Both the position numbers and the translations under genes were made by a program. A stretch of 64,000 nucleotides of DNA, taken from positions 90,403 through 154,402 of the IMG/VR virus record IMGVR_UViG_3300028591_000101. One strand, written 5' to 3'. Origin of the DNA: a virus. Its lineage: Duplodnaviria; Caudoviricetes. Below are positions 1-64,000 of this stretch, one piece after another; positions within the stretch are counted from its first letter, which is position 1; every line of letters begins with the position of its first letter. The notes beneath the pieces were generated by a model, which worked only from the letters and a program-made list of their open reading frames with translations, did no database searches and was not told the origin of the DNA.

Positions 1-2
1 CA

Positions 3-1313
3 CTCACTTCATATCCAAGCTATGGCGAGTTTTATTCTTATGAAGAACAAGTTACGCACGGGGATGAAATTTGCGAAGGCATGATTAGATTTTTTGAAGT
101 TGAAAGCCTGGCCCAGCAGTTTAGATGGGGTGAAACTTTAAATAGGCATAATTGTCCTGAAGTTCATACATATGGTTATTATAATTCAAGCGAGAATGTG
201 ACATATCCGACTTGTCAGGTTACAAGGGGCGAATGGAAGCCAGTAAAGCATAAGTTTATAACTGAATACACCGACAACGGTTATCTTAAAGTTATATTTG
301 GACCTGGCCTCAGAAGCGTTGATTATCCGGACATAACCGATATGGACGAATTCAGTAAGTATATAATTACAAAGACCATACGTAACGATTCACTTGGTGA
401 GATGCCTAAGGCTGGCACGACAATATTCATTCTTTATCGTTCTGGTGGTGGAAGCGCAAGCAATGTGGCACAAGGGGCTATTTCTTCAATTTCAAGGCTT
501 ATGACGGATTTTCCTCTTGGACACGACGCAAACGAAGCCACAAAATCAGCCGTAAGAAGTTCAATCACTGTCGTTAATACCACACCTTCTGTTTCAGGTA
601 AAGATATGCCTACTGTTCAGGAGATGAAATATATGGTCAAATATAATAAAGGTGCTCAAAACAGATGCGTTGTCGTAAAAGATTACATTGATAGAGTGCT
701 TATGATGCCTCCTAAATATGGGACTCCGTTTAGGGTTGGCTGTGCAGAGGAAAACAATAAGATTATGCTTTACCTTCTTGGAATTGACTATCGTAAGAAG
801 CTTGACGCTGCACTTCCTTCACTATTAGCCGAAAACATTCAGAACTATTTGACGGAATATAGGATGATAAATGATTTCGTTGAGATAAAGCCCGGCCGAA
901 TCATAAACCTGTCAGTTGAGGTTGAAGTTCATGTTGATAAAAATTATAACCTTAGTGACGTTGTTTCTTTGATTATAGCCAAGACAATGGACTATTTTGA
1001 CATCAATAAGCGAAATATGGGCGATGACTTATATGTGGGTGACCTTAAAAAGGAAATTTCAAAGATTGACGGCGTTGCGAACCTTATTGAACTTAGGGTA
1101 TACAATGAAACCGGTTCAGGGTACAGTTCAACGCCAACAAACCAAGAGCTGTTTTACGGTAGTGACTGTAACAGGGTCCAAGAAGAAAAGGTTCCTGGAC
1201 GAGATAGGATAGACCTTGAGGCGTCAGACGGAATCATATATAGTGATGGGGACACGATGCTTGAAATCAAATATCCAGAAAAAGATATAAGGGTAATGCC
1301 TAAATACATTTAG
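3..1313 (+). CDS. Baseplate wedge subunit (T4 gp6-like), 5'-truncated by window edge
   Basis: Frame open from base 3; gp6/baseplate-J-like motifs (YRSGGGSASN, SVSGKDMPT, AQNRCVVVKDY). Confidence 0.75.
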   Translation, partial: LTSYPSYGEFYSYEEQVTHGDEICEGMIRFFEVESLAQQFRWGETLNRHNCPEVHTYGYYNSSENVTYPTCQVTRGEWKPVKHKFITEYTDNGYLKVIFGPGLRSVDYPDITDMDEFSKYIITKTIRNDSLGEMPKAGTTIFILYRSGGGSASNVAQGAISSISRLMTDFPLGHDANEATKSAVRSSITVVNTTPSVSGKDMPTVQEMKYMVKYNKGAQNRCVVVKDYIDRVLMMPPKYGTPFRVGCAEENNKIMLYLLGIDYRKKLDAALPSLLAENIQNYLTEYRMINDFVEIKPGRIINLSVEVEVHVDKNYNLSDVVSLIIAKTMDYFDINKRNMGDDLYVGDLKKEISKIDGVANLIELRVYNETGSGYSSTPTNQELFYGSDCNRVQEEKVPGRDRIDLEASDGIIYSDGDTMLEIKYPEKDIRVMPKYI

Positions 1314-1330
1314 TAAAAAAGGGATTGACA

Positions 1331-1612
1331 ATGGCGTGTGCTTGTAAGATTAACCAAGACATAGAAAAAATACAAAAATATTATGCGTATAACGGAAAAG
1401 CCGGAAGCGAAACCAAACCGAAAATTACTATCAACAAGAGAGACGCGGTAATTACGATGCTGGCATATCTTGTTATACTTCCGTTTATACCAATCGTTTT
1501 TATTGGCTTAATCATCTTTTCTCTATTTTCAAAAGATAGAAAAATAAGCATGAGAAAAATTTTAGGTTTCATACACAATACAAGGAATGGCAAAACACAA
1601 CAAATCGTATAG
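1331..1612 (+). CDS. Small membrane protein
   Basis: MACAC start and one long hydrophobic segment; overlaps start of next gene. Confidence 0.6.
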   Translation: MACACKINQDIEKIQKYYAYNGKAGSETKPKITINKRDAVITMLAYLVILPFIPIVFIGLIIFSLFSKDRKISMRKILGFIHNTRNGKTQQIV

Positions 1613-4600
1613 AATAAGAACAACAGTTGGTCAAGAGGCTGATAGCTTTCTTGACGTACATCTTGACCAGGAATATGACAGTTTTGAAATTCTGTCACTT
1701 AAAATCAGCGATAAGGACACCTATAGGCTACATAACGCTGATTATGGCGTTATTGTTGGAAGAGTGCTGGCAAATGGAAACTTTGGCGTTCCGAATGCCA
1801 AGGTAAGTGTTTTTATTCCGGCAGACGAGACAAATAAAGACCTTGAATTGTGGAATCTATATCCATATACGTCAACATCAACCCAAAATGACAAGAATAT
1901 AAGGTATAATCTTTTACCGGACCAATCAGTAAAAGACTGCCACAAGGCCGTAGGAACATTCCCAAACAAGACATACTTGCTTGAAAATGACGGAATTCTT
2001 GAGATTTTTGACGAGTACTATATCTACACAACAAGGACGAATGATTCCGGAGACTACGTTATATGCGGTGTTCCAACTGGCATGCAGACTCTCCATATGG
2101 ACCTTGACCTATCAGATTGCGGCATTCTTTCACAGAGGCCGAGAGATTTCGTTTATAAGGGATATACAATTGAACAGTTTGATAATCCGAACCAATTCAA
2201 GAAGGACGAAAACATTGACAGCCTATCACAAATATTCAGTCAGAACCAGCCTGTTTATGTTTATCCATTCTGGGGAAATGAAGATAACGGTGACAATATA
2301 GGGATTACCAGGGCCGACATTCAAATTTCATTCAAGTTTGAGCCGACATGCGTGTTCATGGGCAGTGCTATTTCGGACAATCCGTCCAACGGTGTTAGCA
2401 AAAAATGTGTTCCCACAAATCAAATGGGGACCATGGATGAGCTTACCGCTGGCGAAGGTACCATTGAGATGATACGCAAAACACCAGGAGGAAACGTTGA
2501 AGAATTTGCAATCAAAGGAAACCAGCTTATTAATGGAAATGGTGTCTGGTGCTATCAGATACCAATGAACCTTGATTATATGATGACCGATGAATACGGA
2601 AATATGGTTCCTACTGATGACCCTGAAAAAGGTATTCCGACAAGGGCGAGGGTTCGTTTCCGTGCATCACTTACCGACATGGAAAATAGCATACAAAGCT
2701 ATTACAGGGCGAAGTATCTAATTCCGAACAATCCGGATATTGATAGTGAAAAGGTTGATTATAATTTTGGTACGTATACTGATGAAAGCTCTTATAGAGA
2801 CTTGTTCTGGAATGGTGTATATACAGTCAAGTCATACATACCTCGTTTCCAAAAGTCAAAGAGATGGAGAAATGAAAGATTTTCTGGTATAAAGGCGTGT
2901 AATTATTATGGCGGAAACAATCCGATGCCATACAATAATATGCGCATTAAGCTGCCGTTCATGTTCACTGTCCTCTGCATTTTTGTTAAACTATTTATAA
3001 AGCTTGTGACGCTTGTCAATAGAATTATCGCTGGTATAATAAAAGTTATAGCAGGCGTACTTGAGCTGTTTTTCCCAACAGTAAAGCTTATTGCGAGGGT
3101 CGTTAAATTTTTTAATTCAAAAGCCGGTGATTCTATATTAAATGCTGTTGATGGCATAGTTGCAAAATTTATTAATCCCGTCATAAGAAGATATGGGATT
3201 CACTGTACGTTCATTGGTGACGGACTTTGTCCGGATATGGAAGGGTGGTATTTCGCTCCAGGATGTACGCTAGGGAAAAACAGGTTTAAATCAACAACCA
3301 GAACTTTAATGGAAAATACACTGGCTGCAGCTGCTGGAACCGGAGAAAATCTTGAGGGCTTGGACGGAAGCCAAGACACACAGGACTCAATGAACTCTGG
3401 TGAATTTATTGATGAAACTTCCATTGATGTTCAGAATACGGCTTCAAGTGAGGAAGGGAGTGTATGCTTGACAAGAGATGTCAATTATCTGGTTAATTGC
3501 TTTGAAATGAATATTGCCCAAGAATATAGGGTTATTAAATTTGACTTCTATAATGACTGGGTAAATGGTGTTATATATTTTCCTAGATGGTTCAGAAAAA
3601 TAAAGAGAAAGAAAAAGTATAGAATTTCCCTAAAGAAAGGGGATAAACTCATCACTTCTTATTATAAGGATAAGGTATTTGGTTGCATGAACTCTGAGAC
3701 TTCTCGCGTAAAGAAGTCCAGGTATTATACACAACAATGTTCTTTGCAATATACGGCTGAGACAAGTAATAGCCCGTGGTCAAAGATTGTAACCGAACGG
3801 AATTGCTACAATACCCCTAAAACCAAGAAAAGAAACAGTGGAGTCAACATTATACCTGCGAAGTGTCACAAGAAGCAGGGTATGGACCAGTCAAGCATTT
3901 TTGGAAAAAAATCCGGTCTTGTTACCGAAGAAACAACAATGCTCGGCCAGTTTGTGTATTACTTGAAGCCTTGTGAGTGGAAAGATACCAATAATGGAAG
4001 GGTTCGTACGCTGCTCTTTGCCACAGACATTGTCTTACTTGGTACTTTGAATGATTGTGACGAAAATGGTATACCACAAGCATTCAAATATCTGAACAAT
4101 TCATCTTATATCATGCCGACGAATCTGGCGTTGACTACGATGGATGACGATGCTTATATATATGCTGCAGGCGATGGAACAATATGCGCCTCAAAAAATA
4201 AGCAGAGTCAGGGTGGTACGCCTCCGGAGCAAGAAGGTGTTAAGAGGATTACGCCAAATTATGAGTCAACATATAGCGCATATAGCAAGACTGATGGTGA
4301 TGCAATTACATATGAAGAAAATGATGACCCGATTCCAGTAACGGAAGCGGCGGGTATAAACTGGAACTATTCAGGCCCTGGTCAAGACGATGTGGACTTA
4401 GGTAAGTTGGAAGATTCACAAAGTTTCCTGGCTCGTTTGTTCGGGGCTGGTAATAGAAGGTTTGACTTCCTTTATTATCCAGGAGGCCATTTTCTTGGTT
4501 TATCATGCACAAACAGCGAATCAAATATAAAATCATGTGTTAACCTCAAAAGAATTTGTGAGGTTGGCGCATCTATGTCTCAGAGAAGGGAAGAGGTGCG

Positions 4601-7600
4601 CGGTTACACTATTGAGGGTGACATAAAATATCGTTATTATGTTCCGACTGGCCTTATAAGTAACGTTGATATAGAAGGGGCTTCATTTAGGTCAATGTTC
4701 GCCACGCTTAATCATCACACTCTGAATGCGACTGAACGAAATGATGTTACGGGATATAAGAAATATAATTTCAGGTTTTTGCGCCCGGATGGATTTGATG
4801 GTTCTTTGGGAAGCATTGTCCATCTTCCGAATTCGCCGTATAACAAAAAAGTAAATGATAGGGCTGAACATCATTACATAACCGATGCAACAAGTCTTTT
4901 TGAAAGATTGTTTATGGGCGCTTGGCAAAGACCAGATGATTATGACCCTAAGGAGATTGAATACACCGAAAGAAGAACTGTTGAAGACCAGATTGATGAC
5001 TATTTCATGTTTAGATTTGGCCTTGAAGGGTTTAGCAATAATGAACAGAGAAAGCACTTCTTATCAAAGAAGGGCCGTGGTTATATTTTCCCGCAGTACG
5101 AAAATTCCTTCTATTTTTACTTCGGTCTAAAGGATGGTTCAACTGCGCTTGATGAATTTAAGAAACAATTCTTTAGCGAGTGTCAGTCAAACAACGTCAT
5201 GAAGGAGCCTTTAATCAACATAAATGAAACAATAGATAGCAATCTTAACGGAAAGGCGCTACTGACGATTGATAATATGATTCCGCCATATGAGATAACT
5301 GTTATTGACAGCACGAGCGGTGATAAATTTGGCCCGAAAACATTTGAAATTGATACCATGCAGCTTGCTACAATAGTTGAGACTGGTTTATCAATTGGGC
5401 ATGAATATGTTGTTACGGTTACGGATAGTATTGATAATTCATTAACTAAAAAGTTTGTTTTCGGTGCAGATGCCGTACAAATTGATGTGCAAACCGTTAA
5501 TTTTAGGGTTCCAGCCACAGGTCCGACAAATACCCCGAATAAGGGTGGTTTCATTAAAATAAACCACAATCTTACTATTCTGAATAGCGGATATACTGTT
5601 GGAGATGGAGTTAGTTTTAAATTCAGAAAGGTTGAGAATGGTGTACCGGGACCGTACGAAACATATTCCGAAACAACGTACATTGATGCTGGTGGCGAAA
5701 TGTGGCATCTATATTATGTGCCGTCCGTTGGTACATTTGAAGTGCTAGCGTATTATCACGATAACTATGTCTCTGTTTACACCACGAAGATTGAGGATAA
5801 TAGAACGGTAAACCTTTATGTTGCTTGCGATTATCTTTCATATAAGCCAGAATACAAGGGTGGTTCAGTCTATGCCCCCGCGTTTAATGGCGGTCTGAAG
5901 AACATATCAAATGCTGATTGGTATAATGGGGCCCCATTCCGTGGTTCTGGCTGGGAAAATTGGCTAATGCGTCATACATATTATCGCCAAACAGAAAATG
6001 ATGCCCTGTCCTATGACAATTATATTTACACGAAGGGTAAGTGTGATGTTGCCATCTTTGGCCAGCCGGAAAAGGGAGGTAGTGTTCCTGGGGCTAGTTT
6101 GAATGGAACAGGCGTTGATGCGCAAGGAAATACACCAAATAGTTATTCCAATGATTATGATGACTTCCCGGGCTATGTTGTAGACGATACATATACCTAT
6201 ATACCCACAATGTACTTTAATCCATCAAATAAACTGGAACAAACTGGGGTGTTTAGGAATGCGTTTGACGCTATGTCTTATACCGAAGATGGGCGTGCGG
6301 CTGCAGATGCTCTTGACGCGAACATAACGTCATATAATTTTTCAGATGGAACCGTAACACTTGGTTTTTCTGGTGGAAATGGAAAATTGACGAATGGACA
6401 TGGTTGTATTGTTGTATTTGAGGACGGTACGATTATGTTCCCGGTTGTTCGGGGAGGAAATTTGGTTGCAAAGTATCCAACAGATATATACCCAGAAGGT
6501 CCTGCAACACAATTGCTTTCAATGGCAACAATTTATCCGACGTTGAGGATTCCTTCTGTATATAAGCCATTCTATGGGGAAATTTCCGCCGCTACATGGA
6601 GTCTTGTTGCTCTGTCGGTGTCGCCAAATGAAAATAATGAAACTGTTGCCTTAAGAAATAATTTACCGGCATCATATAAGGTTGAGGGTAATATTTTCAA
6701 TGGTCTTACGTGGAATAATCATTTTTATTCTGGGGATACAGCTGGTGAATATGATACATATTTCATGTACAAGAACGACAGAAGATTTTATGATGCACTG
6801 ACAACAAACTCAAGCCTTGATTACGAATGTAAGAGGAAAATTACCCCTGATGGTAAGTTTGGTCAGGGTTCATGGATTGCTACCGGTTTTGCCTATGGGC
6901 GTGAAATAAGCGCATTTACTGATAGCGTTGTGGATATAAATCAAATCTCTTATGCTGTAAGGGAAGGAATACCACCGGAAGAAGCGATTAAGGCCTCTTA
7001 TCCAAATGTATTTACTGAGAGGTATTTGGGTGGTTTTGACCATACATTACTGAAGGATAGTTGCTCTTTTGAAACGGCATTCTACGAAGACCTCGTCATA
7101 AAGCTTTTTGACACTAACAGTGAAATGTCTGGACAATGGACCGTATATTCAGATGAAGGGGCTTTGGGCGCAGAAACCAAATATTATATTTCGTCCGCTG
7201 AGATATTTGACAGGTCTCAGTCGCCAATGGTCGTTGATGAAGCGTATGACAACGACAATAGCAACAGACAAAAATATTGTCACGGATATTATAATAAGAA
7301 TGCAAAAAACGATAAAAAGGGCGAAATTGTTTCCGTAACATATAGAAATCCGCTAATCGGAAGCACCAGGTATGAATATTATATAACTAATGACAGTGGT
7401 GCTAGAGTCAAAGAAGAGGTGAGGCCAGCATCTGAGAGTGAATTATATAATGTTGGAATTACGTTACTGCACGGATATACCATAAAGCCAGTATTCGCTT
7501 TAAACTTGGATACTCTTTCATCCATTGTCAATGGAGGTCAAGAATTTGAGGTTTCAACAAAGGGAAAAATTAAGAATGTTTTCAGCGGAGAAAACCTCAA

Positions 7601-8078
7601 GACGATAGTTGCAGTTTATCAAAAGCCTGTTGATGGAACAAATAATAAAATGACCGTATATCGCTTGTATCCGATTGGCATGCTTCCTGTTGTTTATCCT
7701 GCAGGTACTGGTGGGGTTGAACCATATATTAATGCACCGTCGGCCTTGACCTACAATAAGGAACAGCAGTCGGTTGCGATACCTGTTTCAACCAATGTAA
7801 CATTTAGGATTGAGGTTAGCTCTCAGGGAGGATGGATAACTTATAGAACTTCTGATTATGGCCCTACGAACAATTCAATAGTTGTTCATTTAGCCCTTAA
7901 TGATACTGGAAGCGATAGGCGAGGAACAATAACATTAATATGTACCGATACAAACGTTGAACTTGACAATTTCACCATCACAATAACTCAGACAAAGGAT
8001 GAGTTAGCTGATATCCAGGGTGAGATTGACGAAATTAAGGACGACATACAGGAGTTAAGCGGTAGAACGGGCAACTAG
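1587..8078 (+). CDS. Large virion (baseplate/tail) protein with C-terminal BACON-like domain
   Basis: 2163 aa ORF in structural operon; carboxypeptidase-regulatory-like N-terminus (GVPNAKVSVFIP); C-terminal NDTGSDRRGTITL...ITITQ. Confidence 0.7.
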   Translation: MAKHNKSYRIRTTVGQEADSFLDVHLDQEYDSFEILSLKISDKDTYRLHNADYGVIVGRVLANGNFGVPNAKVSVFIPADETNKDLELWNLYPYTSTSTQNDKNIRYNLLPDQSVKDCHKAVGTFPNKTYLLENDGILEIFDEYYIYTTRTNDSGDYVICGVPTGMQTLHMDLDLSDCGILSQRPRDFVYKGYTIEQFDNPNQFKKDENIDSLSQIFSQNQPVYVYPFWGNEDNGDNIGITRADIQISFKFEPTCVFMGSAISDNPSNGVSKKCVPTNQMGTMDELTAGEGTIEMIRKTPGGNVEEFAIKGNQLINGNGVWCYQIPMNLDYMMTDEYGNMVPTDDPEKGIPTRARVRFRASLTDMENSIQSYYRAKYLIPNNPDIDSEKVDYNFGTYTDESSYRDLFWNGVYTVKSYIPRFQKSKRWRNERFSGIKACNYYGGNNPMPYNNMRIKLPFMFTVLCIFVKLFIKLVTLVNRIIAGIIKVIAGVLELFFPTVKLIARVVKFFNSKAGDSILNAVDGIVAKFINPVIRRYGIHCTFIGDGLCPDMEGWYFAPGCTLGKNRFKSTTRTLMENTLAAAAGTGENLEGLDGSQDTQDSMNSGEFIDETSIDVQNTASSEEGSVCLTRDVNYLVNCFEMNIAQEYRVIKFDFYNDWVNGVIYFPRWFRKIKRKKKYRISLKKGDKLITSYYKDKVFGCMNSETSRVKKSRYYTQQCSLQYTAETSNSPWSKIVTERNCYNTPKTKKRNSGVNIIPAKCHKKQGMDQSSIFGKKSGLVTEETTMLGQFVYYLKPCEWKDTNNGRVRTLLFATDIVLLGTLNDCDENGIPQAFKYLNNSSYIMPTNLALTTMDDDAYIYAAGDGTICASKNKQSQGGTPPEQEGVKRITPNYESTYSAYSKTDGDAITYEENDDPIPVTEAAGINWNYSGPGQDDVDLGKLEDSQSFLARLFGAGNRRFDFLYYPGGHFLGLSCTNSESNIKSCVNLKRICEVGASMSQRREEVRGYTIEGDIKYRYYVPTGLISNVDIEGASFRSMFATLNHHTLNATERNDVTGYKKYNFRFLRPDGFDGSLGSIVHLPNSPYNKKVNDRAEHHYITDATSLFERLFMGAWQRPDDYDPKEIEYTERRTVEDQIDDYFMFRFGLEGFSNNEQRKHFLSKKGRGYIFPQYENSFYFYFGLKDGSTALDEFKKQFFSECQSNNVMKEPLININETIDSNLNGKALLTIDNMIPPYEITVIDSTSGDKFGPKTFEIDTMQLATIVETGLSIGHEYVVTVTDSIDNSLTKKFVFGADAVQIDVQTVNFRVPATGPTNTPNKGGFIKINHNLTILNSGYTVGDGVSFKFRKVENGVPGPYETYSETTYIDAGGEMWHLYYVPSVGTFEVLAYYHDNYVSVYTTKIEDNRTVNLYVACDYLSYKPEYKGGSVYAPAFNGGLKNISNADWYNGAPFRGSGWENWLMRHTYYRQTENDALSYDNYIYTKGKCDVAIFGQPEKGGSVPGASLNGTGVDAQGNTPNSYSNDYDDFPGYVVDDTYTYIPTMYFNPSNKLEQTGVFRNAFDAMSYTEDGRAAADALDANITSYNFSDGTVTLGFSGGNGKLTNGHGCIVVFEDGTIMFPVVRGGNLVAKYPTDIYPEGPATQLLSMATIYPTLRIPSVYKPFYGEISAATWSLVALSVSPNENNETVALRNNLPASYKVEGNIFNGLTWNNHFYSGDTAGEYDTYFMYKNDRRFYDALTTNSSLDYECKRKITPDGKFGQGSWIATGFAYGREISAFTDSVVDINQISYAVREGIPPEEAIKASYPNVFTERYLGGFDHTLLKDSCSFETAFYEDLVIKLFDTNSEMSGQWTVYSDEGALGAETKYYISSAEIFDRSQSPMVVDEAYDNDNSNRQKYCHGYYNKNAKNDKKGEIVSVTYRNPLIGSTRYEYYITNDSGARVKEEVRPASESELYNVGITLLHGYTIKPVFALNLDTLSSIVNGGQEFEVSTKGKIKNVFSGENLKTIVAVYQKPVDGTNNKMTVYRLYPIGMLPVVYPAGTGGVEPYINAPSALTYNKEQQSVAIPVSTNVTFRIEVSSQGGWITYRTSDYGPTNNSIVVHLALNDTGSDRRGTITLICTDTNVELDNFTITITQTKDELADIQGEIDEIKDDIQELSGRTGN

Positions 8079-8092
8079 AATAATGGTTAAAA

Positions 8093-10294
8093 GTGAAAAA
8101 AATGCAAAGGAAACTTTTACAAGAAAAAAGTTTAAATAGAATGCGCGGTAATGCGGAGAAGTCAATGAATGTTGACCTCTCCGCAAAATCACGTCTTATA
8201 CCCTTTTCAGATACTGCAGATATGTTGAGCCTTAATGACTTGTATATTGAAGAAAGGGATGCTTGTGAAAATTATCGCATGATTCTGTCGGTTAATCCTA
8301 TATGCAGCAACATATTATATAATGCAGTAACTGAACCGGTATATAAGGAAGGAAGTTATTCCGCAATCAATCTTGCCATAGAGACGGTGAGGAAAGATAA
8401 TACTGATATATTTCCAGAAGGCACCATGAACCAGAGCGGTGACACTGATGGAAATAAAATAGTTGACCAAATAGGTGCTGTACGTGATACAGAGTATTCG
8501 CACGAAAGAATCGGAAATTTCAAATATCATTGTGGGTACGATTTTTTCAACAACCATCTTTTAAGGACGAGTGAGTTTGAGCACGTAAAAATGGAAGAGA
8601 GTGTGACTCCGAAAAATGCAGTTGAATTCAATACCATTTTTGATTTTGCAATTGACCATAGTGGAAAAACGGTCACCAGGGTTATAGGGGAAAGCGAAGG
8701 CCCAGTGAGAGGAAGTGACTTGGTACGCGAAAACATAAGAATGTATCAATTGGACAACATGAGGTCAATTAATACAGCATTTTATGATGAATTTAGAGAG
8801 CTTAATGGCTGGTACGGGTTTTATAATACAGGATACATAAACATTCCGAACGGGAAATTAAACGGAGAAGAAATTTCATTAAACCGAATATTGAACAATG
8901 AAGTTCCGTGTGGCTTTGTTGATTTATATCCGGACAGGTCGTTATATAGCTTCATCCCAAAAGTAAATCGTTTCAAAAAGAGATTGGAAAGGAATTGGGA
9001 TTGTACTGTTGTGTATCCATATAAGAGTGATTACGAAACGTTTGGAAAAATTAACAAAAACCTTGCGAATGCTGTAAGAGTCATAAATGCAAAAATTGTT
9101 TATAATAACGTTGGTGACGAACTTATCCAGATGCATACCCTTTTAAGGCATACACTTAATCCGGGCGACGAAATAAGACTCTTTTATCGTGACAGCCAAG
9201 GAGAGGCACTTTTTGATAATATGGAATGGGAAGAATACCTTGCTACGAATGGGGTTGAAGTTCGCAGATATACAGTTCCAGTAAAGGTTATTAGTGTTGG
9301 CGACCAGAAAGGAAACGACAAAAAGCATTATTTCACCATAAAAATGTCCGATGTTAATATCATATGTGGTGTGATTGAGTCCGAAGGCAAAACTAAACTA
9401 CCGGGGATTAAGGATTCAACGGGTAATGTATCCGGCCCGATTTATTTTTTCTATAAGAAGATTGAAAACGGCGTTGATGATAGGTACTATTTCAGAAAGT
9501 TCAAGCAGTTATTAAACTATGAATATGTTATGATTCTTCCGGATGAGGTACCAAGCGAAGAATACGCCGAACTTGTCGGGAGGGCCACCAAAGTAATACA
9601 TGAACCAACGACAATCAATGAAAACAGCCCGAAAATAATACGGCTTGCTAATGACATATTTGTTCGCGTATCAAGGCCTCTGACATATACCCAGAATAAG
9701 ATTGCATTTGGAGAGAATATCTACGGAGATAGGGTTGCCCAGGTCATCTTTAATGATGACATATGTGTAAGTGGCCTTAAAGACAACCTTGGGAGGCCAT
9801 TAACAAGTGTTTATTTTGCATCCGTCAAGACAAACAGAGGTCATAAAGAATGGTACGAAGAGAATAATTTTACGGCGGATACTGTTGAATATTCTCACTG
9901 TTTCGGAGATGTAACGTCTGGCCTTGACTTACCGTCAGATGAAGAGTCAACGGAATACAACGTGAGGAAACTTTATAATGTATTTATTGAAAATCCGGAC
10001 TTTGACAGGGATTATGCTGAAGGACTTTCACTAGCTTTATATGACGCTCCGACTGGAAATTACAGCGGAACCCCGACCCCGCTTGAAAGTGCTATAACAG
10101 TTGATGATTTTGATGAATTTTTCGGTGATATAGTTGAATTTAGCAAAATTGATTTCATTGAGACGCCCATTGAAAAAGTCTATCACAGATTCAATACGGC
10201 CCAAAGAGAGTGTTTGTCTAACAACAAATACTTTGACATAAATTATGATAATCTGGTCGGAGACCTGTTTGATGTAGATGAAGTAAATGAATAA
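8093..10294 (+). CDS. Virion structural protein (baseplate region), start codon uncertain
   Basis: 733 aa ORF tightly packed in operon. Confidence 0.6.
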   Translation: MKKMQRKLLQEKSLNRMRGNAEKSMNVDLSAKSRLIPFSDTADMLSLNDLYIEERDACENYRMILSVNPICSNILYNAVTEPVYKEGSYSAINLAIETVRKDNTDIFPEGTMNQSGDTDGNKIVDQIGAVRDTEYSHERIGNFKYHCGYDFFNNHLLRTSEFEHVKMEESVTPKNAVEFNTIFDFAIDHSGKTVTRVIGESEGPVRGSDLVRENIRMYQLDNMRSINTAFYDEFRELNGWYGFYNTGYINIPNGKLNGEEISLNRILNNEVPCGFVDLYPDRSLYSFIPKVNRFKKRLERNWDCTVVYPYKSDYETFGKINKNLANAVRVINAKIVYNNVGDELIQMHTLLRHTLNPGDEIRLFYRDSQGEALFDNMEWEEYLATNGVEVRRYTVPVKVISVGDQKGNDKKHYFTIKMSDVNIICGVIESEGKTKLPGIKDSTGNVSGPIYFFYKKIENGVDDRYYFRKFKQLLNYEYVMILPDEVPSEEYAELVGRATKVIHEPTTINENSPKIIRLANDIFVRVSRPLTYTQNKIAFGENIYGDRVAQVIFNDDICVSGLKDNLGRPLTSVYFASVKTNRGHKEWYEENNFTADTVEYSHCFGDVTSGLDLPSDEESTEYNVRKLYNVFIENPDFDRDYAEGLSLALYDAPTGNYSGTPTPLESAITVDDFDEFFGDIVEFSKIDFIETPIEKVYHRFNTAQRECLSNNKYFDINYDNLVGDLFDVDEVNE

Positions 10295-11186
10295 TATGGA
10301 AGAAAATAGAGAAACATATTCAGAGGCAAACGTTGTGATGCCGATGTCTTCACTTAGGTCTCCAAAGATTGTTATGGGGGCAGCTAAGCAGGATAAATTT
10401 TCCGTTTCATCATATACCTTGAACAAGATAGTGAATGACATGGAAGAAGAAAAAATATTTCCAGGGAATATCGCCCCGGAAGGTTATTTTTATTCTCCAT
10501 TTCATGAAATAAAGCTTAAGGAGCTTGATGACGAGATACATGAGTTGTATGTAAAAAGGATTAATTTTGACCCCTTACATGGAGCGGGTGCATATACATC
10601 ATCTGTTACGATGTATGACCCGTCCGCTGGTACCTTTGAAACTGGAGACATCAGTGTCATTACTATCGTATCTCCGGTTTCGTACGATTTTACCATTGGC
10701 CAGCCATTTTCAATTTATGATGTGATGGAAGATATGACATATAGGGGCCATCTGGATGTTTTTAACACAAATCCGAATGGAACCTGTACATTGACAATCA
10801 CAACGACAGCGAAGATAAATAGTAATTCACTAGCCGGAGGACTTGCGAATGGAAAAAGCGGTTACATAATTTCAATGCTGGAAGAAAATGCCCCAGAATA
10901 TGCTGAATTCGTTCCGTCGTCCCAGAAACTTATATGGAGAGGACCAAAGAAGATGTCCGAACTGACCAGCGATTCGCCTCTCTATAATATGCCGTTTACA
11001 AACGGAAGGCTTTATGTGCACAAGAACATAAATGTTTTTGTCAGAAGACAAGACCCTCACAATGATTTCCACGTTTTCAAACCGGCATTCAACAACCCGT
11101 TGCGCAGATTCCAAGTTGAAGGCAATGCGAAACTTAATTTGGACTATTACAGTTATATAATTGATTCTATGGTAGATAGCTGTTAA
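10287..11186 (+). CDS. Virion structural protein
   Basis: 299 aa ORF overlapping upstream stop. Confidence 0.55.
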   Translation: MNNMEENRETYSEANVVMPMSSLRSPKIVMGAAKQDKFSVSSYTLNKIVNDMEEEKIFPGNIAPEGYFYSPFHEIKLKELDDEIHELYVKRINFDPLHGAGAYTSSVTMYDPSAGTFETGDISVITIVSPVSYDFTIGQPFSIYDVMEDMTYRGHLDVFNTNPNGTCTLTITTTAKINSNSLAGGLANGKSGYIISMLEENAPEYAEFVPSSQKLIWRGPKKMSELTSDSPLYNMPFTNGRLYVHKNINVFVRRQDPHNDFHVFKPAFNNPLRRFQVEGNAKLNLDYYSYIIDSMVDSC

Positions 11187-11187
11187 A

Positions 11188-13059
11188 ATGAAAACATTTA
11201 AGATTACAAAAAAAACAAACGAACCCGTAATTACTGTCCCAATTGATAAAGTTTATTATCAGTTGATATCAAGTGGTGCGGATATGTGCCTTGCTGTTAA
11301 CAAAAAAGTATCTTTTGAATTAAGCGAGGGAAGCAAAATACGTTTTACAAAATACGCAAGTGGTAATTCTGGTGAGATGATAACTGTATGTGAGGACGAT
11401 GCGGTTATTAAAAAGATAGTTGATTCCGGGGATTATAGATATTGTTATTTTGATTATATTTTCATAAAGCCCTATACGGTTGAATCTTTTCTTAAGATAA
11501 ACAGTGTGGATGGGTATAAATACAAATTTTACTTTACAACAGATGTCACAATGGCACCTGGTGATTTCTTATGCTATAACTCGTATAAATTATATGTAAA
11601 AAAGAACAACGGCGATATAGTCTATTTTGGTGACCTTGCGCAATGTTATCCGGATGAAATAACCGCCGGACAAGACATAAACGATATCGGAGGATATTGT
11701 TGTGATGACGAAAAAGAGCGTTTTAATTACGAAACGATGGAAAAAAACAGCGTATTGGCAAAAATAAGCGGGATAACCAAAGGCCAGCAGTTCACTCCAT
11801 CCCCAGGAGACCAAGTTCTATTCGCAACAAATCCATATTATTTTAGTCTAAGCGACGGTAAAAGGGTAAATACATTCGGCGACGGATGCAATCCGGGGAG
11901 CGATGTTGTTGTCTCAAAGTATACAAATTACATGGGGCTAGGTATTTCCATTGATGAGGATTATGACGCTAAGAGAATGTTTCAGGAGTATCAGGTAAAT
12001 GATTTGTTTATAAAGAAAATTAAAAACAGCATAATACCAGATTTCATTGACCTTGAAAAAGTTAAATATGCTCCGGCGTTCTTTAAAGAATATAAATCCG
12101 GGACAACCGAAGATGATGAAACGACTTTCAATGAGCTTGAGTTGGCAACCGGTCTTACATTTAACCTGCATTTCCGTTCAAGAAACATGCTAAGCGAGCT
12201 TGAAACCGGTTCAAAATACGAATTTGAAGACGTTTGGCATGTTGATGATGCGACTGAAACATGGAATGGGAATGGATTAAATAGGAACGGCAGTTTTGAT
12301 TTGAAGTACAAGGAAGATTTTTACACTACCGCACAAGAAGAATTTTTGAACTCATCAAATCTTATAGGGTATCTTGGCTTCACAGATGATGATATATACA
12401 ACCAGAAAAACAGGGTAAAACAAACATTCATACGTCTTTCATTTTATGATGATGACAACCCGCTGACCCAGAATTTGCTTTATTATTCTACGATATTTTT
12501 AGATAGTGGCGAATTGTATGGAAAGTTTGTGAAGAGAAAGGCCGAGCTTCTTGACGCGAATGAAAATCACAATTTTTTGGAGTTTCCAGTAGTGTGGTCA
12601 CCGGCGTCAGAAAACTACAATTCAAGTGCTGTCACAACACAAATTACGGTCAATGACGAATATGACATATCAAAGTCCGGAGAGGGATTTAATCTGTATC
12701 TTTTTAGACAGGACGCACCCATTGAAAACTACCCGCAGGATATTTATATGAAAATAGAGTTTAACCATGCCGGAAACGGAAGAACAGTACCTCTCATTTT
12801 CTGGAGAAAGCAGTCAGATGGTATGGGCGGTACGGTTGACATACCGGTTGACCTAACAATTGAGAATTACCTTAAAAACCTTTATATTAAGGTAAGGATT
12901 TCGTTAACGGATAGGGGGTATGTATACAGTTTCCCAGATGCTGTTGCGGCTGATAATGAAGAAATGGGTGGAAGGCGAAATGGTATCGTGTGGGAAAACG
13001 ACAGATTAGTGTTTAACCTTTTTGAACCTATGATAACTCCGGACAATTTTGAAGACTAA
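11188..13059 (+). CDS. Virion structural protein
   Basis: 623 aa ORF, 1 nt after previous stop. Confidence 0.6.
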   Translation: MKTFKITKKTNEPVITVPIDKVYYQLISSGADMCLAVNKKVSFELSEGSKIRFTKYASGNSGEMITVCEDDAVIKKIVDSGDYRYCYFDYIFIKPYTVESFLKINSVDGYKYKFYFTTDVTMAPGDFLCYNSYKLYVKKNNGDIVYFGDLAQCYPDEITAGQDINDIGGYCCDDEKERFNYETMEKNSVLAKISGITKGQQFTPSPGDQVLFATNPYYFSLSDGKRVNTFGDGCNPGSDVVVSKYTNYMGLGISIDEDYDAKRMFQEYQVNDLFIKKIKNSIIPDFIDLEKVKYAPAFFKEYKSGTTEDDETTFNELELATGLTFNLHFRSRNMLSELETGSKYEFEDVWHVDDATETWNGNGLNRNGSFDLKYKEDFYTTAQEEFLNSSNLIGYLGFTDDDIYNQKNRVKQTFIRLSFYDDDNPLTQNLLYYSTIFLDSGELYGKFVKRKAELLDANENHNFLEFPVVWSPASENYNSSAVTTQITVNDEYDISKSGEGFNLYLFRQDAPIENYPQDIYMKIEFNHAGNGRTVPLIFWRKQSDGMGGTVDIPVDLTIENYLKNLYIKVRISLTDRGYVYSFPDAVAADNEEMGGRRNGIVWENDRLVFNLFEPMITPDNFED

Positions 13060-13067
13060 GGACCAAT

Positions 13068-15089
13068 ATGGATTATATAAAGAAGATAATATGCATTGAG
13101 GATGCCAGGACTAGAACGCAGGGAATAATGCCTTACTATGAATTTGGTAAGGAATATGACCAGCATGTTACTGGCTGCTCTAGCATTACTTCGCTTAATT
13201 TGGAGATTGCATCCGGGGATAATGGAAACTGGGGCCAATTTGTCGCCAATCCTTGTTTTCTTTCAAACAAAGGTAAGTCATACGAAGCGATGCTCCAAAA
13301 ATATTATGATATCTTGAATATCGTCCGTAATGGTATCAAGCTTCGTAAAGTTCAGTATAAAGAGGATGATATAATCTTTACTGAAGACCTTGATGCTTTT
13401 TCGTACAACAATAACAGCAATTGCTTTTCTGGCGGTACGGATATTGATTTGTATGATTTAGCTGCCCGCCCGTCCAGCTGTTTTTATTCAACAGAAATTC
13501 ATAGTTTGCGAGATGGTGCAGAACGGGTATACAAATCAAATGAAATACTTTCTGACCAATATGTTGTTCTTATTGATGATTATGATTCATTCCAGAAACT
13601 TGCAAGCTATCTAGATGGTACTGATTACGAGCCACATACTAACGAACAAAAGAAATGGTCAGCATATTGCAAACAAGTTGACGAGTTTATAGGAAGACTT
13701 AGCGTACCGGCAAGTGTTTACAACAAGCATCTTAAAGTGCCTAAAGTGATGGCGTACTCCGATGTTAAAAGCTATCGTGACTGGCTTGCGAACTACCGCA
13801 CTCTTTCCGCAGACTGTTGCAACATGAAATTGTGGGAGGACCGTGGTGGACAAGATATGCTTGATTTCCTTAACGGAAAGATAGGTGATGTCAATCGTGC
13901 CATAAACTGGGTGAATAGTTTGAGCTATTCCGTTCCATGCATTGAAATGCCGCTCTTAATTAGCCAAAATTTTACCGATGTTGGTACTTTGACCAATATA
14001 GATGGAACTGAATATGTTGAAAATTATGTAGAAGGAAGTGGTGACGGGAAGAGGCCACACGGACACGGAAACCAAGAGAGGGCTTTCACTATTGACCAAA
14101 TTTCCATTACGGGAGAAAGAAAACGTTACCCAAAAACCGGAGAAGGCTCAATAGAAGTTGAATCGTTACTTAAAACGTTAAGAACTCGCAAAAAGTATAT
14201 GGATGACGATGATAATGTTCTCCCTGGTCTTTTTCAGAGTTTTAATAACCCTTCTGGTGTCTTTGTACACTGCACTAAATCTGGCGGAAATTGGAGTGTT
14301 TCTGAATGCGGTGGGTCCGGGCTGTTAAATGGTGATGGAAAAACAAGCGCAGAATTGGCGAACACAAATTACTATCGCTCGGTAACAACTAAAGCCTCAG
14401 CAAAACGAATTTCGGAAGTTTATGATGAGGAGCCAGGAAACCCAGCCGCAACAAGTTTTTATTTTAGAGTAAAATATGACAACAGCGAAGATACTCACAT
14501 GACAATTCCGTATGCTGTAGGAAATGTCACAAATGTCTACCTGGTTGATGAGGATACAAATCTTTATAGAGGTGATTTTATAATCGGTTTGACCGCAACG
14601 TCGGTGTATGTTGACGTAAATTATGTGATTGGCGGGTATTTTATTGGAACCGATATGGGTGAATATGTGTCGTACAGTGGAGGGGGTGATGTTTACTATG
14701 AAAGGCGCACGCTTGATAACAAACATGTTGATTATGTAAATCTTGATGGTGTTGACAATGTTCCAATATGGAGTGACTATATTGACTTTGAAAGCGACGC
14801 AAAGGAATTCTATAGTCCGAGGTATAACCTTTATAGAACCGGAACGACGGCAAATATAATTGAAACATCAACGGCGGAGATATGGAACGAAGACTATGCT
14901 TTTGATGCTTATCTTGCGAAAGAAGATTATTTGACTAATTTTTCAAATTTTCCAAAGGTTGATGTAAATGTAACGATAGATAGAGGTGGTGTGTCGGCCT
15001 TTGAGAGGCACTATAAATTAACAGAATGTAATACAATGCAGGACCTTGAAACATACGGAAATGGGTGGTTTCTTCCTGACAATCAATAA
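13068..15089 (+). CDS. Virion structural protein
   Basis: 673 aa ORF in operon. Confidence 0.6.
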   Translation: MDYIKKIICIEDARTRTQGIMPYYEFGKEYDQHVTGCSSITSLNLEIASGDNGNWGQFVANPCFLSNKGKSYEAMLQKYYDILNIVRNGIKLRKVQYKEDDIIFTEDLDAFSYNNNSNCFSGGTDIDLYDLAARPSSCFYSTEIHSLRDGAERVYKSNEILSDQYVVLIDDYDSFQKLASYLDGTDYEPHTNEQKKWSAYCKQVDEFIGRLSVPASVYNKHLKVPKVMAYSDVKSYRDWLANYRTLSADCCNMKLWEDRGGQDMLDFLNGKIGDVNRAINWVNSLSYSVPCIEMPLLISQNFTDVGTLTNIDGTEYVENYVEGSGDGKRPHGHGNQERAFTIDQISITGERKRYPKTGEGSIEVESLLKTLRTRKKYMDDDDNVLPGLFQSFNNPSGVFVHCTKSGGNWSVSECGGSGLLNGDGKTSAELANTNYYRSVTTKASAKRISEVYDEEPGNPAATSFYFRVKYDNSEDTHMTIPYAVGNVTNVYLVDEDTNLYRGDFIIGLTATSVYVDVNYVIGGYFIGTDMGEYVSYSGGGDVYYERRTLDNKHVDYVNLDGVDNVPIWSDYIDFESDAKEFYSPRYNLYRTGTTANIIETSTAEIWNEDYAFDAYLAKEDYLTNFSNFPKVDVNVTIDRGGVSAFERHYKLTECNTMQDLETYGNGWFLPDNQ

Positions 15090-15108
15090 ATTAAAAAGCT
15101 TTTAAACA

Positions 15109-15993
15109 ATGAGCGGACTTTATGGAACAATAAGAGGGGCTAAGATAGACCCAAGCAAAGATGCAGAAATATTTTACTTCTATAGACCGAATAGAAGTAC
15201 CACCAACGAGGATTTTACGCAATTTAAGAAATTGTCCTCAACGCTTCTTGTACCTTCAACAACAGAAGTATCAAATGGGGTTGAAAATGTCCTTCCGGGT
15301 ATGTTCAATTTAAAACTTCCGCTTGATACATTCAATGATACCGGAATATACACCGTTTATATTCGTCCGAAAGAGTGTATAACGCATCTCCAGGATGTAA
15401 GTGTCCTTGCTGATTATCCCGAAATAAGGGGAATTGTAGTGAATAAGGGGGCTGTTGACGGTGTTACTGACCTTACAGGTTATAGAATTGAATATTTTGA
15501 TGCCACGACGGGAACCAGAACTGACAGAGCTTTCATCATAACGTCATGTAATTTCTGCAAGCCTGTATGGGTTACGGTAACGGATAGTGTCAATATTCCA
15601 AGAAGGTATCAATACACAGATAGTTCATCTAATTTGTTGTTTTGTACATTAACCCCTTGCTCATATGGCAATTATAGCCCAAATGTTGCACCAAGCATAG
15701 GTACAGGCGTTGAAGAGAAGGACCTTGTAGCCATCATTAATACGAAGTTCAGCCCGGTCATGATAGAAATTGAAATGGTTGAGCATGATGCGGAGACAAT
15801 TACGACAATGCTTGAGGGTGATACAATCATGGACCACGACAATGCAATTATGACGCACTACAATGAAAATAAAGAAATCTACCAGCAGTATGATTTCTAT
15901 GAGCAAAAGAATACGCTTGGTGAGCCAATGTATTCAGTTAAGAGAAAAAGGGAAAATATTGACAGTAGTGAAGATTACGATAATATTGTTTAA
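15109..15993 (+). CDS. Virion structural protein
   Basis: 294 aa ORF in operon. Confidence 0.6.
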   Translation: MSGLYGTIRGAKIDPSKDAEIFYFYRPNRSTTNEDFTQFKKLSSTLLVPSTTEVSNGVENVLPGMFNLKLPLDTFNDTGIYTVYIRPKECITHLQDVSVLADYPEIRGIVVNKGAVDGVTDLTGYRIEYFDATTGTRTDRAFIITSCNFCKPVWVTVTDSVNIPRRYQYTDSSSNLLFCTLTPCSYGNYSPNVAPSIGTGVEEKDLVAIINTKFSPVMIEIEMVEHDAETITTMLEGDTIMDHDNAIMTHYNENKEIYQQYDFYEQKNTLGEPMYSVKRKRENIDSSEDYDNIV

Positions 15994-15998
15994 GGATT

Positions 15999-18900
15999 AT
16001 GGGAAGATTTATAACAACAAAAGCCGATTTCACATTACGCAGGAAGCATAAGAAGGGTTCCGGCGTGACGATTTATGAGAACGACTATACAACCATAAAT
16101 CCGATGCCGAACGCTCTTAAGGGCGAATACGTAATAGGCGATTCAAATTTTGTGTTCACGTCCAGACTCGGTATAAATGCCCAGAAAAAACATTCAAGGG
16201 GTAAATTTATACCGAACCCGAGCAATGTAACGGCAGATAATGGGGCGTGGACATTAGACAATATTATAGATAGCGGAATCAGTGAAGACACCAAAATCAG
16301 GCTTAAGCCAAACTATACGTCATTAAAAGATTTTGCGTTATATGGTTCTGCAATAAAGCTTATCCAGGGAACAGTTAATGGTATAATTACTGATTTCCCG
16401 GCGGAGTTATGGTTTTCAAAAGAAGAAATCAACATATATCCGTCTAACAATGGTGTTGGCTATTCATTTAATGAGTGGGATGAAGCAAACGACGAAGTAT
16501 GGGATACGGGTGTCACAAGTACCGAAAAACTATTATTCAATGAATACGGAATAGATATCCTGAGTAAGAATCTTCAGCCGAACAGTGTTTATAACCCATT
16601 GAGATTTTTCTCCTTATGTGGTTCAAGCTATACATTGATTACTGTTGACGAGAGTGGTAAAACTACCGGAGAATACGAATTTACCGGATTTGAAGTAGAA
16701 GATACGTCTCTCGGCGAGTGTTATCAAGGTAAGAATGTTGAGGTTGACAAGATAGCCGTCATCAAAATGTTCTTCACTACAAAAGTAATCTTCATAAACG
16801 TATATAAGGATTATACAGACGGGGTTGTCTATTATACATACGTACCAGGAGACATTGTTGACGTTGGTGTTATCGGCGATTTGGTCCAAAAGTTACCGGC
16901 TGGTACTGAGTTTGTTACCGTATACGGCAATTTAGTACAAGCGAATTCATCAAATACGATAAGCGTAAGGGTTCTCGCCGCGTTAGCTCAACAGAATGAA
17001 GGTGGTGAAGGAATAGGTGTTTCCGTAACGTTAACACAACAGCAAGCTGTACTTGGAGCAGTTCGCTCCCTCGTTTTTGGGGCCAATCCTCAGCAGCAGG
17101 AAAACCATGAGTTTGAAGAGCTTATAGGAGCACACATAAGGCCGAAAGAGAAATTGATTGAGGAATATTTCCGTACATGTGATGATTTCACAGCTGTACT
17201 TCTTGAGCGTTCAACCAAGCCGATTTATAAGGCAGTATTTGAAACGCCAAAAGAAGTTGAAACGGGGTATTCATATACGATGGAAAGTTATATCTGGCCT
17301 TCACTCAATGGCGGATATAACCCAGACCTTTCTGGTCCATATTATACGTATTTGGAATCATTGATGAACCTCGCCGAATATTATGACGACTTTTTCAGTG
17401 ATAATATGTGGAGGTCACTCACCCATGAAGCAATAAAGACCCTTGATTGGACTTACACTTCAAACAAAAATGGCGAGATTGAAGAGTTAGAGCAGATAGA
17501 CACGTCAAGGATTGAGCCGATTGTAAAATTGTATGGTCGTCAGTTTGATGACCTGAAACGCTATATTGATGGAATAAAGAGAATCAATACGGTCACCTAT
17601 AACCAAAAGGCCAATACGCCAGACTATCATCTGACAGACCTTCTGGAAATTTCAGGGTGGGAGACAAAAATAATCAAACTTACCGGAAACAAAGACCTGA
17701 TAACGGATTCACTATATCCAGCGCTCACATCCGGTTATACTGAAAGTGACGCAAGCAATGAATTTTTGCGTCGTTTGAAGCTTAACTCAAGATATCTTTT
17801 CTCAATAAAGGGTACGAGGGGTGGATTAGATGCAATGCTTGGCCTGTTAGGTTTTAAGCCAAATGAATATGATATACATGAATATATCTATGTTGTAAGT
17901 GGAAGAAGCAGCCAATATACAAAATTCTGCAGTGATACTAAAAACTTACCAGTTGAGGATTTGCCAGCATTTCCTCTCGCAAAGGATGTTTCAACGATAA
18001 ACAAGTACAAGATAAATTTTAATATCAATGACCCATATGGGGAGTATTGCGGTATACCGGTCGCAGAAGTTGGTTATTTCGTTGAGGATGCTTCCGCCCC
18101 AAATGGGTTCTGGGATTATTCCTATGTAATTCCTTGGTATTCACAAAAGAAGAAATATGATGACGGCCTTTATTTCCAGATGAATGGTGGCTGGGGAAAT
18201 AGAAAACGTAAAAAGATAGACCTTGGAATTGCCCCGAATGTTAAGGAAATAACGGAAACCGATACTGTAAAAATTTATGGCGAGACACAAGCCAGAATGA
18301 GATTTGCAAAGGATTTTGACGAGCTTTTGCAACAGGCTTATGCTTCATCAAAGCTTCGTGATGTAATCTATGTGACTGACATATCAAAAATTGAAACAGC
18401 TTATACGAAGGGTATTGGTGAGGTGCTTTCTGACGCGTCGCACTATTTTGTACTTGAGGATAAGAACTTGTATCAGTTCCTAGGATACAATAGTGCATCA
18501 AGAACCTACGGATGGCGAAGCATAAGGAACAGTGAAATACAAACCCCGAATTCTGCCGGAACGCTGGTGTTATATCTTGAATCAATAAAAGATGACACGA
18601 CCGGGAATAACCCACATGTAGGAAATGGATTGTATGATGGCGGCGCCTCTTATGTAGAAAGTATTACGGATATTTTTGGGTATTCATTGATTAACCATAA
18701 TTTCATGGGGATAGACGACAAATCATGTGATAAAATCAGAAAGTATACTTTTGACAAAGTAAGACAGGAAGACAATCGAAAATGTTGGTTCTTTTCTGAT
18801 GATTACAACACGAGCAGGGGTAAATACGGAGAAAGGATAACTTTAAAAGAGGTTGAAGTTACAAGTGGAAGATGTGATGATTCTGTTTTCTATGACCCAG

Positions 18901-19853
18901 AATCTGCCCTAGGGGATAACGGCACAACAAATATAAACCAGGACTTAAATATAGGTGTTGATGCTAGGCCACATTTTAAGGAGGATACGGTTGAAGTATA
19001 TACAAGAGGCAGTTATGCATCAGCTTTCAATCCGGAGCCAAATGGGGCAATAAACGGGGAAGCTGCTGCAAATTCAATAGTCAATGTCAAAAACATGGTA
19101 ATCAATTTTAATCTTGAAGCCATGGAACTAAGCTCTTTGAGTGGGCAAATGATTGATTACATTGATGAGATTGTTATTCCGTATTTGACACAAATGATAC
19201 CGTCAACAACAATTTTATCGTGGTCATTTAATGGGGATAATGGTGGTGGTAGTACAACAAGAAGATACTTGGCATTAACACCGCCATCGTCAACGGCGTT
19301 AAATTCTGAAACGATAAAACTTACTCCGATTCTTCATACCGTAGTTGGTGGTGTAGAAACGACAAGCGTGGTCGGCACAAATGCATGGAGAAGTAGCAAT
19401 CCACAGATAATGGTTGCACGGGGAATATGTAGTACGAACGCTAATGAACAGGTTACAGCAACAATAACCGCAACATACGATGGGTTGTCTGCATCAGCAC
19501 ATGTAACATTTGTTCCAGACACACAAAAAGTTGATGTTGAGATTTTAGGGCTGCTTGAACAGAAGAACGATGAGAATGTTTTTGTACTTGTAACGGGAGC
19601 CTTAACACAGAACCAGAGTATATCAATTAACGATGAAGAGATATATGTTGATGGTGAACTTGAGCAAGAGGCATCCACCGACCCAGAGCCAGAAGCTGAG
19701 ATTTTTGTTGAAGGTGTTTTGGTTCAGGAGGATGATTGGCCTGAACCGGAAGAGGAGATTTACGTTGAAGGCGATTTGACTCAGGAAGAAGACCCTACTG
19801 AGGTGGAAAATATTAATGTAAACGGAACGTTAACCCAAGTTAATGGGAATTAA
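15999..19853 (+). CDS. Baseplate wedge/tail protein (gp7/P2-I-like motif) with acidic C-terminal repeats
   Basis: EFLRRLKLNSRYLFSIKGTRGGLDAMLGLLG motif; Ig-like domain; six [IV]xVxGxLxQ-like repeats at C-terminus. Confidence 0.6.
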   Translation: MGRFITTKADFTLRRKHKKGSGVTIYENDYTTINPMPNALKGEYVIGDSNFVFTSRLGINAQKKHSRGKFIPNPSNVTADNGAWTLDNIIDSGISEDTKIRLKPNYTSLKDFALYGSAIKLIQGTVNGIITDFPAELWFSKEEINIYPSNNGVGYSFNEWDEANDEVWDTGVTSTEKLLFNEYGIDILSKNLQPNSVYNPLRFFSLCGSSYTLITVDESGKTTGEYEFTGFEVEDTSLGECYQGKNVEVDKIAVIKMFFTTKVIFINVYKDYTDGVVYYTYVPGDIVDVGVIGDLVQKLPAGTEFVTVYGNLVQANSSNTISVRVLAALAQQNEGGEGIGVSVTLTQQQAVLGAVRSLVFGANPQQQENHEFEELIGAHIRPKEKLIEEYFRTCDDFTAVLLERSTKPIYKAVFETPKEVETGYSYTMESYIWPSLNGGYNPDLSGPYYTYLESLMNLAEYYDDFFSDNMWRSLTHEAIKTLDWTYTSNKNGEIEELEQIDTSRIEPIVKLYGRQFDDLKRYIDGIKRINTVTYNQKANTPDYHLTDLLEISGWETKIIKLTGNKDLITDSLYPALTSGYTESDASNEFLRRLKLNSRYLFSIKGTRGGLDAMLGLLGFKPNEYDIHEYIYVVSGRSSQYTKFCSDTKNLPVEDLPAFPLAKDVSTINKYKINFNINDPYGEYCGIPVAEVGYFVEDASAPNGFWDYSYVIPWYSQKKKYDDGLYFQMNGGWGNRKRKKIDLGIAPNVKEITETDTVKIYGETQARMRFAKDFDELLQQAYASSKLRDVIYVTDISKIETAYTKGIGEVLSDASHYFVLEDKNLYQFLGYNSASRTYGWRSIRNSEIQTPNSAGTLVLYLESIKDDTTGNNPHVGNGLYDGGASYVESITDIFGYSLINHNFMGIDDKSCDKIRKYTFDKVRQEDNRKCWFFSDDYNTSRGKYGERITLKEVEVTSGRCDDSVFYDPESALGDNGTTNINQDLNIGVDARPHFKEDTVEVYTRGSYASAFNPEPNGAINGEAAANSIVNVKNMVINFNLEAMELSSLSGQMIDYIDEIVIPYLTQMIPSTTILSWSFNGDNGGGSTTRRYLALTPPSSTALNSETIKLTPILHTVVGGVETTSVVGTNAWRSSNPQIMVARGICSTNANEQVTATITATYDGLSASAHVTFVPDTQKVDVEILGLLEQKNDENVFVLVTGALTQNQSISINDEEIYVDGELEQEASTDPEPEAEIFVEGVLVQEDDWPEPEEEIYVEGDLTQEEDPTEVENINVNGTLTQVNGN

Positions 19854-19884
19854 AAATATTTATAAGATATAAAAAGAGATAAAA

Positions 19885-21774
19885 ATGGCATCATCTTTAT
19901 CACAAAACAGGCAAGGAAAATGGAAATTGGCGATTAAACATAGCAAGGCTGGCGTGACCATCCCTGCTAAGTTTACATATAATGGAATTCCGGTAGCATT
20001 CAGTATGACAAGTACGAAGAAAGAGATTGATACGGGATGGCGGACAGAACTCGGCACTTCTATTGATTTCTTAAATGAAGTTACTAGGGAATACACCCCG
20101 GTAACGAAAGATGGAATAAGATACATCGTCCACAAACCGGAAAATATGAGTATTATTCCATACCCGACAGGTGATGATAGTGGGGATACGCCATATCTTA
20201 CCACAGAACTTCATCCGAGCACAGTAGAATCTGGTGGAGGCCAGGTTAGTTTAATTATTTCAAGTAACGTCTCATGGGAAATTAGTGACGATGCCGGTTA
20301 TTTGTCGTATAGTAAAACGCAAGGCTCAAATACTGATACAGTAACAATAGGGGTTCCAGCATATACAAATACTGGAACGGACAGGACAATTGTCATTACA
20401 GTTATTGGCTCGAACGGTTCAACTGACCAACAAATGATAACGCAGAAAAAAGCTTACGATGATGGTGGGGGAGACGACCCAGGACCAGGTCCAGATGACC
20501 CAGGAACTGATGCAGACTACACTCTAAGCATCACTACAGGTGGATACAGGTCAAGCGGTAGTTATTGCCCTGGTTTGAGAGGGCTTTTTGCTGACAGTAA
20601 GCTTACAAGCGAGGAAAGAGAAGATATTAAGATAGACCCGACATCTTGGGTTGTAACGAAGAGACGGTTCAATCAGTCATCCTCGGCGGTTACGGTCGTC
20701 GTAAGTAACTCTGTAAACGATTCGGATAGAGATGGTTGTGAGTTTTGGATTTGTAGTGAACGTTACGATGGCGTTGTTGAAATACACAATGGGAACGGAA
20801 GATTAAATATACACGGGTACGGTTTCAAGAACAATATTGTCAATGACGGCTATTCTCTCTTGTATATAAATATTTCTGCAACGACTATGGGTGGAAAGCA
20901 TGTAAGTACCCAGATATCACTTAAAGGTAAAGAATACTCGTTTATTGACGACGGGCAGTCCGAACCTTCTGTCTGTCCTCAAACCGGTGGAGTCCTGGAG
21001 TATACATTCTGGTACGATAATATTGATGAGAGCACCTTTGGGTATACGGATTTGTCCGCCGGGATTTCAGACATCACGCTTATTTCAAGCGGTATACCTT
21101 ATTCTAACCCAGCGGCCGGGACTTCGTACTATCAAGGTAAACTGGCTGTGACTCTTACGGCAAACCAGGCTAGTTCGTCTGAGGGTTATGAGGGCTCTCG
21201 GTACAAGTATTTTACGATAACAGGGATGTCTACGTTGGATACCACAGAAGAACACTCTTGTAGGTGCATGGTAGTACAAGAGCCTTACTCGTATGCTAGT
21301 TTCCCTTATAGTAACACCTCTGAATATGATACATATGACCCAAATACGTCTAGTGGTTTGTTAATAATTCCTTTAAGCGGTCTTAATATAAATAATTTTA
21401 CTTATAGATTTTGTGACCACCTTTCAACTAAGACTAGGCCTATTTACATTGATGATGATGCTACAATAGAAACTGTAGTCAAGGAAGACAATACGACGTA
21501 TAATAACGAAATTACATTCAGTGAAGCAATACCTATCAGTCTGGAGTATGGCTCTGTTATAATCAATGGCAAACAGATAAATGGTTATTACCTAACAATT
21601 GAGAACCAAGCGTGGAGAATATACGATACTCATGGAGGTAAACTTATCGAATTAACGTTCTATGATAATGCCGGAAATTCTTGGAAAGATGGTTTATGTA
21701 TAGAGAAATCTTGGAGGGAAGATGGGTCAGTATCATATATAACCTACCGTGGATATTCACACGGTTGGTATTGA
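19885..21774 (+). CDS. BACON-domain adhesin-like virion protein
   Basis: ISSNVSWEIS...NTGTDRTIVITV BACON signature; N-terminal ~85 aa shared with next gene. Confidence 0.6.
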   Translation: MASSLSQNRQGKWKLAIKHSKAGVTIPAKFTYNGIPVAFSMTSTKKEIDTGWRTELGTSIDFLNEVTREYTPVTKDGIRYIVHKPENMSIIPYPTGDDSGDTPYLTTELHPSTVESGGGQVSLIISSNVSWEISDDAGYLSYSKTQGSNTDTVTIGVPAYTNTGTDRTIVITVIGSNGSTDQQMITQKKAYDDGGGDDPGPGPDDPGTDADYTLSITTGGYRSSGSYCPGLRGLFADSKLTSEEREDIKIDPTSWVVTKRRFNQSSSAVTVVVSNSVNDSDRDGCEFWICSERYDGVVEIHNGNGRLNIHGYGFKNNIVNDGYSLLYINISATTMGGKHVSTQISLKGKEYSFIDDGQSEPSVCPQTGGVLEYTFWYDNIDESTFGYTDLSAGISDITLISSGIPYSNPAAGTSYYQGKLAVTLTANQASSSEGYEGSRYKYFTITGMSTLDTTEEHSCRCMVVQEPYSYASFPYSNTSEYDTYDPNTSSGLLIIPLSGLNINNFTYRFCDHLSTKTRPIYIDDDATIETVVKEDNTTYNNEITFSEAIPISLEYGSVIINGKQINGYYLTIENQAWRIYDTHGGKLIELTFYDNAGNSWKDGLCIEKSWREDGSVSYITYRGYSHGWY

Positions 21775-21836
21775 TTTTTGCCAAGCAATATTGACTAAAA
21801 AGAAAGCGAATAAATAAACGATAATATAACTAATAC

Positions 21837-24800
21837 ATGGCAGTAAATTCAAACGCATTAACGCAGAATGCCCAAGGTAGGTGGGATTTAACATTGAAGC
21901 ACGACAAGTCTAATGTTAATTTGCAAATCCCGGCAAGACTTACATATGATGGCATACAAGTGTCAACGACGATAACGAACGTTGAAAAAACTATCAATAC
22001 AGATTGGTACACCGAACTTGGCGTTCCAATTAATCCGGACGATATTGATAAGTACGCACAACCAGTAACCAAGGATGGGAAAACTTACATTGTAACTGGA
22101 TGGTCATTTGATGTTGAGCCGTACGATGATTCTGGCACAACAGCTGAAACCATATATAGTGTGGAAGTTCTTCCAAAAACGGCGTCAATCGCATCCAATG
22201 GACACGTTTCCCTTACGTCATACTATGTTGGAAAGCAGGGTGATACAGAAGTTAACCGCATAAATGTTACTAATGTCGCAACATGGTCCAGCAACAATAA
22301 TTATGTCATCGTCAATGGGGGCTCAGTATCCGGAAACAATACGAGTTCATCAACGACCAGGTCTTCCAGAGTTACAGCAGCGTACTCCGGAAAATCGGGG
22401 TATTGCGACGTTACTGTGGGCAAGGCCAGTGGTTCAACGGTAACATATCAATTGGTTGTGAATCCGGCCAGCATGACTATTCCATACAACGGCTCGGAGC
22501 AATTGACGGCGAAATTCTATACAATTACAGATGGACACCCGGATGAAGGTGTGGATGTTACCAGAAATCCGAACTGCATGTGGACCAGTTCTGACAGCTC
22601 ACACGCAACTGTAAGTAGTAACGGTATTGTATCTGGTCATAATGACTCTAGTGTCACTCAGGATGTTACAGCAAGAATCACCGCCACATATAATCAGACA
22701 TCAGGAGCGTGCCAGGTAACAGTTACAAAGAGTGGTGGTGAAACTGGCGTAACCACATACGAGCTTAGTATTTCAGCAACCCCATCCAGTATTGCCTGGA
22801 GTGGAAGTTCTTGGCTTACGGCTGAATATGTAACACTCGTTGATGGACATGTAACATCAAGGGTCCCTGTTTCGCCTGAAAATGTTGCTTGGACGGTTAC
22901 GAAGAACCCTGGTTATGGCACAATAAACGCCACGACCGGAGAATTTGTGGCGAACAACCAATCATTAAGCGGTACCAATAGAGAAATTAAAATTAAGGGT
23001 ACTTATAGCGGTCTTACAAGCAATGAAGTGGCAATACAAGTTAGCAAGAGACCGGCAGAGGAAACAACTTATAAGCTTGAGGTTGTTCCGTCAGGAGAAC
23101 ACATCGGGTCAGCAGATACGATAGACCTCCAGGCATGGTTCTATACATATGAAGCTGGGTCATTGGAACCAACGGAAAGTTTGAACGTAACGGAATTTGC
23201 GGATTGTACATGGACATCCGACAAATATGATGTTGCAACAGTTTCCGCTGGACACGTTGTATCAGATAACCAAACTTATGCCGAACAAATCGTGTTCATT
23301 ACAGCAAGTTATTGCGGATATACCGATGATGCTTCGGTTGTTGTTGCCCCGAAGGAAGGAGAAGCACCAGAATATTACTATGCGCTTGTCGTCGTTCCAA
23401 CAGCTGCCACTCTTGAATACAGCGGTTTTACACAACTTCAGGCTGAATTCAGAACCTATGAAGGGAGTAACCCAAATCCTGTAACAACAGAAGTGGTAAC
23501 GACAGGGTGCCAATGGTCCACAAACAACCAATTGGTTTATGTAGACAATGATTTGAACAAGGGTTTGGTACAAAGCTATGTATACGATTCAGCTGGAACC
23601 GAGGCGGATATCACTGCAGTCTATGTAAGGGCATATAGCTCATTTACGGGAACATCACGTGTAACTGTAAATGGCAAATTTATTGATTTTGATATTGACA
23701 CAACTCCAATTTCGGTTGTGTGCGAGAATCAATTTAGTGTGACAAGGCAAATTACTACAACAGATGATGTCACCTGGCACGCATCGGTTGTTGATGTTGA
23801 ACACATAGGAACTGAAATTGATTGGGTAACAGTGTCTCCAGAAAATGGAAGCGGAAGCGGTATTCTAAATATCAGTGTAGTAAAGGAAAACAGTGGAAGC
23901 ACCACAAGGGATTGTTTTGTTTGGGTACACTATCCGGCCGATTCACTTGTCAAGAAAGAGATAACAGTCACACAATATCCAACCCCTAGACTTATTGTTA
24001 CTGAACAGTCAGTAACCGCGCCGCAGCTTGGGTCAACGGAAAGCGTATTTGTAAGTACGAATTATAATATTTCAGCTGATACAAACGGGAATGATTGGAT
24101 AACATTGAATATTTCTAGGGCCAACGGTGGTTTTAATTTGGAAATAACAACCACTGAAACAAGCGCGGAAAGAAGTGGTGTTGTCTATGTTGAAAGTCTT
24201 TACAGCGGAGATTGCACGTCGTTTGAGCGTGTACCAATAACCGTCAGCCAGGAATACATGCCACCGGTACCACCAGACCCTACTGGGTATGTATATTTCT
24301 ATGCAAGCGAAACCGCAGAAACACCATCAGCACCGCTAGAAATTAGCAGGTCTGCAGCAGAAGCGGATGTCGAATTCTGGATTAGTACATCTATTGAAAC
24401 CAGGATAACAGGTGTTAGTGGCGAAGGCATCACAGTCAGAGAAACCAATGGTCTTGATTTAACATCAGGTGCAACAATATCTGCGACCGGGCTTGATAAC
24501 AGAAGAAAACTTATTGCACACATTCCAAAGCATTATGACATTGCAAACAGCAGAAATTTTGTGGTGCGTTTCAAGACCACGTACAATCAATCGTCAAATA
24601 ACGCAGTATTAGTTATTCAACAACGTGCTAACCATTACTACGACGATGATGTGGTCATTAAGTTCTTCAACATTGAGAGTCAGGACATCGGGCAAGAAGA
24701 GGTTACAATCAATTCTGGGGAACACTTTATTAAACCATATGTTTATATAGAGAGCAATCGCCGCTATGAGAATGGTGACGTGGAGGTGCATAGGATGGTT

Positions 24801-25412
24801 GACTATATTGACAATTCTGGCGTTATTGATGACAAAATTGGACTTAATTTTAGTGGGTTTACCCCAATTGTAAGTACAGACGTTGGGCATGGTGGCGCTT
24901 ATGTGCCATCGTTAGATAATCCTTATGAACTCTATTTTTCGCCAAATCAGGGTTATAATCCAACCGGTGAAACAAGAGACACTATTATGCAGCTTGTATA
25001 TAAGGGAACAGTTCCTTGGGTCACAAAAGATATTAAAGTTCATCAGTTGTATTCCCAGAAAGAGCTTGACCCGGTTAACATGCACCTTTTGTCCGGTTCA
25101 TCCCATATTCCAGTTGACAATGCTAGCGCAATAACTACCCCTAACGGAGTCATAATAGTTGAGCCTGGTTCCGGAAGCTTATATGTGCAAGGTGAAACTG
25201 GCGTAACACTTATAATTGGCGGAGAGTACGGAAAATTTACGGTTGGCGGAGATATGCAGTATGCTGAACCATACGATTTGGGTAGCAACAATGGTAAGGC
25301 AATATATTTGACGAATAATGCTCCATCCGGAAGCCATTACGCCATAACGATAAATTGCTCAAAACCGGATAGGGCTGTTAAAGTTATTGTAATTGACGTA
25401 ACAGTTCAATAA
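21837..25412 (+). CDS. Ig-like (Big_2) repeat plus BACON adhesin-like virion protein
   Basis: Five Ig-like repeats (WSSNN, WTSSDSSHATVS, WTSDKYDVATVS) followed by BACON-like units. Confidence 0.7.
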   Translation: MAVNSNALTQNAQGRWDLTLKHDKSNVNLQIPARLTYDGIQVSTTITNVEKTINTDWYTELGVPINPDDIDKYAQPVTKDGKTYIVTGWSFDVEPYDDSGTTAETIYSVEVLPKTASIASNGHVSLTSYYVGKQGDTEVNRINVTNVATWSSNNNYVIVNGGSVSGNNTSSSTTRSSRVTAAYSGKSGYCDVTVGKASGSTVTYQLVVNPASMTIPYNGSEQLTAKFYTITDGHPDEGVDVTRNPNCMWTSSDSSHATVSSNGIVSGHNDSSVTQDVTARITATYNQTSGACQVTVTKSGGETGVTTYELSISATPSSIAWSGSSWLTAEYVTLVDGHVTSRVPVSPENVAWTVTKNPGYGTINATTGEFVANNQSLSGTNREIKIKGTYSGLTSNEVAIQVSKRPAEETTYKLEVVPSGEHIGSADTIDLQAWFYTYEAGSLEPTESLNVTEFADCTWTSDKYDVATVSAGHVVSDNQTYAEQIVFITASYCGYTDDASVVVAPKEGEAPEYYYALVVVPTAATLEYSGFTQLQAEFRTYEGSNPNPVTTEVVTTGCQWSTNNQLVYVDNDLNKGLVQSYVYDSAGTEADITAVYVRAYSSFTGTSRVTVNGKFIDFDIDTTPISVVCENQFSVTRQITTTDDVTWHASVVDVEHIGTEIDWVTVSPENGSGSGILNISVVKENSGSTTRDCFVWVHYPADSLVKKEITVTQYPTPRLIVTEQSVTAPQLGSTESVFVSTNYNISADTNGNDWITLNISRANGGFNLEITTTETSAERSGVVYVESLYSGDCTSFERVPITVSQEYMPPVPPDPTGYVYFYASETAETPSAPLEISRSAAEADVEFWISTSIETRITGVSGEGITVRETNGLDLTSGATISATGLDNRRKLIAHIPKHYDIANSRNFVVRFKTTYNQSSNNAVLVIQQRANHYYDDDVVIKFFNIESQDIGQEEVTINSGEHFIKPYVYIESNRRYENGDVEVHRMVDYIDNSGVIDDKIGLNFSGFTPIVSTDVGHGGAYVPSLDNPYELYFSPNQGYNPTGETRDTIMQLVYKGTVPWVTKDIKVHQLYSQKELDPVNMHLLSGSSHIPVDNASAITTPNGVIIVEPGSGSLYVQGETGVTLIIGGEYGKFTVGGDMQYAEPYDLGSNNGKAIYLTNNAPSGSHYAITINCSKPDRAVKVIVIDVTVQ

Positions 25413-25431
25413 CACAACTTAACTTATCATT

Positions 25432-25460
25432 TAACGGGAGGGTAAAACCTCCCGTTATTT
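25432..25460 (+). terminator. Intrinsic terminator of structural operon
   Basis: TAACGGGAGG-gtaaaa-CCTCCCGTTA then T-rich. Confidence 0.75.
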
Positions 25461-25464
25461 GTTA

Positions 25465-25492
25465 TTGACTTTTATCCGTTTATCGTTATATT
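25465..25492 (+). promoter_or_regulatory. sigma70-like promoter TTGACT-N16-TATATT
   Basis: Motif read directly; similar site at 27248-27276 (N17). Confidence 0.4.
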
Positions 25493-25552
25493 TTAATAGA
25501 TTGAAGTTTACTTATAATAGTACTATTTATAAACAAAAGGAGAATATATATT

Positions 25553-25930
25553 ATGTCTAATCAACAACAATTTCGAAATTTTATGATTAAGGGCGCCATC
25601 TGGATTGCTGTCATCTGCACAATCGTTGTTGCAGCATGCGGGCTCATTTGGGGTTCAATCATTGAGGGTTCACTCATCGCTGAAATCGCAAAATATGCGG
25701 TTGGGAATCTCGCCATTATCGTCATCCTTGAATCTTTTTGGTATACTCTCGGACAGTTCCTTTTTCACTGGTCCGACGACTATAAGGAGAAGTACGGCAA
25801 GGGATGGTTCTGGAAGGGAATCAAGGAAGACCTCAAGAATCTCAGAACCGAAGTCAATTGGTGGAAAGTTATTCTTATCTATGTAATTTTCTTCGGTGTC
25901 TTTGGTTTGCTTATCTGGATTCTTCCTTAA
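25553..25930 (+). CDS. Membrane protein (about 3 TM)
   Basis: 125 aa, hydrophobic segments; AAGGAG upstream. Confidence 0.7.
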   Translation: MSNQQQFRNFMIKGAIWIAVICTIVVAACGLIWGSIIEGSLIAEIAKYAVGNLAIIVILESFWYTLGQFLFHWSDDYKEKYGKGWFWKGIKEDLKNLRTEVNWWKVILIYVIFFGVFGLLIWILP

Positions 25931-25973
25931 TTATCCGGACATGCTACAAAAATATCGTGCCAGGCCTGAAGTT

Positions 25974-25989
25974 TGGCACGATTTTTGTA
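25974..25989 (+). promoter_or_regulatory. sigma54-type -24/-12 box
   Basis: TGGCACG-attt-TTGTA upstream of ORF 26034. Confidence 0.6.
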
Positions 25990-26033
25990 TTATATAGTTA
26001 CGAAAATTATGTTTAACTTTTAAAATTAGAGAC

Positions 26034-26189
26034 ATGGAAAAGAATAAGACTCTTGCGAACATTTTTACGGCACTTCCAATCGCTGTTTGTTTCGTTGGGC
26101 TTTTGGCCTTCACCCCGACCGGTTTTGTCCTTGGCGGAATCGGTGTCCTCGGTGTTATCGGTCAGGTCATGCTTAACAAGAAGCAATAA
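26034..26189 (+). CDS. 51-aa membrane protein (not in ORF track)
   Basis: MEKNKTLANIFTALPIAVCFVGLLAFTPTGFVLGGIGVLGVIGQVMLNKKQ between promoter box and terminator. Confidence 0.65.
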   Translation: MEKNKTLANIFTALPIAVCFVGLLAFTPTGFVLGGIGVLGVIGQVMLNKKQ

Positions 26190-26191
26190 AA

Positions 26192-26216
26192 AAAGGTGGT
26201 CACAATGACCACCTTT
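26192..26216. terminator. Bidirectional terminator
   Basis: AAAGGTGGTCA-caa-TGACCACCTTT between convergent genes. Confidence 0.75.
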
Positions 26217-26239
26217 AATTTTTTGTTTTTTCGGGACTA

Positions 26240-26914
26240 TTAGTTATCTTCCTCGTTAACGAAGTTATTCCAGTTCTGTTCAGCCTTGGCAAAGTTATTT
26301 CTAGCCTGTCCGAGGGTATTGTTTGCTTGAGCAATCCTATTGTTACCTCTTGCTGCACTGTTCGCGGAAGCGGTCGCATTCCTTTGTTGTGCATTTGCAG
26401 TGGCCTGTGCATTACGCCGTGCAAGAGCTGCATTTCTGGCCGCAATCTGAGCCTGGTCAGCATCGTTAGCCTTTGCTACTCTTTCTCTCGGTGTTACAGC
26501 CGGGGTTTTTCCATTAAACCAATCGCCTAAAGAGTCTTTAGCTGCACCAATAGTAGCTCCAATTTGTCTTGCTCTTCCTTGAACAACATCACCCGCGTTT
26601 CTTACTTTTGTACCAGCGGTTCTGGCCGCATTTCCAATCCTAGCACCAGCACTCCTCATAGCATTTCCGGCCCCTGTGGCAAGTTGGTCGGCTGTATTTG
26701 CTATTGTCCCACCAGCGGATTGTAGACCACCTTTTGCGGCCTTTAATCCGCCACGTACTGCATTTGTTACTGCATTTCCACCAGCTTTAAGCAAGTTTTT
26801 CCCAGCCTGCTTAAAGTCACCCCAAGCGCCTTCATCCATTTCATTAAGTACATTTTCAACACTTTCACGAATGATTTGTCTAAGTTCGCTTTCGCTTATT
26901 TGAATTTTAGCCAT
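26240..26914 (-). CDS. Ala/Gly-rich protein with ISESELRQIIRESV leader (probable head-internal protein)
   Basis: 224 aa; N-terminal motif shared with several genes at 39.5-43.2 kb. Confidence 0.6.
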   Translation of the reverse strand: MAKIQISESELRQIIRESVENVLNEMDEGAWGDFKQAGKNLLKAGGNAVTNAVRGGLKAAKGGLQSAGGTIANTADQLATGAGNAMRSAGARIGNAARTAGTKVRNAGDVVQGRARQIGATIGAAKDSLGDWFNGKTPAVTPRERVAKANDADQAQIAARNAALARRNAQATANAQQRNATASANSAARGNNRIAQANNTLGQARNNFAKAEQNWNNFVNEEDN

Positions 26915-26974
26915 TTTTGTTTTCTGTTTATAATTGCAATTATTTAACTATAAATAGTATCTGTCTATTGAAAA

Positions 26975-27214
26975 TCAACGCCCCATTCTCTTGTTTTCAA
27001 TCTTTTTAATGAGGTCTCCAACCGTCTTGACCTGCATAATTTCGTCATCACTAATAACCAGACCGAATTCGTCCTCAATACCCATAACTATCTCAGCCAT
27101 ATCAAGCGAATCAGTTCCAAGGTCGTTTACGAATTCCTGGTTTTCTTTAATTTCTAACTTATCATAACCAAGCTTCTCGCTCAGTAAGTTGATAACTCGT
27201 TCTTTTACTTCCAT
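26975..27214 (-). CDS. acpP: Acyl carrier protein
   Basis: 79 aa acidic protein with DLGTDSLD phosphopantetheine motif and IEDEFG...VKTVGD. Confidence 0.9.
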   Translation of the reverse strand: MEVKERVINLLSEKLGYDKLEIKENQEFVNDLGTDSLDMAEIVMGIEDEFGLVISDDEIMQVKTVGDLIKKIENKRMGR

Positions 27215-27347
27215 AATAGTTTTATTTATAGACATAAATAGCTTGTTTTGACTTTTAAACTGTTTCTGGCTATATTGTAAGAAAGGAATACTATTTGCTG
27301 GTGGATTTTTTAAAAGATAACACTATTTATATGTAAATTGACAAGAT

Positions 27348-28499
27348 ATGAAAAAACTCACAACAGAACAGTTTATAGAGAAAGCAAGGCAAGTACATGG
27401 GGATAAATACGATTATTCGCAATCCGTTTATGTAAATACCCGAACGCCAATTTGTATTATTTGCCCAGAGCACGGTGAATTCAAACAAACTCCGAACATG
27501 CATTTGCAAGGTAACGGTTGTCCGAAATGTTTTAACGAAAAAAGAGGAAATACAACAAGGATGACAACGGAAGAGTTTGTTAAACGCGCAAGAGAAATAC
27601 ATGGTGATAAATATGATTATTCAAAAACCATATATAAGAATATAATGACTAAGGTGCGTATTATTTGTCCAGAACATGGTGAATTCAAACAAACGCCTAA
27701 CGACCATTTAAACGGGAAGAAAAATTGTCCTAAATGCGCACACATGAGTTATAAAAAAACAACGGAAGAGTTTATTGAAGAAGCGAAAAAAATACATGGC
27801 GATAAATATGATTATTCAAAATCAGTATATTCCGGAAAAGACAAAAAGATTATTATTGTTTGTCCCGAACACGGAGAATTTAAACAAACGCCACATTCTC
27901 ATCTACAAGGTAAAGGTTGTCCTAAATGCGCAAATAAATTAAACGGATTAAAAAAGCGCCTAACAAATGAAGAATTTATTTCTAAAGCGAACACGTTACA
28001 TGGGAATAAATACGATTATTCAAAAGTAGAATATAAAACAACAGATACACCGGTTTGCATTATCTGTCCAGAGCATGGGGAATTCTGGCAAACACCCCAC
28101 AACCATATAGGGCAAAAACAAGGATGCCCGAAATGTTCTAAAAGTCATATGGAGAAAGAAATATCACAACTTTTAACAGAGAACAACATTCGTTTTGAAG
28201 AACAAAAAAAATTTCCGTGGTTGAAATACAAAAAACCACTATCGCTTGACTTTTACCTGCCAGAATATGATATTGTAATAGAATGTCAGGGTGAGCAACA
28301 TTTCGTTAAAATGAGATACATAACTGAAACTGACGAAAAGTTTGAAAGAGTAAAGGAAAGGGATAAGATTAAAAAAGAGTTATGCGAAAAACACGGACTA
28401 AGGGTTTTGTACTATTCAACAGCTTTTAAGTCTGACTTTTTGATTAGTGATAAAAATAAATTATTAAAAATTATTAAAAATGAAGGGTATTTGCCTTAG
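27348..28499 (+). CDS. Zinc-repeat PD-(D/E)xK endonuclease (homing-endonuclease-like)
   Basis: Four HGDKYDYS...CPEHGEF.QTP..H..G..CPKC repeats; C-terminal LDFYLP...IECQGEQH. Confidence 0.75.
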   Translation: MKKLTTEQFIEKARQVHGDKYDYSQSVYVNTRTPICIICPEHGEFKQTPNMHLQGNGCPKCFNEKRGNTTRMTTEEFVKRAREIHGDKYDYSKTIYKNIMTKVRIICPEHGEFKQTPNDHLNGKKNCPKCAHMSYKKTTEEFIEEAKKIHGDKYDYSKSVYSGKDKKIIIVCPEHGEFKQTPHSHLQGKGCPKCANKLNGLKKRLTNEEFISKANTLHGNKYDYSKVEYKTTDTPVCIICPEHGEFWQTPHNHIGQKQGCPKCSKSHMEKEISQLLTENNIRFEEQKKFPWLKYKKPLSLDFYLPEYDIVIECQGEQHFVKMRYITETDEKFERVKERDKIKKELCEKHGLRVLYYSTAFKSDFLISDKNKLLKIIKNEGYLP

Positions 28500-29385
28500 T
28501 GGAGGAGCTGGCTCCAGGTTGTGGCCCATTACAAAAAGCACATCAAAACAATTATTACCATTATATAACAAGCCGCTATTGTATTTTCCATTATCAACTT
28601 TAATGCTTGGCGGAATACGAGATATTTTAATTATAACCACACCTTACGATGCAAAAGCATTCCAGGCGTTGCTTGGAGACGGTAGCTCGTTCGGAATAAA
28701 TATAACCTATGCGCAACAGCCTTCTCCCGATGGAATAGCCCAAGCTTTTATCATCGCGGAAAAATGTGGATTTTTATCAAATGATGAACCATGCGCGTTG
28801 ATACTCGGTGATAATGTGTTTCATGGCCCCGGTTTTACAGAGAAACTGACCAGAGCAAAAAATATGGCGGAAGAAGGTATTGCAACGATTTATGGTTGCA
28901 TTGTAAAAGACCCCCAGAGATATGGCATTGCAGAAGTTGATAAAAGAACAGGAGAACTACTTTCAATTGAAGAGAAGCCGAAGAACCCGAAATCAAATCT
29001 TTGTGTGACTGGTTTATATTTCTATCCGGCCGGTGTTGTTGAAGTGGCCAGGAACGTAAAGCCATCAGCAAGGGGAGAACTGGAAATCACGTCGGTCAAT
29101 CAAGCATACCTTGAAATGGGGAAATTGAGGCTTGAAAATCTCGGTCTTGGATTCGCCTGGCTTGACACTGGTACCTTTGACAGTCTTTCCGAAGCATCAA
29201 ATTATGTGGAGACCATAGAGAAGCGAACAGGTCAGCAGATTGCGTGCCTTGAAGAGATTGCCTACAATCATCATTGGATTAACAAGCTTCAGTTGCTGAA
29301 ATCCGCAAATGAGATGATTAAGAATGAGTATGGGCAATATCTCTTGCGGCTTTCCAAAAATGATGACGAAAAACCGGTGAATTAA
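28480..29385 (+). CDS. rfbA: Glucose-1-phosphate thymidylyltransferase
   Basis: GICLSGGAGSRLWPIT..SKQLLP, LILGDN, EEKP, SARGELEIT, WLDTGT motifs. Confidence 0.95.
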   Translation: MKGICLSGGAGSRLWPITKSTSKQLLPLYNKPLLYFPLSTLMLGGIRDILIITTPYDAKAFQALLGDGSSFGINITYAQQPSPDGIAQAFIIAEKCGFLSNDEPCALILGDNVFHGPGFTEKLTRAKNMAEEGIATIYGCIVKDPQRYGIAEVDKRTGELLSIEEKPKNPKSNLCVTGLYFYPAGVVEVARNVKPSARGELEITSVNQAYLEMGKLRLENLGLGFAWLDTGTFDSLSEASNYVETIEKRTGQQIACLEEIAYNHHWINKLQLLKSANEMIKNEYGQYLLRLSKNDDEKPVN

Positions 29386-30108
29386 ATGGCACAGGTGGTT
29401 TGTAAGTCTTCCGATGGTATATATTATATGCTATGGGGAGGCGCACAGCACGATATATGGACAAAATCAGTACATGACAGTCATCTTGACCTGATAAACG
29501 GAACATATGACGGGTTCAGACTACTTGACATGAGGCAGTTCCGGTTTGACTATAATAAGAAAAGCCTTCCGAATATTCACCATGTTGCTTTGGCGTCTTA
29601 CGTTCGTATCGTTTATCCTTATCTTGCTGACATATTGAAGTTTCCGTATAAAAGAAGTGATTTCAATCTTCACAAATATGAAGAAGATAACATGATTTGT
29701 TCGTTCCTGTGGCCGAAGAATGATATGAAATGGACTGTTAGTATAAATCAGGAAGTTACCGCTGAACATGAGGGTTTTGAATGTCTGACAAATATTGAAA
29801 AGAAATATCCTGGTGACAAAGGGTCTGCATATCATAGAATATTTTGTGCATCACACTGTTCTTGCGACATAATTAATGAAAGCATTCCTGATGGACAAAG
29901 CATATTCATAAGCGGAGATAGCTATATGATACCTGTTATCCCGATTTTGGCTTGTTATTACCATGAGGTTGTTTCATTGGATAATCGTTTTGAAGGAATT
30001 GGAATAAGTAACGTCCCGTATTATGATGGCAAGGTGTTTGATAAGGTGCTGATAGCTTGTTCGGAATCAAATCCACCGTTAAAATATCTTGGATGGAATT
30101 TGGCATGA
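29386..30108 (+). CDS. Hypothetical protein, possible SGNH/AlgJ-like C-terminal part
   Basis: IFISGDSY motif; translationally coupled to rfbA. Confidence 0.5.
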   Translation: MAQVVCKSSDGIYYMLWGGAQHDIWTKSVHDSHLDLINGTYDGFRLLDMRQFRFDYNKKSLPNIHHVALASYVRIVYPYLADILKFPYKRSDFNLHKYEEDNMICSFLWPKNDMKWTVSINQEVTAEHEGFECLTNIEKKYPGDKGSAYHRIFCASHCSCDIINESIPDGQSIFISGDSYMIPVIPILACYYHEVVSLDNRFEGIGISNVPYYDGKVFDKVLIACSESNPPLKYLGWNLA

Positions 30109-30140
30109 CTTTTTAATACCAACATAAACAAGCATAACAA

Positions 30141-30164
30141 AAGCCCCGGCATAAACCGGGGCTT
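30141..30164. terminator. Bidirectional terminator
   Basis: AAGCCCCGG-cataaa-CCGGGGCTT between convergent genes. Confidence 0.75.
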
Positions 30165-30168
30165 AATT

Positions 30169-30621
30169 TTATCTGAGCCTGCTATCTATTATTTCATTTG
30201 CTTTGCACTGTATTAAAGTGGATAAAGTGCCGCTTTTCCATAACAAGTCTTCCAGCCTTCCAGCAATGAAATTATAGAACAATTTTTCAGTCATCTCTTT
30301 GATAATGTCATCCTGATTCAAAACATCCTGTATCCTTTCTTTTACGCCGCTTAATACATTTTCAACATCAAGTTCGTGTACAATGTTTTCAAGTCTGCGG
30401 GTCGGTTCAATCTCTTCCGTTTCACGACCATAATAGTCTTTCTTCTTGGAATAGAAAAGCCTTCGTATGACTTCACTATCCATGACATATTGGCTTATTG
30501 CCTTGCCGAGTATGTCATGTATTTCAGCATCGGTAAATGTTCCAAGTTCCTTTTCCACTAGGTCCTTGAAACGAGTTTCGTCTAAATTAATCTCTATTTT
30601 CATATCGCTATTGTTTGTCAT
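30169..30621 (-). CDS. Hypothetical protein (start may be 30603)
   Basis: ORF in minus-strand operon. Confidence 0.6.
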   Translation of the reverse strand: MTNNSDMKIEINLDETRFKDLVEKELGTFTDAEIHDILGKAISQYVMDSEVIRRLFYSKKKDYYGRETEEIEPTRRLENIVHELDVENVLSGVKERIQDVLNQDDIIKEMTEKLFYNFIAGRLEDLLWKSGTLSTLIQCKANEIIDSRLR

Positions 30622-31075
30622 AAATTATTTCGTCATATTCATCCGGTGTTGGTGCCTGAAACCTCTGTACGAGTCTGTCCCATGCATCGTCAGGTATTTG
30701 TCCGTTCCGCCTTTGTTTATTGACTTCAACGCTCGGTGCCTCAACAACAACATAAATCCATTTCACATCATATGGGGACAGGATTTTCTTGTAGTCATTC
30801 CTATATTGCCTCCGTATGTTTATGTTGTTGATTGCAATATCATAACCTTCACGGGCAAACATCTTCAGTTTCGTATGGAATATGCTGCTGACCATAAACT
30901 CCTGCTCATTGGTGCCTATAATCTTGTCGCCGGGGTTGCAATAGCCAAGTTCAGCCCTTATATCATCACGACAAACGACCTTGACATCTGGCGGAAGGTT
31001 GTTTTTAATCCAAGTGTCTTTCCCAGCCCCAGGAAGACCTATCATCACATAAACGTTAATCTGTCTCTTTTCCAT
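30608..31075 (-). CDS. P-loop kinase (AAA_33 / polynucleotide-kinase-like)
   Basis: MIGLPGAGKDT Walker A, CRDDIRAEL. Confidence 0.8.
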   Translation of the reverse strand: MEKRQINVYVMIGLPGAGKDTWIKNNLPPDVKVVCRDDIRAELGYCNPGDKIIGTNEQEFMVSSIFHTKLKMFAREGYDIAINNINIRRQYRNDYKKILSPYDVKWIYVVVEAPSVEVNKQRRNGQIPDDAWDRLVQRFQAPTPDEYDEIIYDKQ

Positions 31076-32528
31076 ATTTCCAGTTCAAATAGTTTTCAAG
31101 TTCCTTTGACGAGAAGGTGTAATAACCTCCAGATTTATATTTTCCAAGCATCTTTACATAGTTCATAAAGTCTTGTGTTTCAAGGGCTTTCAGACCTTCC
31201 TGGTGCTCTGTGAGTATATAGAGACCACCGTATACACCAGTGCCAGCAGGAGCCTCAACGGGTTTAACATCATCAAGTGTCTTAATGAGGCTCTTGATTG
31301 CCCATTTCTCTTTCCACGTGTCGTTTATCGCCTGTGTCCTACCGAAAGCATACCAAGGCTCGGTTGTTGCCCGCCCTTCAAGTTTTTCCTTGTGCTCGGT
31401 CAACGTATTCAATATCACCTCGTCAATTTCATTTTCATTCATCAGCTTGCCGGTTTTAGAATACGGGTAATAGCACCATTCCTGTTTTCCCGTTGATGAC
31501 TTGATTACCGGTATGATGTTCCATGGCCGCACAGAATGATAAACTCTATGGGTTTCCCGTTTATCTTTTGGAATAAACACGTCGTCAGCCAGTGTAGCAA
31601 AACCGTTCTTTACTTGGAAAACCTTATCCTGTCGCTTTGTACCCTTTCCGTATTCAATGATTTCCCGCATCTGCATAAGCTGACCAGGCGTTCCGAAATA
31701 GAACTTCCCGTCAATGTTCATATCGTTAAACGGGACATAAGTCACACCTTGCCAAAATCCGTCATCATCGGCAGTTCTTTCCATAGTGACATGTTTGACA
31801 GCATCCACTTTTTCTTTTCCGAAAATTGTGATTGCCACGTAGGTAGTCGCGTTTTCAAAAAGCTGGTAGTGTCCGTAATCCTCAATATATTCAAGGTTCC
31901 GGTTTTCAATGACATAATCTCTCATCTTTTGACCCGCCAATGAGGTTAACCATGAGGAAGGTGTAATATAGCACATCTTACCGGTCTCGTTCATCATTCG
32001 GAAACCAAGCTCATAGAAAGCGAGGTATATGTCCTTCATTCCCTCCGTAGTAAAAGTATAACCAGACAGGTCACATTCAAGGTCGTGAGTTCTGATATAA
32101 GGCGGATTTGCGATGACAAAATCCATCTTTCCGTCATAATCGTGACAGGAAAGAGCGTCACGGTTTTGTATGTCCCACTTTACGTCTTTAATTCCATCTA
32201 GAGCTGCAACCCGGTCAAGTCTCTCAATACATCTCTGGTATTCAACGGGGTCAAGTTCAATCCCATGGATATAGGTTTCCAGGAGTTTCTTAATCTCCTG
32301 TTTGTTTCTTCTGGTTGTTACACTTACGTTGTGGATATAAAAATCTACGATAAGTGCCAGGAACGCCCCATCGCCGCAAGAGTTGTCTATTATATGTTTC
32401 CTTGCATTCGGCCAATAGACGCGACCATTTTCATACACCAAGTTATCCCACCCGAGTATATCGTGCAACATTCTGTCTGCGGTGTCTTTCGGCGTGAATA
32501 TCTTACCGTCTTTTTTCTTCTTTCCCAT
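31056..32528 (-). CDS. N6-adenine DNA methyltransferase (Eco57I/TaqI-like), apparently orphan
   Basis: IFTP, DNSCGDGAFL motif I, ANPPY motif IV, YITPSSW, FENATTY. Confidence 0.85.
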   Translation of the reverse strand: MGKKKKDGKIFTPKDTADRMLHDILGWDNLVYENGRVYWPNARKHIIDNSCGDGAFLALIVDFYIHNVSVTTRRNKQEIKKLLETYIHGIELDPVEYQRCIERLDRVAALDGIKDVKWDIQNRDALSCHDYDGKMDFVIANPPYIRTHDLECDLSGYTFTTEGMKDIYLAFYELGFRMMNETGKMCYITPSSWLTSLAGQKMRDYVIENRNLEYIEDYGHYQLFENATTYVAITIFGKEKVDAVKHVTMERTADDDGFWQGVTYVPFNDMNIDGKFYFGTPGQLMQMREIIEYGKGTKRQDKVFQVKNGFATLADDVFIPKDKRETHRVYHSVRPWNIIPVIKSSTGKQEWCYYPYSKTGKLMNENEIDEVILNTLTEHKEKLEGRATTEPWYAFGRTQAINDTWKEKWAIKSLIKTLDDVKPVEAPAGTGVYGGLYILTEHQEGLKALETQDFMNYVKMLGKYKSGGYYTFSSKELENYLNWKYGKETD

Positions 32529-32578
32529 ACATTGGTAATATACAAATTTTTAAGGTAAAAAACAAAAGAACCGGGTTA

Positions 32579-33385
32579 TTACCCGGCCCCTTCCTTTGTT
32601 TTGACTAAAAGCATCTTTTTTGTGTATTTCCTGCCCCAAACACTGGTAGAATATTCAACGATTATGTTGTTCGGGTCGGTCTTGTCGTCAATAGAACTGT
32701 CCACAATGTCAATCGGCGCTATTCCGTGGTGATTGATATTGACATAGGCTAGTGCGCATATAAGCGAGTCACAGGCATCGTAGTTCTCCTTTTTAAGTTC
32801 CCCGTTCTTGTCCAGAATCCATGGAATTTCAGGATAAACCTCGTTGACCATGTTCATCATGACGCTCTTCTTGTCAATATCAAAAGGATAAGCGCCGAAA
32901 AGCACAGGATGGTTGTCCCTGATTGCCTTCTTGACATGGGAAAGTGAATATTCTTCACCCTTCTTGTTGAATTTTCTCAAAGCGACCAGCTCCGGGAACG
33001 AATATGTCCTGGCATCGTATGAGGAAATGAAACTCGGAACAACACCAAGGTTACGATACACCGATTCCGCTATCATACCGTTGAAACGGAGCAGTGTCGC
33101 CACGGTATTCACATTATTGGATGACAGAAGCGGTTCCTCAATGACCACATCCGTTATTCCATACCCGCTGAGGGTCTTTATGAATTCATCTTCAAATATT
33201 TGCTTACGAATAAACAAGGCCTCAATTCCCTTTATCTTCTTGGGTACCTTCGGGGTCTTATGCGTGAGTATTTCAATCCGTGGCAGGTCGGTTTTCCCCT
33301 CATCTACAACAAGACAGGCACCGATACAGGCCGTGCTTATGTCAAGACCGAGAATAACCCTTGGATATACAGTATTTTCTTCCAT
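32579..33385 (-). CDS. RuvC-like Holliday junction resolvase
   Basis: ILGLDISTACIG, VVIEEP, NYDACDS acidic triad. Confidence 0.75.
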   Translation of the reverse strand: MEENTVYPRVILGLDISTACIGACLVVDEGKTDLPRIEILTHKTPKVPKKIKGIEALFIRKQIFEDEFIKTLSGYGITDVVIEEPLLSSNNVNTVATLLRFNGMIAESVYRNLGVVPSFISSYDARTYSFPELVALRKFNKKGEEYSLSHVKKAIRDNHPVLFGAYPFDIDKKSVMMNMVNEVYPEIPWILDKNGELKKENYDACDSLICALAYVNINHHGIAPIDIVDSSIDDKTDPNNIIVEYSTSVWGRKYTKKMLLVKTKEGAG

Positions 33386-33478
33386 TTTTATACTATTCTT
33401 TATTCAAAAGATAGCTAATTGTTTGGAATAAATCAAGTTTTTTTGTACTATAGTCTTGTATAGTTTATTGTTTTAAGT

Positions 33479-33949
33479 ATGCCGCATAAAGTAGAGATAA
33501 GCGATAAGACATATGAAGATTTGAAGGAATTCTGTAATTTGAATAACCTTAAAATCGGACAATTTGCGGATAAGTTGATTCGTGACGGACTTATGATAGA
33601 AATGTATGGGGATGTACCGTTTACAAACTACAAGAGACCGGCGCAAGACCAAGTAGAGGCGGTAAAAACAGTCATGGTGAAGTTAAAAGAGCAAGAAAAC
33701 CCAGAAGCGGAAGCCGAAATTATGGACTCTGGTGATATCATGTTTGGAAACCAGGATGATGTTGCTGAGGCGATTGATAAGGAGACAAAAGACCGCATGA
33801 TTGAGGCAATGGAAAAGGTTGAAGCAGAGCATCCACAGACCTATATAACAAACCAAGAGGGAGAAAAAGAAATTCAGAAAGAAATGCTCAAACAACTTGG
33901 TGTACCAGACAAAGTAGTTAACAAAATAACCAGAAGAAGACTTAAATAA
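33479..33949 (+). CDS. Hypothetical protein (ribbon-helix-helix-like N-terminus)
   Basis: KVEISDKTYEDLKEFC start; coupled to next gene. Confidence 0.6.
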   Translation: MPHKVEISDKTYEDLKEFCNLNNLKIGQFADKLIRDGLMIEMYGDVPFTNYKRPAQDQVEAVKTVMVKLKEQENPEAEAEIMDSGDIMFGNQDDVAEAIDKETKDRMIEAMEKVEAEHPQTYITNQEGEKEIQKEMLKQLGVPDKVVNKITRRRLK

Positions 33950-36330
33950 TGGCGAAAGCAAAGAAAGAACCGGAGAACACGAACAGTTATTGGTATGAGA
34001 TGCCAGTCCTGCCAACCCAGACAATCACAAAGGAGCAGGAGAAGAGCATCATAGCCAAGATTGCCAAGAAACATAATGTTCCTCCGGCAAAGGTAAGATT
34101 TAGCACAAAGAAAATTTACCCTGACGGCGTTTCGGGTCAGGATACGGCCCTTAATGCCGAAATGATTAACAACATCAAGGACCCGAAATTCCAGCAGCAG
34201 CTTTTCAAGGAGTATATTGAGAAGAACGGTGTCAAGGATTACAATTGGGATGAAATACTTAACATTGATTCCCGTGTCAATGCTCTGATTAACTATGATG
34301 CATACGAAAAGAGCCGCCGTTTCGTCCTGAGATATGCGAAGTGGAAGAACTTCCTGTCTTATGGTGAGAACAATTTCTTTGACTTCACGAAGCTCAGCGG
34401 TCTCGTCCACCTTAAAGGCGACCCGGCAAACAAGAGTGGTAAATCAACTTTTGCTTACGACCTTATTCACTTTGCGCTGTTTGGTAAGACCCGTTCCGGA
34501 AAAGCCGACAAGCAGAGCGAAATGTTCAACAACTACCTTCCGAACGAGAGAGAATTGTTCGTGGAGGTAGGTATTACCATTGACGGTGAGAACTATGTCA
34601 TTAGAAGAACCCTCACCAAGCCGGACCCGAAGAAGAAGACCAAGACCATCAGTAACAATGTGGCCTACTATCGTGTCAATGGCGACGGACAGGAGGAAGA
34701 ACTGAACGAGTCCGACAATATGCAGGATGTTTCCACTACGAAGACCACCAAGGCAATCAAGGAGGCCATCGGCAGCGAGGAAGACTTTGACCGCATCATT
34801 TCGGCTAACGCAAAGGACCTTGACGAACTTATCTCAATGAAGGATACTGACAGGGGACGTATCCTTTCAAGATGGATTGGTTTGCTTCCACTTGAAGAAA
34901 AGGAGCAGAAAGCCAAGGATATGTGGGCTAAATCATGTGTTGGCCGTCTTTGTGATATGTACGACCGGGAAACACTTAGGTCGGACATTGAAGCCATCAA
35001 GGAAGAGAACATCGCCAGCGCACAGACAATTGAGGCTAACAGGGAGAAAATCCAGGAAACAAAGAAACTCCTGGAAAGTGACAGCAAAAACAAGGACATC
35101 CTCCTATCATCCAAGCAAAAAGTTGATGATGAACTACTTAATGTAGATGTGACCACTATTGAAACAAGAATGAATAAGGTCATAGAGGATGGAAAGAAAA
35201 ACAACGAGACCCTTGCGACCCTTGAAAATGAAGTGGCTGAAATCGGTGAAGTTGAGTATTCTGACAGTCAGTACAAGTCCTTGTCATCCAAGAAAGACGC
35301 TCTTACCAATGAAATTGCTGCGTTAAAGGCCGAAATGGGAAATAAGAAGAAGGAAGCCCAAGCTCTTGCAAATGACGAGTATTGCCCTACATGTCACCAG
35401 AAATGGCCGGATAGGGATAACTCCAAGGCAATTGCAAAGCTCCAGGAAGAGTTCGCTGAGGATTACCAGAAGGGTCTCCAATTAAAGGCCCAGAAGGACG
35501 AGATTGAAGCCGCAATGAATGCTCTTGAAGATGCCCGTGAGAAGTATCTTGCAAAGGCCCAGAAGGAAATCAAAATCGGGGCGTTGAAGAACAAGAGAAC
35601 CACCCTTCTTACTGAATACAACAAGCTCAAGAAGATTGCCAATGACTATAAGGACAATAAGGACATCATTCTGAGGAACAACCAGATTGATGCCCAGGTC
35701 AATGTCCTAAAAGTCAATATTGAGTCCTATAATACCACCATCCATCGTCTTGAAAGTGAAAATGTTGCATCTCAGAAAGATATTGACACGAATAATGAAA
35801 CTATCAGGCAGAAAGAATCGTATATTAAACGCATTGAACAAGAAATTGAGCTTGAAAGGACTTGGAGGCTGTATCTGCAGATGGTCGGTAAGGATGGAAT
35901 CTCAAAGATGGTTCTCCGCAATACAATCCCTACCATCAACTTGCATCTTGACGAACTTCTCTATGATGTGGCCGATTTCAAGGTAGAGGTGGAAGTCAAC
36001 GAGAAGAACGACATTGAGTTCTGGCTTGTCCGAGACGGTGTTAGAACCAGGCTTGCAGGTGGTTCCGGACTTGAAAGAACCGAGGCCGCACTTGCCTTAC
36101 GAGTTGTTCTGGCTAACATGTCCAACCTGTCAAGACCTCCATTCATTGTGCTTGACGAAATCCTTGGTAGTGTTGCGTCAGAGAACTACGAAGACATGAA
36201 GAGACTTTATGACAAGATTGTCCTTGAATATGACTTCGTCCTCCATATCTGTCACATTGACCTTGATTGGTATGACAAGACAATTCTGGTGACGAAAAAA
36301 TCGAATATTTCAACCATATCAGTGGATTAA
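33949..36330 (+). CDS. SbcC/Rad50/T4 gp46-like recombination ATPase
   Basis: KNFLSYG, NKSGKST Walker A, CPTC zinc hook, GSGLE signature, IVLDE Walker B. Confidence 0.9.
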   Translation: MAKAKKEPENTNSYWYEMPVLPTQTITKEQEKSIIAKIAKKHNVPPAKVRFSTKKIYPDGVSGQDTALNAEMINNIKDPKFQQQLFKEYIEKNGVKDYNWDEILNIDSRVNALINYDAYEKSRRFVLRYAKWKNFLSYGENNFFDFTKLSGLVHLKGDPANKSGKSTFAYDLIHFALFGKTRSGKADKQSEMFNNYLPNERELFVEVGITIDGENYVIRRTLTKPDPKKKTKTISNNVAYYRVNGDGQEEELNESDNMQDVSTTKTTKAIKEAIGSEEDFDRIISANAKDLDELISMKDTDRGRILSRWIGLLPLEEKEQKAKDMWAKSCVGRLCDMYDRETLRSDIEAIKEENIASAQTIEANREKIQETKKLLESDSKNKDILLSSKQKVDDELLNVDVTTIETRMNKVIEDGKKNNETLATLENEVAEIGEVEYSDSQYKSLSSKKDALTNEIAALKAEMGNKKKEAQALANDEYCPTCHQKWPDRDNSKAIAKLQEEFAEDYQKGLQLKAQKDEIEAAMNALEDAREKYLAKAQKEIKIGALKNKRTTLLTEYNKLKKIANDYKDNKDIILRNNQIDAQVNVLKVNIESYNTTIHRLESENVASQKDIDTNNETIRQKESYIKRIEQEIELERTWRLYLQMVGKDGISKMVLRNTIPTINLHLDELLYDVADFKVEVEVNEKNDIEFWLVRDGVRTRLAGGSGLERTEAALALRVVLANMSNLSRPPFIVLDEILGSVASENYEDMKRLYDKIVLEYDFVLHICHIDLDWYDKTILVTKKSNISTISVD

Positions 36331-36357
36331 GAAATAATAGTGTAACAAACTTAGGAT

Positions 36358-36531
36358 ATGACAAGAGAGGAATTAGTAAATGGGCTCAAATATATTGTCA
36401 AGAAATGTGACTTGCTCATAAACAACGACAAGTATGAGGCAGATGATTTTACACAAGATAATGTGGAAGATATTGCCGAACTCTGTAATCACATTCTTGA
36501 TGGAGATTATGGTGAACTAATTGAAGACTAA
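36358..36531 (+). CDS. 57-aa acidic hypothetical protein (not in ORF track)
   Basis: MTREELVNGLKYIVKKCDLL...GELIED fills the gap between co-oriented genes. Confidence 0.55.
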   Translation: MTREELVNGLKYIVKKCDLLINNDKYEADDFTQDNVEDIAELCNHILDGDYGELIED

Positions 36532-36575
36532 GCTTATGACTGAAAGCAGAAAATAAAGGATAAGAGTTATGGGTA

Positions 36576-37286
36576 ATGTTAAAAAAGCAAAAGATTGGAA
36601 CGGAGCACGATAAGAGTGTAAATACCTATTTTAATGAGGTTGCAACTTATAAGCCCCTTTCAAGAGACGAGGAGCTTGAGTTGTGGCGGAAATATAAATA
36701 CAATGGGGATATGGGGGCAAGGGATAAGCTCATTTCCTCAAATCTTAAGTTCGTGGCCAGTATTGCAAAGCAGTACCAAGGTCGCGGACTTTCGTATGCT
36801 GACCTGATTGCAGAGGGTAACATCGGTCTCATGAAAGCACTGGACAAGTTTGACGGGGAGAGAGGCTACAAGATAATCAGTTACTCGGTATGGTGGATAA
36901 AGCAGACGATACTTGAAGCCCTGGCAAAGAGAAACACCTCTGACGACGAAGACCTACCGTGCGATTACGAGAAGCCTCTGGCAACCGATGACGATGATTA
37001 TCGGGCAGAGATGGGAGACGATACCTTCCTTAATGACGGGTTGGAAAGAAATAAGGAAATGGAGCAGTCAGAAGCCATCAAATTTCTTATGGACTATCTG
37101 AATCAGCGGGAAAAGAACATAATTACGAAATATTATGGTCTTGACGGCAATAAGCCGAAGACGCTGGAAGAAATCGGGATGGAGTATGGACTTACGAAGG
37201 AAAGAATTCGACAGATTAAGAATACGTCATTCAAAAAGATGAGAAGTGTTGCACTGGCTACTGGTATGACAGCCAATGTATTTTAA
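36576..37286 (+). CDS. Phage sigma-70-family RNA polymerase sigma factor
   Basis: Region 1.2 (PLSRDEE), region 2 (SNLKFVASIAKQYQGRGL..DLIAEGNIGL, YSVWWIKQ), region 4 (TLEEIG..TKERIRQI). Confidence 0.9.
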   Translation: MLKKQKIGTEHDKSVNTYFNEVATYKPLSRDEELELWRKYKYNGDMGARDKLISSNLKFVASIAKQYQGRGLSYADLIAEGNIGLMKALDKFDGERGYKIISYSVWWIKQTILEALAKRNTSDDEDLPCDYEKPLATDDDDYRAEMGDDTFLNDGLERNKEMEQSEAIKFLMDYLNQREKNIITKYYGLDGNKPKTLEEIGMEYGLTKERIRQIKNTSFKKMRSVALATGMTANVF

Positions 37287-37332
37287 GATATTTTATTGAA
37301 AACTATTTATAAAGGATAATAACAAACTATTT

Positions 37333-37842
37333 ATGGCTACAACGAAGAAGGATAAAACCGCCACAGAAACAATCAAGAAGGCGGCAACATCAAAGAAGAC
37401 TACCAAGAAATCTGCAACGATTGAGCAGATTGAGAAGCTTGAAAAGGCTCTTGAACAAACGAAGGAAGAAGACGTGTTGAATTTGCTTCCGGAAGATGTT
37501 AAAGCGGATATTGAGTCGGATAAGGCGGAAGCTGAAAATTTTGAAAACCCTAAGGACATTGATTTTGATGCTGAAGTAAAGAAAATATTTGAAGACACAA
37601 CGCCATCCGACGAAGTAAAAGAACAGGTTGATGAATTTGAGAATGGAAAAGAGGAATTCAATAAGAAATTAGAGAAAGAACCGGAAAATGCGGAAAAATT
37701 GGTCCGCGAAGAGCTTAAACGTGTTGAGGCACTTAAGAAGAAAACGGAAGCCATGAGGGCCGCAATACAAAAAGAGAATAAAAGGTCGTTTGGAAGCGAG
37801 GGGTTTACCAATTGGTGGAACGGTTCAAGCAACCTATATTAA
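37333..37842 (+). CDS. Charged hypothetical protein
   Basis: 169 aa ORF after CTATTTATA motif. Confidence 0.65.
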   Translation: MATTKKDKTATETIKKAATSKKTTKKSATIEQIEKLEKALEQTKEEDVLNLLPEDVKADIESDKAEAENFENPKDIDFDAEVKKIFEDTTPSDEVKEQVDEFENGKEEFNKKLEKEPENAEKLVREELKRVEALKKKTEAMRAAIQKENKRSFGSEGFTNWWNGSSNLY

Positions 37843-37868
37843 ACAATAAAGACAAACAATTTTGACAC

Positions 37869-38396
37869 ATGAATACCAGAGAAGACGATGTAACAAGAAA
37901 CATGCTTGATAGAATTAGGGCTATCAGGGGAAAGGCCGCAGGAACTGGCTGGGGCATCATAAAGGAAGAAAGGGAATCCGAAGATGAAAAGCCAAAGAAA
38001 ACCGATGCGATTGCGATTACCGATGACCCTAAATTCGGAACAAGAGTACTTTCAAGCCAAATTGAATCTTTCCGCATGCAGGTTGAAAGTGGAGCGCAGT
38101 TTAATGAAGCTAATCCGGATAAGGTTAGCGACAGCCCGCTTATCTTCATGCCTGAGACGAAGAATATGGTATTCAGTGGTACCATTCCTGCATTGAACAA
38201 TCTTAAATGGCAGTTTGTTCTTGAAACGAATACCGGAAGCGGTTGTTTCGTTTGGGCTGACGGTCTCATCGTAAACAAGGATAACATCCAGACTTTAAAC
38301 AAACTCTACGGTTTTTATGAAAATTGGCGCGAGCAATGGCGGTCAGAAGCTGCAGATTTAGACCGTATGGTACGTAATATTAAAGAAAATTCTTAA
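37869..38396 (+). CDS. Hypothetical protein
   Basis: 175 aa ORF. Confidence 0.65.
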   Translation: MNTREDDVTRNMLDRIRAIRGKAAGTGWGIIKEERESEDEKPKKTDAIAITDDPKFGTRVLSSQIESFRMQVESGAQFNEANPDKVSDSPLIFMPETKNMVFSGTIPALNNLKWQFVLETNTGSGCFVWADGLIVNKDNIQTLNKLYGFYENWREQWRSEAADLDRMVRNIKENS

Positions 38397-39349
38397 ACTT
38401 TTATTATTTCATTAAGTAAAGTGGCGGTATCAAAAAAGGTATCGCTATTTTTTTGTACATTTTCGTGGGTATAATATAACAGTTTAATCCCGTGTTCTTC
38501 ACATAGTTTCTTTTTAATGTTATCCCTGTTTTTTACAACCGAAAAAAACTCTTCAGGACTGATTTCCCCGCCAAAACTGGTCGGAAAATAATGTTGCACG
38601 CCTTGACATTCAATCGCAATTTTTTGGTCTGGCAAATAAAAGTCAAGTGAAAGATTGGCTATATATTTTAGCCACTCAAAGGTTTTTTGGTATTCAAAGT
38701 TTATTCTGGCTTCGGTTAATATTTTTAACATCTCTGACTCAAGATGGCTTTGGCTACATTTTTTACAACCCCACCCATGTAAATGGTTCCCTGGCCGTTG
38801 CCAAAATTCGCCATGAACCGGGCAAATTATGCAAACCTTTTCTTTATCATTTATATATTCTGTTTTTGAATAGTCATATTTATTGCCATGCACGTTTCTT
38901 GCTGCACGAATAAACTCCTCGGTAGTTTTAGCTTGTCTGCGCCCATTTTCTTCGTTCGCACATAATCTACACCCCAACCCGTTCATGTGATTGTTTGCTT
39001 TCTGTTCAAAAACACCATGAACCGGACAGATGATTTTTACTTTGTGTTGGGAATCGACATAATCAACCAATGAGTAGTCGTACTTATGATTATGTTTTTC
39101 GTTCGCCACACGTATAAAATCTTCCTTTGTATATTTGTATTTTTTTGATACGGTTTCTCTACCACATTTATAACATCCAAACCCATGCATATGATTGTTT
39201 GGTGTTTGTTCAAAAACACCGTGAATTGGGCATATAATTTTTACTTTAATGTCTTTCCCATGATATTCAACCAGGGAATAATCATATTTGTCGCCATGTA
39301 TAGCTCTACTCCTTTCAATGAATTCTTCTTTTGTAAGTTTTTTAGGCAT
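38393..39349 (-). CDS. Zinc-repeat PD-(D/E)xK endonuclease, paralogue of 27348-28499
   Basis: Three CPxHGxFxQ repeats, LDFYLP...IECQGVQH; antisense insertion. Confidence 0.75.
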   Translation of the reverse strand: MPKKLTKEEFIERSRAIHGDKYDYSLVEYHGKDIKVKIICPIHGVFEQTPNNHMHGFGCYKCGRETVSKKYKYTKEDFIRVANEKHNHKYDYSLVDYVDSQHKVKIICPVHGVFEQKANNHMNGLGCRLCANEENGRRQAKTTEEFIRAARNVHGNKYDYSKTEYINDKEKVCIICPVHGEFWQRPGNHLHGWGCKKCSQSHLESEMLKILTEARINFEYQKTFEWLKYIANLSLDFYLPDQKIAIECQGVQHYFPTSFGGEISPEEFFSVVKNRDNIKKKLCEEHGIKLLYYTHENVQKNSDTFFDTATLLNEIIKV

Positions 39350-39521
39350 AGTATTTTATCTTTACTAATAAATAGTTTATTTTTCTCAAAAGTTGTGATA
39401 GTATCCTAAAAAAATGTATATTTATAATAGCTAATTTATCATTAGACGTGATTGGGGATTTCGCAAGAAGTCCCCTTTCTTTTTACCGTTGGGTGACTAT
39501 TTATATACGAATAATAGTATT

Positions 39522-39785
39522 ATGGCAGGTAAGAAAGTCATAGTTAACGAAAGCCAAATGCAGCAACTTGTGGTTGAAGAAATCATGAGTAAAGCTGATA
39601 TTGCAGCACTTGGCGATAACAGAGATTTTAAAGACGCTGTAAATAAGGCTCTTAAGAATAATCGTGATGCGGATAAGGAGCTTGAAAAGAAGGTTCGCAA
39701 GATTGTGGCCGACTCCGTTAAGGTTCTTTTCCGTGGATTATGGGAGAGGAATAATTTTTGGACAGGACTAATAAATAACCAATGA
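39522..39785 (+). CDS. Hypothetical protein (probable head-internal)
   Basis: KVIVNESQMQQLVVEE motif. Confidence 0.6.
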   Translation: MAGKKVIVNESQMQQLVVEEIMSKADIAALGDNRDFKDAVNKALKNNRDADKELEKKVRKIVADSVKVLFRGLWERNNFWTGLINNQ

Positions 39786-40777
39786 AGTTAAGTGAAGCAA
39801 CATATTTCCCTGATGCAAAAGAGCTTACACGGCACGGATTCGTTTCCCACATGGAAGATTTCATCGGGAAACTGATTGGTGAAAATCCTTTAAAGGCTGA
39901 TGTTGATGATTATCTTAAAGGATTTGATATAGACGCCCCGAAAGCCCTTGAAATGCTCACAAAGCCTGAGATTGAAGGGTTTCCAGAGTCTGCTGTTGTT
40001 GTCAAGACAGAACGCATCAAGAACGGAGGCTATGATGAGAATGGAAAGCCCATGAAGGATGAATTCCAGGTGATTTACAGGGTTCCGAAGAAGGATATGG
40101 CCAATGGAATCAAAGGAATTGACGAAAAGCTCAGAAACCTTTATATTAAGTTGTTTGAGAATCATATTGTTGAAGGAACTGTCCTGAATGAGGATGGCGA
40201 AGGTGGCGATGCTGGTGGTTTCATATCTGGCGGTGCTGATAATGAGGGTGCTGGAGCTGCTGGTGGCGGCTACGTAACAAATGCCCTTGGAAACGGAAAG
40301 ATTATGAGACGTACGATTTATAACAACAAGTACCAGAACGAGTCTAAGAAAATGAAGCGTCCAATTGGTAGACTTACAATGTTCATTACAGAAGAACAAA
40401 TGGAACAACTCGCACAACTTATCAAAGAAGACGAGTTCGACGGAGGAGCCCTTACAACCAGTAATGTTGGTGTTGATGGACCGAATGACTGGCAATATGA
40501 TGCCCCATTTGGTGCAAAGAGCAAGAATGACCCAGCAATGGACCACAAAAATATACTATCCAGAAAGAGCAAGGCCAATCAGCCGGTAGGACATATCGGA
40601 GAAAGCAAAAGTGGAATTCATATTGACCCGGAAAATAAGGGAAAATTCAATGCAACGAAGAAAAGAACCGGGAAGTCAACCGAAGAATTGACACACTCAA
40701 AAAATCCTTTAACAAGAAAACGCGCCATATTTGCTCAAAACTGTAAAAAATGGAGTCACAAGAAAAAGGAGGATTAA
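39782..40777 (+). CDS. Hypothetical virion protein with basic C-terminal module
   Basis: LNED/ITEEQ motifs; C-terminal SGIHIDPENKGKF...SKNPLTRKRAIFAQN. Confidence 0.6.
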   Translation: MKLSEATYFPDAKELTRHGFVSHMEDFIGKLIGENPLKADVDDYLKGFDIDAPKALEMLTKPEIEGFPESAVVVKTERIKNGGYDENGKPMKDEFQVIYRVPKKDMANGIKGIDEKLRNLYIKLFENHIVEGTVLNEDGEGGDAGGFISGGADNEGAGAAGGGYVTNALGNGKIMRRTIYNNKYQNESKKMKRPIGRLTMFITEEQMEQLAQLIKEDEFDGGALTTSNVGVDGPNDWQYDAPFGAKSKNDPAMDHKNILSRKSKANQPVGHIGESKSGIHIDPENKGKFNATKKRTGKSTEELTHSKNPLTRKRAIFAQNCKKWSHKKKED

Positions 40778-40779
40778 CA

Positions 40780-41055
40780 ATGAAAAAGACATTTAAAATA
40801 AACGAGAATGACCTTCGTAGAATGATTACCGAATCTGTTAAGGGTGTAATCATGGAAATGAATGAAGGTGGTGGTTATGATATGAGTACCCCAGAAGGAA
40901 GAAGAGGTGCGGAAGATTGGATGCGTCACATAATATCCCAGGGGGACCCAGCAGAAAATGCAGCAATGGAATGGGCCCAAGAAAACGGGCTTGATGGGGA
41001 CGAAAATATAATCAGGGCTTTCACCGCTGGAGTTGAGTACGGAAGAAATTGCTAG
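40780..41055 (+). CDS. Hypothetical protein (probable head-internal)
   Basis: KINENDLRRMITESV motif. Confidence 0.6.
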   Translation: MKKTFKINENDLRRMITESVKGVIMEMNEGGGYDMSTPEGRRGAEDWMRHIISQGDPAENAAMEWAQENGLDGDENIIRAFTAGVEYGRNC

Positions 41056-41056
41056 A

Positions 41057-41272
41057 ATGAATAAGAATATATACGGTTACGGGAACCCATACAACCCAGA
41101 AGCGCTCAGAGACCTTGACAAGATTAAGAAAGAGGTTGAAGAGGAACTTGAAAAAGACGAGCCGGATAGGGAAAAGATGCTGGAGTTGAAGCAGAGGGAA
41201 ATGTTGAAAGGAATGGAACTCCTATCAGGTTCATTGAATGGAAGAACACATCGCGGGCTTTATCCGTGGTAA
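41057..41272 (+). CDS. Hypothetical protein
   Basis: ORF between co-oriented genes. Confidence 0.55.
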   Translation: MNKNIYGYGNPYNPEALRDLDKIKKEVEEELEKDEPDREKMLELKQREMLKGMELLSGSLNGRTHRGLYPW

Positions 41273-41300
41273 AAGATAAAAATTATAGATACTATAAGAC

Positions 41301-42128
41301 ATGAAAACAATGACCTACAAAGTGAGCGATTTAAAGGCGCTTATCGCGGAAAGCTCAAACGAGTTCAAGGCAAAACTTGGGCCTGGTGTTGAGAGCGGAG
41401 ATAAGGCTAACAACGGCAAGGCTTACAAGGACGCTGAAAAGCGAGCAAAGGACTATGATGGGGGACTTGCCGACTCCATTGAGGTAGCAAAGTACGACAA
41501 AACCAAGGAAGGTGATGACAACAGAACCACCCTTGATTACGAAGTTGACAATGTTGACCAGAAGTACAAGGACCGCATCAAGGCCCAGGCGGAAGGCTAT
41601 ACCAGTGTTGCCGAGAAGGAAAACGGTATAGAGAAGCAGGGCGACTTTGAGGGTAATAAGGACATTTTCAAAGGCATTACGGACGATGCTGACGCTTGGA
41701 AGGAGAAGATGGTTAACGCCAGGGCTTCCGGTCTCGCAGCACGTACTTATGACAAGGAAAAGACTTTCAAACACGGTGACCTTTACGAGAACAAGAACGT
41801 CAAGACCGCCTATTTCAAGAAGACCACATTCCTTACAGAGGGTCACATGATGTCAAGAATCCCGGACGAGTTCAAGGTTGAGGAAAACGTCTTTAGGATG
41901 AAGGACAAGACCGGCAATGAATATCTTCTTGAATGGAAGAACGGAAAGGCTGAAATCATTTCCCACAGCAACAAGCAGGGAATGAACGAGTCAATTGAGA
42001 GGATGAAGGCCCTCTACGGTTATAAAGCAAGTGACTACTACAAGAATACTACAACAGCAAGCCGTTTGGCCGAAAGTAATGAAAGCTTTACTGATACGTT
42101 AGATAAGGCTAGAAAAATAATTAAATAA
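41301..42128 (+). CDS. Hypothetical protein (probable head-internal)
   Basis: 275 aa; KVSDLKALIAES, LYE, MNESIERMKAL motifs; strongly biased codons. Confidence 0.65.
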   Translation: MKTMTYKVSDLKALIAESSNEFKAKLGPGVESGDKANNGKAYKDAEKRAKDYDGGLADSIEVAKYDKTKEGDDNRTTLDYEVDNVDQKYKDRIKAQAEGYTSVAEKENGIEKQGDFEGNKDIFKGITDDADAWKEKMVNARASGLAARTYDKEKTFKHGDLYENKNVKTAYFKKTTFLTEGHMMSRIPDEFKVEENVFRMKDKTGNEYLLEWKNGKAEIISHSNKQGMNESIERMKALYGYKASDYYKNTTTASRLAESNESFTDTLDKARKIIK

Positions 42129-42143
42129 GGTACAGTAAAAGTT

Positions 42144-42914
42144 ATGTCAGGGGAAACAAAAGAACAAAAAACTCTCTTGGAGAGCATGGAAAGTGGAAAC
42201 GAAAAGATTGATGCAGTTATCAAAACAACCAATGCTACAATCGGATGGATGGAAGCTATCCATAGATTCGTCAAGAAGAATGGTTTTAAGAAACTTGTAA
42301 TGGACCTTATAGCTGTTTGTGTTGTTGTATTTGTTGCCTTATGGATTTTCCAGCCAGGAGTTTTCTCCAACAGGCTTGACCAATATAGGGAACAAAAGCA
42401 CACTGAGAGGATGAACGAGAGGATGAACAACACACCACTTATTCAAGCAGAATTGGACAAGTTCAGAATCAAGACCGATGCTTCATGGGTTTCAATCTGG
42501 GAGCTGCACAATAGCACGAACAACCTTGATGGTATGCCGTTCTTATTCGCATCTCTTACTTATGAATCAATGAATCCGGTTCTTACTCCAATTGCAGAAC
42601 AGTTTGATAATGTAAGACTTTCACTTTATCCACTTGGAAGTTATCTGCGTGAGAAAGAAATGTGGTTCGGAAGTGTTGAAGACTTGCAAGAAGTGGATAA
42701 TACAGCTTATTACAGGGCAAAGGCGCTCGGAATCAAATATCTTGGGTTCAGACTTATGGAGATTGAAGGCTCCCCGAACGCCATGATGAGCTTTGCTTAT
42801 GTTGAGGGTGCTGAGGTTCCGAATGAGAATGAACTGGTACAGAATTGGATAATGTCTTCATATAAGGTTAACAGTCTTCTTTCGGTTGGAGGAGATACGA
42901 AAAAAAAGAAATAA
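42144..42914 (+). CDS. Putative T4 T-like holin (one TM plus GAF-like domain)
   Basis: Single TM then DASWVSIWELHNS...ASLTYE pattern. Confidence 0.45.
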   Translation: MSGETKEQKTLLESMESGNEKIDAVIKTTNATIGWMEAIHRFVKKNGFKKLVMDLIAVCVVVFVALWIFQPGVFSNRLDQYREQKHTERMNERMNNTPLIQAELDKFRIKTDASWVSIWELHNSTNNLDGMPFLFASLTYESMNPVLTPIAEQFDNVRLSLYPLGSYLREKEMWFGSVEDLQEVDNTAYYRAKALGIKYLGFRLMEIEGSPNAMMSFAYVEGAEVPNENELVQNWIMSSYKVNSLLSVGGDTKKKK

Positions 42915-42916
42915 AC

Positions 42917-43192
42917 ATGAAATTAACAGAGAAACAATTAAGGGACATAATTGCTGAAGAAGTACAGAAAGCAATAACCGGCTCATTAAATGTTGCGGAG
43001 TATGATGTAGAGAAGTCAATCAAGCAGTTACTTGCGTTGGTTGATTCCGAAGCGGAGAAGTTCGAACAAAAAATGGAGGAGGCCGGTGGCGTTACATATG
43101 AAGTATACGTTAATAAGCTATATTCAATTTCGGAGAATTTAGCGTATTTCTTGAAACGTCTTAAGACGGAAGGACCATTTGGGCTGATGTAA
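42917..43192 (+). CDS. Hypothetical protein (probable head-internal)
   Basis: MKLTEKQLRDIIAEEV motif. Confidence 0.6.
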   Translation: MKLTEKQLRDIIAEEVQKAITGSLNVAEYDVEKSIKQLLALVDSEAEKFEQKMEEAGGVTYEVYVNKLYSISENLAYFLKRLKTEGPFGLM

Positions 43193-43211
43193 GAGGTAAA
43201 AATATAAAACT

Positions 43212-43240
43212 AAACCCGGATTTAAGTCCGGGTTTTTTGT
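43212..43240 (+). terminator. Intrinsic terminator
   Basis: AAACCCGGA-tttaag-TCCGGGTTTTTT. Confidence 0.75.
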
Positions 43241-43289
43241 TTTTTACGGACTTTTTTAGTATATTGATAGTGTAAAATATACTTGAGAT

Positions 43290-43490
43290 ATGGCATTATT
43301 ATTGTTCTTTATAAAGAAGTTTTTTGTCTTTACATTCATACTCGCATTTCTCTACTTGTTTAAGGAAGGGTGGAGATTTATTCGTGGACTTAATACCGGA
43401 GAGTATGAACTTGGAAAGCACACGCTGCTATGGATTGGCATTTCCGTTGCCCACATTTTAACGACACTTATAACGGGATTCATATTGTAA
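43290..43490 (+). CDS. Small membrane protein
   Basis: 66 aa, two hydrophobic segments. Confidence 0.6.
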   Translation: MALLLFFIKKFFVFTFILAFLYLFKEGWRFIRGLNTGEYELGKHTLLWIGISVAHILTTLITGFIL

Positions 43491-43958
43491 ATGATGGCTG
43501 ACATTCAGGAAAGAATAAAGAAGACCGGAGAATATTTCAGTGGTATGCAGGTTACGAAGGTGGATGACACTGACGTAATCTATGTCATTGTACATTTTCC
43601 GTCCAGATGGATTATAGATGACGCTGTACAGGAAAAGTATGAAGTGTCAATCGTTGAAAGGTCCGAGGGTGAGTATCTGTTCTGTGCGGAGATGTCGGTT
43701 GGCTTTGATGCCGTGTTTGATGCGGTTGACCACTGCATCCAAGTGAACAAGGATGCAATGGAAAGAGCCCAGTTATTTCAGGAGAAGATTAACGAGTTGA
43801 AGGAAATATTCGGGAATGAAGAGAATACAATCAAGAAACTCAGGACTTTGGAATTCACATTCCCGAAACAAAAGAAGGAAATAAATAAGAAAAAGTCTCC
43901 GGTTGAGGAGATTGTAGAAAAGGAGCTTGGAAATGATGTACACGAAGAAATTGTTTGA
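43491..43958 (+). CDS. Hypothetical protein
   Basis: 155 aa ORF abutting previous stop. Confidence 0.65.
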   Translation: MMADIQERIKKTGEYFSGMQVTKVDDTDVIYVIVHFPSRWIIDDAVQEKYEVSIVERSEGEYLFCAEMSVGFDAVFDAVDHCIQVNKDAMERAQLFQEKINELKEIFGNEENTIKKLRTLEFTFPKQKKEINKKKSPVEEIVEKELGNDVHEEIV

Positions 43959-44127
43959 TTTGGCGTATGAAAAGTACCCGGAATCGCCCGGAGGCTATTT
44001 TGATGGTGAAATGATGGATGGAAATTCATCAGCAAGGTACGCTTATATCCGTGGCTTTGAAGATGCCGTTAATTTTATAAAAGCCAACGGCATGGATAAA
44101 CTTGAAGAATTTTTGAAGAATGAGTAA
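43933..44127 (+). CDS. Hypothetical protein
   Basis: ORF overlapping both neighbours. Confidence 0.5.
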   Translation: MMYTKKLFDLAYEKYPESPGGYFDGEMMDGNSSARYAYIRGFEDAVNFIKANGMDKLEEFLKNE

Positions 44128-44551
44128 CGGACTTTTAATATTTTGTTATTGTGTCGTTGCCTATGGACTGTCAAACATGATGGTCTTTGGTAGCGGACCG
44201 TTCCGGATTTTTGAACATATCCGGAATATAAGCAGCGCAATTGGGGAGCACTTCGGTCAGCTTTTCTCTTGCATGATGTGTTTTCCGGCCAATTTCGGGT
44301 GGGTTATGTCCCTTATTGACTGGTTCCTTCTGCCGGATATCGCAATTACCCCGTTTAATATAATTCTTGCGGGAACCGGATATTGGTGGCTGGCACTTCT
44401 TCTTGACTGTTGCTTTACCAGTGGAATGGTCTGGTTCGTTCACCACGTTGAGGAATACTTTGAAGACCTGGCGGAAGCATCAACGAAAAGTGAGATAGTT
44501 GAGGAACGTGACCCGGACAATATTGAGGTAGATGATATTACAAGGGAGTAG
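44120..44551 (+). CDS. Membrane protein with CxxC (DUF1360-like)
   Basis: GPFRIFEHIR...LFSCMMC plus TM segments. Confidence 0.55.
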   Translation: MSNGLLIFCYCVVAYGLSNMMVFGSGPFRIFEHIRNISSAIGEHFGQLFSCMMCFPANFGWVMSLIDWFLLPDIAITPFNIILAGTGYWWLALLLDCCFTSGMVWFVHHVEEYFEDLAEASTKSEIVEERDPDNIEVDDITRE

Positions 44552-44553
44552 CC

Positions 44554-44814
44554 ATGGATTTCTTAACACAACAAGAGGTATCCGGAATAAGACAGGATGT
44601 CAGACACGGGGAAGCCAAACAATTTGCCGAGAAAAACGAATTTGAAAGGAAATTGCTTGGCGAGCTTGGCAAGGAAATGGAAAAGGAACTGGAAAACCCC
44701 GACACTAAAAGAAATAAAGAGTTCGCCAAGAAATACGCCAAGAAGAAAAAGCGTAGAGTTTGGAGAGAGAACCTGATGCGAATATTCGGGGGACAAAAAA
44801 AGGAGGCCGATTAA
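44554..44814 (+). CDS. Basic hypothetical protein
   Basis: 86 aa ORF ending at terminator. Confidence 0.55.
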   Translation: MDFLTQQEVSGIRQDVRHGEAKQFAEKNEFERKLLGELGKEMEKELENPDTKRNKEFAKKYAKKKKRRVWRENLMRIFGGQKKEAD

Positions 44815-44827
44815 AGCCTCCTTTTTT
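44796..44827. terminator. Bidirectional terminator
   Basis: AAAAAGGAGGC-cgattaaa-GCCTCCTTTTT between convergent genes. Confidence 0.7.
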
Positions 44828-44841
44828 CATACATGCATTAT

Positions 44842-46944
44842 CTATTCGTACTCACCGCAGTCAATCTTGACGAGTGAAAGGTCAAGCTGGACTTTCTGTC
44901 CATTTTCACCATTGTCAACAACCTTAATACCGGCGTTGCAATGTGCGGCTTGCCTGTCGCTATCAGTAAGGACAGCAAATTCAGCAGCTTGGATAGCCTT
45001 ATCGTTAAGATTTTCGGTAATCTGTTCAAGGAGATTCTTGATACCCCAGAGTGAAGTCTCAGCACTTGTTGATGCTGAAGTTCCAAGGAGTTCAGCATCG
45101 GCAGTCTCACGAGCCGCTATTTCAGTAGCGATATCGTCATTAATGAAATCAATGTTCTGCTTGAGCTCGCTGTCGTTAATGGTGATGGCTGTTGCACCCT
45201 CACCATCGTTCGTAACTTCGAGGGTAACGAAATTCTCAACAGAAGCGGCATCCTTTTCAACGGAGGTAGCATTCAGCTGGTCACTGATTTCCTTAAGGGC
45301 CTGGTCAATGAGCTTGATTTCGTTTCTTACGCTTGTTGCGGCGGAAGCGAAATTGCTGGTCGGGTCGGCACTGAATGAACCGTCCTCGTTAAGACCAACG
45401 GATTCCTCAACCTTATCAAGTTCCTTTTCAGAGGCGATGTCGTCGGTAGAAACAACGACCTGAGTAAGCTCGGTGTTCTCCTGGACAACCTCAACAGTAA
45501 CGTGACCATCCTGTGAAGCACCGGTTACATCAGCGTCAATGTTACCGGCAAGTTCAGCAACGGCGTAGTCAATAGCGGCCTGGATGTTGGCAATCTTGAC
45601 ACCATCCTCGCTAACGGAAAGAACGTCAGCTGTCTCGGCACTACTGATGCGGACCTTTTCGCTGTCCTCGTCAACCTTAACCTTAACGATATGGTTGTCA
45701 ACTTCAAGACCATCCTTGAATTCGCTCTCCTCAAGGAAGTCGTTAACATCAATGGCAACAAGCTCGTATGAACCGTCTTCCTTATGGTAGATGAGGTCAA
45801 GGGCAGTGTCGCCGGAGCCAGAAACAAGACTTTCAGGGTCATCCGGGTCAGAAAGAACGTCGTCAATGTGGCCAAGGAATGCCCTGTAAAGTGAGCTGTC
45901 CTTGTAGACCTTGACAGTATCACCGAGCTGGCGACCGTTGTGGTCAATGAGAGCAAACTCTTCCTTTACGTTAACACTGCTTGGAGTGATAGCGGAAAGT
46001 TTGAGGTCGGCGACGAGTTCGTTATTGTCATTAAGGACGATGGTAGCCTCGTCACGATTGACCTTGACAAGTGTTGCTTCATCACTACCAGGAGTGCCAG
46101 GAGTTACGACGATTGAACCGTCCTCGCTCTCAATCTTGTTAGCCTCAATGTTTTCAAGGATGTATTCAAGGGCCTCGTCAAGGGTATCGCCAGAATCATT
46201 GATTTCGACGAATTCGGCGCTGATGTTTCCAGCCTCGGCGCTAACAAGACCATCCTCCTGGGTCACATTGACAATCGGTTTGCCCTCCTGGGTTACACCG
46301 GTGAAATCAAGAGCACCAAGAACGTCCTGTGTTGCGGCGGAGAGTTCTTCCACCTTCTCAACGACCTTTTCAATTTCGTTGACGGTAGCGGATGAGAATT
46401 CCTTTACGACACCGGAGAGGGCTTCAACCTTGTCATTAACGACGGTGTAAGCTGACTCAATGGCCTCGCTGATACCTTCTGACTTGATGTAATAGTTTAC
46501 GGCAGAAGAGGATGCATCAATCACGCTTCTGAGCTTAAGGTATTCTTCGTCGTGTCCGAAAGCATCATCAATGAAAAGCTTCGTGCTAGCAGCTGCAGTA
46601 CCAGCGGTCATTTCCTCGTAGGTCTGCTCAATAGCCTGCCATACGCTTAAACCGCTGTTCCAAGCTTCAGGGTCATGAGGAAGGCCAATTTCTTCGTTGA
46701 GAGAGTCAATCTGCATCTCAACAAGGTCAAGGGCATTCTCAATCTTGGTATCAATGGCTTTTTCAGTGATAAATTTGGCAACGGTATCTGCACTTTCGCT
46801 ATCGGCGACGGTTTCAACATACAATGCAGCATCTTCAACATTATTATGCTGTACACCAATTTCACCGAGGTTCAACGCACCAACAGGAACTTTCTCCTGA
46901 CTGGAATGCGGATTTACAAGTATTTGTCTGTTATCTCTTTTCAT
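44842..46944 (-). CDS. Tail-fibre-like coiled-coil protein
   Basis: N-terminal LNLGEIGV and C-terminal IDCGEY motifs; acidic, coiled-coil stretches. Confidence 0.6.
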   Translation of the reverse strand: MKRDNRQILVNPHSSQEKVPVGALNLGEIGVQHNNVEDAALYVETVADSESADTVAKFITEKAIDTKIENALDLVEMQIDSLNEEIGLPHDPEAWNSGLSVWQAIEQTYEEMTAGTAAASTKLFIDDAFGHDEEYLKLRSVIDASSSAVNYYIKSEGISEAIESAYTVVNDKVEALSGVVKEFSSATVNEIEKVVEKVEELSAATQDVLGALDFTGVTQEGKPIVNVTQEDGLVSAEAGNISAEFVEINDSGDTLDEALEYILENIEANKIESEDGSIVVTPGTPGSDEATLVKVNRDEATIVLNDNNELVADLKLSAITPSSVNVKEEFALIDHNGRQLGDTVKVYKDSSLYRAFLGHIDDVLSDPDDPESLVSGSGDTALDLIYHKEDGSYELVAIDVNDFLEESEFKDGLEVDNHIVKVKVDEDSEKVRISSAETADVLSVSEDGVKIANIQAAIDYAVAELAGNIDADVTGASQDGHVTVEVVQENTELTQVVVSTDDIASEKELDKVEESVGLNEDGSFSADPTSNFASAATSVRNEIKLIDQALKEISDQLNATSVEKDAASVENFVTLEVTNDGEGATAITINDSELKQNIDFINDDIATEIAARETADAELLGTSASTSAETSLWGIKNLLEQITENLNDKAIQAAEFAVLTDSDRQAAHCNAGIKVVDNGENGQKVQLDLSLVKIDCGEYE

Positions 46945-47039
46945 TACTTAATTCGTTTTTGTTTTTATTTCCCACGGCCACGAATGACCGTGGGATTTTA
47001 AAAGTTCTACTTCAAGTTAACTGTTGTTAAATACTAATA

Positions 47040-49910
47040 CTAATATTCACCGCAGTCAATGACTTCAACATCAACAACACCAGCAGAGGTCATGGACATT
47101 GACTTGAGACCAGCAGGGCCATTGGTGCCGAAAGTGAGCGACTTGGCCTCTGAACCATCATAGGCGATTGCAGAGTCAAGGCTTGATGCGCTGCTCGTTG
47201 AATAGCCACTTACCGTAAGCGCATTGTCAACCTTGGTAGCTGCGCTTGCATGTACAGCATCAGCGGCGACGGTAGCGGATACTGAAGTGATAGCAGACTC
47301 AGATGTGAGAGCAGACTCAGCAGTCGTTGCGCTGAACACCTTGTTGGACATACCAAAAGTAAGGCTGTGGTTGTCCTCCCCACTTGCGGTAACACCAGTG
47401 AGCACAGCAGAAGCAGTGTCAACAGGTGCAGCGGTGGTAGCTGTAAGAACAACGTTTGCAGGGAGAGATTCCTCTGTGATTCCGCTAATCTTACCATCAG
47501 CGATTGCGATTCCGGTGATATACTTACCGGCCGTTACAGCGGTTGAAGAATCAAGCAGAGCGATTTCAGCGGCAACCTTCTCGTCAGCGTACGTCTTAGC
47601 TGAGCTAAATACAGCGTCGTCACGAGCAATCATTGAATTGTGTGCGAAGCCGGAAAGCTGTTCAATCGCGGCCTTTGTGTCAGCTGAAAGCTGAATAGTA
47701 CCAGCTGAAAGCGCGTTAATAGCAGCCTTTGTATCAGCAGAAAGCTGGATAGTGCCAGCAGAGAGAGCCTTTACCTTGTCGTCAACATCCTTGGTGTAAG
47801 CTGAAAGCTCGGTGAATTTAGCGTCGGTAGCAGCAGAGAAAGCCACAGTAGCGCTAGAAAGTGCCTTAAGTTCAGCATCAGAAGCGGCGGTAACACCCTT
47901 CGTGAAAGTAATTTCGTGGTCATTTACGGTGATATCAGTAAGAACGTTACCGGTACCAGCAGAAACAACTGAAAGTTCAGGGTCGTCAACCCACGCAGGA
48001 GCACCACCAGCCATTGTGAGAACCTGACCAGATGCGCCATTGGCAAGAGACTTGACACTATTGGTAGAGTCACCAAGAGTTACGGTGTCAGCGGTAAGAT
48101 TACCGGTGATAGCACCATCAAGGTTCTTTTCAATAACATCCCAGCTGTTTCCGTTGTAAATAATGAAGTCACCAACTTCAACGTTTTTACCTCCAACGGT
48201 GAATGCACTGCTAGCAATGTAGAGGTCACCTGTAGTAGGGGTACCAGCAGGAACGTCATCGGTAGCGCCCTTGTAATTTACAGCAGAAGAAACAATGCTT
48301 GCAACATATTCTTTAACTGCGAGAGCGTCAGCAACCGCGCCACTTTCGGTAGCGTCGCCAATTTCTGAGCCTTCAACAGCAACAGGAACGCTTACAACAT
48401 GGTTATTAACGGCAAGCGGAGTGTTGTTAAGAGATACGCCAGTAAGAGTTACAGCAGAGAGGTCAAGAGTTGCGGCTGAGAGGTTGTCAATGTCGGTCTC
48501 GTTAGCCTGTACGGCGCCCGAAAGTTCAACAATTTCGCCGTGAGCGTAGCCTGAAAGCTGGTTGACATAAGCAACAGTGTCAGCAGAAAGCTGGATTGTG
48601 CCAGCGGAAAGCTGCTCAATTGTAGCCTTTGTATCAGCAGAGAGTTGGATTGTGCCAGCGGAAAGAGCTGCAATCTCGTTGTGTGCGTAGCCAGAGATGG
48701 CTTCGGTAGCACCAGAGAGCTGAGCAATTTCGTCATGAGCATACCCAGAGATAGCCTCGGTAGCGCCAGAGAGCTCTTCGAGGTCGTGAACCGTACCAGC
48801 AGAAAGGTTAATGGTTGCAGCTGAAAGCGCCTGAATGTCCTCGCTTGTTGCAACGCTTACGGTCTGGTAAGTAATCTTGTGGTCATTAACAGCGATGTTT
48901 GATACAACGTTGCCAGTACCAGCTGATTCAACCGAAAGCTGAGGGTCTGTAGCTTCTCCGAAAGAAACAATCTTACCATCTTCAATTGTGATAGCGGTAA
49001 CGTAGTGCCTGTTATCGGTAGTTGCTGAATCGGAATCAAGGCCTTCAATAGCTGCTTCAATTGCAGCTTCGGTATCAGCAGAAAGCTTTGCAATGGTGTT
49101 GTGGGTATCAGCTGAAAGCTGAAGTGTACCTGCAGAAAGTTCATTGATAACGGTTTCAATATTACCAGAAACAACCTTTACATATTCAACAACGTTTCCT
49201 GAAAGGGCCTCAATGTCGTGCTGAGTACCCGCAGAAAGAGCCTCAATATTGGTCTTGTTTGTTACAACGCTTGCAGAAAGAGCTTCAAGGTCTTCTCCGG
49301 TTTGAGCGCTGGTCTTAAAACCAAGGGCCTGGATATCTTCGGTAGTGACGGCAGCAGAAGCAGTTACATGTCCATAGGCGTCAGTTGTAAGTTTGTTGAA
49401 ACCGCTGGTAGCAAGAGCCTGCTTATGGGTAAGATTGTAAGAGTTGGAACCGGTAGTTTCATCAACCTTTGTTGCGGTAATAATATCGTCACCATTAATA
49501 TCAGTAACAACGACATCAGTAAGTGCTGTCAGAATATTTGTCATATTCTGTAAGTTGCTGACCGTAGCGGAGCTCAGAGCATTAAGATTGGTTTCACTTG
49601 CAACACCACTTGTACTGAGGGTGAATGTTTTTTGATTACCTGTTTGACCAGTTTCGACGTTAATGTAGGGTTCGCCTTCTTTCTTGTTAACATCATAGAC
49701 GACATCAACGGAAGCAATCATTCCGCTAACGATAGAAATGGTTTGTGCGCATGAAATGAACGGGACCATATTCCCTGCGTTGTTCTTTGTAAACAGGGTT
49801 TCTTTACCGGTTTCGTGAGCAACAGCAATTTCACCAAGGTACATGCTATCAGCCTGCGGAGCTGAACTACCCGAAGTATGGCGATTAATAAGTATTTTTC
49901 TAGTAGCCAT
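47040..49910 (-). CDS. Tail-fibre-like protein with LSAxT repeats
   Basis: N-terminal MYLGEIAV, many LSAGT/LSADT/LSGAT repeats, C-terminal IDCGEY. Confidence 0.65.
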   Translation of the reverse strand: MATRKILINRHTSGSSAPQADSMYLGEIAVAHETGKETLFTKNNAGNMVPFISCAQTISIVSGMIASVDVVYDVNKKEGEPYINVETGQTGNQKTFTLSTSGVASETNLNALSSATVSNLQNMTNILTALTDVVVTDINGDDIITATKVDETTGSNSYNLTHKQALATSGFNKLTTDAYGHVTASAAVTTEDIQALGFKTSAQTGEDLEALSASVVTNKTNIEALSAGTQHDIEALSGNVVEYVKVVSGNIETVINELSAGTLQLSADTHNTIAKLSADTEAAIEAAIEGLDSDSATTDNRHYVTAITIEDGKIVSFGEATDPQLSVESAGTGNVVSNIAVNDHKITYQTVSVATSEDIQALSAATINLSAGTVHDLEELSGATEAISGYAHDEIAQLSGATEAISGYAHNEIAALSAGTIQLSADTKATIEQLSAGTIQLSADTVAYVNQLSGYAHGEIVELSGAVQANETDIDNLSAATLDLSAVTLTGVSLNNTPLAVNNHVVSVPVAVEGSEIGDATESGAVADALAVKEYVASIVSSAVNYKGATDDVPAGTPTTGDLYIASSAFTVGGKNVEVGDFIIYNGNSWDVIEKNLDGAITGNLTADTVTLGDSTNSVKSLANGASGQVLTMAGGAPAWVDDPELSVVSAGTGNVLTDITVNDHEITFTKGVTAASDAELKALSSATVAFSAATDAKFTELSAYTKDVDDKVKALSAGTIQLSADTKAAINALSAGTIQLSADTKAAIEQLSGFAHNSMIARDDAVFSSAKTYADEKVAAEIALLDSSTAVTAGKYITGIAIADGKISGITEESLPANVVLTATTAAPVDTASAVLTGVTASGEDNHSLTFGMSNKVFSATTAESALTSESAITSVSATVAADAVHASAATKVDNALTVSGYSTSSASSLDSAIAYDGSEAKSLTFGTNGPAGLKSMSMTSAGVVDVEVIDCGEY

Positions 49911-50083
49911 TTAGATTTTTTCTTTTTAGTTTGTTTATTATATAGTTTTCCTATGGCTATAGAGCCCAACTTAGCGTGTTATAGAACACCGGGTGGGAAG
50001 ACACTCCCATTGAATATCAATTATAAATAGCGAACGGGAAGAAAAACTCTCCCCGTTCAAAAATTATTTTATGTGGACAATCG

Positions 50084-53000
50084 TTATGCTGTAATTACCG
50101 TCCAACCAGTAGGAACACCGTTAGGTCCGGTTGTTGTCCATGTTGCAGAAGCATTCTTGATGAATGTTCCGGTCTGTGATACGCCATTGAGCCAGTCCGT
50201 AGTATACTCACCACTTTCCGGGTCCGTGGTAAATAGAGCCTTGACATAATTCAGGCTTGAGCACCCATTGAACATGTTCTTGTAACAGGTTGTTGTAAGC
50301 GCTGTTGCTGGAAGTTCAGGGGCGGTCGTTAGACTTGTACAATTGTAGAACATACTGTTGTAACAATTTTCTGAAAGTGTTGTTGCGCATAGGGCCGGGG
50401 CTCCAGTTAATGACGCGCAACCATAAAACATGTTGGTGTAACATCTGGCGGCCAAAGTTGTGGATGGTAACTGTGGAGCTGTTAATAGGTTTGTACATCC
50501 ATCAAATATTCTATTATAACATGCCGTAGCCAATGTTGTTGCTGGTAGTTCCGGAGGTGTTACGAGGGATGTACACCCTGAAAACATTGATTCATAACAA
50601 CCCACTGAAAGTGCTGTTGCTGGAAGTGTTGGCGCCGTGGTTAAACTGCTGCAACCTTGGAACATGTTTGCATAGCAAGATTGTGCCAAGCTATTTGCCG
50701 GAAGAGATGGCGCTATTGTTAAACTTGTACAATCTTTAAACATATTTCCATAGCAATTATTTGCAAGTGTGGTTGCTGTAAGTTCTGGGGATGTTACTAA
50801 TGATGTACATCCTCCGAACATTCCGTTATAACATTCTGCCGCCAAAGTTGTAGCCGGAAGACTAGGGGCGCTAGTTAAACTAGTACATCCATTGAACATA
50901 TTTTTATAACATTTCTGTGCCAAAGTTAATGATGATAGTATTGGTGCACCAGTTAATGATGTACAATTCATAAACATGCTATTATAGCAATCTACCGCCA
51001 TTATGGATGATGGTAAAGTAGGTGCATCGGTCAATGCAATACAACCTTTAAACATTGTTGAATAACATTGTGGCATTAATGTGGTTTCGTTTAGCTCAGG
51101 TGCACCTGTTAAATTTTTGCAGTTTTCAAACATGGTATCATAACAGCCATTTGCTAGGTTTGTTGCCGGTAGTTCCGGAGCATCAATCAAAGAAGTGCAA
51201 CCCTTAAACATCACAAAATAACATCTATTTTTTAGATTATTTGCGGATAATATAGGAGCATTTACAAGGTTTTTACACTCATAAAACATGCCAGCATAAC
51301 ACCCATCCGCCAAATCAGTTGCAGGCAAGACAGGCGCAGATGTCAATCTACAGTTTCTGAACATAAGTTGATAGCAATACGGTGCCAATGACATTGCCGG
51401 TAATTCTGGTGCTGCAATAAGTCCAGTACAACCCTCGAACATTCCACCGGTTGGCCCCGAACTGCTGTCTCGCCCATAACAATTCTTTGCCAGTGTTGTT
51501 GCTGGTAGTTTTGGAGCAACTGTCAAACTTGTGCACCCATTGAACATTCCAACATAACATGCTTCGCTCATTGTCCTTGCTGGAAGTTGTGGCGCGGTTG
51601 TAAGCCCCGTACAATTATTGAACATAAGTGCATAGCAATAGTTTGCAAGTGTCATTGCCGGTAACTCTGGTGGAATTGAAAGGGATGAACAACCATTAAA
51701 CATCTCAAGATAGCAATAATCCGAAAGTACCATTGCCGGAAGTTCAGGGACTTGTACTAATTTTTTACAATTTCTGAACATATTCCAATAACAATGTGTC
51801 GCCAATGTCGTTGCTGGAAGTATCAATTTTGAGGCATCTATCACTGGAACCGCATCAAAGAAGTTCCTGAATGTTCTCGTTACATTCTGGTCAAGCGTAA
51901 AGAGGGAAGTGAAACCTGTGCTGTCAATCATGCTCATTATGTTTCCATATATGTCACAGTCTGTTGAAGCACTTATCTTGTTTGATTTATTGTCATCATT
52001 TGTATAAGTTGCGTTGTCCCCTCTGAATTCCACAACATCACCGTTTAATACGGGTATCGCCTGTGGATTCGCGTCACTCGTTATTGAAACCCAGCCTTCA
52101 TTGTTCTTGTTGTATTCAATCACGCGAGTAAACACGTTATCATCCGCTTTCCAATACAGGTTTCCATCGGATTTGATAAAGAATGTAAGGTAAGAGTTTT
52201 CCGGCTCCGTCAATTGCACCAATACAACCGTTTTTGTTTGAAGTCCATCGGTTGTTTGGACGGTGAAACTTCCAGACCTTAGAGCCCCAGTATTGTTTGT
52301 TTGTGCCGTCATGACGATTGTATGCAGTCCGCTTCCTCCACTCGTAATACTAACTGATAACCAATTCGGACATGAAATTACAGACCAATCTTCATCTGAA
52401 TGAATACGAACAGATTTTGCATCGCCACTGTAATTAAAGACAGGCCTGTCAATTACAACCAACTCATTATCATATACAACCCATCCTTTCGGAATGCCAT
52501 GGTTGTTTCTGGACCATGTCTCCATGTTCTTATTTTTAATGAATACTCCGGTAGGAGATACTTGCATTGTCCAATCGAATGTTGAATTTGCTGCAGAAAT
52601 GTCCGTTGCCAAACATTTTATGTAACTTAAATTGCTACATTCTCTGAACATTCTATAATAACACTCTCTATTCAGTGACTCACTCGGTAATTCAGGCGCA
52701 ACAGTCAAACTTGTACACCCTTGAAACATAGCATCATAACATTGGTTTGCTAAAATTGTGGCTGGAAGCTCCGGCGCGGAAACCAAGCTTGTACAACCCC
52801 TGAACATATTATTGTAGCAGCCGTTTGCTAATGTCATAGCTGGTAGTTCTGGTGCGTATAGCAAATCGGTACACCCAGAGAACATATACCGGTAGCAGTT
52901 TTTAGAAAGCGTCATGGCTGGCAGTAACAATTCAGAAGCATCAACAACACCCATTCCATCAAACAGATGTTCGAAAATTTCGGTTTTTTCCAGATTTCTT

Positions 53001-53449
53001 ATCTCTGTCTGTCCAGAAAATCCGCTGCCGTACTGCATGCTCATAAGATTTCCGTATATGTCAATCTTAAGATTTGAATCGCCAACGAATCTTGCACTTG
53101 AAAAGTTATCGTTGTCTCTTCTGAAGCTTATTTCATCACCGGCAGTCAAGGCTGTAACAAGCAACTCTTCACTAGCTGCCGGTAGTGAGAATGCAGTCCA
53201 TTCTCCGCCATTCAAGGAATATTCAAAATCTCTGCTGGCGCTATTTGTATTCTTTACTGATAAATTACCATCAGAAAGAACTTTGAATGTAAGTGGAGTG
53301 ATAAGCAGCCTGTCGCGTCCCTTCTTGTTATAGTTAATTTCCTCGGTTTCAAGTGTCAGACTAACCCAAGGTTCATGATATTCTTCGCCGTAATAATCTT
53401 CAACGAATTCGCTTACCGCGCTATAGATGTAAAGGTATTCCATGCCCAT
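50084..53449 (-). CDS. BspA/LRR_5-type leucine-rich-repeat protein with internal BACON domain
   Basis: More than 20 repeats of CYxxMFxGCTSLxxAPELPATTLA in two blocks separated by a BACON unit. Confidence 0.8.
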   Translation of the reverse strand: MGMEYLYIYSAVSEFVEDYYGEEYHEPWVSLTLETEEINYNKKGRDRLLITPLTFKVLSDGNLSVKNTNSASRDFEYSLNGGEWTAFSLPAASEELLVTALTAGDEISFRRDNDNFSSARFVGDSNLKIDIYGNLMSMQYGSGFSGQTEIRNLEKTEIFEHLFDGMGVVDASELLLPAMTLSKNCYRYMFSGCTDLLYAPELPAMTLANGCYNNMFRGCTSLVSAPELPATILANQCYDAMFQGCTSLTVAPELPSESLNRECYYRMFRECSNLSYIKCLATDISAANSTFDWTMQVSPTGVFIKNKNMETWSRNNHGIPKGWVVYDNELVVIDRPVFNYSGDAKSVRIHSDEDWSVISCPNWLSVSITSGGSGLHTIVMTAQTNNTGALRSGSFTVQTTDGLQTKTVVLVQLTEPENSYLTFFIKSDGNLYWKADDNVFTRVIEYNKNNEGWVSITSDANPQAIPVLNGDVVEFRGDNATYTNDDNKSNKISASTDCDIYGNIMSMIDSTGFTSLFTLDQNVTRTFRNFFDAVPVIDASKLILPATTLATHCYWNMFRNCKKLVQVPELPAMVLSDYCYLEMFNGCSSLSIPPELPAMTLANYCYALMFNNCTGLTTAPQLPARTMSEACYVGMFNGCTSLTVAPKLPATTLAKNCYGRDSSSGPTGGMFEGCTGLIAAPELPAMSLAPYCYQLMFRNCRLTSAPVLPATDLADGCYAGMFYECKNLVNAPILSANNLKNRCYFVMFKGCTSLIDAPELPATNLANGCYDTMFENCKNLTGAPELNETTLMPQCYSTMFKGCIALTDAPTLPSSIMAVDCYNSMFMNCTSLTGAPILSSLTLAQKCYKNMFNGCTSLTSAPSLPATTLAAECYNGMFGGCTSLVTSPELTATTLANNCYGNMFKDCTSLTIAPSLPANSLAQSCYANMFQGCSSLTTAPTLPATALSVGCYESMFSGCTSLVTPPELPATTLATACYNRIFDGCTNLLTAPQLPSTTLAARCYTNMFYGCASLTGAPALCATTLSENCYNSMFYNCTSLTTAPELPATALTTTCYKNMFNGCSSLNYVKALFTTDPESGEYTTDWLNGVSQTGTFIKNASATWTTTGPNGVPTGWTVITA

Positions 53450-53468
53450 ATTTTTCTTATAAATAGGT

Positions 53469-54422
53469 TCACAAACGGCATTTTTTACTTGTGGACATCT
53501 GGATTTTCCTTATCGTCCAGCCAGTCTTTTCCACTAGCTCGGCTTCAAGTTTTCTTCTCTTGTCACCTATTTCGCTGTAATTTCCCAGGAACATGATTTG
53601 TTTCAGTTTCCTCTTTGCCGACCACTCGCTCAACATATTGTAGAACCGGATTCCGTCGCTCACCGTCTTACAGAATATGATGTCCAGGTTTCCGGCATCG
53701 TCCTTTATGATTACCTTGTTCTTGTACAGCATGACCCGTTTTATGTCGTACGCCGTCTCTATACCATATAATAATATATTAAGGTATATCCACTCAAAGG
53801 TCTTCCTCCCTCTCACCGGGTCATAACCATATACCCAGAATGTCTCTTCAGTGTCATAGCTGAACTTGTCCAACACTATCCACTTGTCAGAGTTCGTTTC
53901 CTGTCTGACGAGCTTTCCGTACTCATTCCTTAAAAGCGGAGCCTCCTTGTCGCCGTATCTGTTCTTTTCCAGTATCAGATATTCGTCCCTTGAATTGATG
54001 ATTGTGTCCGTAATTTGAACGCGGGCCGGAAATATCACCTTCTTACTTTCTTCCAGGAGTTGTTCAACCACTTCATATGCATCCTCAACTTTGACATATG
54101 CTCCAATGTATTCGTTCTGTCTGCCATTATGACATGACACCACCTTATAGTCGTAGATGTTCAATGACCTTTTGTCAATCTTCGGCTTCCTGGAGACATA
54201 TTTCCTCTTCTTTTTCGGCCCCCTCTTTTTCGGACGACCAACTTTCCTCTTTTTAGGGACAGATTTCTGTTTTTTTTCCTCTTTTTCCTGACGCTTCTTC
54301 TCTTCCCGCTCCTCCATCTCCTTGTGCTTCCTTTCAATGTACGCACGATAACCAGCTTTCCTCTTTTCGGCAAGCCTTTCTCTTCTTAGACGCTCCTTTT
54401 CGCTGATTATTTTCTCTTCCAT
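53469..54422 (-). CDS. Basic DNA-binding-like protein with AT-hook
   Basis: KRKVGRPKKRGPKKKR. Confidence 0.6.
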   Translation of the reverse strand: MEEKIISEKERLRRERLAEKRKAGYRAYIERKHKEMEEREEKKRQEKEEKKQKSVPKKRKVGRPKKRGPKKKRKYVSRKPKIDKRSLNIYDYKVVSCHNGRQNEYIGAYVKVEDAYEVVEQLLEESKKVIFPARVQITDTIINSRDEYLILEKNRYGDKEAPLLRNEYGKLVRQETNSDKWIVLDKFSYDTEETFWVYGYDPVRGRKTFEWIYLNILLYGIETAYDIKRVMLYKNKVIIKDDAGNLDIIFCKTVSDGIRFYNMLSEWSAKRKLKQIMFLGNYSEIGDKRRKLEAELVEKTGWTIRKIQMSTSKKCRL

Positions 54423-54472
54423 GTTGTTTTTCCCGGAAATTGTTTGTATCTTACTATTACAATATAAGTAAT

Positions 54473-54898
54473 ATGGGAAGAAAAAACAAGAAATGGGGAG
54501 TGAAGCAGAAAGACGGCGGCTTCATAGACCTTGAAGGGAAGACAATTACGAAAATTGAAGGTCTTGAGACCGGAAGTTACGATGTCACATTCTATTGTTC
54601 CGATGGTAGTGTGTATAGGATGTATCCGGATGATGATTCATTCCTTTACGGAAACGCCATTGACATATCCATAGATGACATTTGTGGAGACGTGGATTGC
54701 CTCATCGGTAACAAAATCGTCAAGGCTGAGGTCAGACGTAGCGAGAAAAGAGGTCATAAAACCGGATATATGGATTCTGACCCGGAAGTATGGACGTTCT
54801 ATACCCTGGCAACTTTGAAAGGTTATGTTGACATCAAGTGGTACGGGACCCATAACGGTTACTATTCAGCTGAAGTATCATTTTGGAAAGAGAAATAA
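54473..54898 (+). CDS. Phage hypothetical protein
   Basis: IDDICGD...WTFYTLATLKGYVDIKWYGTHNGYYS, a recurrent phage motif. Confidence 0.65.
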   Translation: MGRKNKKWGVKQKDGGFIDLEGKTITKIEGLETGSYDVTFYCSDGSVYRMYPDDDSFLYGNAIDISIDDICGDVDCLIGNKIVKAEVRRSEKRGHKTGYMDSDPEVWTFYTLATLKGYVDIKWYGTHNGYYSAEVSFWKEK

Positions 54899-54925
54899 CA
54901 ATAATTACTTAATTATCAAAGATTT

Positions 54926-55420
54926 ATGGCAAAGTTTTTTAAGGCAGATGAGAGTATCGTAAAGATTGTTGATGAGATTGCGAATGAGCTCGGTCTTGCA
55001 AGTTACGGCATTGATTTTGAGGTACTTGATGTCGTTAATTTGAAACAAGCGGTAAAGGTGGTTAGAGCGAATGAATACGCGGAATACCTTAGCTCAAGAG
55101 AAAATCTCATACTTATCCTCGTAAACGGGGAAATGTTTGACCTTGTACCGGAAGGGACTGATGAAAACGGTCTCAACGCAAGATACATGTGGCTTCGCCT
55201 TGCAATGGATGAGATTGCATATGACAGCGAAAAGGACAAAATCATAATTGGAGTCCCTACATTGAATATCCCTGTCGGGTGTTACGAAAAATATGGAAAG
55301 GCTTCAATAGACGCTGCACTCCTTGCACATTATACTCTTGCACAGATGGCAGAGAAGAAGGCCCAGGAGAGAGCGGAGAAAGCAGCCCAGAAAAAGGAGG
55401 GAAAGAAGAAGAAGTACTAA
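54926..55420 (+). CDS. Hypothetical protein
   Basis: 164 aa ORF followed by terminator. Confidence 0.65.
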   Translation: MAKFFKADESIVKIVDEIANELGLASYGIDFEVLDVVNLKQAVKVVRANEYAEYLSSRENLILILVNGEMFDLVPEGTDENGLNARYMWLRLAMDEIAYDSEKDKIIIGVPTLNIPVGCYEKYGKASIDAALLAHYTLAQMAEKKAQERAEKAAQKKEGKKKKY

Positions 55421-55425
55421 ACTGT

Positions 55426-55464
55426 TGAAACCCACCCATTTACGAGGTGGGCTTCAATTTTTTT
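55426..55464 (+). terminator. Intrinsic terminator (near-duplicate at 55901-55930)
   Basis: GAAACCCACC...GGTGGGCTTC plus T tract. Confidence 0.65.
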
Positions 55465-55481
55465 GCCGGGCTTATATAGTT

Positions 55482-55497
55482 TGGCACGGTTTTTGTA
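55482..55497 (+). promoter_or_regulatory. sigma54-type -24/-12 box
   Basis: TGGCACG-gttt-TTGTA. Confidence 0.65.
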
Positions 55498-55525
55498 GTA
55501 ACGGTGGTGTAACTTAAAAAAACAC

Positions 55526-55894
55526 ATGAATATGAACGATGAAAAGGTGATACTCCCGATGGAGGAGTACAAGAGGCTGAAAGAGGCCGAAGAATGTCTG
55601 AAACTGGCCAGGGAGGAACTTAAGAAAGACTCCCAGGAACGAGGCTATTATGTTGAGCTTACCGTGACGGCTCGTGACACTTTTTATGACCATTGGTACA
55701 AAACCCACTATATTCAGTTAATTAAGCCGGTGAAGGTCGTAACTAAGGATGAGGTGATTGAGCTCCTTAATGGAAAACTTGAAAACGCGCACGAAAATGA
55801 GGAGGCTATGGCAAAGGAGGTCAAGGAACTGGAAGCTGAAAATCAAAGGCTGAAGAGCAGAAATATCTTCAAGCGGATTTTCAATATTTCCTAA
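55526..55894 (+). CDS. Coiled-coil hypothetical protein
   Basis: 122 aa between promoter box and terminator. Confidence 0.65.
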   Translation: MNMNDEKVILPMEEYKRLKEAEECLKLAREELKKDSQERGYYVELTVTARDTFYDHWYKTHYIQLIKPVKVVTKDEVIELLNGKLENAHENEEAMAKEVKELEAENQRLKSRNIFKRIFNIS

Positions 55895-56029
55895 CCAATT
55901 GAAACCCACCCACTTTAAGGTGGGTTTTGTTTTGGGTAGAAATTTTTTGCAATTTTTTCACATTTTTTTTGTTTTTTTCAAAAAAGATTGTATATTTATA
56001 TAGCGAACAAAAATCAATTCATACATTCA

Positions 56030-56188
56030 ATGACACAGATGTTACATAATACGAAGCAATATTCACGACCAGTCGATTCAAGAAGGACCGACCTGGCCAT
56101 TGCCGTACTCTGTGGAAGTTGCTTTAAAGGCAATGAATGGTATGAGGCACCCGGAGTAGAGGGAGAAGTAGGAGTGATGCGAACGTAG
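56030..56188 (+). CDS. Putative leader peptide (52 aa)
   Basis: ATG 30 nt after ATATTTATA; 3' end overlaps arm of alternative hairpins. Confidence 0.45.
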   Translation: MTQMLHNTKQYSRPVDSRRTDLAIAVLCGSCFKGNEWYEAPGVEGEVGVMRT

Positions 56189-56310
56189 AAAGTAAAAAGC
56201 ACACATAGGTTTCTAACCACAACATACATCTTAACTTCACCTCCAATCTAAAGGCTCCGGCAAGGAAAAACCCAAGATTCGGAGGTTTTTTAATACCCAC
56301 AACTCAAGTT

Positions 56311-56326
56311 TGGCACGATATTTGTA
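56311..56326 (+). promoter_or_regulatory. sigma54-type -24/-12 box
   Basis: TGGCACG-atat-TTGTA. Confidence 0.65.
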
Positions 56327-56339
56327 AGAATAGCGACAT

Positions 56340-56477
56340 ATGAAGATAATTGACTATCCTCCGTTGATTGATGCGGCACCAGTCACGGAAAAGAAAAAAG
56401 AAGAAATTAAGCATATGCAACGCTTTGTAAGTAGCATAAGAAAGAAATATAACATAACTTTTTTGCTGAAGGAATAA
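56340..56477 (+). CDS. 45-aa hypothetical protein (not in ORF track)
   Basis: MKIIDYPPLIDAAPVTEKKK...FLLKE exactly between two promoter boxes. Confidence 0.55.
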   Translation: MKIIDYPPLIDAAPVTEKKKEEIKHMQRFVSSIRKKYNITFLLKE

Positions 56478-56481
56478 AGTT

Positions 56482-56497
56482 TGGCACGATATTTGTA
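56482..56497 (+). promoter_or_regulatory. sigma54-type -24/-12 box
   Basis: TGGCACG-atat-TTGTA. Confidence 0.65.
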
Positions 56498-56523
56498 AGA
56501 ATAAACGATAACAAGAAAAAATT

Positions 56524-56766
56524 ATGGAGACATTGACCCAAATCGTAAAGGGAACGGCACAGCTGGACTGTATCAGGACCGGTGGAGTTGCAGAGTACAT
56601 CATCACCTCCTGCAACGGAAAGAAATACCTCGTTGAGATTGACCTTTCAGACAAGGTTGATTGCGGAGAGAGCGCTTCCTTCAAGCCCTACTACGAAAAG
56701 GCAATTATCCTTATGAGATGGATACGGAGGGCGATGGAGAAGGGAGATTTGATTGACCTTAATTAA
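56524..56766 (+). CDS. Hypothetical protein
   Basis: 80 aa; KAIILMRWIRRA motif. Confidence 0.65.
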   Translation: METLTQIVKGTAQLDCIRTGGVAEYIITSCNGKKYLVEIDLSDKVDCGESASFKPYYEKAIILMRWIRRAMEKGDLIDLN

Positions 56767-56767
56767 T

Positions 56768-57073
56768 ATGGACAAGGATTTTAACAAAAGGTTCCTTCTT
56801 GACAGGGACGAGACGGGAAGGTTCATCGTTAAGTCACAGAAGACCGGGAAGACCTACTACGTGGAACCCATTGACGGAGACGAGAGGACAGTGTGGGGAG
56901 ATTACAATCCAGTGACGAAGGATTTTGAAACCTCCAGTTACGGAAAGTACAAGGGAAGCATCAAGCCGTCCGAGTCCATGATAACCGAGGAGAACGGGTT
57001 TGAAAAGATACATGAGCTTGGTCCTGGGGTATCACCGTTGGACTACATTGAAAAACTTGAAGAAAATTTTTAG
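56768..57073 (+). CDS. Hypothetical protein
   Basis: ETGRFIVKS.KTGKTYYVEPI...WGD.NP...GSI phage motif. Confidence 0.65.
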   Translation: MDKDFNKRFLLDRDETGRFIVKSQKTGKTYYVEPIDGDERTVWGDYNPVTKDFETSSYGKYKGSIKPSESMITEENGFEKIHELGPGVSPLDYIEKLEENF

Positions 57074-57075
57074 TT

Positions 57076-57091
57076 TGGCACGGTATTTGTA
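57076..57091 (+). promoter_or_regulatory. sigma54-type -24/-12 box
   Basis: TGGCACG-gtat-TTGTA. Confidence 0.65.
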
Positions 57092-57122
57092 AGATACAAT
57101 ACCGAACATTAAAATTTTAGTT

Positions 57123-57374
57123 ATGATTGACTTTTTGCTTATTTTGCTTTGCATAGTCCTTGACCTCGGTTCTGGCTTAATGATGTATTCCATCTTCAAT
57201 GGAGATAGCAGTGACGGAACTAAACCATTGTTCAAGCTTGAGAAGTTTAAGAGACCATACAGGGTGCTGATTAGGTTGTCGTTCATAGTCTTTTGGTGGT
57301 TTTACGTCCTGGCTATGGTTTTGGTTAGCCTCTACGATGTAACAAAAGGTACATTTAAGTCAATACTTGAATAG
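57123..57374 (+). CDS. Two-TM membrane protein
   Basis: Paralogue of 57425-57673. Confidence 0.65.
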   Translation: MIDFLLILLCIVLDLGSGLMMYSIFNGDSSDGTKPLFKLEKFKRPYRVLIRLSFIVFWWFYVLAMVLVSLYDVTKGTFKSILE

Positions 57375-57376
57375 TT

Positions 57377-57392
57377 TGGCACGGTTTTTGTT
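57377..57392 (+). promoter_or_regulatory. sigma54-type -24/-12 box
   Basis: TGGCACG-gttt-TTGTT. Confidence 0.6.
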
Positions 57393-57424
57393 AGATACGA
57401 TATCAAACATTAAAATTTTTAGTT

Positions 57425-57673
57425 ATGAGTAGTTTTTGGATATGGGCGGTGCTCTTTGTCAGTTATACACTTTTAGGTATTTGCATATTTTCGCTAACCC
57501 TTAATGAAGATGGCAAACCGGGCATTTTACCCTTCGTTGGAAAATGGAAGAGACCTTTCAGGGTAATGTTTAATTTGTCCTTCGTGTATTTTTGGCCGGT
57601 ATATCTGGCGGTTGGTTTTGCAATCGGTGCAGGAAGCGCCCTGTGGGAAGCGGTACGTGGGATTTTTGCGTAG
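57425..57673 (+). CDS. Two-TM membrane protein
   Basis: Shares DG.KP...K[FW]KRP[YF]RV..LSF..FW with 57123-57374. Confidence 0.65.
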   Translation: MSSFWIWAVLFVSYTLLGICIFSLTLNEDGKPGILPFVGKWKRPFRVMFNLSFVYFWPVYLAVGFAIGAGSALWEAVRGIFA

Positions 57674-57675
57674 TT

Positions 57676-57691
57676 TGGCACGGTTTTTGTA
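57676..57691 (+). promoter_or_regulatory. sigma54-type -24/-12 box in front of RNA array
   Basis: TGGCACG-gttt-TTGTA, 16 nt before first tRNA. Confidence 0.65.
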
Positions 57692-57707
57692 GTTAATGTG
57701 TAATAAT

Positions 57708-57778
57708 GCCTGGGTCGTCTAGTGGAAGGACGTATCTCCCCTAAAGATAAGACGGCGATTCGACTTCGCCCCCGGGTA
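57708..57778 (+). tRNA. tRNA-Arg(CCU), C33
   Basis: Cloverleaf; TATCT-cccctaa-AGATA. Confidence 0.7.
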
Positions 57779-57799
57779 CAGAGTTCTTTGAAAAACAAA

Positions 57800-57992
57800 C
57801 AATCTATCAACTGTTGGCTTGGAAGCAGCCATCAGCTAAAGAGTGGCATTGCCCCCGTTTCGCGAGTGAAGAGGGGATTGCAAGTAAACGTAAATCGTGA
57901 CATCTAGTCCGAGTCAATTACCTCAGGCGCGTGCGTAGGAACTACCTCGGTGAGAAGTGATGGCCTTTGGCGTAACAGCACATGATAGATTG
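57800..57992 (+). ncRNA. 23S rRNA H43-H44 (L11-binding/GTPase centre) mimic RNA
   Basis: TGTTGGCTTGGAAGCAGCCATCAGCTAAAGAGT...GCGTAACAGCACA closed by 10-bp CAATCTATCA/TGATAGATTG stem. Confidence 0.75.
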
Positions 57993-57998
57993 CAATAT

Positions 57999-58138
57999 AA
58001 TGATGTCGAGTCGTCTAATGAAGAAGGGAGTGTATACGGTTAATGCATGACCGCTGAGAAGCAACCGAGATTGGAACATGACAGATACCATCCGGGGACA
58101 AATACAAGAGTGCGCATTACTGTCCGGAAGACATCATT
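57999..58138 (+). ncRNA. Structured ncRNA candidate
   Basis: AATGATGTC/GACATCATT closing stem, internal hairpins. Confidence 0.45.
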
Positions 58139-58148
58139 TTTGAAATAT

Positions 58149-58225
58149 GTGGTTGTCGTATAGTGGGTAAGTACATCTGCTTGACGTGCAGAAAGCCGTT
58201 GGTTCGAATCCATCCAGCCACACCA
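58149..58225 (+). tRNA. tRNA-Val(GAC)
   Basis: TCTGC-ttGACgt-GCAGA; encoded CCA. Confidence 0.85.
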
Positions 58226-58230
58226 ACACA

Positions 58231-58327
58231 AATGATAACTGCATGTACATAATCAATGCCACAAGGTTGGGCTCTTGAGAATATGGCAGATAAAGGTACT
58301 TGGACAATCCCAACTACGGTTATCATT
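58231..58327 (+). ncRNA. Pseudoknotted ncRNA candidate
   Basis: 11-bp closing stem; TGCCA/TGGCA; GTTGGG/CCCAAC. Confidence 0.45.
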
Positions 58328-58331
58328 ATAT

Positions 58332-58407
58332 GCCCCAGTGGTGTAACGGAATTAACATAGGTCCCTTCTAAGGATGCAGATTGGGGGTTCGAATCCCTCC
58401 TGGGGTA
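58332..58407 (+). tRNA. tRNA-Arg(UCU)
   Basis: Loop ctTCTaa; cloverleaf. Confidence 0.85.
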
Positions 58408-58428
58408 CAAAATTTAAGAGTTTAGTTT

Positions 58429-58617
58429 ATGTTGTGGTTTATTGAAAACAGAAAGAAAGAATTTGATGATGAAAAGGTTCCGATGCCGATTGGCTATACG
58501 GTCATCATTGCGATAGTGGCGATTGCCCTGTTGTTTTTCGGAACATATAAGGCGGTCAATTGGGCCGAGAAGCTTGATATGAAAGCCCATGGCCAAACGG
58601 AGCTCATTGAAGAATAA
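58429..58617 (+). CDS. Small membrane protein inside RNA array
   Basis: 62 aa with one TM. Confidence 0.55.
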   Translation: MLWFIENRKKEFDDEKVPMPIGYTVIIAIVAIALLFFGTYKAVNWAEKLDMKAHGQTELIEE

Positions 58618-58645
58618 TGCCCTCGTAGTATTAAAGGCTGAGTAC

Positions 58646-58717
58646 GCACCCATAGTATAGTTGGGAAAATAATGCCTTGGTATGGCATAGTCACCAGTTC
58701 GATTCTGGTTGGGTGCT
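58646..58717 (+). tRNA. tRNA-Thr(GGU)
   Basis: ATGCC-ttGGTat-GGCAT. Confidence 0.8.
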
Positions 58718-58723
58718 CAAAAT

Positions 58724-58818
58724 GGATATGCGACGCGAAGGAATGCACGGCGAGAGCTCCTACGGAGTACGGACACCCGAGAAATGTGTCTTTTCAGGTT
58801 CAAATCCTGACATATCCA
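58724..58818 (+). ncRNA. tRNA-like RNA (acceptor stem plus T-arm, non-canonical interior)
   Basis: GGATATG/CATATCC-A; TCAGG-TTCAAAT-CCTGA. Confidence 0.55.
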
Positions 58819-58822
58819 CAGC

Positions 58823-58894
58823 GGTCCCATAGTTTAACGGACAGAATTTAGGATTCCGATTCCTACGATATGCGTTCGATTCGCATTGGGACCA
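58823..58894 (+). tRNA. tRNA-Arg(CCG)
   Basis: TAGGA-ttCCGat-TCCTA. Confidence 0.85.
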
Positions 58895-58903
58895 CAAAGA
58901 AAC

Positions 58904-58976
58904 GCCCTCGTAGCTCAACTGGATGAGCACTTCGCTACGAACGAAGAGGTTGGGGATTCGAGTTCCTCCGGGGGTA
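58904..58976 (+). tRNA. tRNA-Arg(ACG)
   Basis: CTTCG-ctACGaa-CGAAG. Confidence 0.85.
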
Positions 58977-59000
58977 CCGAGAATAAGTTCTTTGAAATAT

Positions 59001-59072
59001 GTACACGTGGTGAAGTGGTTAACATACTGGGCCGCAACCCCAGGACCGCAGGTTCGAATCCTGCCGTGTACT
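59001..59072 (+). tRNA. tRNA-Cys(GCA), C33
   Basis: CTGGG-ccGCAac-CCCAG; U73. Confidence 0.85.
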
Positions 59073-59152
59073 CAAAAATACTAGCAAAACTTTTGTTTCA
59101 AAACTTGACTTTTTACTCATTAAATACTATTTATAAGTAAAATGCGTAAAAT

Positions 59153-59971
59153 ATGGAAAAAGAAAGAGTTGAAAACTTATTGATTGAATGTAATTCGTTG
59201 AGTGAAGTTCTTAAGAAACTTGGATTGAAAGTTAATGGCGGAACACGCAGGACACTAAAAAATTTCATGTATAAAAATGGATTAACGTTTGAAAGAGGAA
59301 AATTAACAAGGGAAGAATATGATAGAAACCCGAAAATTTGCCCAGTATGCGAAAAAAAAATAGATTTTGAGCATCGAGAAAATACCTATTGCTCAAGTTC
59401 GTGTGCAGCAAAAGTTAACAATGTTTTGTATCCGAAAAGGAAAAAATCCGAAAAGAAGCAAAAAAGCAAAAACAGCGCGGAAAAACATTTAATTGTTAAC
59501 GAGAAAACAGTTTCAAAAAAGAGACATTATCCAAAGACAAGGAAATATGAGGAGAACGAATTATTTTGCGTGAATTGTGGAAAAAAACTTACCGGAAACC
59601 AGAAAAAGTTTTGTTCAGAAAGATGCAAACGAAAATACTATTCATACCAAAATTATCAAACAAACCATTCACGCAAGAATGATGAACTTGGAACAATAAA
59701 AAAGTACGAGTATATAATGAGACTTGGGGGTAAATGCTCTGTTTGTGGTTATGATAAAAATTTGTCGGCGCTTGTTTTTCATCATACGAGGGACAAGGAA
59801 TTTACATTGACCGCCAGAGCTTTTAGCCGATTGACCGAGGAAGAGATACAAAAAGAACTGGAAAAATGCGTTTTGTTGTGTCAAAATTGTCATCACGAAT
59901 TGCATCACCCAGAGTTGAATAAAGAAAAGATTGAAACAATTATAGATATGGAAAGCGGGGCAAAACGATAA
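59153..59971 (+). CDS. HNH homing-endonuclease-like protein with zinc fingers
   Basis: CSVCGY...ALVFHH...ELEKCVLLCQNCHHELH. Confidence 0.8.
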   Translation: MEKERVENLLIECNSLSEVLKKLGLKVNGGTRRTLKNFMYKNGLTFERGKLTREEYDRNPKICPVCEKKIDFEHRENTYCSSSCAAKVNNVLYPKRKKSEKKQKSKNSAEKHLIVNEKTVSKKRHYPKTRKYEENELFCVNCGKKLTGNQKKFCSERCKRKYYSYQNYQTNHSRKNDELGTIKKYEYIMRLGGKCSVCGYDKNLSALVFHHTRDKEFTLTARAFSRLTEEEIQKELEKCVLLCQNCHHELHHPELNKEKIETIIDMESGAKR

Positions 59972-60126
59972 ACTGAAAGAATACCTTTGGAATGAGTGGA
60001 GGTATAACGTACATAAGAGATTTCTTAAGTACTTTGACGAGTGGTACGAGAATTTGACTGATAATCAAGTACTTTACTTCACTGCCTACATGAAAGGATT
60101 AAAAAGTCCATTCCAAGGTTAAAGTT

Positions 60127-60142
60127 TGGCACGGTTTTTGAT
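60127..60142 (+). promoter_or_regulatory. sigma54-type -24/-12 box
   Basis: TGGCACG-gttt-TTGAT. Confidence 0.55.
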
Positions 60143-60154
60143 AATACAGGCAAT

Positions 60155-60391
60155 ATGACAGACAATGAACAAAAAATAGAAGCAATTTATGTTGCAACCT
60201 TGATGATTAGGAAGATGATTGAAAGGGGAGAATGTGAATTGTTTTTTGAAGACGGAACAAAGGTTAAGCCGGAAGAGTATTTCTGGGACGAATCACAGTT
60301 CCCCATTGAAGTTGTCATTAACGGAAAAAGAACGGAAGTTAAAAAAGAAGAAATAGACATGAAAGAGTTTAAACGAAAATACAATCTTTAG
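60155..60391 (+). CDS. Hypothetical protein
   Basis: 78 aa directly after promoter box. Confidence 0.6.
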   Translation: MTDNEQKIEAIYVATLMIRKMIERGECELFFEDGTKVKPEEYFWDESQFPIEVVINGKRTEVKKEEIDMKEFKRKYNL

Positions 60392-60476
60392 CCCTCCAAG
60401 ATACGAGGGCTAAGAAAGAAAATGGAGCCTGCCGGTTACAGGTAATAAATTAAGCTGGCAAATAGGTTCTTGGAAA

Positions 60477-60551
60477 GCCCTTGTAGCTGAATTGGTTAAA
60501 GCTCCACCCTTTTAAGGTGCGTGATTGTGGGTTCGAGTCCCACCGGGGGCA
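60477..60551 (+). tRNA. tRNA-Lys(UUU)
   Basis: Loop ctTTTaa. Confidence 0.85.
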
Positions 60552-60558
60552 CAAATAT

Positions 60559-60635
60559 GGTCTTGTGGCAGAATGGTTGATGCACCTGCCTCTTAAGCAG
60601 CGACGATGTGGGTTCGAATCCCACCGGGACCACCA
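60559..60635 (+). tRNA. tRNA-Lys(CUU)
   Basis: Loop ctCTTaa; encoded CCA. Confidence 0.85.
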
Positions 60636-60653
60636 AAGTTGTTTGAAATATTT

Positions 60654-60728
60654 CGGGACATCATCTAAACGGTGTTAGGATACTACTCTGATACGGTAGC
60701 AATGAAAGTTCGAATCTTTCTGTCCCGA
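60654..60728 (+). tRNA. tRNA-Ile(GAU)
   Basis: CTACT-ctGATac-GGTAG. Confidence 0.75.
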
Positions 60729-60747
60729 CAAGTTATTTGAAATACAT

Positions 60748-60837
60748 GGGAGAGTATCGTCGGCGGTCTGTAAAACCGTTCCCTTTAATAGTGACGTACT
60801 GGCTTAGGGTAAGTGGGTTCGAATCCCTCCTCTCCCA
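60748..60837 (+). ncRNA. D-arm-less tRNA-Tyr(GUA)-like RNA with enlarged variable arm
   Basis: GGGAGAG/CTCTCCC-A; GCGGT-ctGTAaa-ACCGT; only 8 nt between acceptor and anticodon stems. Confidence 0.65.
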
Positions 60838-60842
60838 CAAAC

Positions 60843-60914
60843 GGGCATTTGGTCCAATGGTTAGGATACGTGACTGTCTATCATGTGGTAGGGGTTCGAT
60901 TCCCCTATTGCCCG
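60843..60914 (+). tRNA. tRNA-Asp(GUC)
   Basis: Loop ctGTCta; G73. Confidence 0.85.
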
Positions 60915-60935
60915 CAAGTTCATTGAAAATTAAAA

Positions 60936-61195
60936 AATCTTGACTTTTCCCACGGGCACTGGAGCTCGGTCCATACGTAGGTTTAGGGAATGACACAGGA
61001 TGACAAAGAGTGCTACCAAGTATAAAATTGCCGCGATGCATGCTCGTGTTAAATGGTAGACAGGAACAACGGTAGTGCGGTGCCTTAATATCCTTTAAAG
61101 ATACTGTCGGTTCGAAACGGCAGCGAGGTGGCGAAAACGGACGCAATCCGCCTTGAGAGGTGCAAATCTAAGGTAAGCCTATCCTAGTCAAGATT
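60936..61195 (+). ncRNA. ~260-nt structured ncRNA candidate
   Basis: 10-bp AATCTTGACT/AGTCAAGATT closing stem; GC-richer than spacers; no credible ORF. Confidence 0.55.
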
Positions 61196-61209
61196 AGTGT
61201 TATTGGATT

Positions 61210-61384
61210 GACCTTGTAGCTCAGTTGGTAGAGCACGACACTTTATAAGGGGTGGTTCACCGTAACGAACCAAACCGTTAGAATTCGAGCAGTGGAAAAC
61301 ACTTGGGAAACAGGTGAGGCACGGGTGCAAGTCCCGTTAACGGTTCTAATGTCGGGGTCGCGGGTTCGAGCCCCGCCGGGGTCA
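61210..61384 (+). tRNA. tRNA-Lys(UUU)-like gene interrupted in the anticodon by ~102-nt insert
   Basis: Canonical 5' half to CGACA-CTTT and 3' half TAA-TGTCG...GGTTCGAGCCC...GGTCA. Confidence 0.7.
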
Positions 61385-61406
61385 CAAGTTCATTGGAATA
61401 TAAATT

Positions 61407-61540
61407 AAAGGTACAACAAGACTACGGACAAGCATAAAGACCGGTCTGAGTCCGTTTCCAAAGGATATAGAACTATCCATAAACTTTGGCTCCGTTTTCG
61501 CGAGCGACCAAACTGGTGATAGGAAATGTTGAGTGCCTTT
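61407..61540 (+). ncRNA. Multi-hairpin ncRNA candidate
   Basis: AAAGGTAC/GTGCCTTT and CAACA/TGTTG closing stems, four internal hairpins. Confidence 0.5.
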
Positions 61541-61547
61541 TTAATAT

Positions 61548-61624
61548 GCTGGGTTAATCTGCTAGTTGGTCGAGGCGGGGTGCCTTTCAAGCATCCGACT
61601 CCGGTTCGAATCCGGAACCCAGTA
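61548..61624 (+). tRNA. tRNA-Glu(UUC), atypical D-arm
   Basis: GGTGC-ctTTCaa-GCATC. Confidence 0.7.
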
Positions 61625-61641
61625 CAAGTTCATTGAAATAT

Positions 61642-61714
61642 GCTCCTATCTGCTAATGGTTCAGGCGACCGGATTCTCAGTCCGGGGATTCGGGTTCGAC
61701 TCCCGATAGGAGTA
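61642..61714 (+). tRNA. tRNA-Glu(CUC)
   Basis: CCGGA-ttCTCag-TCCGG. Confidence 0.85.
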
Positions 61715-61721
61715 CAAAAAT

Positions 61722-61795
61722 GGGCTCGCATGTACCAAGGCTGGCGATGTTCCCTTGCAAGGAACGTGTGGAGAGTTCGATTCTCTTCGGGTCCA
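61722..61795 (+). tRNA. tRNA-Ala(UGC)
   Basis: Loop ctTGCaa; G3:U70; weak D-stem. Confidence 0.75.
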
Positions 61796-61796
61796 C

Positions 61797-61869
61797 AGCG
61801 GTATCGTACAAAGGTTGAGTATGGGTGGCTTTGACCCACCAGATATCGGTTCGACTCCGGTTACCGCCA
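61797..61869 (+). tRNA. tRNA-Gln(UUG)
   Basis: GGTGG-ctTTGac-CCACC; 1:72 mismatch. Confidence 0.8.
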
Positions 61870-61873
61870 CAAT

Positions 61874-61945
61874 GCTCTCTTAGTATAAAGGCTATTATAG
61901 CTGTTTCGTAATCAGCAGATATTGGTTCGATTCCGATAGGGAGCT
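61874..61945 (+). tRNA. tRNA-Thr(CGU)
   Basis: Loop ttCGTaa. Confidence 0.85.
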
Positions 61946-61956
61946 CAGAAATATAA

Positions 61957-62037
61957 CGGGAAGTACGCTAATTGGCCTTTTTGTAAGCGGCCTGGTCAGG
62001 AGCCAGGGAGATGCAGGTTCGAATCCTGTCTTCCCGA
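61957..62037 (+). tRNA. tRNA-Pro(AGG), C33/A34, enlarged D-loop
   Basis: CCTGG-tcAGGag-CCAGG; C1:G72, A73. Confidence 0.7.
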
Positions 62038-62044
62038 CAAATAT

Positions 62045-62128
62045 GTTTGGTTGGCCGAGTGGCTTAAGGCAGCACACTGTTAATGTGCCGTGTGAAGAAC
62101 ACCGTAGGTTCGAATCCTGCACCAAACG
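62045..62128 (+). tRNA. tRNA with Asn(GUU) anticodon and long variable arm
   Basis: GCACA-ctGTTaa-TGTGC then GTGT-gaaga-ACAC arm; G73. Confidence 0.75.
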
Positions 62129-62135
62129 CAACAAT

Positions 62136-62209
62136 GGGGATGTGGCGCAACGGTTTAGCGCAATTGACTGTTAATCAAGAGGTTGTGGGTTCGAATCCCT
62201 CCATCCCCG
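62136..62209 (+). tRNA. tRNA-Asn(GUU)
   Basis: Loop ctGTTaa; G73. Confidence 0.9.
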
Positions 62210-62222
62210 CAAAATTTAAGAT

Positions 62223-62305
62223 GGGTAGGTATGTGAAGTGGTCAACCACATTTGACTGTAAATCAAACGCCTCAGGCTTCGGGGGTTCGAATCCCTCCCT
62301 GCCCA
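62223..62305 (+). tRNA. tRNA-Tyr(GUA)
   Basis: TTTGA-ctGTAaa-TCAAA with variable arm. Confidence 0.9.
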
Positions 62306-62308
62306 CTA

Positions 62309-62495
62309 GGAAGCACTGAAAGGAGATTGCAAGTCCCTGCAGGTGTAACTTGCTGAGGGGTTGAATAACAGAGTGGTCGCTCCCTCTGTTAACCTCAAAA
62401 GGAGCGGTTTTTAATCGGAGACATTTTCCCGCTTCGGCACTATAACCACGTGGGCCCAAACAAAGATAAATGAATCAAGTTTTTCTGTGTCTTCC
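62309..62495 (+). ncRNA. ~190-nt pseudoknotted ncRNA candidate
   Basis: GGAAGCAC/GTGTCTTCC ends; TAACAGAG/CTCTGTTA hairpin whose loop CGCTCC matches downstream GGAGCG. Confidence 0.5.
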
Positions 62496-62510
62496 AAACA
62501 GTTTTATTAT

Positions 62511-62585
62511 GCTCCTATGGTGTTTAACGGCTGAGCACGGGACCCTTGTAAAGTTCAAGTACTGGTTCGAATCCGGTTAGGAGCT
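62511..62585 (+). tRNA. tRNA-Thr(UGU)
   Basis: Loop ctTGTaa. Confidence 0.8.
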
Positions 62586-62591
62586 CAAAAT

Positions 62592-62669
62592 ACCGGAGAC
62601 GTTGGTTAAAATCCAACCTTGAAGCCCGTATGCGTATCGGGGAGTAGCTTAGTCAGGCAGAGCGCCGGT
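62592..62669 (+). ncRNA. Circularly permuted tRNA-like RNA (T-arm, closed acceptor, D-arm)
   Basis: ACCGG-agac-GTTGG-ttaaaat-CCAAC...CGGGGAG-TA-GCTT-agtcaggc-AGAGC-G-CCGGT. Confidence 0.65.
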
Positions 62670-62674
62670 TTTAT

Positions 62675-62749
62675 GCCCTCGTAGCCCAACTGGAAGAGGC
62701 TTTACGTTCAGACCGTATTTATGTGTGGGTTCGAATCCCACTGGGGGTA
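62675..62749 (+). tRNA. tRNA-Leu(CAG), short variable loop
   Basis: Loop ttCAGac; A73. Confidence 0.75.
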
Positions 62750-62751
62750 CA

Positions 62752-62886
62752 AACAGGTAGAATCCACGTTAGTTCGGGATTCTTTAAATCGGAGGAAGGT
62801 GCTAGGCTAAACAAAGCCCTGACAGACGTCGCAGAACGCTATTTAGCTGAAAGCCTGAAAGTAACGGATACGCCGATGAGCCTGTT
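62752..62886 (+). ncRNA. Structured ncRNA candidate
   Basis: AACAGG/CCTGTT ends; AGAATCC/GGATTCT; ATCGG/CCGAT. Confidence 0.45.
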
Positions 62887-62890
62887 AAAT

Positions 62891-62966
62891 GCCTCCGTAG
62901 CCCAACTGGAAGATGGCGTAGGACTTAAAATCCTTTCAGTGCTGGGTTCGAATCCCGCCGGAGGTA
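62891..62966 (+). tRNA. tRNA-Leu(UAA), short variable loop
   Basis: Loop ctTAAaa; A73. Confidence 0.8.
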
Positions 62967-62975
62967 CAAAAATAT

Positions 62976-63053
62976 GCCCTTGTAGCCCAACTGGAAGATG
63001 GCAATAGGCCAAGGACCTATACAGTGTGAGTTCGAATCTCACCAAGGGTACCA
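62976..63053 (+). tRNA. tRNA-Leu(AAG), C33/A34, short variable loop
   Basis: ATAGG-ccAAGga-CCTAT; encoded CCA. Confidence 0.75.
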
Positions 63054-63155
63054 AGCTCTTTGAAATAAAAATTTTATCAAAAAATGGTAGTATAAAATAC
63101 TATAACGCCTCTACTTTTTGTGGGTACGAAACTATTTATATGTAAAAGTATAAAT

Positions 63156-63875
63156 ATGAAACGTTACAATCACACAGAAAATGATTATCGAGAAGCAGCT
63201 AAAAATTCCCACAGTATAGCTGGAATGTGCAAATATTTAGGCCGTTCGCCATACGGGGCCGGATATTATATGATGCACAAAAAAATAGAAGAATATGGGA
63301 TAGACATTTCTCATTTTACCGGACAAGGTTGGAATTTAGATGGAAAAAATTTAAATAAAGGAGTAAAACGCTCAGATGAGGATGTGTTTTGTGAAAATTC
63401 AACATATAACACAAGTCAGTTACGAAAAAGGTTAATTTCTGCCGGGTATAAGATTGAAATGTGCGAAAAATGCGGTCGCATCGAGTGGGAAGGTCAAAAG
63501 ATACCATTAGAAACGCACCACATAAATGGAATACATAACGATAATAGACTTGAAAATTTAATGCTGCTCTGTCCAAATTGTCACGCATTAACTGATAACT
63601 ACTGTTCAAAAAATAAAAAGAAAAAAAAGAAAGTAAAAGTAATGAGCCCGGTCGGTGTTGAAAAGGTTTGTCCGATATGCGGTAAAAAATTTTTTGCAAA
63701 AAATAGAAATCAAAAATATTGTTCGCAAAAATGTTATCATAGTACAACCAACAAGAGGCCGGAAAGGGACATTTTGGAAAAGTTAGTAACAGAAAACACG
63801 AATACAAAAATAGGAAAAATGTATGGCGTAAGTGAAAGTATGGTTAGAAAATGGAGGAAAATGTACGATATTTGA
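63156..63875 (+). CDS. HNH homing-endonuclease-like protein
   Basis: CEKCG...LETHHINGIHNDNRLENLMLLCPNCH; C-terminal HTH. Confidence 0.85.
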   Translation: MKRYNHTENDYREAAKNSHSIAGMCKYLGRSPYGAGYYMMHKKIEEYGIDISHFTGQGWNLDGKNLNKGVKRSDEDVFCENSTYNTSQLRKRLISAGYKIEMCEKCGRIEWEGQKIPLETHHINGIHNDNRLENLMLLCPNCHALTDNYCSKNKKKKKKVKVMSPVGVEKVCPICGKKFFAKNRNQKYCSQKCYHSTTNKRPERDILEKLVTENTNTKIGKMYGVSESMVRKWRKMYDI

Positions 63876-63877
63876 AT

Positions 63878-63952
63878 GGCCCGGTAGCCCAATCGGAAGA
63901 TGGCAACAGATTCAAGCTCTGTGTAGTGAGGGTTCGAATCCCTCCCGGGCTA
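63878..63952 (+). tRNA. tRNA-Leu(CAA), short variable loop
   Basis: ACAGA-ttCAAgc-TCTGT; A73. Confidence 0.8.
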
Positions 63953-63958
63953 CAAGTT

Positions 63959-63974
63959 TGGCACGATATTTGTA
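63959..63974 (+). promoter_or_regulatory. sigma54-type -24/-12 box
   Basis: TGGCACG-atat-TTGTA. Confidence 0.6.
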
Positions 63975-64000
63975 GAATACTACCGTGGGTGGCGCTCTGT

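Follow-up and report, generated by a model that had tools for sequence, protein, structure and literature searches.

The stretch of DNA analysed here, a window of 64,000 nt from the 154-kb contig of an uncultured rumen/gut jumbo phage, contains nine exact matches to TGGCACG-N4-TTG, all on the plus strand, at positions 25974, 55482, 56311, 56482, 57076, 57377, 57676, 60127 and 63959. The recount agreed exactly with the nine boxes listed in an earlier sequence-only reading; dinucleotide-preserving shuffles of the window averaged 0.11 matches and never exceeded 2. AGTT lies directly 5' of every match (9/9), and the two bases after TTG are TA in 7/9 boxes, TT in one and AT in one. The boxes and neighbouring features are as follows.

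25953-25982: 9-bp hairpin at box 1; its 3' arm is the -24 half of box 1
25970-25989, plus strand: box 1, AGTT-TGGCACG-ATTT-TTG-TA; heads a 51-aa membrane-like ORF (26034-26189)
36576-37286, plus strand: sigma1, a phage sigma-70-family factor of 236 aa with regions 1.2, 2 and 4; no box ahead
55464-55486: terminator-like hairpin at box 2; its 3' arm is overlapped by box 2
55478-55497, plus strand: box 2; heads a 122-aa ORF (55526-55894)
56307-56326, plus strand: box 3; a 45-aa ORF (56340-56477) begins 15 nt past TTG
56478-56497, plus strand: box 4; heads an 80-aa ORF (56524-56766) and a 101-aa ORF (56768-57073)
57072-57091, plus strand: box 5; heads an 83-aa small membrane protein (57123-57374)
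57373-57392, plus strand: box 6; heads an 82-aa paralogous small membrane protein (57425-57673)
57672-57691, plus strand: box 7, predicted to drive the tRNA array; tRNA-Arg(CCU) starts at 57708
57708-59073, plus strand: first block of the tRNA array, Arg-CCU to Cys-GCA, putatively transcribed from box 7
60123-60142, plus strand: box 8; a 78-aa ORF (60155-60391) begins 14 nt past TTG
from 60477: second tRNA block, after box 8 and its 78-aa ORF
63955-63974, plus strand: box 9, 1 nt past tRNA-Leu(CAA) (63878-63953); its target lies beyond the contig end

A position weight matrix scan of the whole 154-kb contig gave a bimodal score distribution, in which 10 sites exceeded 28 bits and every other score was 14 bits or lower. 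The tenth box lies upstream of the window, on the minus strand at contig position 26838. The description of the boxes as intergenic, on the sense strand and fixed in spacing holds for all nine, each of which points to the next gene or tRNA, and the contig-wide count extended it to every box on the contig (10/10 co-directional). The GG, the TG and their spacing did not vary at the 10 contig sites or at 70 family sites. Across the window boxes the gap from TTG to ATG is 14-46 nt, and from TTG to tRNA-Arg(CCU) 18 nt; these measured gaps reproduced the earlier prediction of a start some 2-35 nt ahead of the ATG and 6 nt ahead of the first tRNA. The leader of box 3 would be only about 3 nt. The -12 base is T in eight window boxes and A in one, and T again in the tenth box, with the canonical C absent from 10/10 boxes of the contig.

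Related jumbo-phage contigs contain 39, 19, 11, 11 and 8 boxes; no cultured relative was matched when 12 kb was compared with deposited phages by megablast. TTTGGCACG and TTG are unvarying across the family, the N4 spacer is free to vary and C or T follows, so the alignment of family sites reproduces the RpoN consensus TGGCACG-N4-TTGCW. The base after TTG is C in 39/70 family sites and T in 27/70, and TTGC accounts for 39/61 boxes from unbiased regions of the relatives. A cluster in G001 has the -12 C at 24/29 sites. Because G001 carries both TTGC and TTGT types, the -12 T marks a sub-class of boxes; the T at -12 that had been proposed as a feature of the class was found in 8/9 window boxes (A in one) but does not extend to the class as a whole. 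Of 102 sites, 84 are followed within 70 nt by the start of an ORF of 40 aa or more, at a median distance of 36 nt. The tRNA-Arg(CCU) orthologue in G001 (L031) follows TTG after 16 nt, compared with 18 nt in the window, and since the mature tRNA 5' end sits there in two phages, the +1 would be confined to this 16-18-nt gap, which fits a -12 element. The G001 orthologue of box 9 has tRNA-Leu(UAG) 58 nt downstream, and no further tRNA-proximal boxes were identified in the relatives beyond the orthologous array of G001.

The box-driven class in the contig consists of small genes and the tRNA array. Ten box-driven proteins from the relatives matched no Pfam family, and comparison of box-driven proteins with PHROG revealed only families without known function and one sub-threshold S-AdoMet-lyase match. 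A second motif class, ACTATTTATA, stands ahead of about 30 genes and heads structural genes, and Bacteroidota sigmaA-like promoters are present elsewhere on the contig. Derivation of the boxes from the promoter of the phage clpB-like gene was considered and rejected, as no box precedes that gene.

At 25974 and 55482 the -24 half of the box doubles as the 3' arm of a hairpin, with the T-rich spacer next to it, an amendment to the original nine-box picture. With the T-runs that follow these two hairpin arms, the boxes might be read as intrinsic terminators; the two TTTG strings in the window boxes might suggest a Bacteroidota sigmaA promoter (-33 TTTG / -7 TAnnTTTG); and TTG might serve as a sigma-70 -35 element, for which a sigma-70-type scan flagged TTGTAA-N17-TAAAAT at 57087 and 57388. 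An element of any of these types is extremely improbable, already being disfavoured by geometry. The TTTG strings are 8 nt apart, against the roughly 19-23 nt required, and the relatives keep TTG only. TTG as a -35 would put the start inside the tRNA, or past the ATG at 56340 and 60155, and there is no family-wide conservation where the -10 element should be. As for terminators, 7/9 boxes lack a complementary stretch upstream, and in the relatives the spacers are not T-rich.

The consensus TGGCACG-N4-TTGCW is that of RpoN, known from the classical enhancer-dependent promoters glnAp2, nifH and pspA (PMC3844500, PMC4551910). Like these, the phage boxes have GG and TG(C) one helical turn apart within an extended consensus, and the start expected for them, about 12 nt past the -12 element, is that of the classical promoters. 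In contrast to the classical promoters, the boxes have neither a linked activator gene nor a conserved upstream activating sequence (UAS) 80-150 bp upstream, where the DNA usually belongs to the preceding gene; this lineage also has other bases in place of the -12 C, a base retained by 96% of bacterial sigma-54 promoters (PMC4551910). No 9-mer was common to three or more box-upstream regions in G000, G002 or G005, and the upstream repeats of G001 are hairpins/stem-loops or terminators.

A phage-encoded reader of the boxes was not found in the contig or the relatives. No match to the Pfam families Sigma54_DBD and Sigma54_CBD was detected in the contig at E<=1, and five relatives, one of them 100% complete, likewise had no Sigma54_DBD match. 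Candidates for a phage enhancer-binding protein (bEBP) were rejected: the PF00158 matches were one ClpB/Hsp100-like and two generic PF00004 AAA proteins, which have no GAFTGA loop, and a six-frame scan for GAFTGA in the contig and the DNA of the relatives revealed nothing usable. No PF00623 or PF00940 match to a phage RNA polymerase was detected; for PF00940 the negative is weak, as its control was also silent. The contig is about 42% complete and a phage-encoded factor could sit in the missing part, yet none was detectable in the 100%-complete, 361-kb relative. Because neither contains rpoN, the sigma-54 would have to come from the host; with no bEBP detected in either, the earlier suggestion of a host sigma-54 is favoured over one made by the phage.

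The phages do encode two full-length RpoD-like sigma factors, sigma1 and sigma2. In the search for cultured relatives the best tblastn identity of sigma1 was 34%, and sigma1 is a candidate reader of other promoter classes. In G003 a box directly precedes the sigma2 gene, and in G002 the gene follows TGGCATG variants. Phages such as SPO1 (gp28, gp33/34) and T4 (gp55 for late promoters, MotA/AsiA for middle ones) define promoter classes through the host polymerase with swapped sigma factors. The situation here is similar in that a uniform motif marks one gene class and the phage has its own sigma factors; these factors, together with the second motif on structural genes, make a transcription cascade likely. 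The difference is that the class motif here is that of sigma-54, an alternative host factor from an unrelated family that works only with an ATPase activator.

The boxes could be phage-specific promoters read by the host core enzyme with a phage factor (sigma1, sigma2, or a mimic of sigma-54 or an activator that escaped detection), their likeness to RpoN promoters being coincidental or convergent. The two sigma-70-family factors, the possible autoregulation of sigma2, a uniformity typical of promoters for phage-specific factors, the missing -12 C in 10/10 local boxes and the many large ORFs without annotation are all consistent with this reading, which we nevertheless consider unlikely. Promoters of the sigma-70 family have two recognition elements about 16-20 bp apart, and RpoD-like sigma factors need a separation of about 17-20 bp. 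Their geometry is mismatched to the 16-bp box because its conserved blocks are only 4 nt apart, and blocks one helical turn apart within 16 bp are incompatible with region-4/region-2 recognition. The match to the RpoN consensus also covers 10-12 positions with exact spacing and equals that of host chaperone promoters. Furthermore, other motifs exist for the phage sigmas, namely the second motif class and the sigmaA-like promoters, and sigma2 of G001 lies behind a TTGACT-N17-TAGAAT promoter rather than a box.

On the host side, BACON and BspA-LRR domains on the phage, a phage RmlA with best matches in rumen Prevotellaceae/Bacteroidales, and the Bacteroidota sigmaA-like promoters make a Bacteroidales host probable, with rumen Prevotellaceae/Prevotella as candidates. 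All candidate hosts contain rpoN (5/5). The TTGC box occurs 13 times in the candidate hosts compared with once for the control, and the TTGT/TTGA variants are at background (10 versus 9 for the control). In these genomes TTT-TGGCACG-N4-TTGC lies 30-58 nt before dnaK, grpE, htpG and clpB, and the grpE box matches the window boxes base for base over 16 consecutive positions. Sigma-54 promoters of a chaperone and protein-quality-control regulon have been described in Bacteroidota as motif SM4 of F. psychrophilum (PMC9723704), and in Bacteroidia they are predicted before GroEL/ES, DnaK/J, GrpE, Hsp90, ClpB and Lon (PMC12316311). The phage boxes share with the Bacteroidota chaperone promoters the core TTT-TGGCACG-N4-TTG(C) and a compact layout, with AT-rich leaders of 30-58 nt and no obvious shared enhancer. 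They differ in heading ORFan genes and tRNAs rather than chaperones, in a density roughly 100-fold higher and, in the contig, in the replacement of the -12 C by T or A. The box class proposed from the sequence thus stands in its motif, promoter position, conservation and host counterpart; RpoN as its reader we infer.

Each candidate host has one or two bEBPs. The main one is of the PspF type, without a regulatory N-domain: its AAA+ domain starts from residue 15, and it has a GSFTGA loop and an HTH_8 domain. Without a regulatory domain a bEBP is constitutively active and able to work at any sigma-54 promoter (PMC3844500). No 8-mer was common to the host chaperone promoters as a shared UAS, and literature searches for the activator of the Bacteroidota chaperone regulon found nothing.

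E-sigma54 forms stable closed complexes that are silent without an activator (PMC3844500, PMC4551910), and the boxes might therefore bind the host enzyme mainly as non-productive docking sites, acting as a sponge, a roadblock or an insulator between cassettes. The overlap of two boxes with terminator-like hairpins and the failure to find either an enhancer or a phage activator are in line with such sites. Strand use is strict, however, with 10/10 boxes co-directional with the downstream gene, and start codons follow within a narrow range of distances (median 36 nt); this orientation and spacing count against a sponge or roadblock because neither function would require them. In addition, the tRNA array has no promoter-like site other than the box found 16-18 nt ahead of its first tRNA. 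We regard docking as the main role of the boxes as very unlikely.

Taken together, the likely explanation is that the boxes are sigma-54-class core promoters of one regulatory class, read by the host RNA polymerase with host RpoN and activated by the host PspF-type protein. E-sigma54 would dock on the box with the GG at -25/-24 and the TG at -14/-13, the PspF-type enhancer-binding protein would then open the complex with no need of a dedicated enhancer, and the predicted +1 lies about 12 nt past TTG. Infection may itself set the host activator free through proteotoxic or envelope stress. That this protein acts without a UAS is assumed, since the host bEBP has a DNA-binding domain, although no obvious UAS is common to the host chaperone promoters either.

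Altered -12 bases can in principle relax activator dependence (PMC4551910). In the window sub-class, the T-rich spacer and -12 T may give strong docking and a weaker -12 'lock'. A further reading, that this sub-class comprises phage-evolved 'unlocked' sigma-54 promoters on the host heat-shock circuit, with little or no dedicated activator or an unrecognised phage opener, is doubtful; if true, it would be the first natural enhancer-independent sigma-54 promoter class.

As host-read sigma-54 promoters, the boxes would define one temporal or regulatory class of the jumbo phage, covering small ORFan genes of the host-takeover type, the tRNA array and, in relatives, a phage RpoD-like sigma gene whose product would drive a later class. 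The phage would have copied the promoter type of the host chaperone regulon (dnaK, grpE, htpG, clpB), and probably borrows a host stress pathway to switch on small early-type genes and the tRNA array. To our knowledge, no bacterial promoters other than those of sigma-54 stay silent until opened by an ATPase. Literature searches found no published phage study of a sigma-54 promoter class, and phage biology has essentially ignored sigma-54 promoters. The presence of TTGC and TTGT sub-classes in one phage offers a natural comparison for how the -12 element locks E-sigma54, and the boxes are a practical marker of host phylum and gene class for annotating uncultured phages. If the interpretation is correct, large rumen/gut Bacteroidales phages tie an early or accessory programme to the stress (chaperone) regulon of their host, which would give them a simple means of sensing infection stress or host physiology.

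We searched the window for exact TGGCACG-N4-TTG and identified nine copies, 9/9 on the plus strand, compared with 0.11 expected from shuffles. Count and coordinates bore out the nine sigma-54-type (-24/-12) boxes that a sequence-only reading had placed there as drivers of small phage genes and a tRNA array. All nine were intergenic as claimed, each was directly preceded by AGTT, and TTG was followed by T in eight boxes and by A in the remaining one. The boxes faced a small ORF (14-46 nt downstream), tRNA-Arg(CCU) (18 nt downstream) or the contig end. When the entire contig (a 154,402-bp IMG/VR viral contig with a CheckV completeness of ~42%, the window being its final 64 kb) was scanned with a position-weight matrix, ten sites scored above 28 bits and no other above 14 bits; the ten were co-oriented with the downstream gene or tRNA wherever one was present. 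The tenth box, at contig position 26838, is on the minus strand, in the same orientation as a minus-strand gene. A weaker match, located in a 1861-aa ORF, is without the flanks and seems to be due to chance. At two boxes, terminator and promoter are compact overlaps on the same bases, an arrangement that is not general among the boxes:

Window 25953-25982: terminator/promoter overlap at box 25974; the -24 half is the 3' hairpin arm (ATCGTGCCA / TGGCACGAT), then a T-rich spacer.
Window 55464-55486: terminator/promoter overlap at box 55482; the -24 half is the 3' hairpin arm, then a T-rich spacer.

Elsewhere, window 57123-57374 and 57425-57673 encode tandem paralogous small membrane proteins of 83 and 82 aa with two predicted hydrophobic segments each; each gene has its own box and the leaders are near-identical (…ACATTAAAATTTTTAGTTATG).

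Other viral contigs contain the exact 20-mer of the box in 24 stretches, and whole-record searches of five related phages revealed 39 boxes (217-kb record), 19 (303 kb), 11 (361 kb, 100% complete), 11 (219 kb) and 8 (147 kb). The relatives include IMG/VR UViG 3300021399_000099 and 3300028833_000001. The 70 sites drawn from unbiased regions all share TTTGGCACG and TTG, with four spacer bases that are free to vary; after TTG come C (39 sites), T (27) or A (4) and then A/T. The family-wide box corresponds to the RpoN consensus TGGCACG-N4-TTGCW and appears to be a promoter class conserved within a group of phages. At 84/102 sites, an ORF of ≥40 aa began within 70 nt (median distance 36 nt), and the genes behind the boxes were nearly all small ORFans. 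In the relative G002, a TGGCATG-variant box precedes a 237-aa protein (L051:8952-9665, minus strand) whose match to the S-adenosylmethionine lyase family stays sub-threshold; anti-restriction by such lyases is a classic early function.

The tRNA array constrains the start site. Between the box end and the mature 5' end of tRNA-Arg(CCU) there are 18 nt in the window; the relative G001 has 16 nt at its orthologous array. Should the array be transcribed from the box, +1 would lie within this gap, as predicted for a -12 element (+1 expected ~12 nt after TTG). The gap rules out a -35 role for either half of the box.

We also examined which factors could read the box. The contig and its relatives encode two sigma-70-family factors, both full-length and RpoD/RpoS-type:

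Window 36576-37286, plus strand: sigma1, 236 aa.
L056:985-1848, L057:994-1881 and L058:991-1869, minus strand: sigma2 in relatives, 287-295 aa.

Sigma factors of this type require two elements ~17-20 bp apart; the box has two conserved blocks 4 nt apart and no family-wide conservation at the would-be -10 position. Sigma1 and sigma2 could serve two other motif classes of the contig. The first, ACTATTTATA (≤1 mismatch), lies 24-31 nt 5' of ~30 start codons on both strands of the whole contig, in front of structural and large genes, and none of its copies coincides with a sigma-54-type box; its probable reader is sigma1 or sigma2. The second consists of Bacteroidota sigmaA-like promoters in other intergenic regions of the contig (e.g. 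TTTG-N20-TACTTTAG), a third promoter class that supports a Bacteroidota host:

Window, upstream of 19885, 25553, 26914(-), 27348, 37333, 39349(-), 39522, 53449(-), 59153 and 63156: ACTATTTATA-type class, examples.
Contig 22529-22601, 38935-39078 and 45362-45590 (outside the window) and window 43193-43289: sigmaA-like promoters, TTTG-N19-21-TAGTAnnTT…, at divergent junctions.

Sigma2 shares 33-36% end-to-end identity with ~290-aa sigma factors of the candidate hosts. A box directly precedes its gene in the 361-kb relative; two TGGCATG variants lie upstream of it in G002, and a TTGACT-N17-TAGAAT promoter does so in G001. The arrangement is suggestive of a cascade in which sigma-54 would act ahead of a phage-encoded sigma factor.

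The Sigma54 DNA-binding domain was absent from the contig and five relatives, the core-binding domain was absent from the contig, and no multisubunit or T7-like RNA polymerase was detectable in the contig or relatives. Sigma54_activat matches, considered as phage AAA+ enhancer-binding proteins (bEBPs), were a ClpB/Hsp100-like chaperone and generic AAA proteins that lack the GAFTGA loop. This double-AAA+ chaperone, unusual for a phage, is present in all relatives (~850 aa; L039:1075-3456 on the minus strand, L041, L040), split into two ORFs in G002 (L043:709-2637, L042:1075-2193), with no sigma-54-type box upstream in the relatives; it is not in the recovered part of the window phage's genome.

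The host is likely, on indirect grounds, to be a member of the Bacteroidales, because BACON and BspA-type LRR domains occur in the large proteins of the window, sigmaA-like promoters are present, and an RmlA-like auxiliary gene has its best similarity (63%) to rumen/hindgut Prevotellaceae/Bacteroidales genomes, with Firmicutes only slightly lower. No near relative was found among deposited phages. All five candidate host genomes (Prevotellaceae/Prevotella-type) encode rpoN (~500 aa), and together they contain 13 copies of TGGCACG-N4-TTGC compared with 1 for a reversed control. Four intergenic host boxes, each with TTT on the 5' side, lie 30-58 nt upstream of dnaK, grpE, htpG and clpB, and the window boxes share 16 consecutive identical bases with the grpE box. 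These boxes agree with published data: -24/-12 promoters were mapped before GroES/EL and Lon in Flavobacterium (PMC9723704) and are enriched before chaperone genes in Bacteroidota, and grpE and groES of B. thetaiotaomicron are sigma-54-dependent (PMC12316311). At one locus of a candidate host, a Prevotella sp. (L151, G008:C12:50305-50343), two boxes stand head-to-head 10 bp apart, with TGGCACGTCTTTTGC on each strand, and form a perfect palindrome. The sequence-only reading had named host or phage sigma-54. The host part stands as the best supported, with the boxes probably acting as sigma-54 promoters read by host RpoN; the phage part lost support, as profile searches of the contig and five relatives revealed no phage rpoN or bEBP. 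A literature search found no published phage study describing a sigma-54-type promoter class.

Of bacterial sigma-54 promoters, 96% retain the -12 C, a base that helps restrain basal transcription; non-C sites correlate with low-level bypass transcription, but in work that used Region-I-deleted sigma-54 (PMC4551910). TTGT/TTGA variants were at background level in the candidate hosts (10 versus 9 for the control), so the non-C variant is phage-specific. A cluster at 28-57 kb of G001 has TTGC in 24/29 boxes, with free spacers. The window type (RTWT spacer, TTG-TA) occurs in G001 as well, in no fewer than 11 exact copies, including those before its tRNA array. T at -12 is not a property of the whole box class. 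Since G001 carries both types, the TTGC cluster may simply be in a part of the genome absent from the window's contig. In the nifH literature, T-rich spacers beside the -12 element strengthen closed complexes and allow enhancer-independent activation. Relaxed activator dependence through the T at -12 is a possibility.

No conserved enhancer was found upstream of the phage boxes, and none common to the host chaperone promoters was obvious. Upstream repeats in G001, considered as enhancers, were terminators or stem-loops. One, a ~60-nt repeat between stop codons and boxes (L046/L047, 7 copies, e.g. L046:8040-8105, 10190-10255, 13920-13990), forms a predicted stem-loop with a conserved loop (GGTATATTAAA) and compensatory changes in the stems, followed by GTTAAGCC; its appearance is that of an RNA element or processing site rather than an enhancer. 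True bEBPs number no more than one or two in the candidate hosts. Their main bEBP (407-417 aa) has an AAA+ domain from residue 15, a GSFTGA loop and a C-terminal HTH_8, with no regulatory N-domain, which is the domain order of the PspF type. bEBPs that lack a regulatory domain show constitutive activity, and an AAA+ domain on its own, acting from solution, can activate nearly all sigma-54 promoters (PMC3844500). We infer that a PspF-type host bEBP, normally restrained in trans, would be released by infection stress and could then open the phage promoters.

Follow-up and report, generated by a model that had tools for sequence, protein, structure and literature searches.

The tRNA array at positions 57676–63974 of the window, the 64,000-nucleotide stretch of phage DNA analysed here, is best explained as a stable-RNA operon with an architecture like that of the host rRNA operon, a reading that, taken whole with its processing and function, we hold with moderate confidence. 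The window is the terminal part of a 154-kb fragment from a very large, Bacteroidota-type phage (~350 kb) of the gut or rumen. Within the array are 25 tRNA genes, three further atypical tRNA-type genes, two HNH endonuclease genes, three small ORFs and about 11 self-closed non-tRNA elements (Table 1). ARAGORN called 24 of the tRNAs, and the interrupted tRNA-Lys(UUU)-type gene, recognised by Rfam and by the intron mode of ARAGORN, is the 25th. The observation of tRNAs interspersed with self-closed non-coding RNAs, made in a first-pass annotation of this DNA, is confirmed. All 25 tRNAs lie on the + strand, and CCA is encoded in only 3 of the 28 tRNA-type genes. In the relative L009, the array continues past tRNA-Leu(CAA), adding about 25 tRNAs and a tmRNA.

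Comparison with about 15 related phage arrays indicates that the spacer RNAs are genuine and that they are both conserved and covarying in six families (S1a, S1b, S4, S6, S12 and S13), which retain 70–98% identity over up to ten lineages and keep their pairing by compensatory changes. The G-U pairs of the covarying elements fit the + strand only, and most of the folded RNAs embedded in the array are without a described counterpart.

Table 1. Features of the tRNA array, in window coordinates
Feature	Position	Strand	Basis or remark
Phage promoter-like box	57673..57689	+	18 nt upstream of first tRNA
tRNA-Arg(CCU)	57708..57779	+	ARAGORN
12-nt boxA-like motif, 8 copies	range 57782..63065	+	each 1–11 nt past a tRNA 3' end
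S1a, mimic of 23S rRNA GTPase-associated centre, ~190 nt	57800..57992	+	23S match, covariation
S1b, new ~140-nt three-way-junction RNA	57999..58138	+	seven arrays
tRNA-Val(GAC)	58149..58225	+	ARAGORN
S2, ~97-nt self-closed RNA	58231..58327	+	two genomes
tRNA-Arg(UCU)	58332..58408	+	ARAGORN
62-aa ORF, hydrophobic by codon reading	58429..58617	+	conserved (78%), called as gene in L014 and L017
tRNA-Thr(GGU)	58646..58718	+	ARAGORN
S4, four-armed tRNA-top RNA	58723..58819	+	covariation, nine arrays
tRNA-Arg(CCG), tRNA-Arg(ACG), tRNA-Cys(GCA)	58823..59073	+	ARAGORN
HNH homing-endonuclease-type ORF, 272 aa	59153..59971	+	PHROG HNH families, E = 4e-18
Conserved 50-codon open frame without start codon	59973..60125	+	directly 3' of HNH stop
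Second promoter-like box	60124..60140	+	
78-aa ORF	60155..60391	+	ten homologues, 10/10 beside tRNAs
tRNA-Lys(UUU), tRNA-Lys(CUU), tRNA-Ile(GAU)	60477..60729	+	ARAGORN
S6, tRNA-Tyr(GUA)-type RNA without D hairpin	60748..60838	+	covariation, about ten lineages
tRNA-Asp(GUC)	60843..60915	+	ARAGORN
S7, 260-nt stretch	60936..61195	+	perfect 10-bp inverted repeat at ends
tRNA-Lys(UUU)-type gene, anticodon loop interrupted by insert	61210..61385	+	Rfam, ARAGORN intron mode
S9, ~134-nt self-closed RNA	61407..61540	+	two genomes
tRNA-Glu(UUC) with irregular D arm, tRNA-Glu(CUC)	61549..61715	+	ARAGORN
S10, tRNA-Ala(UGC)-type gene	61722..61796	+	G3:U70, A73, degenerate D arm
tRNA-Gln(UUG), tRNA-Thr(CGU)	61797..61946	+	ARAGORN
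S11, tRNA-Pro-type gene	61957..62038	+	C1:G72, A73, anticodon AGG, enlarged D loop
tRNA-Asn(GUU) with long-variable-arm body, ordinary tRNA-Asn(GUU), tRNA-Tyr(GUA)	62045..62306	+	ARAGORN
S12, new ~170-nt RNA	62307..62479	+	5' pseudoknot, then two hairpins with conserved loops
tRNA-Thr(UGU)	62511..62586	+	ARAGORN
S13, circularly permuted tRNA shape without anticodon loop	62589..62672	+	covariation
tRNA-Leu(CAG), short variable arm	62675..62750	+	ARAGORN
S14, ~135-nt self-closed RNA	62752..62886	+	two genomes
tRNA-Leu(UAA), tRNA-Leu(AAG), each with short variable arm	62891..63053	+	ARAGORN
HNH homing-endonuclease-type ORF, 251 aa	63120..63875	+	Pfam HNH; PHROG E = 3.5e-48
tRNA-Leu(CAA)	63878..63953	+	ARAGORN; last gene before contig end cuts array
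Third promoter-like box	63956..63972	+	after tRNA-Leu(CAA)

Promoter boxes and boxA-like motifs

The promoter box that the first-pass annotation assigned to the array is real and conserved. It occurs in nine forward copies in the genome, compared with none for a control pattern, and holds its positions in relatives: the same box heads the array of L009, which also has an equivalent of the third box after its tRNA-Leu(CAA). The −24/−12 geometry of the first box is like that of sigma-54 sites. The boxA-like repeats are likewise borne out, with copies starting at 57782, 58986, 60637, 60731, 60917, 61387, 61627 and 63054. All six exact copies in the window fall within the array on the + strand, 19 copies are found against 7.8 expected when one mismatch is permitted, and relatives carry the motif at matching places of their arrays. 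A near-identical motif, differing by one base, is found at the boxA positions of Bacteroidota rRNA operons, where it is present only before 16S and before 23S.

A scan of the + strand for intrinsic terminator-like sites found none inside the array. Transcription would start at three points, from the phage-specific promoter boxes, and the most likely role of the motif that follows the tRNAs is recruitment of the Nus antitermination complex of the host, as suggested by its position in rRNA operons, such that the polymerase would read through kilobases of folded RNA.

Folded RNAs and remodelled tRNAs

In S1a, a covarying closing stem of 10 bp occupies the place of helix 42 and encloses copies of helix 43 (57811–57835), the junction (57837–57845) and the helix 44 loop (57970–57979), with a 112-nt insert between the latter two. 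The element matches 23S rRNA positions 1054–1084 in 5426/5426 E. coli genomes and matches Bacteroidales 23S without a difference; 22/22, 9 and 10 bases are identical to helices 43/44 of Bacteroidota 23S. This match scores 44 bits, compared with at most 32 bits for shuffles. Within the family of five members, the stems covary and drift while the 23S-identical loops remain invariant. The insert of 100–200 nt inside helix 44 could, however, block the native fold of the GTPase-centre copy.

Two further members of the covarying set have tRNA-like shapes. S4 has, besides a tRNA-like acceptor stem and T arm, a second arm that is long and conserved and a third that varies, and shows no recognisable anticodon; 93% of its cells are paired, with double changes in 9 of 27 pairs, a count reached by 0/500 shuffles. 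S13 runs from the 3' strand of the anticodon stem through the T arm to a loop-capped acceptor-like helix, and from there through the D arm to the 5' strand of the anticodon stem. Its three sequence variants, from four contigs, have 98.5% of cells paired and a closing stem that is completely rewritten, with double changes in 7 of 22 pairs (three sequences only). The three-way junction of S1b, which has no match in Rfam, is closed by an invariant 9-bp stem (95.5% of cells paired; double changes in 9/44 pairs, reached by 3/500 shuffles), and S12 has 90.5% of cells paired in four arrays, with double changes in 7/31 pairs, one of them in the pseudoknot (reached by 2/500 shuffles).

The first-pass annotation described the spacers as self-closed RNAs, and all those that it named do fold with paired ends. 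The refutation that it named, spacers lacking conservation and covariation, fails, since the spacer RNAs are genuine and show both. Outside the six families, support for the folds of S2, S9 and S14 is thin, coming from two near-identical genomes each. S2 has a closing stem of 10–11 bp (fold z-score −2.3), S9 is 95% identical in L029 (−2.7), where stems stay paired through a double change and a change from G-U to G-C, and S14 is 98% identical in the identical place of L009 (−2.5), with a 49-nt core that recurs in another context in L011. S7 is without support as an RNA, having a fold z-score of −0.4, no match in Rfam and no homologue in the related loci, G001, G002 or phage records.

Several tRNA-type genes are remodelled. 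In S6, a pseudoknot forms between the 4–5-nt D strand and the loop of the variable arm, which is enlarged; 94% of cells are paired, double changes affect 13 of 26 pairs including one in the pseudoknot helix (reached by 0/500 shuffles), and the anticodon loop is nearly invariant. Against Rfam tRNA-Sec it scores 26.7 bits only. S10, detected by ARAGORN at a relaxed threshold only, has an 86%-identical counterpart in L012, and both the anticodon stem and the T stem show compensatory changes between the two. For S11, position 34 is variable while G35 and G36 are kept, and 5 of 22 pairs are double-changed in six genomes; the gene is of the Pro type, with C1:G72, A73 and the anticodon AGG, and ARAGORN calls it tRNA-Thr in error. 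Because S6, S10 and S11 keep the identity marks of working tRNAs, they may be atypical functional tRNAs rather than the mimics they were first taken for. The long-arm tRNA-Asn(GUU) gene is present in four genomes with acceptor-stem compensation. The 102-nt insert in the interrupted tRNA-Lys gene (61245–61346) comprises a short hairpin and a small tRNA shape and recurs at 93% identity in phage G002, where the tRNA around it has undergone compensatory changes, whereas in L033 the same gene is interrupted by a group I intron instead.

Release, function and competing explanations

Elements and tRNAs are flanked alike: the surrounding sequence is rich in A/T, position −1 is T, and N73-C-A-A/G follows downstream. 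Because the RNAs abut tRNA ends and share this flanking context, tRNA processing would free the spacer RNAs, which makes the release envisaged in the first-pass annotation plausible. From the anatomy of the array, the tRNAs would serve as punctuation, with host RNase P and 3'-end enzymes cutting at each and thereby freeing the RNAs between them. A phage CCA-adding enzyme, the gene for which is present in the sister phage genome G001, would complete the acceptor ends. Phage T4 provides a precedent, in that one precursor yields eight tRNAs along with two RNAs of unknown function and its region adjoins a homing endonuclease gene (PMC2330249, PMC9697503).

The predicted products are (a) about 25 ordinary tRNAs; (b) tRNAs of remodelled structure in which the anticodon and charging marks are preserved, namely the Tyr type with a pseudoknotted D region, the G3:U70 Ala type, the C1:G72 Pro type, the long-arm-body Asn and the short-arm Leu set; (c) RNAs shaped like translation components but unable to decode, namely the 23S GTPase-centre mimic, the permuted tRNA without an anticodon loop and the four-armed tRNA top; and (d) several structured RNAs outside these classes. 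Class (b) most likely represents tRNAs poorly recognised by host tRNA-cutting defence nucleases; phage tRNAs are known to overcome tRNA nucleases, among them retron-Eco7/Septu and PARIS (PMC11555353, PMC11464382, PMC10264068). For class (c), the most likely role is to bind and titrate host proteins whose targets are tRNA bodies or the ribosomal uL11/factor-binding site. Genes for uL11, NusB and RtcB were sought in the incomplete phage fragments and not found.

The first-pass interpretation, which is partly supported overall, went further in proposing that all embedded RNAs form one coordinated decoy kit soaking up anticodon nucleases, stringent-response sensors and RNA-cleaving toxins. We consider this unlikely. 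In its favour, the array does contain true mimics, both of tRNA and of the uL11/RelA-related GTPase centre; a bacterial toxin targets this centre by modifying helix 44 (PMC8661411), and Tyr, Lys and Asn, the tRNA types that have a second, remodelled copy, are known nuclease targets (PMC13096335, PMC11464382). However, five of the six folds left unassigned in that annotation are unlike any translation RNA, the RNAs of Tyr, Ala and Pro type may simply work as ordinary tRNAs, and relatives carry or lack each element independently of the others and at differing positions. Concerted function is not implied where elements come and go in this way; they behave as loose modules and not as a fixed kit.

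Such modularity would also fit selfish movable cassettes, either MITE-like or propagated by homing endonucleases, that colonise the gaps between tRNAs and whose paired ends are terminal inverted repeats and not RNA stems, an explanation that we rate as distinctly improbable. S2 behaves as a movable module, being 98% identical in L009 but placed there between tRNA-Gln and tRNA-Thr, two genes that are direct neighbours in the window. S1b and S13 change neighbours in relatives, the terminal inverted repeats are long and perfect, the array holds two HNH genes, and there are known cases of tRNA regions remodelled by homing endonucleases (PMC2330249, PMC13096335). Against this, internal helices covary with G-U pairs that fit a single strand, closing stems are rewritten by compensation instead of being kept as protein-binding sequence, the S1a loops stay 23S-identical as its stems drift, and each element has one copy per array, always on the same strand, with no transposase.

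Very little credence attaches to an ordinary phage tRNA array whose spacers are filled by tRNA pseudogenes in decay, scars of recombination and functionless chance hairpins. In its favour, some elements are plainly tRNA-derived, S7 lacks a homologue and excess stability, and single-sequence fold z-scores are modest (−0.4 to −2.7; +0.2 for S13). For the six families, however, this reading is already contradicted by their compensated conservation, by the double-changed pair counts reached by at most 3/500 shuffles (S6, S1b, S4, S13 and S12) and by the invariant 23S-like loops.

Protein-coding parts of the array

Within the proposed stable-RNA operon, a reading of all spacer DNA as RNA folds was rejected: part of it codes for protein, comprising the 62-aa and 78-aa ORFs, the 50-codon frame and the two HNH genes. 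The 272-aa HNH ORF has Pfam zinc-ribbon matches in addition, and the 50-codon frame is open in all relatives at 73–98% identity. The stretch 3' of the 78-aa ORF (60392–60476) contains a hairpin and a conserved leader.

Array composition, relatives and transcription signals

ARAGORN predicts 24 tRNAs in the array, all on the + strand, and an interrupted tRNA-Lys gene, added by Rfam and by ARAGORN in intron mode, brings the total to the 25 claimed in the first-pass annotation; a tRNA-Ala-type gene (S10) appears with relaxed ARAGORN settings. Between the array genes lie eleven non-coding stretches with pairing ends, which correspond one for one to the self-closed spacer folds that annotation had listed. 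Three individual tRNA calls were revised: the "D-arm-less" tRNA-Glu of ARAGORN is a complete cloverleaf whose D arm is irregular, S11 reads as Pro rather than Thr, and a relative's tRNA called as a stop-codon suppressor (ARAGORN "tta") becomes Lys(UUU) with standard stem spacing. The cluster also contains two HNH endonuclease ORFs, a 62-aa and a 78-aa ORF that are both retained in relatives, and a conserved 50-codon frame that has no start codon. The final codons of an HNH ORF and the 50-codon frame that follows with a one-base shift are conserved as a unit in relatives with a non-HNH upstream ORF, a pattern suggestive of frameshifting or of a composite gene.

The source IMG/VR virus record comprises 154,402 bases and is 42% complete (CheckV), and because the window is the terminal 64 kb of this incomplete record, the array is truncated at the contig end. 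BACON and BspA-type repeat proteins encoded upstream of the array, together with Mfa-type fimbrial genes on the relatives' 310–372 kb contigs (from metagenomes of bovine, rumen and gut origin), indicate a clade of very large Bacteroidota phages. Protein-based scans of the viral contig collection yielded one relative (G001), and about 15 further arrays (ENA, Logan and JGI assemblies) were reached via the 78-aa array ORF and a 164-aa protein encoded upstream; these sets are small and mutually related, some counts depend on alignments of our choosing, and several elements are known solely from near-identical genomes. The tRNA order is broadly syntenic across relatives, with individual modules present, absent or relocated. 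Pattern scans of the viral contig collection for S13 (permuted tRNA shape) and S1b made no additional finds; in public phage records the only match was a trivial one, of tRNA-Arg to Streptomyces phages, and the interval 60916–61560 had none. Two relatives carry IS605 OrfB/TnpB-type genes a few kb upstream of the arrays, and the array continuations of relatives include a phage tmRNA gene, with tag peptides ending in YAYSFAA, as well as a tRNA with a CUA anticodon, which would read UAG.

A 17-nt promoter-like box occurs in nine forward copies, compared with none for a control pattern. In the window and related arrays alike, one copy precedes the first tRNA, and others follow tRNA-Cys and tRNA-Leu(CAA). 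The box has a sigma-54-like −24/−12 spacing, and six copies fall within 2.2 kb just upstream of the array, before small ORFs. A terminator scan of the + strand inside the array revealed no terminator-like site. In addition, a 12-nt repeat occurs in six exact copies, all inside the array, on the + strand and 1–11 nt past tRNA 3′ ends, and is placed alike in relatives. The repeat shares 11 of 12 bases with a motif found at boxA positions in Bacteroidota rRNA operons: across 120 bacterial rRNA loci, of which many belong to Bacteroidota, 35 of 35 hits to the near-identical motif lie about 80–430 nt before the 23S or before the 16S gene, the classical boxA positions of rRNA operons. Like boxA and lambdoid nut sites, the window repeat resides within a long structured-RNA transcription unit, but it differs in being present in eight copies in 5.3 kb, each directly after a tRNA. 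We infer from these similarities that the repeat may act as a boxA-type NusB/NusE antitermination element; no NusB or RtcB gene was found in the (incomplete) phage records.

The flanking context is common to tRNAs and tRNA-like elements, which supports a putative single precursor cut by RNase P and 3′-end enzymes. The array would then represent a tRNA-punctuated operon of stable RNAs, in which cutting at each tRNA frees the RNA between. CCA is encoded in only 3 of 28 tRNA-type genes, and the sister genome (G001) encodes a protein of the CCA-adding-enzyme family.

Coordinates of features in the window and in related loci
Feature	Sequence	Position	Strand
17-nt promoter-like box	window	25971, 55479, 56308, 56479, 57073, 57374, 57673, 60124, 63956	+
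24 tRNAs (ARAGORN)	window	57708-63953	+
S1a, GTPase-centre copy	window	57800-57992	
23S-matching segment of S1a	window	57812-57844	
C-G-rich hairpin, S1a insert	window	57853-57876	
S1b, three-way junction RNA	window	57999-58138	
S4, tRNA-top RNA	window	58723-58819	
HNH ORF end and 50-codon frame	window	59940-60125	
S6, tRNA-Tyr-type	window	60748-60838	
Interrupted tRNA-Lys gene	window	61210-61385	+
102-nt insert of tRNA-Lys	window	61245-61346	
C-G-rich hairpin, S9	window	61491-61510	
S10, tRNA-Ala-type	window	61722-61796	
S11, tRNA-Pro-type	window	61957-62038	
Long-arm tRNA with Asn anticodon	window	62045-62129	
S12, pseudoknot and hairpins	window	62307-62479	
S13, permuted tRNA shape	window	62589-62672	
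Short-arm tRNA-Leu genes	window	62675-63053, 63878-63953	
Short-arm tRNA-Leu genes	L009	13045-13802	
Short-arm tRNA-Leu genes	L020	16797-17205	
IS605 OrfB/TnpB-type gene	L024	515-1477	
IS605 OrfB/TnpB-type gene	L027	2532-3758	
tmRNA gene	L009	19719-20089	
tmRNA gene	L021	18453-18826	
CUA-anticodon tRNA	L011	11080-11152	-
tRNA-Lys(UUU) gene with insert	L033	2267-2824	reverse
tRNA-Arg(UCU) gene with insert	L022	16342-16996	

The copy of the 23S GTPase-associated centre

Helices 42–44 of the 23S rRNA form the site for uL11, thiostrepton and elongation factors. In S1a, the helix 43 hairpin with the conserved 1065–1073 loop is identical to Bacteroidales 23S at 22 of 22 bases, as is the junction block that follows this core. 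The helix 44 loop (1093–1098) with its closing pairs reappears after 112 nt as a 10-base block, likewise identical to Bacteroidales 23S and located immediately before the closing stem in all five copies of the family. A 10-bp closing stem, unrelated in sequence to helix 42, encloses the whole element at the position that helix 42 occupies in the 23S rRNA. In contrast to the 23S centre, S1a is a free-standing phage RNA gene of ~190–280 nt outside any ribosome, and rather than a compact helix 42/43/44 three-way junction, it has a variable insert of 100–200 nt that splits the 5′ strand of helix 44 (103–197 nt among the five members, which share one plan). Within the family, compensatory differences are observed in the closing stems and in three helix 43 pairs, and both loops are fixed.

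The 23S-matching segment, which corresponds to 23S positions 1054–1084, matches 23S rRNA in every one of 5,426 complete E. coli genomes, with a median of seven matching sites per genome. When the 22-base core was scanned across species genomes, 119 of 120 loci were 23S genes, and thus the G at position 1067 is not a phage-specific change, but the normal base in many Bacteroidota. Comparison of the spacers with whole Bacteroidota rRNA operons placed only S1a above shuffled controls, so that the remaining spacers were rejected as rRNA mimics. Full-text literature searches returned no report of a phage rRNA-domain mimic, and no uL11 gene was found in the phage records, which are incomplete. One family member is carried by an Eubacteriales-binned contig of 555 bases (CAQKRU010000057.1), an assignment that is probably a binning error, the contig being a fragment of this phage clade.

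Remodelled tRNAs and further structured RNA families

Six covarying conserved families are located among the tRNAs. S6, found in about ten lineages, has an acceptor stem, a T arm and an anticodon arm with a 7-nt loop, all three of which covary, as well as A73 and a nearly invariant GUA in the anticodon loop. A D hairpin is absent: only ~8 nt separate the acceptor and anticodon arms, and a 4–5-nt strand of the D region base-pairs to the loop of the variable arm, which is enlarged, generating a pseudoknot helix in which one pair is U-A or G-C depending on the subtype. In total, 94% of cells are paired and 13 of 26 pairs show double changes, a number reached by none of 500 shuffles (slid controls, at most 2). 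The window copy does not match Rfam RF00005, and scores 26.7 bits for tRNA-Sec, below the threshold of 47 (31 bits in one relative); at E ≤ 1, Rfam returned weak tRNA-Sec and plant-virus tRNA-like matches and nothing else. Since an ordinary long-arm tRNA-Tyr occupies the same place in some relatives, we regard S6 as a remodelled tRNA-Tyr.

S4, present in nine arrays, combines a tRNA acceptor and T arm with two other arms, the second long and conserved and the third variable, and has double changes in 9 of 27 pairs. S13 is a permuted cloverleaf whose 5′ half comes second, with a linker connecting the acceptor strands. All five of its helices are supported (double changes in 7 of 22 pairs, from three sequences); the closing stem is fully rewritten, and still paired, in three variants, and the T and D stems compensate too. 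The tails of these variants differ in length and sequence and have no common anticodon. S1b forms a three-way junction with long invariant single-stranded stretches in seven arrays (double changes in 9 of 44 pairs). One-base indels between relatives break any reading frame, excluding S1b as a small ORF, and a profile search rejected S2 as a diverged S1b. S12, from four arrays, begins with a 5′ pseudoknot, where one relative has A-U in place of a G-C pair; downstream lie hairpins whose loops are conserved and whose stems drift. Many invariant G-U pairs are compatible with the + strand only.

For S2, S9 and S14, a single near-identical relative each contributes one or two helpful changes. S7 has no homologue in any of the loci, in G001, G002 or the phage records, and displays no excess fold stability. 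At E ≤ 1, Rfam assigned no spacer to a family. We note that a short C-G-rich hairpin around UUCGCGAG is common to the S1a insert and S9, and that a T-loop-like UGCAAGU loop is common to S1a, S12 and the tRNA-Lys insert.

Two further kinds of tRNA depart from the usual form. Short tRNAs of 76–78 nt that have no long variable arm carry the Leu anticodons CAG, UAA, AAG and CAA in the window, with UAG and GAG added in relatives; the family has one common body and A73, and relatives also have ordinary long-arm tRNA-Leu genes. A tRNA-Leu with a short arm is unusual outside animal mitochondria. The Asn anticodon GUU is found on a tRNA whose variable arm is long, whose D region is of the Ser/Leu/Tyr type and which has G73. 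This gene lies immediately 5′ of an ordinary tRNA-Asn and is kept in four genomes, with compensation in the acceptor stem.

Possible roles and described counterparts

Identity marks are kept in S10 (G3:U70), S11 (C1:G72, A73 and G35-G36) and S6 (A73, GUA loop and long arm), and on this basis all three are read as putative working tRNAs with rebuilt bodies. Phage tRNA genes were recently shown to beat tRNA-cutting bacterial defences, rescuing infection from nucleases that cut the variable loop of host tRNA-Tyr or the anticodon loop of tRNA-Lys, as for T5 tRNA-Tyr against retron-Eco7/Septu, T5 tRNA-Lys against PARIS, and mycobacteriophage tRNAs (PMC13096335, PMC11555353, PMC11464382, PMC10264068). 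By analogy with this published rescue, nuclease escape would be the most likely selective reason for the rebuilt tRNA bodies, and the array suggests a broader principle. As in the known cases, extra copies of nuclease-targeted tRNA types are present, with remodelled second copies for Tyr, Lys and Asn, and these depart from the usual form at or near the sites that the nucleases read. The known counter-defence tRNAs differ by point changes in loops, whereas those of the window differ by whole rebuilt domains: the D arm is turned into a pseudoknot, a long arm is added to Asn and a long arm is removed from Leu.

In contrast, S13, S4 and the GTPase-centre copy are unable to decode, and binding to proteins with an affinity for such shapes is our best guess as to their role. 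RelA activation requires uL11. Helix 44 is modified by a known toxin (PMC8661411). We can offer only tentatively, as a somewhat doubtful possibility, that these RNAs act as protein sponges, where the rRNA copy captures uL11 or protects the genuine site against recognition by a defence enzyme or stringent-response factor, and the non-decoding tRNA shapes capture tRNA-cutting nucleases. If true, this would constitute a previously undescribed RNA-mimicry arm of phage counter-defence. More generally, these RNAs would represent a new class of RNA decoys, provided that they are expressed and interact with host proteins, and would then help to reveal which host factors monitor translation in infected cells. 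Throughout a clade of ~350-kb phages from gut and rumen, a conserved copy of an rRNA functional site is carried among the tRNAs, together with tRNAs whose bodies are remodelled one domain at a time and with several RNA folds that have no known relative. Irrespective of a decoy role, the array yields at least five new structured RNA families, non-cloverleaf tRNA architectures that keep their charging marks, and sequence evidence suggesting that a phage has borrowed the rRNA-operon boxA for its own RNA operon.

S13 resembles the circularly permuted tRNA genes of the red alga Cyanidioschyzon merolae in that the 3′ half comes first and a linker lies between the acceptor strands, but differs in its phage, rather than eukaryote, source and in that its ends rebuild no anticodon loop, which makes a mature decoding tRNA unlikely. 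To our knowledge, neither a permuted tRNA shape nor a pseudoknotted tRNA-Tyr has been reported from a phage.

Among described systems, the closest is the tRNA cluster of phage T4, which includes the co-processed species I and II RNAs (RNAC and RNAD), of unknown function, as well as segB (PMC2330249, PMC9697503). Both clusters lie on one strand, with non-tRNA RNAs among the tRNAs and a homing-endonuclease gene within. The T4 cluster is read as a precursor and its non-tRNA RNAs are stable, as is predicted for those of the window. Moreover, the window has ~11 embedded elements, rRNA-domain and tRNA mimics included, compared with two in T4, HNH endonucleases instead of the GIY-YIG enzyme SegB, and repeated boxA-like motifs with internal promoters. 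No sequence relation of the window elements to the T4 RNAs was found with Rfam.

The 102-nt insert of the tRNA-Lys gene was rejected as a group I intron, having no Rfam match and no terminal G and being too short. In relatives, tRNA-Lys(UUU) and tRNA-Arg(UCU) genes are interrupted by inserts of ~480 and ~580 nt, in L033 and L022, respectively. The L022 insert has, by eye, a core motif in common with that of L033, but no group I match in Rfam. In the L033 insert, Rfam recognises the core of a group I intron (31 bits, E = 1.8e-4); the splice site lies between positions 34 and 35, and this candidate resides in the same tRNA-Lys gene as the window insert. Lak megaphage tRNA genes also contain introns, and one of these introns possibly encodes a tRNA of its own (PMC6784885). 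The two cases are alike in having a tRNA-shaped insert of ~100 nt in the anticodon loop of a phage tRNA, highly conserved in sequence between phages, but are distinct in the phage clade, in Lys as the host tRNA, and in that a relative of the window phage instead carries a group I intron in this Lys gene.

Follow-up and report, generated by a model that had tools for sequence, protein, structure and literature searches.

Putative phage RNAs resembling the GTPase-associated center of 23S rRNA form a family found mostly in tRNA arrays

Why should a phage carry, among its tRNA genes, what reads as a free-standing copy of part of 23S rRNA? The question is raised by positions 57800-57992 of the 64,000-nt stretch of viral DNA analyzed here (hereafter the window), a 193-nt putative non-coding RNA in which a closing stem frames a helix 43 (H43) copy and a helix 44 (H44) whose 5' strand is split from its hairpin by an insert (Table 1). 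[quoted passage not shown] The E. coli reference given for comparison is likewise the real rrlB sequence 1051-1108. Nucleotides of the rRNA-like parts are given below in E. coli numbering.

Table 1. Parts of the GAC-like element and its flanking tRNA genes, in window coordinates.
Feature	Position	Strand	Remarks
tRNA-Arg(CCU), upstream neighbor	57708..57779	+	ARAGORN; Rfam tRNA 50.9 bits; followed by a 20-nt spacer
Closing stem, 5' strand	57800..57809	+	in place of the top of H42; perfect 10-bp pairing with 57983-57992
Equivalent of A1056	57810	+	E. coli numbering mapped
H43 copy (E. coli 1057-1081)	57811..57835	+	E. coli numbering mapped
1067 loop of the H43 copy	57820-57826	+	G at position 1067 (57821)
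Turn 1082-1086 (C-UAA-A), linking H43 and H44	57836..57840	+	minority C.A form at 1082:1086
G1087 A1088 G1089 U1090, lower 5' strand of H44	57841..57844	+	E. coli numbering mapped
Inserted domain	57845..57965	+	stem GGCAU/AU(G)GCC, 57845-49 with 57960-65; internal hairpins (insert folded alone); length and sequence particular to this phage
UUUG linker from insert to H44 hairpin	57966..57969	+	signature of the family, not in rRNA
Upper H44 hairpin (1091-1100), 1095 loop GUAACA	57970..57979	+	E. coli numbering mapped
A1101 C1102 A1103, lower 3' strand of H44 and junction	57980..57982	+	E. coli numbering mapped
Closing stem, 3' strand	57983..57992	+	pairs with 57800-57809
tRNA-Val(GAC), next tRNA downstream	58149..58225	+	ARAGORN; Rfam

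The same architecture was found in at least 119 viral contigs, in about 35 contigs of bacterial genome assemblies and in about 25 cultured phages. Scanning viral contigs for the 18-nt H43 core gave at least 119 loci, with almost no rRNA genes among the matches listed, from which 87 non-redundant elements were delimited. From 5' to 3', members begin with the closing stem, continue with GG-A-NN-GUN-GGCUUAGAAGCAGCCAUC-NN-YUAARGAGU and an insert closed by a stem of its own, and end with (Y)UUUG, GCGUAAYAGC-ACA-CC and the other strand of the closing stem. The window shows this pattern, with YUAARGAGU after the H43 copy and GCGUAAYAGC followed by ACA (57811-57844 and 57970-57982), and its insert between 1090 and 1091 has the GGC/GCC closing stem and the UUUG linker of the family architecture. 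A second ascertainment relied on the family-specific 3' motif alone, searched in one genome per species across 185,579 prokaryote species. It returned 106 matches, of which about 70 correspond to the chance level for a 17-mer and about 33-44 are true members; the H43 loop lies 0-2 mismatches from the consensus in 30 of 33 of these.

Inserts are typically 30-350 nt long, and their whole range runs from 0 to more than 350 nt. Some insert classes have conserved modules of their own, such as CACCCCG-GNRA-CGGUAAGG. Among the matches listed, two loci are insert-less (L014, at about 3715-3790, and L088, with its core near 9597 on the minus strand); at about 70 nt they are minimal members, their H44 forming one unbroken hairpin, and they point to the GAC core as the common functional part. 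A tandem pair of GAC-like cores, about 320 nt apart, was seen within one tRNA array (L053, 5129-5708). The cultured carriers include the Pseudomonas and Aeromonas phages pf16, Milchi, Astolliot, UNO-G1W1 and 4_4572 (the last an Aeromonas phage), Cronobacter phage GAP32, Pectobacterium phage CBB, Serratia phage BF, Acinetobacter phage ME3, the Erwinia pEa_SNUABM phages and Kaldavass, the Yersinia phages fHe-Yen9-03 and fHe-Yen9-04, and the Xanthomonas phages XbC2, XaC1 and XacN1. A GAC-like RNA is annotated in none of these cultured carriers' records.

The case for an rRNA-like fold rests on comparative evidence, since the thermodynamic folding of the window element is only mildly better than that of shuffled sequences (z -2.39) and its nearest-neighbor minimum-energy fold does not give the rRNA-like fold. 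An alignment of 41 of the 87 elements was made with MAFFT, and RNAalifold, run on it unguided, recovered the closing stem, H43 and the H44 hairpin. Pairs were then counted for the explicit rRNA-like structure plus the insert stem, with 500 shuffles for comparison. Across the 41 members, 92.7% of cells in these columns are paired (72.2% in shuffles), both sides of a pair have changed in 200 cells (58.5 in shuffles), and the covariation score of 0.467 (0.124 in shuffles) was attained by none of the 500 shuffles; registers slid out of place give 33-52% paired. The closing stem is free in sequence and always paired, with changes on both sides at seven of the seven counted pairs, and all four pairs of the insert stem covary (GC/AU/UA/CG). 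Covariation extends to the rRNA-like core in the same 41 members: 1057:1081 is AU in 32 and CG in 6, 1058:1080 is UA in 16, GC in 14 and AU in 7, 1082:1086 is UA in 17, CG in 13 and AU in 4, and 1090:1101 is UA in 35, CG in 2 and UG in 2. G1087:C1102 is a G-C pair in all 41. The initial annotation had suggested looking in jumbo-phage tRNA arrays for conserved H43 and H44 loops with a variable insert and a covarying closing stem, and such elements were found.

A covariance model, R1, matches the window copy over its full length (1-174) with 103.5 bits and an E-value of 6.6e-31, a score that is high partly by construction because the window copy is among the 41 sequences from which R1 was built. 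Searching the window with R1 found 57800-57992 as the sole copy.

Positions 1062-1079 were fixed by the search pattern of the H43 core scan. Outside that pattern, G1059, U1060, U1083-A1085, G1087, A1088, G1091-U1094, A1098, G1099 and C1102 are invariant in the 41 members; A1095 is an A in 40 and A1101 an A in 37, and the four columns of the UUUG linker read U in 36, U in 39, U in 39 and G in 35. Other core positions are looser: 1067 is A in 34 and G in 7, 1096 is A in 33 and G in 8, and 1097 is U in 21, C in 13, A in 6 and G in 1, so that either purine is accepted at 1067 and 1096, and at 1097 any base. The invariant positions are those that, we presume, build the GAC tertiary fold. We take its contacts to be U1060-A1088, 1082:1086, G1071 and C1072 with 1091:1100 and 1092:1099, and the A-minor interactions of A1084 and A1085. 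At the level of sequence, all of the tertiary-contact nucleotides on this list are present in the window, except for C.A at 1082:1086 and A-U at 1055:1104. The A-minor triple G1055=C1104/A1085 of the GAC has been described (PMC1919483), and a GG/CC at the place of G1055=C1104 is kept in 34-35 of the 41 members. The window copy departs from the family consensus at these two pairs, with A-U for G=C at 1055:1104 and C.A at 1082:1086, and in a third place by its G at 1067.

Could the element nevertheless be a scrap of rRNA, or belong to a family that already has a name? It had been proposed to be a selected, stand-alone module, and this is borne out by hundreds of homologues, by covarying stems and by features absent from rRNA. 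Compared with the five 23S rRNAs examined, the family has A1101 (U in the rRNAs), the UUUG linker and, instead of H42, a stem that pairs with itself. The window and 13 other loci were compared with Rfam 15 at gathering thresholds, and the interval 57600-58700 at E<=10. The only matches were tRNAs, two tmRNAs and two group I introns, none of them over the elements, in keeping with the expectation that no named family would be found. A partial large-subunit rRNA match that had been foreseen did not appear: LSU_rRNA_bacteria has no match even at E<=10 in 57600-58700, and the flanks consist of tRNA and spacers. The reading as an rRNA intervening sequence or intron was rejected, as no rRNA gene surrounds the element and neither group I nor group II introns are matched over it. 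The inserts show no recurrent similarity to E. coli 16S, 23S or 5S rRNA, except for a sarcin-ricin-like hairpin in a long-insert subclass, to which we return below.

Paenibacillus phage Pd_22F was rejected as a member, since its match lies in a real 2.6-kb 23S gene that looks quite different. This stretch (L121, MZ092003.1, about 82.5-85.5 kb, at the end of the record) is an unannotated 23S-like sequence of about 2.6 kb with 74% identity to E. coli, and represents either host DNA or an assembly join.

We also asked whether the element follows the rRNA of its host. UUGGAAG and GUAACAGC (G1067 and C1097) had been taken for the Bacteroidota form of the rRNA, and this is correct, as seen in Bacteroides and Olivibacter 23S. 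Host tracking of G1067 and C1097 nonetheless found no support; the selected module, the lack of a named family and the jumbo-phage tRNA array of the initial interpretation did find support. The element cannot be said to follow its host, since A1067 is found in three of four Bacteroidota-binned contigs and Bacteroidota-type promoters are not enriched in the window (5 against 3.05 expected); pf16 and GAP32, for their part, keep the family form. The 23S sequences compared were those of the Clostridia carriers' own genomes and, for pf16 and GAP32, those of E. coli and a Pseudomonas genome. The two phages keep GAGU...UUUG...ACA where the gammaproteobacterial 23S of E. coli and of the Pseudomonas genome, taken here in place of that of the phages' own hosts, reads GAAAGCGUAAUAGCUCAC. 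Within the Flintibacter muris and Clostridiaceae genomes, several positions distinguish the element from the GAC of the host itself. Chimerism with host rRNA, or its repeated capture, was rejected on the persistence of the family features in phages of Pseudomonas, Cronobacter and Clostridia, unlike the compared 23S.

The genomic context is that of a jumbo-phage tRNA array, as had been supposed, and the near-complete relatives measure 364 kb. The window element sits inside an array of 24 tRNAs, between tRNA-Arg(CCU) and tRNA-Val(GAC), and no terminator-like site was found on the plus strand in the interval between these two genes. Across the family, a tRNA lies within 300 nt of 57 of the 87 elements, on the same strand in all 57 and in many cases at 0-10 nt; about 30 of the 87 do not adjoin a tRNA. 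The pf16 element (KU873925.1, 29420-29600) sits between tRNA-Asn and tRNA-Pro, and that of GAP32 (JN882285.1, 289514-289759) between two small same-strand ORFs. No protein is conserved as a neighbor, the best family being present at 5 of the 87 loci, and no uL11 (Ribosomal_L11) gene was found in the 154-kb record to which the window belongs. From these two observations, the partner of the RNA is probably a host component. At the level of sequence comparison, fold-level mimicry of the GAC, the existence of the family, its covariation and its tRNA-array context can be regarded as established.

Several other features of these arrays were observed. A tmRNA directly adjoins the GAC-like RNA in two unrelated arrays (L085, 8163-8535; L106, 11048-11373), and group I introns occur in the tRNA arrays of L075 (2941-3164) and L106 (1354-1608). 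In a Flintibacter muris prophage (L196), the element is located between a tail-fiber gene and a gene for a fused polynucleotide kinase-phosphatase/RNA ligase of 730 aa (2522-4714, phrog_8238, E 3.4e-225), about 1.2 kb downstream of the element; the pairing with this RNA-repair enzyme is confined to three related loci of one lineage (L196, L009 and L125). In the window, a second stem-closed stretch (ATGATGTC/GACATCAT, 58000-58138) directly follows the GAC-like RNA and precedes tRNA-Val. Rfam does not match it, it folds with a z-score of only -1.23, and homologues were found neither among 247 loci nor in the metagenome scan or the syntenic gap of a relative, L246. Further along, Rfam reports a tRNA over 175 nt at 61210-61384 (49.1 bits) that ARAGORN does not call, which may be a tRNA gene broken by an insert of about 100 nt. 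In tRNA-Glu(UUC) at 61561-61625 and tRNA-Thr(UGU) at 61957-62038, the anticodon falls at position 26 according to ARAGORN, a sign that their 5' halves may be unusual or truncated.

The phage itself is a very large uncultured one, its 154-kb record being judged 42% complete. No PHROG family could be assigned to seven of the nine large ORFs (623-1121 aa) within 1-56000 of the window. The only products recognized are an SbcC-like protein at 33949-36330 and, at 31056-32528, a DNA methyltransferase; described phages are all very distant from this one. Elements of the same core type are present in 364-kb contigs (one of them 94% complete and with a single copy) and in five metagenome contigs. In these closest relatives of the window element the insert is about 355 nt long and does not align with the 125 nt of the window, and no relatives of the window's own insert were found among the 247 loci or from the metagenome scan. 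In L246 (217 kb, 61% complete), a neighboring protein is 75% identical and the tRNA array is syntenic with that of the window. The Arg(CCU)-Val(GAC) gap there contains only 127 unrelated bases, and no copy of the GAC-like RNA was found anywhere in this 217-kb record, itself 61% complete. The absence from a syntenic relative indicates that the element is dispensable or mobile and, together with the unalignable inserts, that the element and its insert have been gained, lost and exchanged among related phages. The syntenic array of L246 also has a tRNA with a four-base anticodon (tacg; 2840-2916), to which ARAGORN assigns no amino acid.

One insert module stands out. Eight distinct long-insert members, in a subclass that contains the closest relatives of the window element, have in common a hairpin of the form N-AGUAC-NNNN-GGA(A/G) with a covarying flanking stem. 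On the alignment of these inserts (A5), the stem is 88.9% paired (56.8% in shuffles) and has a covariation score of 0.837 (0.214 in shuffles), attained by none of 500 shuffles. The AGUAC-NNNN-GGA hairpins resemble the sarcin-ricin loop (H95) of 23S rRNA, the L244 hairpin UAGUACGAGAGGAGC matching the E. coli loop UAGUACGAGAGGACC at 14 of 15 positions. They differ from it in their tetraloop, which is variable and not kept as GAGA (GGGA, GAAA, CAGC or AGAA). The window insert has no clean hairpin of this kind, only AGUA-A[ACG UAAAU CGU]-GAC without the flanking stem. The bulged-G module is a common RNA building block, and with the tetraloop variable this second mimicry is suggestive, not proven.

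What might such an RNA do? uL11 recognizes exactly the GAC fold in an isolated 58-60-nt rRNA fragment. Even when its terminal pairs are altered, an isolated 60-nt GAC RNA folds and is bound by the C-terminal domain of uL11, a protein that acts in EF-G GTP hydrolysis and in RF1-dependent termination (PMC1802607). Because isolated GAC RNA binds uL11 and the family keeps what this recognition needs, we tentatively favor a decoy, a reading that we consider plausible while stopping short of calling it probable: a stable RNA, cut from a tRNA transcript, would bind host uL11 and imitate the factor-binding site off the ribosome. The RNA, of about 193 nt, would be transcribed with the phage tRNA array and freed by tRNA-end processing. 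Its termini would fold into the GAC, comprising the top of H42, H43 and H44, with the variable domain branching from H44 between 1090 and 1091. Once bound to host uL11, the particle would withdraw uL11, or the ligands of the uL11-GAC complex, from host ribosomes, and a plausible effect would be the blunting of uL11-dependent responses such as RelA activation. Four points weigh against this reading: the departures of the window copy from the consensus at 1055:1104, 1082:1086 and 1067; the relative L246, which lacks the element; the location of most uL11 on ribosomes, owing to which a sponge may capture little in a short infection; and the conserved insert modules, the sarcin-ricin-like hairpin among them, for which uL11 binding alone does not account.

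On the ribosome, the GTPase-binding site is made up jointly of the GAC and the sarcin-ricin loop, and it is conceivable, though on balance unlikely, that the RNA is a miniature factor-binding center that engages EF-G, EF-Tu, IF2, RF3 or RelA directly, with or without uL11, and sequesters or stimulates them off the ribosome. The covarying sarcin-ricin-like hairpin, present in the closest relatives of the window element, speaks for such a center, yet the window insert does not have it in clean form, its tetraloop is not kept as GAGA in the members that do have it, and its bulged-G motif is of a common type; moreover, variation at the factor-contacting positions (1067, 1096 and 1097) exceeds that elsewhere in the core. 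A combined form of these ideas can be drawn up, as all members carry the GAC and the long-insert subclass adds the sarcin-ricin-like hairpin, which amounts to a portable factor-binding site. With host uL11, this site might constitute an extraribosomal particle that binds or activates GTPases or RelA, or absorbs ribotoxic enzymes. We regard this extension as rather doubtful; if true, it would represent a new class of host-takeover or counter-defense ribonucleoprotein.

Less likely again is a bait for host enzymes that attack the factor-binding site, such as the nucleases, ADP-ribosyltransferases or methyltransferases of abortive-infection and toxin systems, by which the 23S rRNA would be spared. 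Extra phage tRNAs are thought to offset tRNA-targeting defenses, and by analogy the position of the element in tRNA arrays, and directly beside a tmRNA in L085 and L106, would suit a bait, as would the RNA-repair gene near the element in one Clostridia prophage lineage. The site reproduced by the sarcin-ricin-like hairpin is a classical target of ribotoxins, and some toxins, such as Tre23 and VapC20, act on H44 or the sarcin-ricin loop. However, we know of no GAC-directed defense system in the carrier hosts, the RNA-repair neighbor is found only in the three related loci, and no partner gene is conserved.

The wide range of insert lengths, from none to several hundred nucleotides and differing even between related phages, together with the conserved modules of some insert classes, would fit an arrangement in which the GAC fold serves as a compact, nuclease-resistant scaffold and the insert as the working part; alternatively, the RNA could aid the processing or stability of the tRNA array. 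We hold both to be improbable. A mere scaffold would not need the rRNA-exact loops and tertiary nucleotides that are kept across phages of many hosts, insert-less members exist, and about a third of the elements have no adjoining tRNA. Far less probable is a role in cis, with the RNA as a leader that would respond to free uL11 by regulating the gene that follows, in the manner of ribosomal-protein operon leaders. That mRNA leaders can mimic rRNA is an established principle and the GAP32 copy lies between same-strand ORFs, but in the window and most loci there are tRNAs on both sides rather than a coding gene, no downstream gene is conserved, and the 154-kb record is without a Ribosomal_L11 gene. 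Finally, an artifact (a fragment of host rRNA, a chimeric assembly, or a piece of rRNA with an intron or intervening sequence), for which the 91% identity of the window H43 to real 23S rRNA over 34 nt might be invoked, can be dismissed on the comparative data: the flanks do not consist of rRNA, the stems covary, the features that distinguish the element from rRNA are common to more than 100 independent contigs and to complete cultured phage genomes, and the true 23S gene of the Pd_22F record looks quite different.

The uL11 decoy that we favor, like its alternatives, is directly testable, given a large family, cultured phages of tractable hosts and the well-developed biochemistry of uL11, thiostrepton, EF-G and RelA. 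The elements are also natural variants of the GAC fold with RNA-only extensions, useful for structural work. A literature search that included the family's own sequence motifs, and whose coverage left most subscription journals outside, found no description of these RNAs. In a 2023 survey of candidate structured viral RNAs, no rRNA predictions overlapped the candidates, and 23S, L11 and GTPase go unmentioned.

Among known systems, the closest is the 23S GAC itself (E. coli 1051-1108, the 58-60-nt fragment that binds uL11 and thiostrepton). The phage RNAs are like it in secondary structure, in the invariant nucleotides that we take to be tertiary and in both loops, and the family pairs 1057:1081, 1058:1080 and 1082:1086 covary as base pairs. 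With laboratory GAC constructs they have in common a free terminal stem and, often, an A at 1061. They are unlike the 23S GAC in standing outside rRNA with a closing stem of their own, in the domain of 0 to more than 350 nt and the UUUG placed between 1090 and 1091, in A1101 and the looser 1067, 1096 and 1097, and in being encoded by phages, mostly in tRNA arrays.

Ribosomal-protein operon leaders (L1, L10, S8 and S15) are also RNAs that copy, off the ribosome, a protein-binding site of rRNA. These leaders are cis-acting 5' UTRs of bacterial operons and reproduce only a local binding motif, whereas the phage RNA is stand-alone, flanked by tRNAs and copies a whole tertiary domain; the Rfam searches turned up no uL11-binding leader of such a form. 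The stable RNAs rnaC and rnaD of T4 (its species 1 and 2 RNAs) and the ornate RNAs GOLLD and ROOL are similar in being structured non-tRNA RNAs located beside phage tRNA genes, but have no relation in sequence or structure to the GAC-like RNA. For rnaC and rnaD, a relation was rejected after an unfiltered search of the T4 tRNA region by R1 gave a best score of 3.6 bits (E 0.47), and the GOLLD and ROOL models of Rfam gave no match.

The proposed logic recalls that of decoy and sponge RNAs, in which a structured RNA, present in abundance, poses as the ligand that a cellular protein naturally binds: 6S RNA for RNA polymerase, CsrB and RsmZ for CsrA, and adenovirus VA RNA for PKR. Unlike these, the putative decoy described here would imitate a functional center of the ribosome. 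We know of no earlier case of a virus-encoded, free-standing copy of such a center. If confirmed, the GAC-like RNAs would be the first, could reveal a new route of translational takeover or counter-defense, and would take their place alongside the tRNAs, tmRNAs and ribosomal proteins that phages are already known to encode.

Follow-up and report, generated by a model that had tools for sequence, protein, structure and literature searches.

A tRNA-shaped insert in a phage tRNA-Lys gene and its place in a recurrent family of putative small tRNA introns

A 64,000-nucleotide stretch of viral DNA (the window) contains a tRNA gene at positions 61210-61384 that is interrupted by 102 nucleotides at 61245-61346. 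Judged by alignment with intron-less alleles, the insert sits between anticodon positions 35 and 36 (CUUU-A...C-UAA), and its removal restores a seven-nucleotide loop with the anticodon UUU, matching uninterrupted relatives. The insert is itself shaped like a tRNA, and its plan recurs in other phage tRNA genes. The insert is thus one member of a recurring family of such elements in phage tRNAs, and with a probability of about one half it is a true intron, spliced out by way of its own structure. The observations reported here concern the anatomy of the gene, its junction, the family to which the insert belongs, free-standing copies of the same module, and covariation; the contributions are an architecture that fixes the junctions, a 5' pseudoknot-like domain, the free-standing copies and evidence of recent spread.

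The window covers the final 64 kb of a virus record in IMG/VR (G000; 154,402 bp), the completeness of which is put at 42% by CheckV; the full genome of this gut or rumen phage probably exceeds 300 kb. Its G+C content is about 40%. Approximately 25 tRNA genes lie on the + strand from 57.7 kb to the end of the window (ARAGORN and Rfam). The host is very probably bacterial, and the BACON and BspA-type leucine-rich repeat domains carried by proteins encoded near the tRNA array hint at a member of the Bacteroidota. A redundant, uninterrupted tRNA-Lys(UUU) gene, already noted in the initial annotation, is present in the same array at 60477..60552 (+ strand; ARAGORN, and Rfam at 61.6 bits). An intact tRNA-Lys(UUU) gene accompanies the interrupted one in every related array examined, so that the interrupted gene could be dispensable, a point against splicing. 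A loose structural scan of the whole G000 record found no second intron of the same kind.

The Rfam tRNA model (RF00005) spans 61210-61384 over model positions 1-71 with a score of 49.1 bits (E 2e-8; gathering score 29), and its alignment skips about 105 nt in the anticodon loop. ARAGORN in intron mode likewise reports a 102-nt intron, although it calls the product Arg(UCU). Thus, the split tRNA gene recognized in the initial annotation is confirmed by both programs. Exon 1 (61210..61244, + strand) provides the acceptor 5' strand, the D arm, the 5' strand of the anticodon stem (CGACA) and the loop nucleotides CUUU (positions 32-35). Exon 2 (61347..61384, + strand) provides the loop nucleotides UAA (positions 36-38), the 3' strand of the anticodon stem, the variable loop, the T arm, the acceptor 3' strand and the discriminator A; no CCA is encoded at its end.

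The insert (61245..61346, + strand) contains no ORF and begins with a 28-nt 5' domain (61245..61272). This domain comprises a lead AUA (61245-47), a candidate helix P1, in which AGG at 61248-50 would pair with CCG at 61260-62, and a helix P2 formed by TGGTTC (61253-58) and GAACCA (61267-72), in which one pair has changed from GC to AU in the copy at locus L032; the domain as a whole is proposed to be an H-type pseudoknot. The inner part (61273-61345) measures 73 nt and has the proportions of a tRNA, with an 8-bp acceptor-like closing stem between AACCGTTA (61273..61280) and TAACGGTT (61338-61345). Enclosed by this stem is a segment (61281..61320) that is nearly invariant in nine copies and that, by the RNAalifold consensus, comprises a D-like region (TTC/GAA, with GG in its loop), an anticodon-like hairpin CACTT-GGGAAAC-AGGTG (61300-61316; 5-bp arm and 7-nt loop, with a U.G to U-A change among copies) and a 4-nt variable stretch, AGGC. 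A T-arm-like hairpin, ACGGG-TGCAAGT-CCCGT (61321..61337), is invariant in the nine copies, and many ordinary phage tRNAs have exactly this 17-mer as their T arm. The insert ends with the 3' strand of the closing stem and a single unpaired C at 61346 (together 61338..61346).

All of the helices listed in the initial annotation, including the anticodon-like one given there as CACTTG/CAGGTG, are therefore present, and they are recovered by RNAalifold; together with covariation in the closing stem, this bears out the tRNA shape ascribed to the insert. The inner domain of the window's intron nonetheless scores below every tRNA threshold of Rfam and ARAGORN. The fold energy of the single sequence is unremarkable (z -0.75 and -1.2), and the structural support is thus comparative rather than thermodynamic. 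A pairing like the P1 of group I introns, between CACUUU and GGGGUG, can be drawn for the window's gene (type a, below), without being conserved across types b, c and d.

On paper, the product could be a Lys(UUU) tRNA, an Arg(UCU) tRNA or an ochre suppressor. Three intron-less alleles in phage tRNA arrays (L115, from a 411-kb record, L042 and L058) all read CTTTTAA, from which it follows that the intron is 61245-61346 and the product tRNA-Lys(UUU), the junction favored in the initial annotation. These alleles are close relatives of interrupted genes: L115 and L042 are each identical at 71/73 positions to the exons of L033, as is L058 to those of L018 and L036, and both L042 and L058 match the window's own exons at 68/73. 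The predicted spliced junction, CACUUU-UAAUGUCG, exists as DNA in 76 IMG/VR loci, where it belongs to uninterrupted tRNA-Lys(UUU) genes. The Arg(UCU) call made by ARAGORN for 61210-61384 is ruled out by the intron-less alleles, and the ochre-suppressor reading (CUUUAAA) was dropped on the same grounds. A 'tRNA-Stop(tta)' call in a related phage (G001, below) is actually a mis-registered Lys(UUU).

Exact pieces of the insert match one other IMG/VR record (locus L018), a complete 168-kb phage genome with terminal repeats (G001). Outside the interrupted gene, this genome and the window's array are linked by only three short, tRNA-sized matches. A purine/pyrimidine pattern identified seven further loci in a metagenome collection. 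In five of them (L032-L036) the insert interrupts the same tRNA, bringing the interrupted copies to seven; the other two (L037 and L038) have the module outside any tRNA. The intron is polymorphic in presence, several alleles being intron-less. In IMG/VR, the exact and purine/pyrimidine patterns yielded only L018 and one chance match; the matches of the first pattern tried were T arms of ordinary tRNAs, and a pattern built on types b and c returned a single unrelated tRNA-like gene. At pattern level, the module is absent from 185,579 species genomes (GTDB), in which two chance matches were seen, and GenBank phages gave exon matches only and no homolog of the intron.

A comparison of orthologous loci, suggested in the initial annotation, shows the insert kept in seven copies with a nearly invariant core; this core of about 80 nt is shared by all nine copies, L037 and L038 included. 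When applied unguided to the seven interrupted genes, RNAalifold recovered the outer cloverleaf and all intron helices, and 99.1% of paired cells can pair in a hand-written structure of these genes. Double changes occur at four exon pairs and at one intron pair (in P2), and no shuffle attains the observed covariation score. The cloverleaf is intact in six of the seven interrupted phage copies, the exception being L032, in which acceptor pairing is lost, an observation that counts against splicing.

In L037 and L038, a module of about 97 nt stands at the start of a non-coding stretch with a promoter-like box just upstream, and in L038 it lies directly 5' of a tRNA-like gene. The closing stem in both is AATTGCTG/CAGCAATT in place of AACCGTTA/TAACGGTT: four of the eight pairs are changed on both sides, and 100% of the closing-stem cells are paired in the nine copies.

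The intron is more uniform than its exons, with 8/102 variable columns against 19/73 (Fisher p = 0.0013). This pattern, read from the alignment, suggests that the intron has spread recently into alleles that had already diverged, in which case the covariation in the exons need not reflect selection after insertion. Given this uniformity and the existence of intron-less alleles, the element would have moved between alleles at the DNA level. Both the recent spread and the occurrence of the module outside tRNAs, with a fully compensated closing stem, may be new.

Eight further intron types were identified by running ARAGORN in intron mode on related arrays, with junctions set from the nearest uninterrupted tRNA; they interrupt Asn, Arg, Val, Tyr, Phe and Thr tRNAs. 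Types b and c are found in tRNA-Asn(GUU), the assignment following from the nearest uninterrupted tRNA for type b and from 61/65 exon identity to an uninterrupted tRNA-Asn(GUU) for type c. Types d and h interrupt tRNA-Arg(UCU); both bodies have A20, the nearest uninterrupted tRNA of type d is Arg(UCU), and the loop of type h was derived by hand. Type e belongs to Val(UAC), by its nearest uninterrupted tRNA, and type f to Tyr(GUA), with a class II body that matches the nearest uninterrupted tRNA. Type i (L054), called Cys by ARAGORN, matches an uninterrupted Phe(GAA), and the anticodon arm of type j is identical to that of an uninterrupted Thr(UGU) gene. In all nine types, the exon loop pieces sum to 7 nt and yield an anticodon appropriate to the tRNA body.

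None of the eight other types is related in sequence to the window's intron, yet all follow one plan. A 3-nt lead, mostly AUA but also CUA or AAA, opens a 5' domain of 25-31 nt (exactly 28 nt in 6/9). A closing stem of 7-8 bp is completed directly after a T-arm-like hairpin and is followed by C and then by exon 2 (9/9 types). The inner domains of types c and d pass the Rfam tRNA threshold on their own (34.7 and 35.1 bits), and ARAGORN folds those of types b, c and d as tRNAs ending at the last intron bases; the D and T arms of types b and c resemble those of tRNA-Glu (E. coli sequence). The position of the intron in the loop varies (34/35, 35/36 or 36/37) and the flanking exon bases are not conserved, which argues that the splice sites are defined by the intron. 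Across the family, splicing is supported by the nine independent types and four introns of Lak megaphages (discussed below), all of them positioned to leave a loop of exactly seven nucleotides and an anticodon suited to the tRNA body, by the conservation of intron ends and by retention in at least seven diverged phages.

The 5' domain falls into two patterns. In types a, b, c, d and h, intron positions +4 to +6 read CGG (AGG in a and b); their possible partner is a CCG, invariant among these types, that lies in the loop of the next hairpin, P2, the stem of which has 4-6 bp. In types e, f, i and j these positions read CAG and are paired with CUG, as they are, by eye, in the Lak introns. The loop of the small hairpin pairs with the following linker in types e and j (AACCC/GGGTT and GTCT/AGAC, respectively), and the second helix of the domain is weak or absent where the intron is rich in A and U (types f and i, and those of Lak). 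From these few sequences, the 5' domain may be an H-type pseudoknot that abuts the closing stem, and the alternation of CGG/CCG with CAG/CUG may represent a compensated change between intron subclasses.

We infer that splicing occurs at all, and likewise each of the enzymatic steps that follow. Excision from the precursor would be guided by the structure of the intron rather than by the exons. The position at which RNase Z cuts tRNA precursors is well established from tRNA 3' processing, and the 3' splice site agrees with it in position in 9/9 types, falling after the first unpaired base of the acceptor-like stem, which stacks on a T arm. RNase Z could cut after C61346, and exon 2 would then begin with a 5'-phosphate. 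The site expected for RNase P is where the acceptor-like stem starts, 25-31 nt inside the intron across types and 28 nt downstream of the 5' splice site in the window; RNase P and RNase Z alone thus cannot yield the Lys junction. The excision by tRNA-processing enzymes envisaged in the initial annotation is therefore consistent with the 3' site but fails at the 5' site.

The cut at the 5' splice site, which precedes the first intron helix by 3 nt, would call for a second endonuclease; that this is a single-strand enzyme of the RNase E/G type is a guess. The context, any nucleotide followed by the cut, (A/U)U and then structure, resembles the preference of RNase E/G, although the U at +2, which is favored by RNase E, is absent in type c. 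The ends produced by RNase Z and RNase E would be a 3'-OH and a 5'-phosphate, on which ATP-dependent RNA ligases act, and such a ligase, of phage or host, would seal the nick. The freed intron would be the same RNA as that encoded by the free-standing phage gene, and it thus probably has a function of its own.

G001 encodes an RNA-ligase-like ORF (PF09414 with a PHA02142 OB fold). Nothing identifiable as an RNA ligase, RtcB or a splicing endonuclease turned up in the 154 kb (42%) available of the window's phage, so the search for rtcB and rnl genes proposed in the initial annotation came back empty there. Neither G000 nor G001 gave a match for RtcB, EndA, Rnl1, RNase E/G or the CCA enzyme, although the Rnl1 search had no match in any control genome either. 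RNase E/G, RtcB and the CCA enzyme are all present in the control genome of Bacteroides thetaiotaomicron. The 'PNK-like kinase' placed at 30608 in the initial annotation turned out to carry only a generic AAA_33 P-loop kinase domain.

Instead of being cut by proteins, the intron could be a new small ribozyme composed of the 5' pseudoknot and the tRNA-shaped domain, which would either splice itself or cleave itself twice and leave a 2',3'-cyclic phosphate and a 5'-OH for joining by host RtcB. Sites set by intron structure would suit such a ribozyme, since both the last base of exon 1 (U, U, G, C, U, A and so on) and the loop position (34/35 to 36/37) vary, as would a 5' domain of constant length (about 28 nt), the conserved end motifs AUA[A/C][A/G]G ... 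C and the near-invariance of the core in nine copies. The G000 and G001 records contain no dedicated endonuclease gene, and RtcB is encoded by the Bacteroides control genome. However, a search of 196 nt against self-cleaving ribozymes (hammerhead, twister, pistol, hatchet, HDV-like and others; Rfam 15) gave no match at E values up to 10, and the intron matches no Rfam family. The intron types also show no relatedness in the central part of their inner domains, which would be unusual in a catalytic core. In types f and i and in the Lak introns the pseudoknot is weak or missing, and the module is present in L037 and L038, where no splicing is needed. A ribozyme is thus considered unlikely.

It is similarly doubtful that the interrupted gene is a mere carrier that is never spliced, from which RNase P and RNase Z would free the inner RNA, leaving Lys halves that are either waste or bait for anticodon nucleases. 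The evidence neither favors nor contradicts the decoy proposed in the initial annotation. That an independent gene with the same near-invariant core exists (L037 and L038), that an intact tRNA-Lys(UUU) is always present as well and that the inner domains bear ends of the RNase P and RNase Z types are all in keeping with a carrier, and tRNA-like processing signals are an established principle. However, in nine types the loop pieces always sum to 7 nt and the anticodon fits the tRNA body; a carrier needs no such conserved remnants of the anticodon loop, yet a recent insertion would look alike.

An improbable explanation is that a selfish DNA element targeting anticodon loops has recently killed the tRNA and is tolerated through redundancy of the array: the presence/absence polymorphism, the greater uniformity of the intron, an HNH endonuclease ORF inside the tRNA array (63120-63875) and the broken acceptor stem of L032 are compatible with this, but at least seven diverged phages have retained the element, six of them with an intact cloverleaf, insertion is precise in nine types with the exons undamaged in all, and Lak phages show the same long-term conservation (PMC6784885). 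A transposon-like element was likewise rejected, since the intron borders have neither terminal inverted repeats nor target duplications, an absence that also speaks against a selfish insertion.

Returning to structure-guided splicing, bacterial and phage tRNA introns are, by textbook account, group I ribozymes, and the splicing of tRNAs by proteins is regarded as characteristic of archaea and eukaryotes. It appears slightly more probable than an even chance that the introns of about 100 nt represent a bacterial or phage route of tRNA splicing that is neither group I nor of the bulge-helix-bulge (BHB) kind, being either a new ribozyme class or a combination of RNase Z, an endonuclease and a ligase, with the freed intron serving as a tRNA-mimic RNA that is also encoded on its own. 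If true, this would be a third way of tRNA splicing, or a new ribozyme, in a family that recurs in many tRNAs of large Bacteroidota-type phages. The architecture also corrects the anticodon calls of tRNA finders (Lys rather than Arg here, Phe rather than Cys in L054 and probably Asn rather than Tyr in Lak phages), which matters when codon use or recoding is deduced from the tRNA set of a phage, and it makes splicing testable with a 175-nt transcript.

Among known systems, group I introns such as those of cyanobacterial tRNA-Leu(UAA) and Azoarcus tRNA-Ile (about 205 nt) resemble the window's intron in their location in the anticodon loop, their presence/absence polymorphism and their ORF-less minimal forms. 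Group I introns are recognized by a P3-P9 core, a length of about 200 nt or more, a terminal G (omega G) and, at the 5' splice site, a U.G pair. The insert is half as long as the smallest known group I intron, lacks a P3-P9 core and ends in C rather than G; the terminal base is C throughout the nine types, the last base of exon 1 may be U, G, C or A with no conserved U.G, and Intron_gpI has no match at E values up to 10. Group I was accordingly rejected, and the initial remark that the insert is too short for this class holds.

Archaeal and eukaryal BHB introns are likewise located in or near the anticodon loop and are removed by proteins, a splicing endonuclease followed by RtcB or Trl1, and some archaeal introns hold a functional RNA (the C/D box RNA of the tRNA-Trp intron). 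The BHB class was rejected on inspection of types a and b: setting CUUU of type a against the bases just 5' of the 3' splice site yields no 4-bp helix with two 3-nt bulges, and type b behaves alike; EndA (PF01974) is absent from G000 and from its complete relative G001.

The tRNA-like elements that are read by RNase P and RNase Z include the plant mitochondrial t-elements and the mascRNA of MALAT1. In these, a tRNA shape within a longer transcript marks a cut site, much as the 3' splice site here coincides with the RNase Z position. Unlike the window's intron, however, they define transcript ends, are not nested in another tRNA and involve no rejoining. During infection by T4 phage, the anticodon loop of tRNA-Lys(UUU) is opened by the anticodon nuclease PrrC and then resealed through Pnkp and the RNA ligase Rnl1, but the nick there is made by the host at 33/34 and no intervening sequence is removed. 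The window's intron family is not specific to Lys. The connection to PrrC suggested in the initial annotation finds no support: nothing links the insert to PrrC, and the same plan occurs in Asn, Arg, Val, Tyr, Phe and Thr tRNAs.

The closest precedent is found in the Lak megaphages of Prevotella, for which 'highly conserved' and 'enigmatic' tRNA introns were described (Devoto 2019, Nat Microbiol, PMC6784885; Fig. 4), to those authors' knowledge with no earlier report of phage tRNA introns. One Lak intron 'may encode a tRNA', no Rfam match was obtained, and neither an architecture rule nor a mechanism was offered (PMC6784885). The suggestion of a new intron type made in the initial annotation is thus superseded, as this kind was already reported in 2019. 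No later paper explaining the mechanism of Lak-type tRNA introns was found in the literature, and the introns described in the Jug phage paper are group I introns in protein genes only.

By our reading, with the Lak sequences (Table S6) compared by eye, the window's intron is of the same kind. Both are conserved, ORF-less anticodon-loop inserts (about 80-115 nt in Lak) that are polymorphic in presence and match no Rfam family; at 102 nt, with an 8-bp stem, a T arm and a final C, the window's intron has the features of the Lak type. Each of the four Lak introns has a short 5' hairpin (ACAG../CUGU) joined by an A/U linker to a domain in which the closing stem (7-8 bp) lies beside a T arm of the TTCGAAT type, with C as the last base. 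The sequences are unrelated, and the window's intron differs in its UGCAAGU T-loop variant and in a G+C-richer 5' domain with a pseudoknot of the CGG/CCG type; the genomes differ too, at about 40% G+C for the window's phage against 26% for Lak. The occurrence of the module outside tRNAs also sets the window's family apart from Lak. The tRNAscan junctions given for Lak differ from the rule found here, under which the Lak 'Tyr(GTA)' gene, with its class I body, would probably be Asn(GUU). The element in the window is thus a fresh member of a kind seen once in the literature.

Six related loci yielded eight additional tRNA genes whose introns share the architecture of the interrupted tRNA-Lys(UUU) of the window. 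L033 encodes three of them, specific for Asn (11278-11455), Val (11632-11794) and Tyr (6187-6346), and L036 encodes one for Arg (5289-5474), all four on the minus strand and numbered in reverse-complement coordinates; the others are Asn in L034 (6985-7163), Arg in L042 (7752-7913), Phe in L054 (4191-4349) and Thr in L058 (5585-5740). The isotypes assigned by ARAGORN are wrong for most of the eight because the program positions introns according to tRNA rules and does not apply the 'helix + C' rule, under which the intron ends with its closing helix plus one unpaired C.

The interrupted tRNA-Lys of L032 (2423-2597) has an acceptor 5' strand, TGCGCAG, that is unable to pair with the 3' strand; this copy is probably decaying or has been rearranged. 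A tRNA-Lys-like gene in L033 (8627-8745, reverse-complement; Rfam, 45.8 bits) carries a 45-nt insert that departs from the family plan, and its anticodon stem is unclear.

The intron module also occurs free-standing, with a promoter-like box upstream, in L037 (approximately 8490-8590, minus strand) and L038 (705-802). Downstream of the L038 copy lies a tRNA-like gene (803-874, 29.5 bits) that has a tRNA-Glu-like D arm and lacks a proper anticodon arm. Further 3', a non-coding block (CCCGRAACCTTGAGGGAG..AAAACGATAGG) is conserved between the two loci, and both also have a hairpin resembling a terminator. The arrangement looks like an RNA-only operon.

A tRNA-like gene on the plus strand of the window (60748-60836) combines an unusual D region and a long extra arm with a Tyr (GUA) anticodon loop; it scores 26.7 bits with the Rfam tRNA-Sec model, under threshold, and is not called by ARAGORN. 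A weak plus-strand tRNA (61551-61625; Rfam, 33.7 bits), which ARAGORN folds into a 65-nt tRNA-Glu(UUC) lacking a normal D arm, lies directly 5' of a normal tRNA-Glu(CUC). In the complete phage relative G001 (L029), the ARAGORN call 'tRNA-Stop(tta)' (reverse-complement 8968-9042) was rejected, since its loop, CTTTTAA, marks the gene as an ordinary tRNA-Lys(UUU). A further gene of L029, at 13238-13309 and labelled SeC, specifies a 72-nt tRNA whose anticodon is UCA; it could be an opal suppressor. An identical T-arm variant, ACGGG-UGCAAGU-CCCGU, which has G where pseudouridine 55 normally sits, is shared by many unrelated phage tRNAs (L002-L024, IMG/VR).

Within the window's tRNA array, flanked by tRNA-Leu(aag) and tRNA-Leu(caa), a plus-strand ORF (63120-63875) encodes 251 amino acids with an HNH endonuclease domain. 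It is possibly a free-standing homing nuclease, and bears on the movement of introns and tRNA cassettes.
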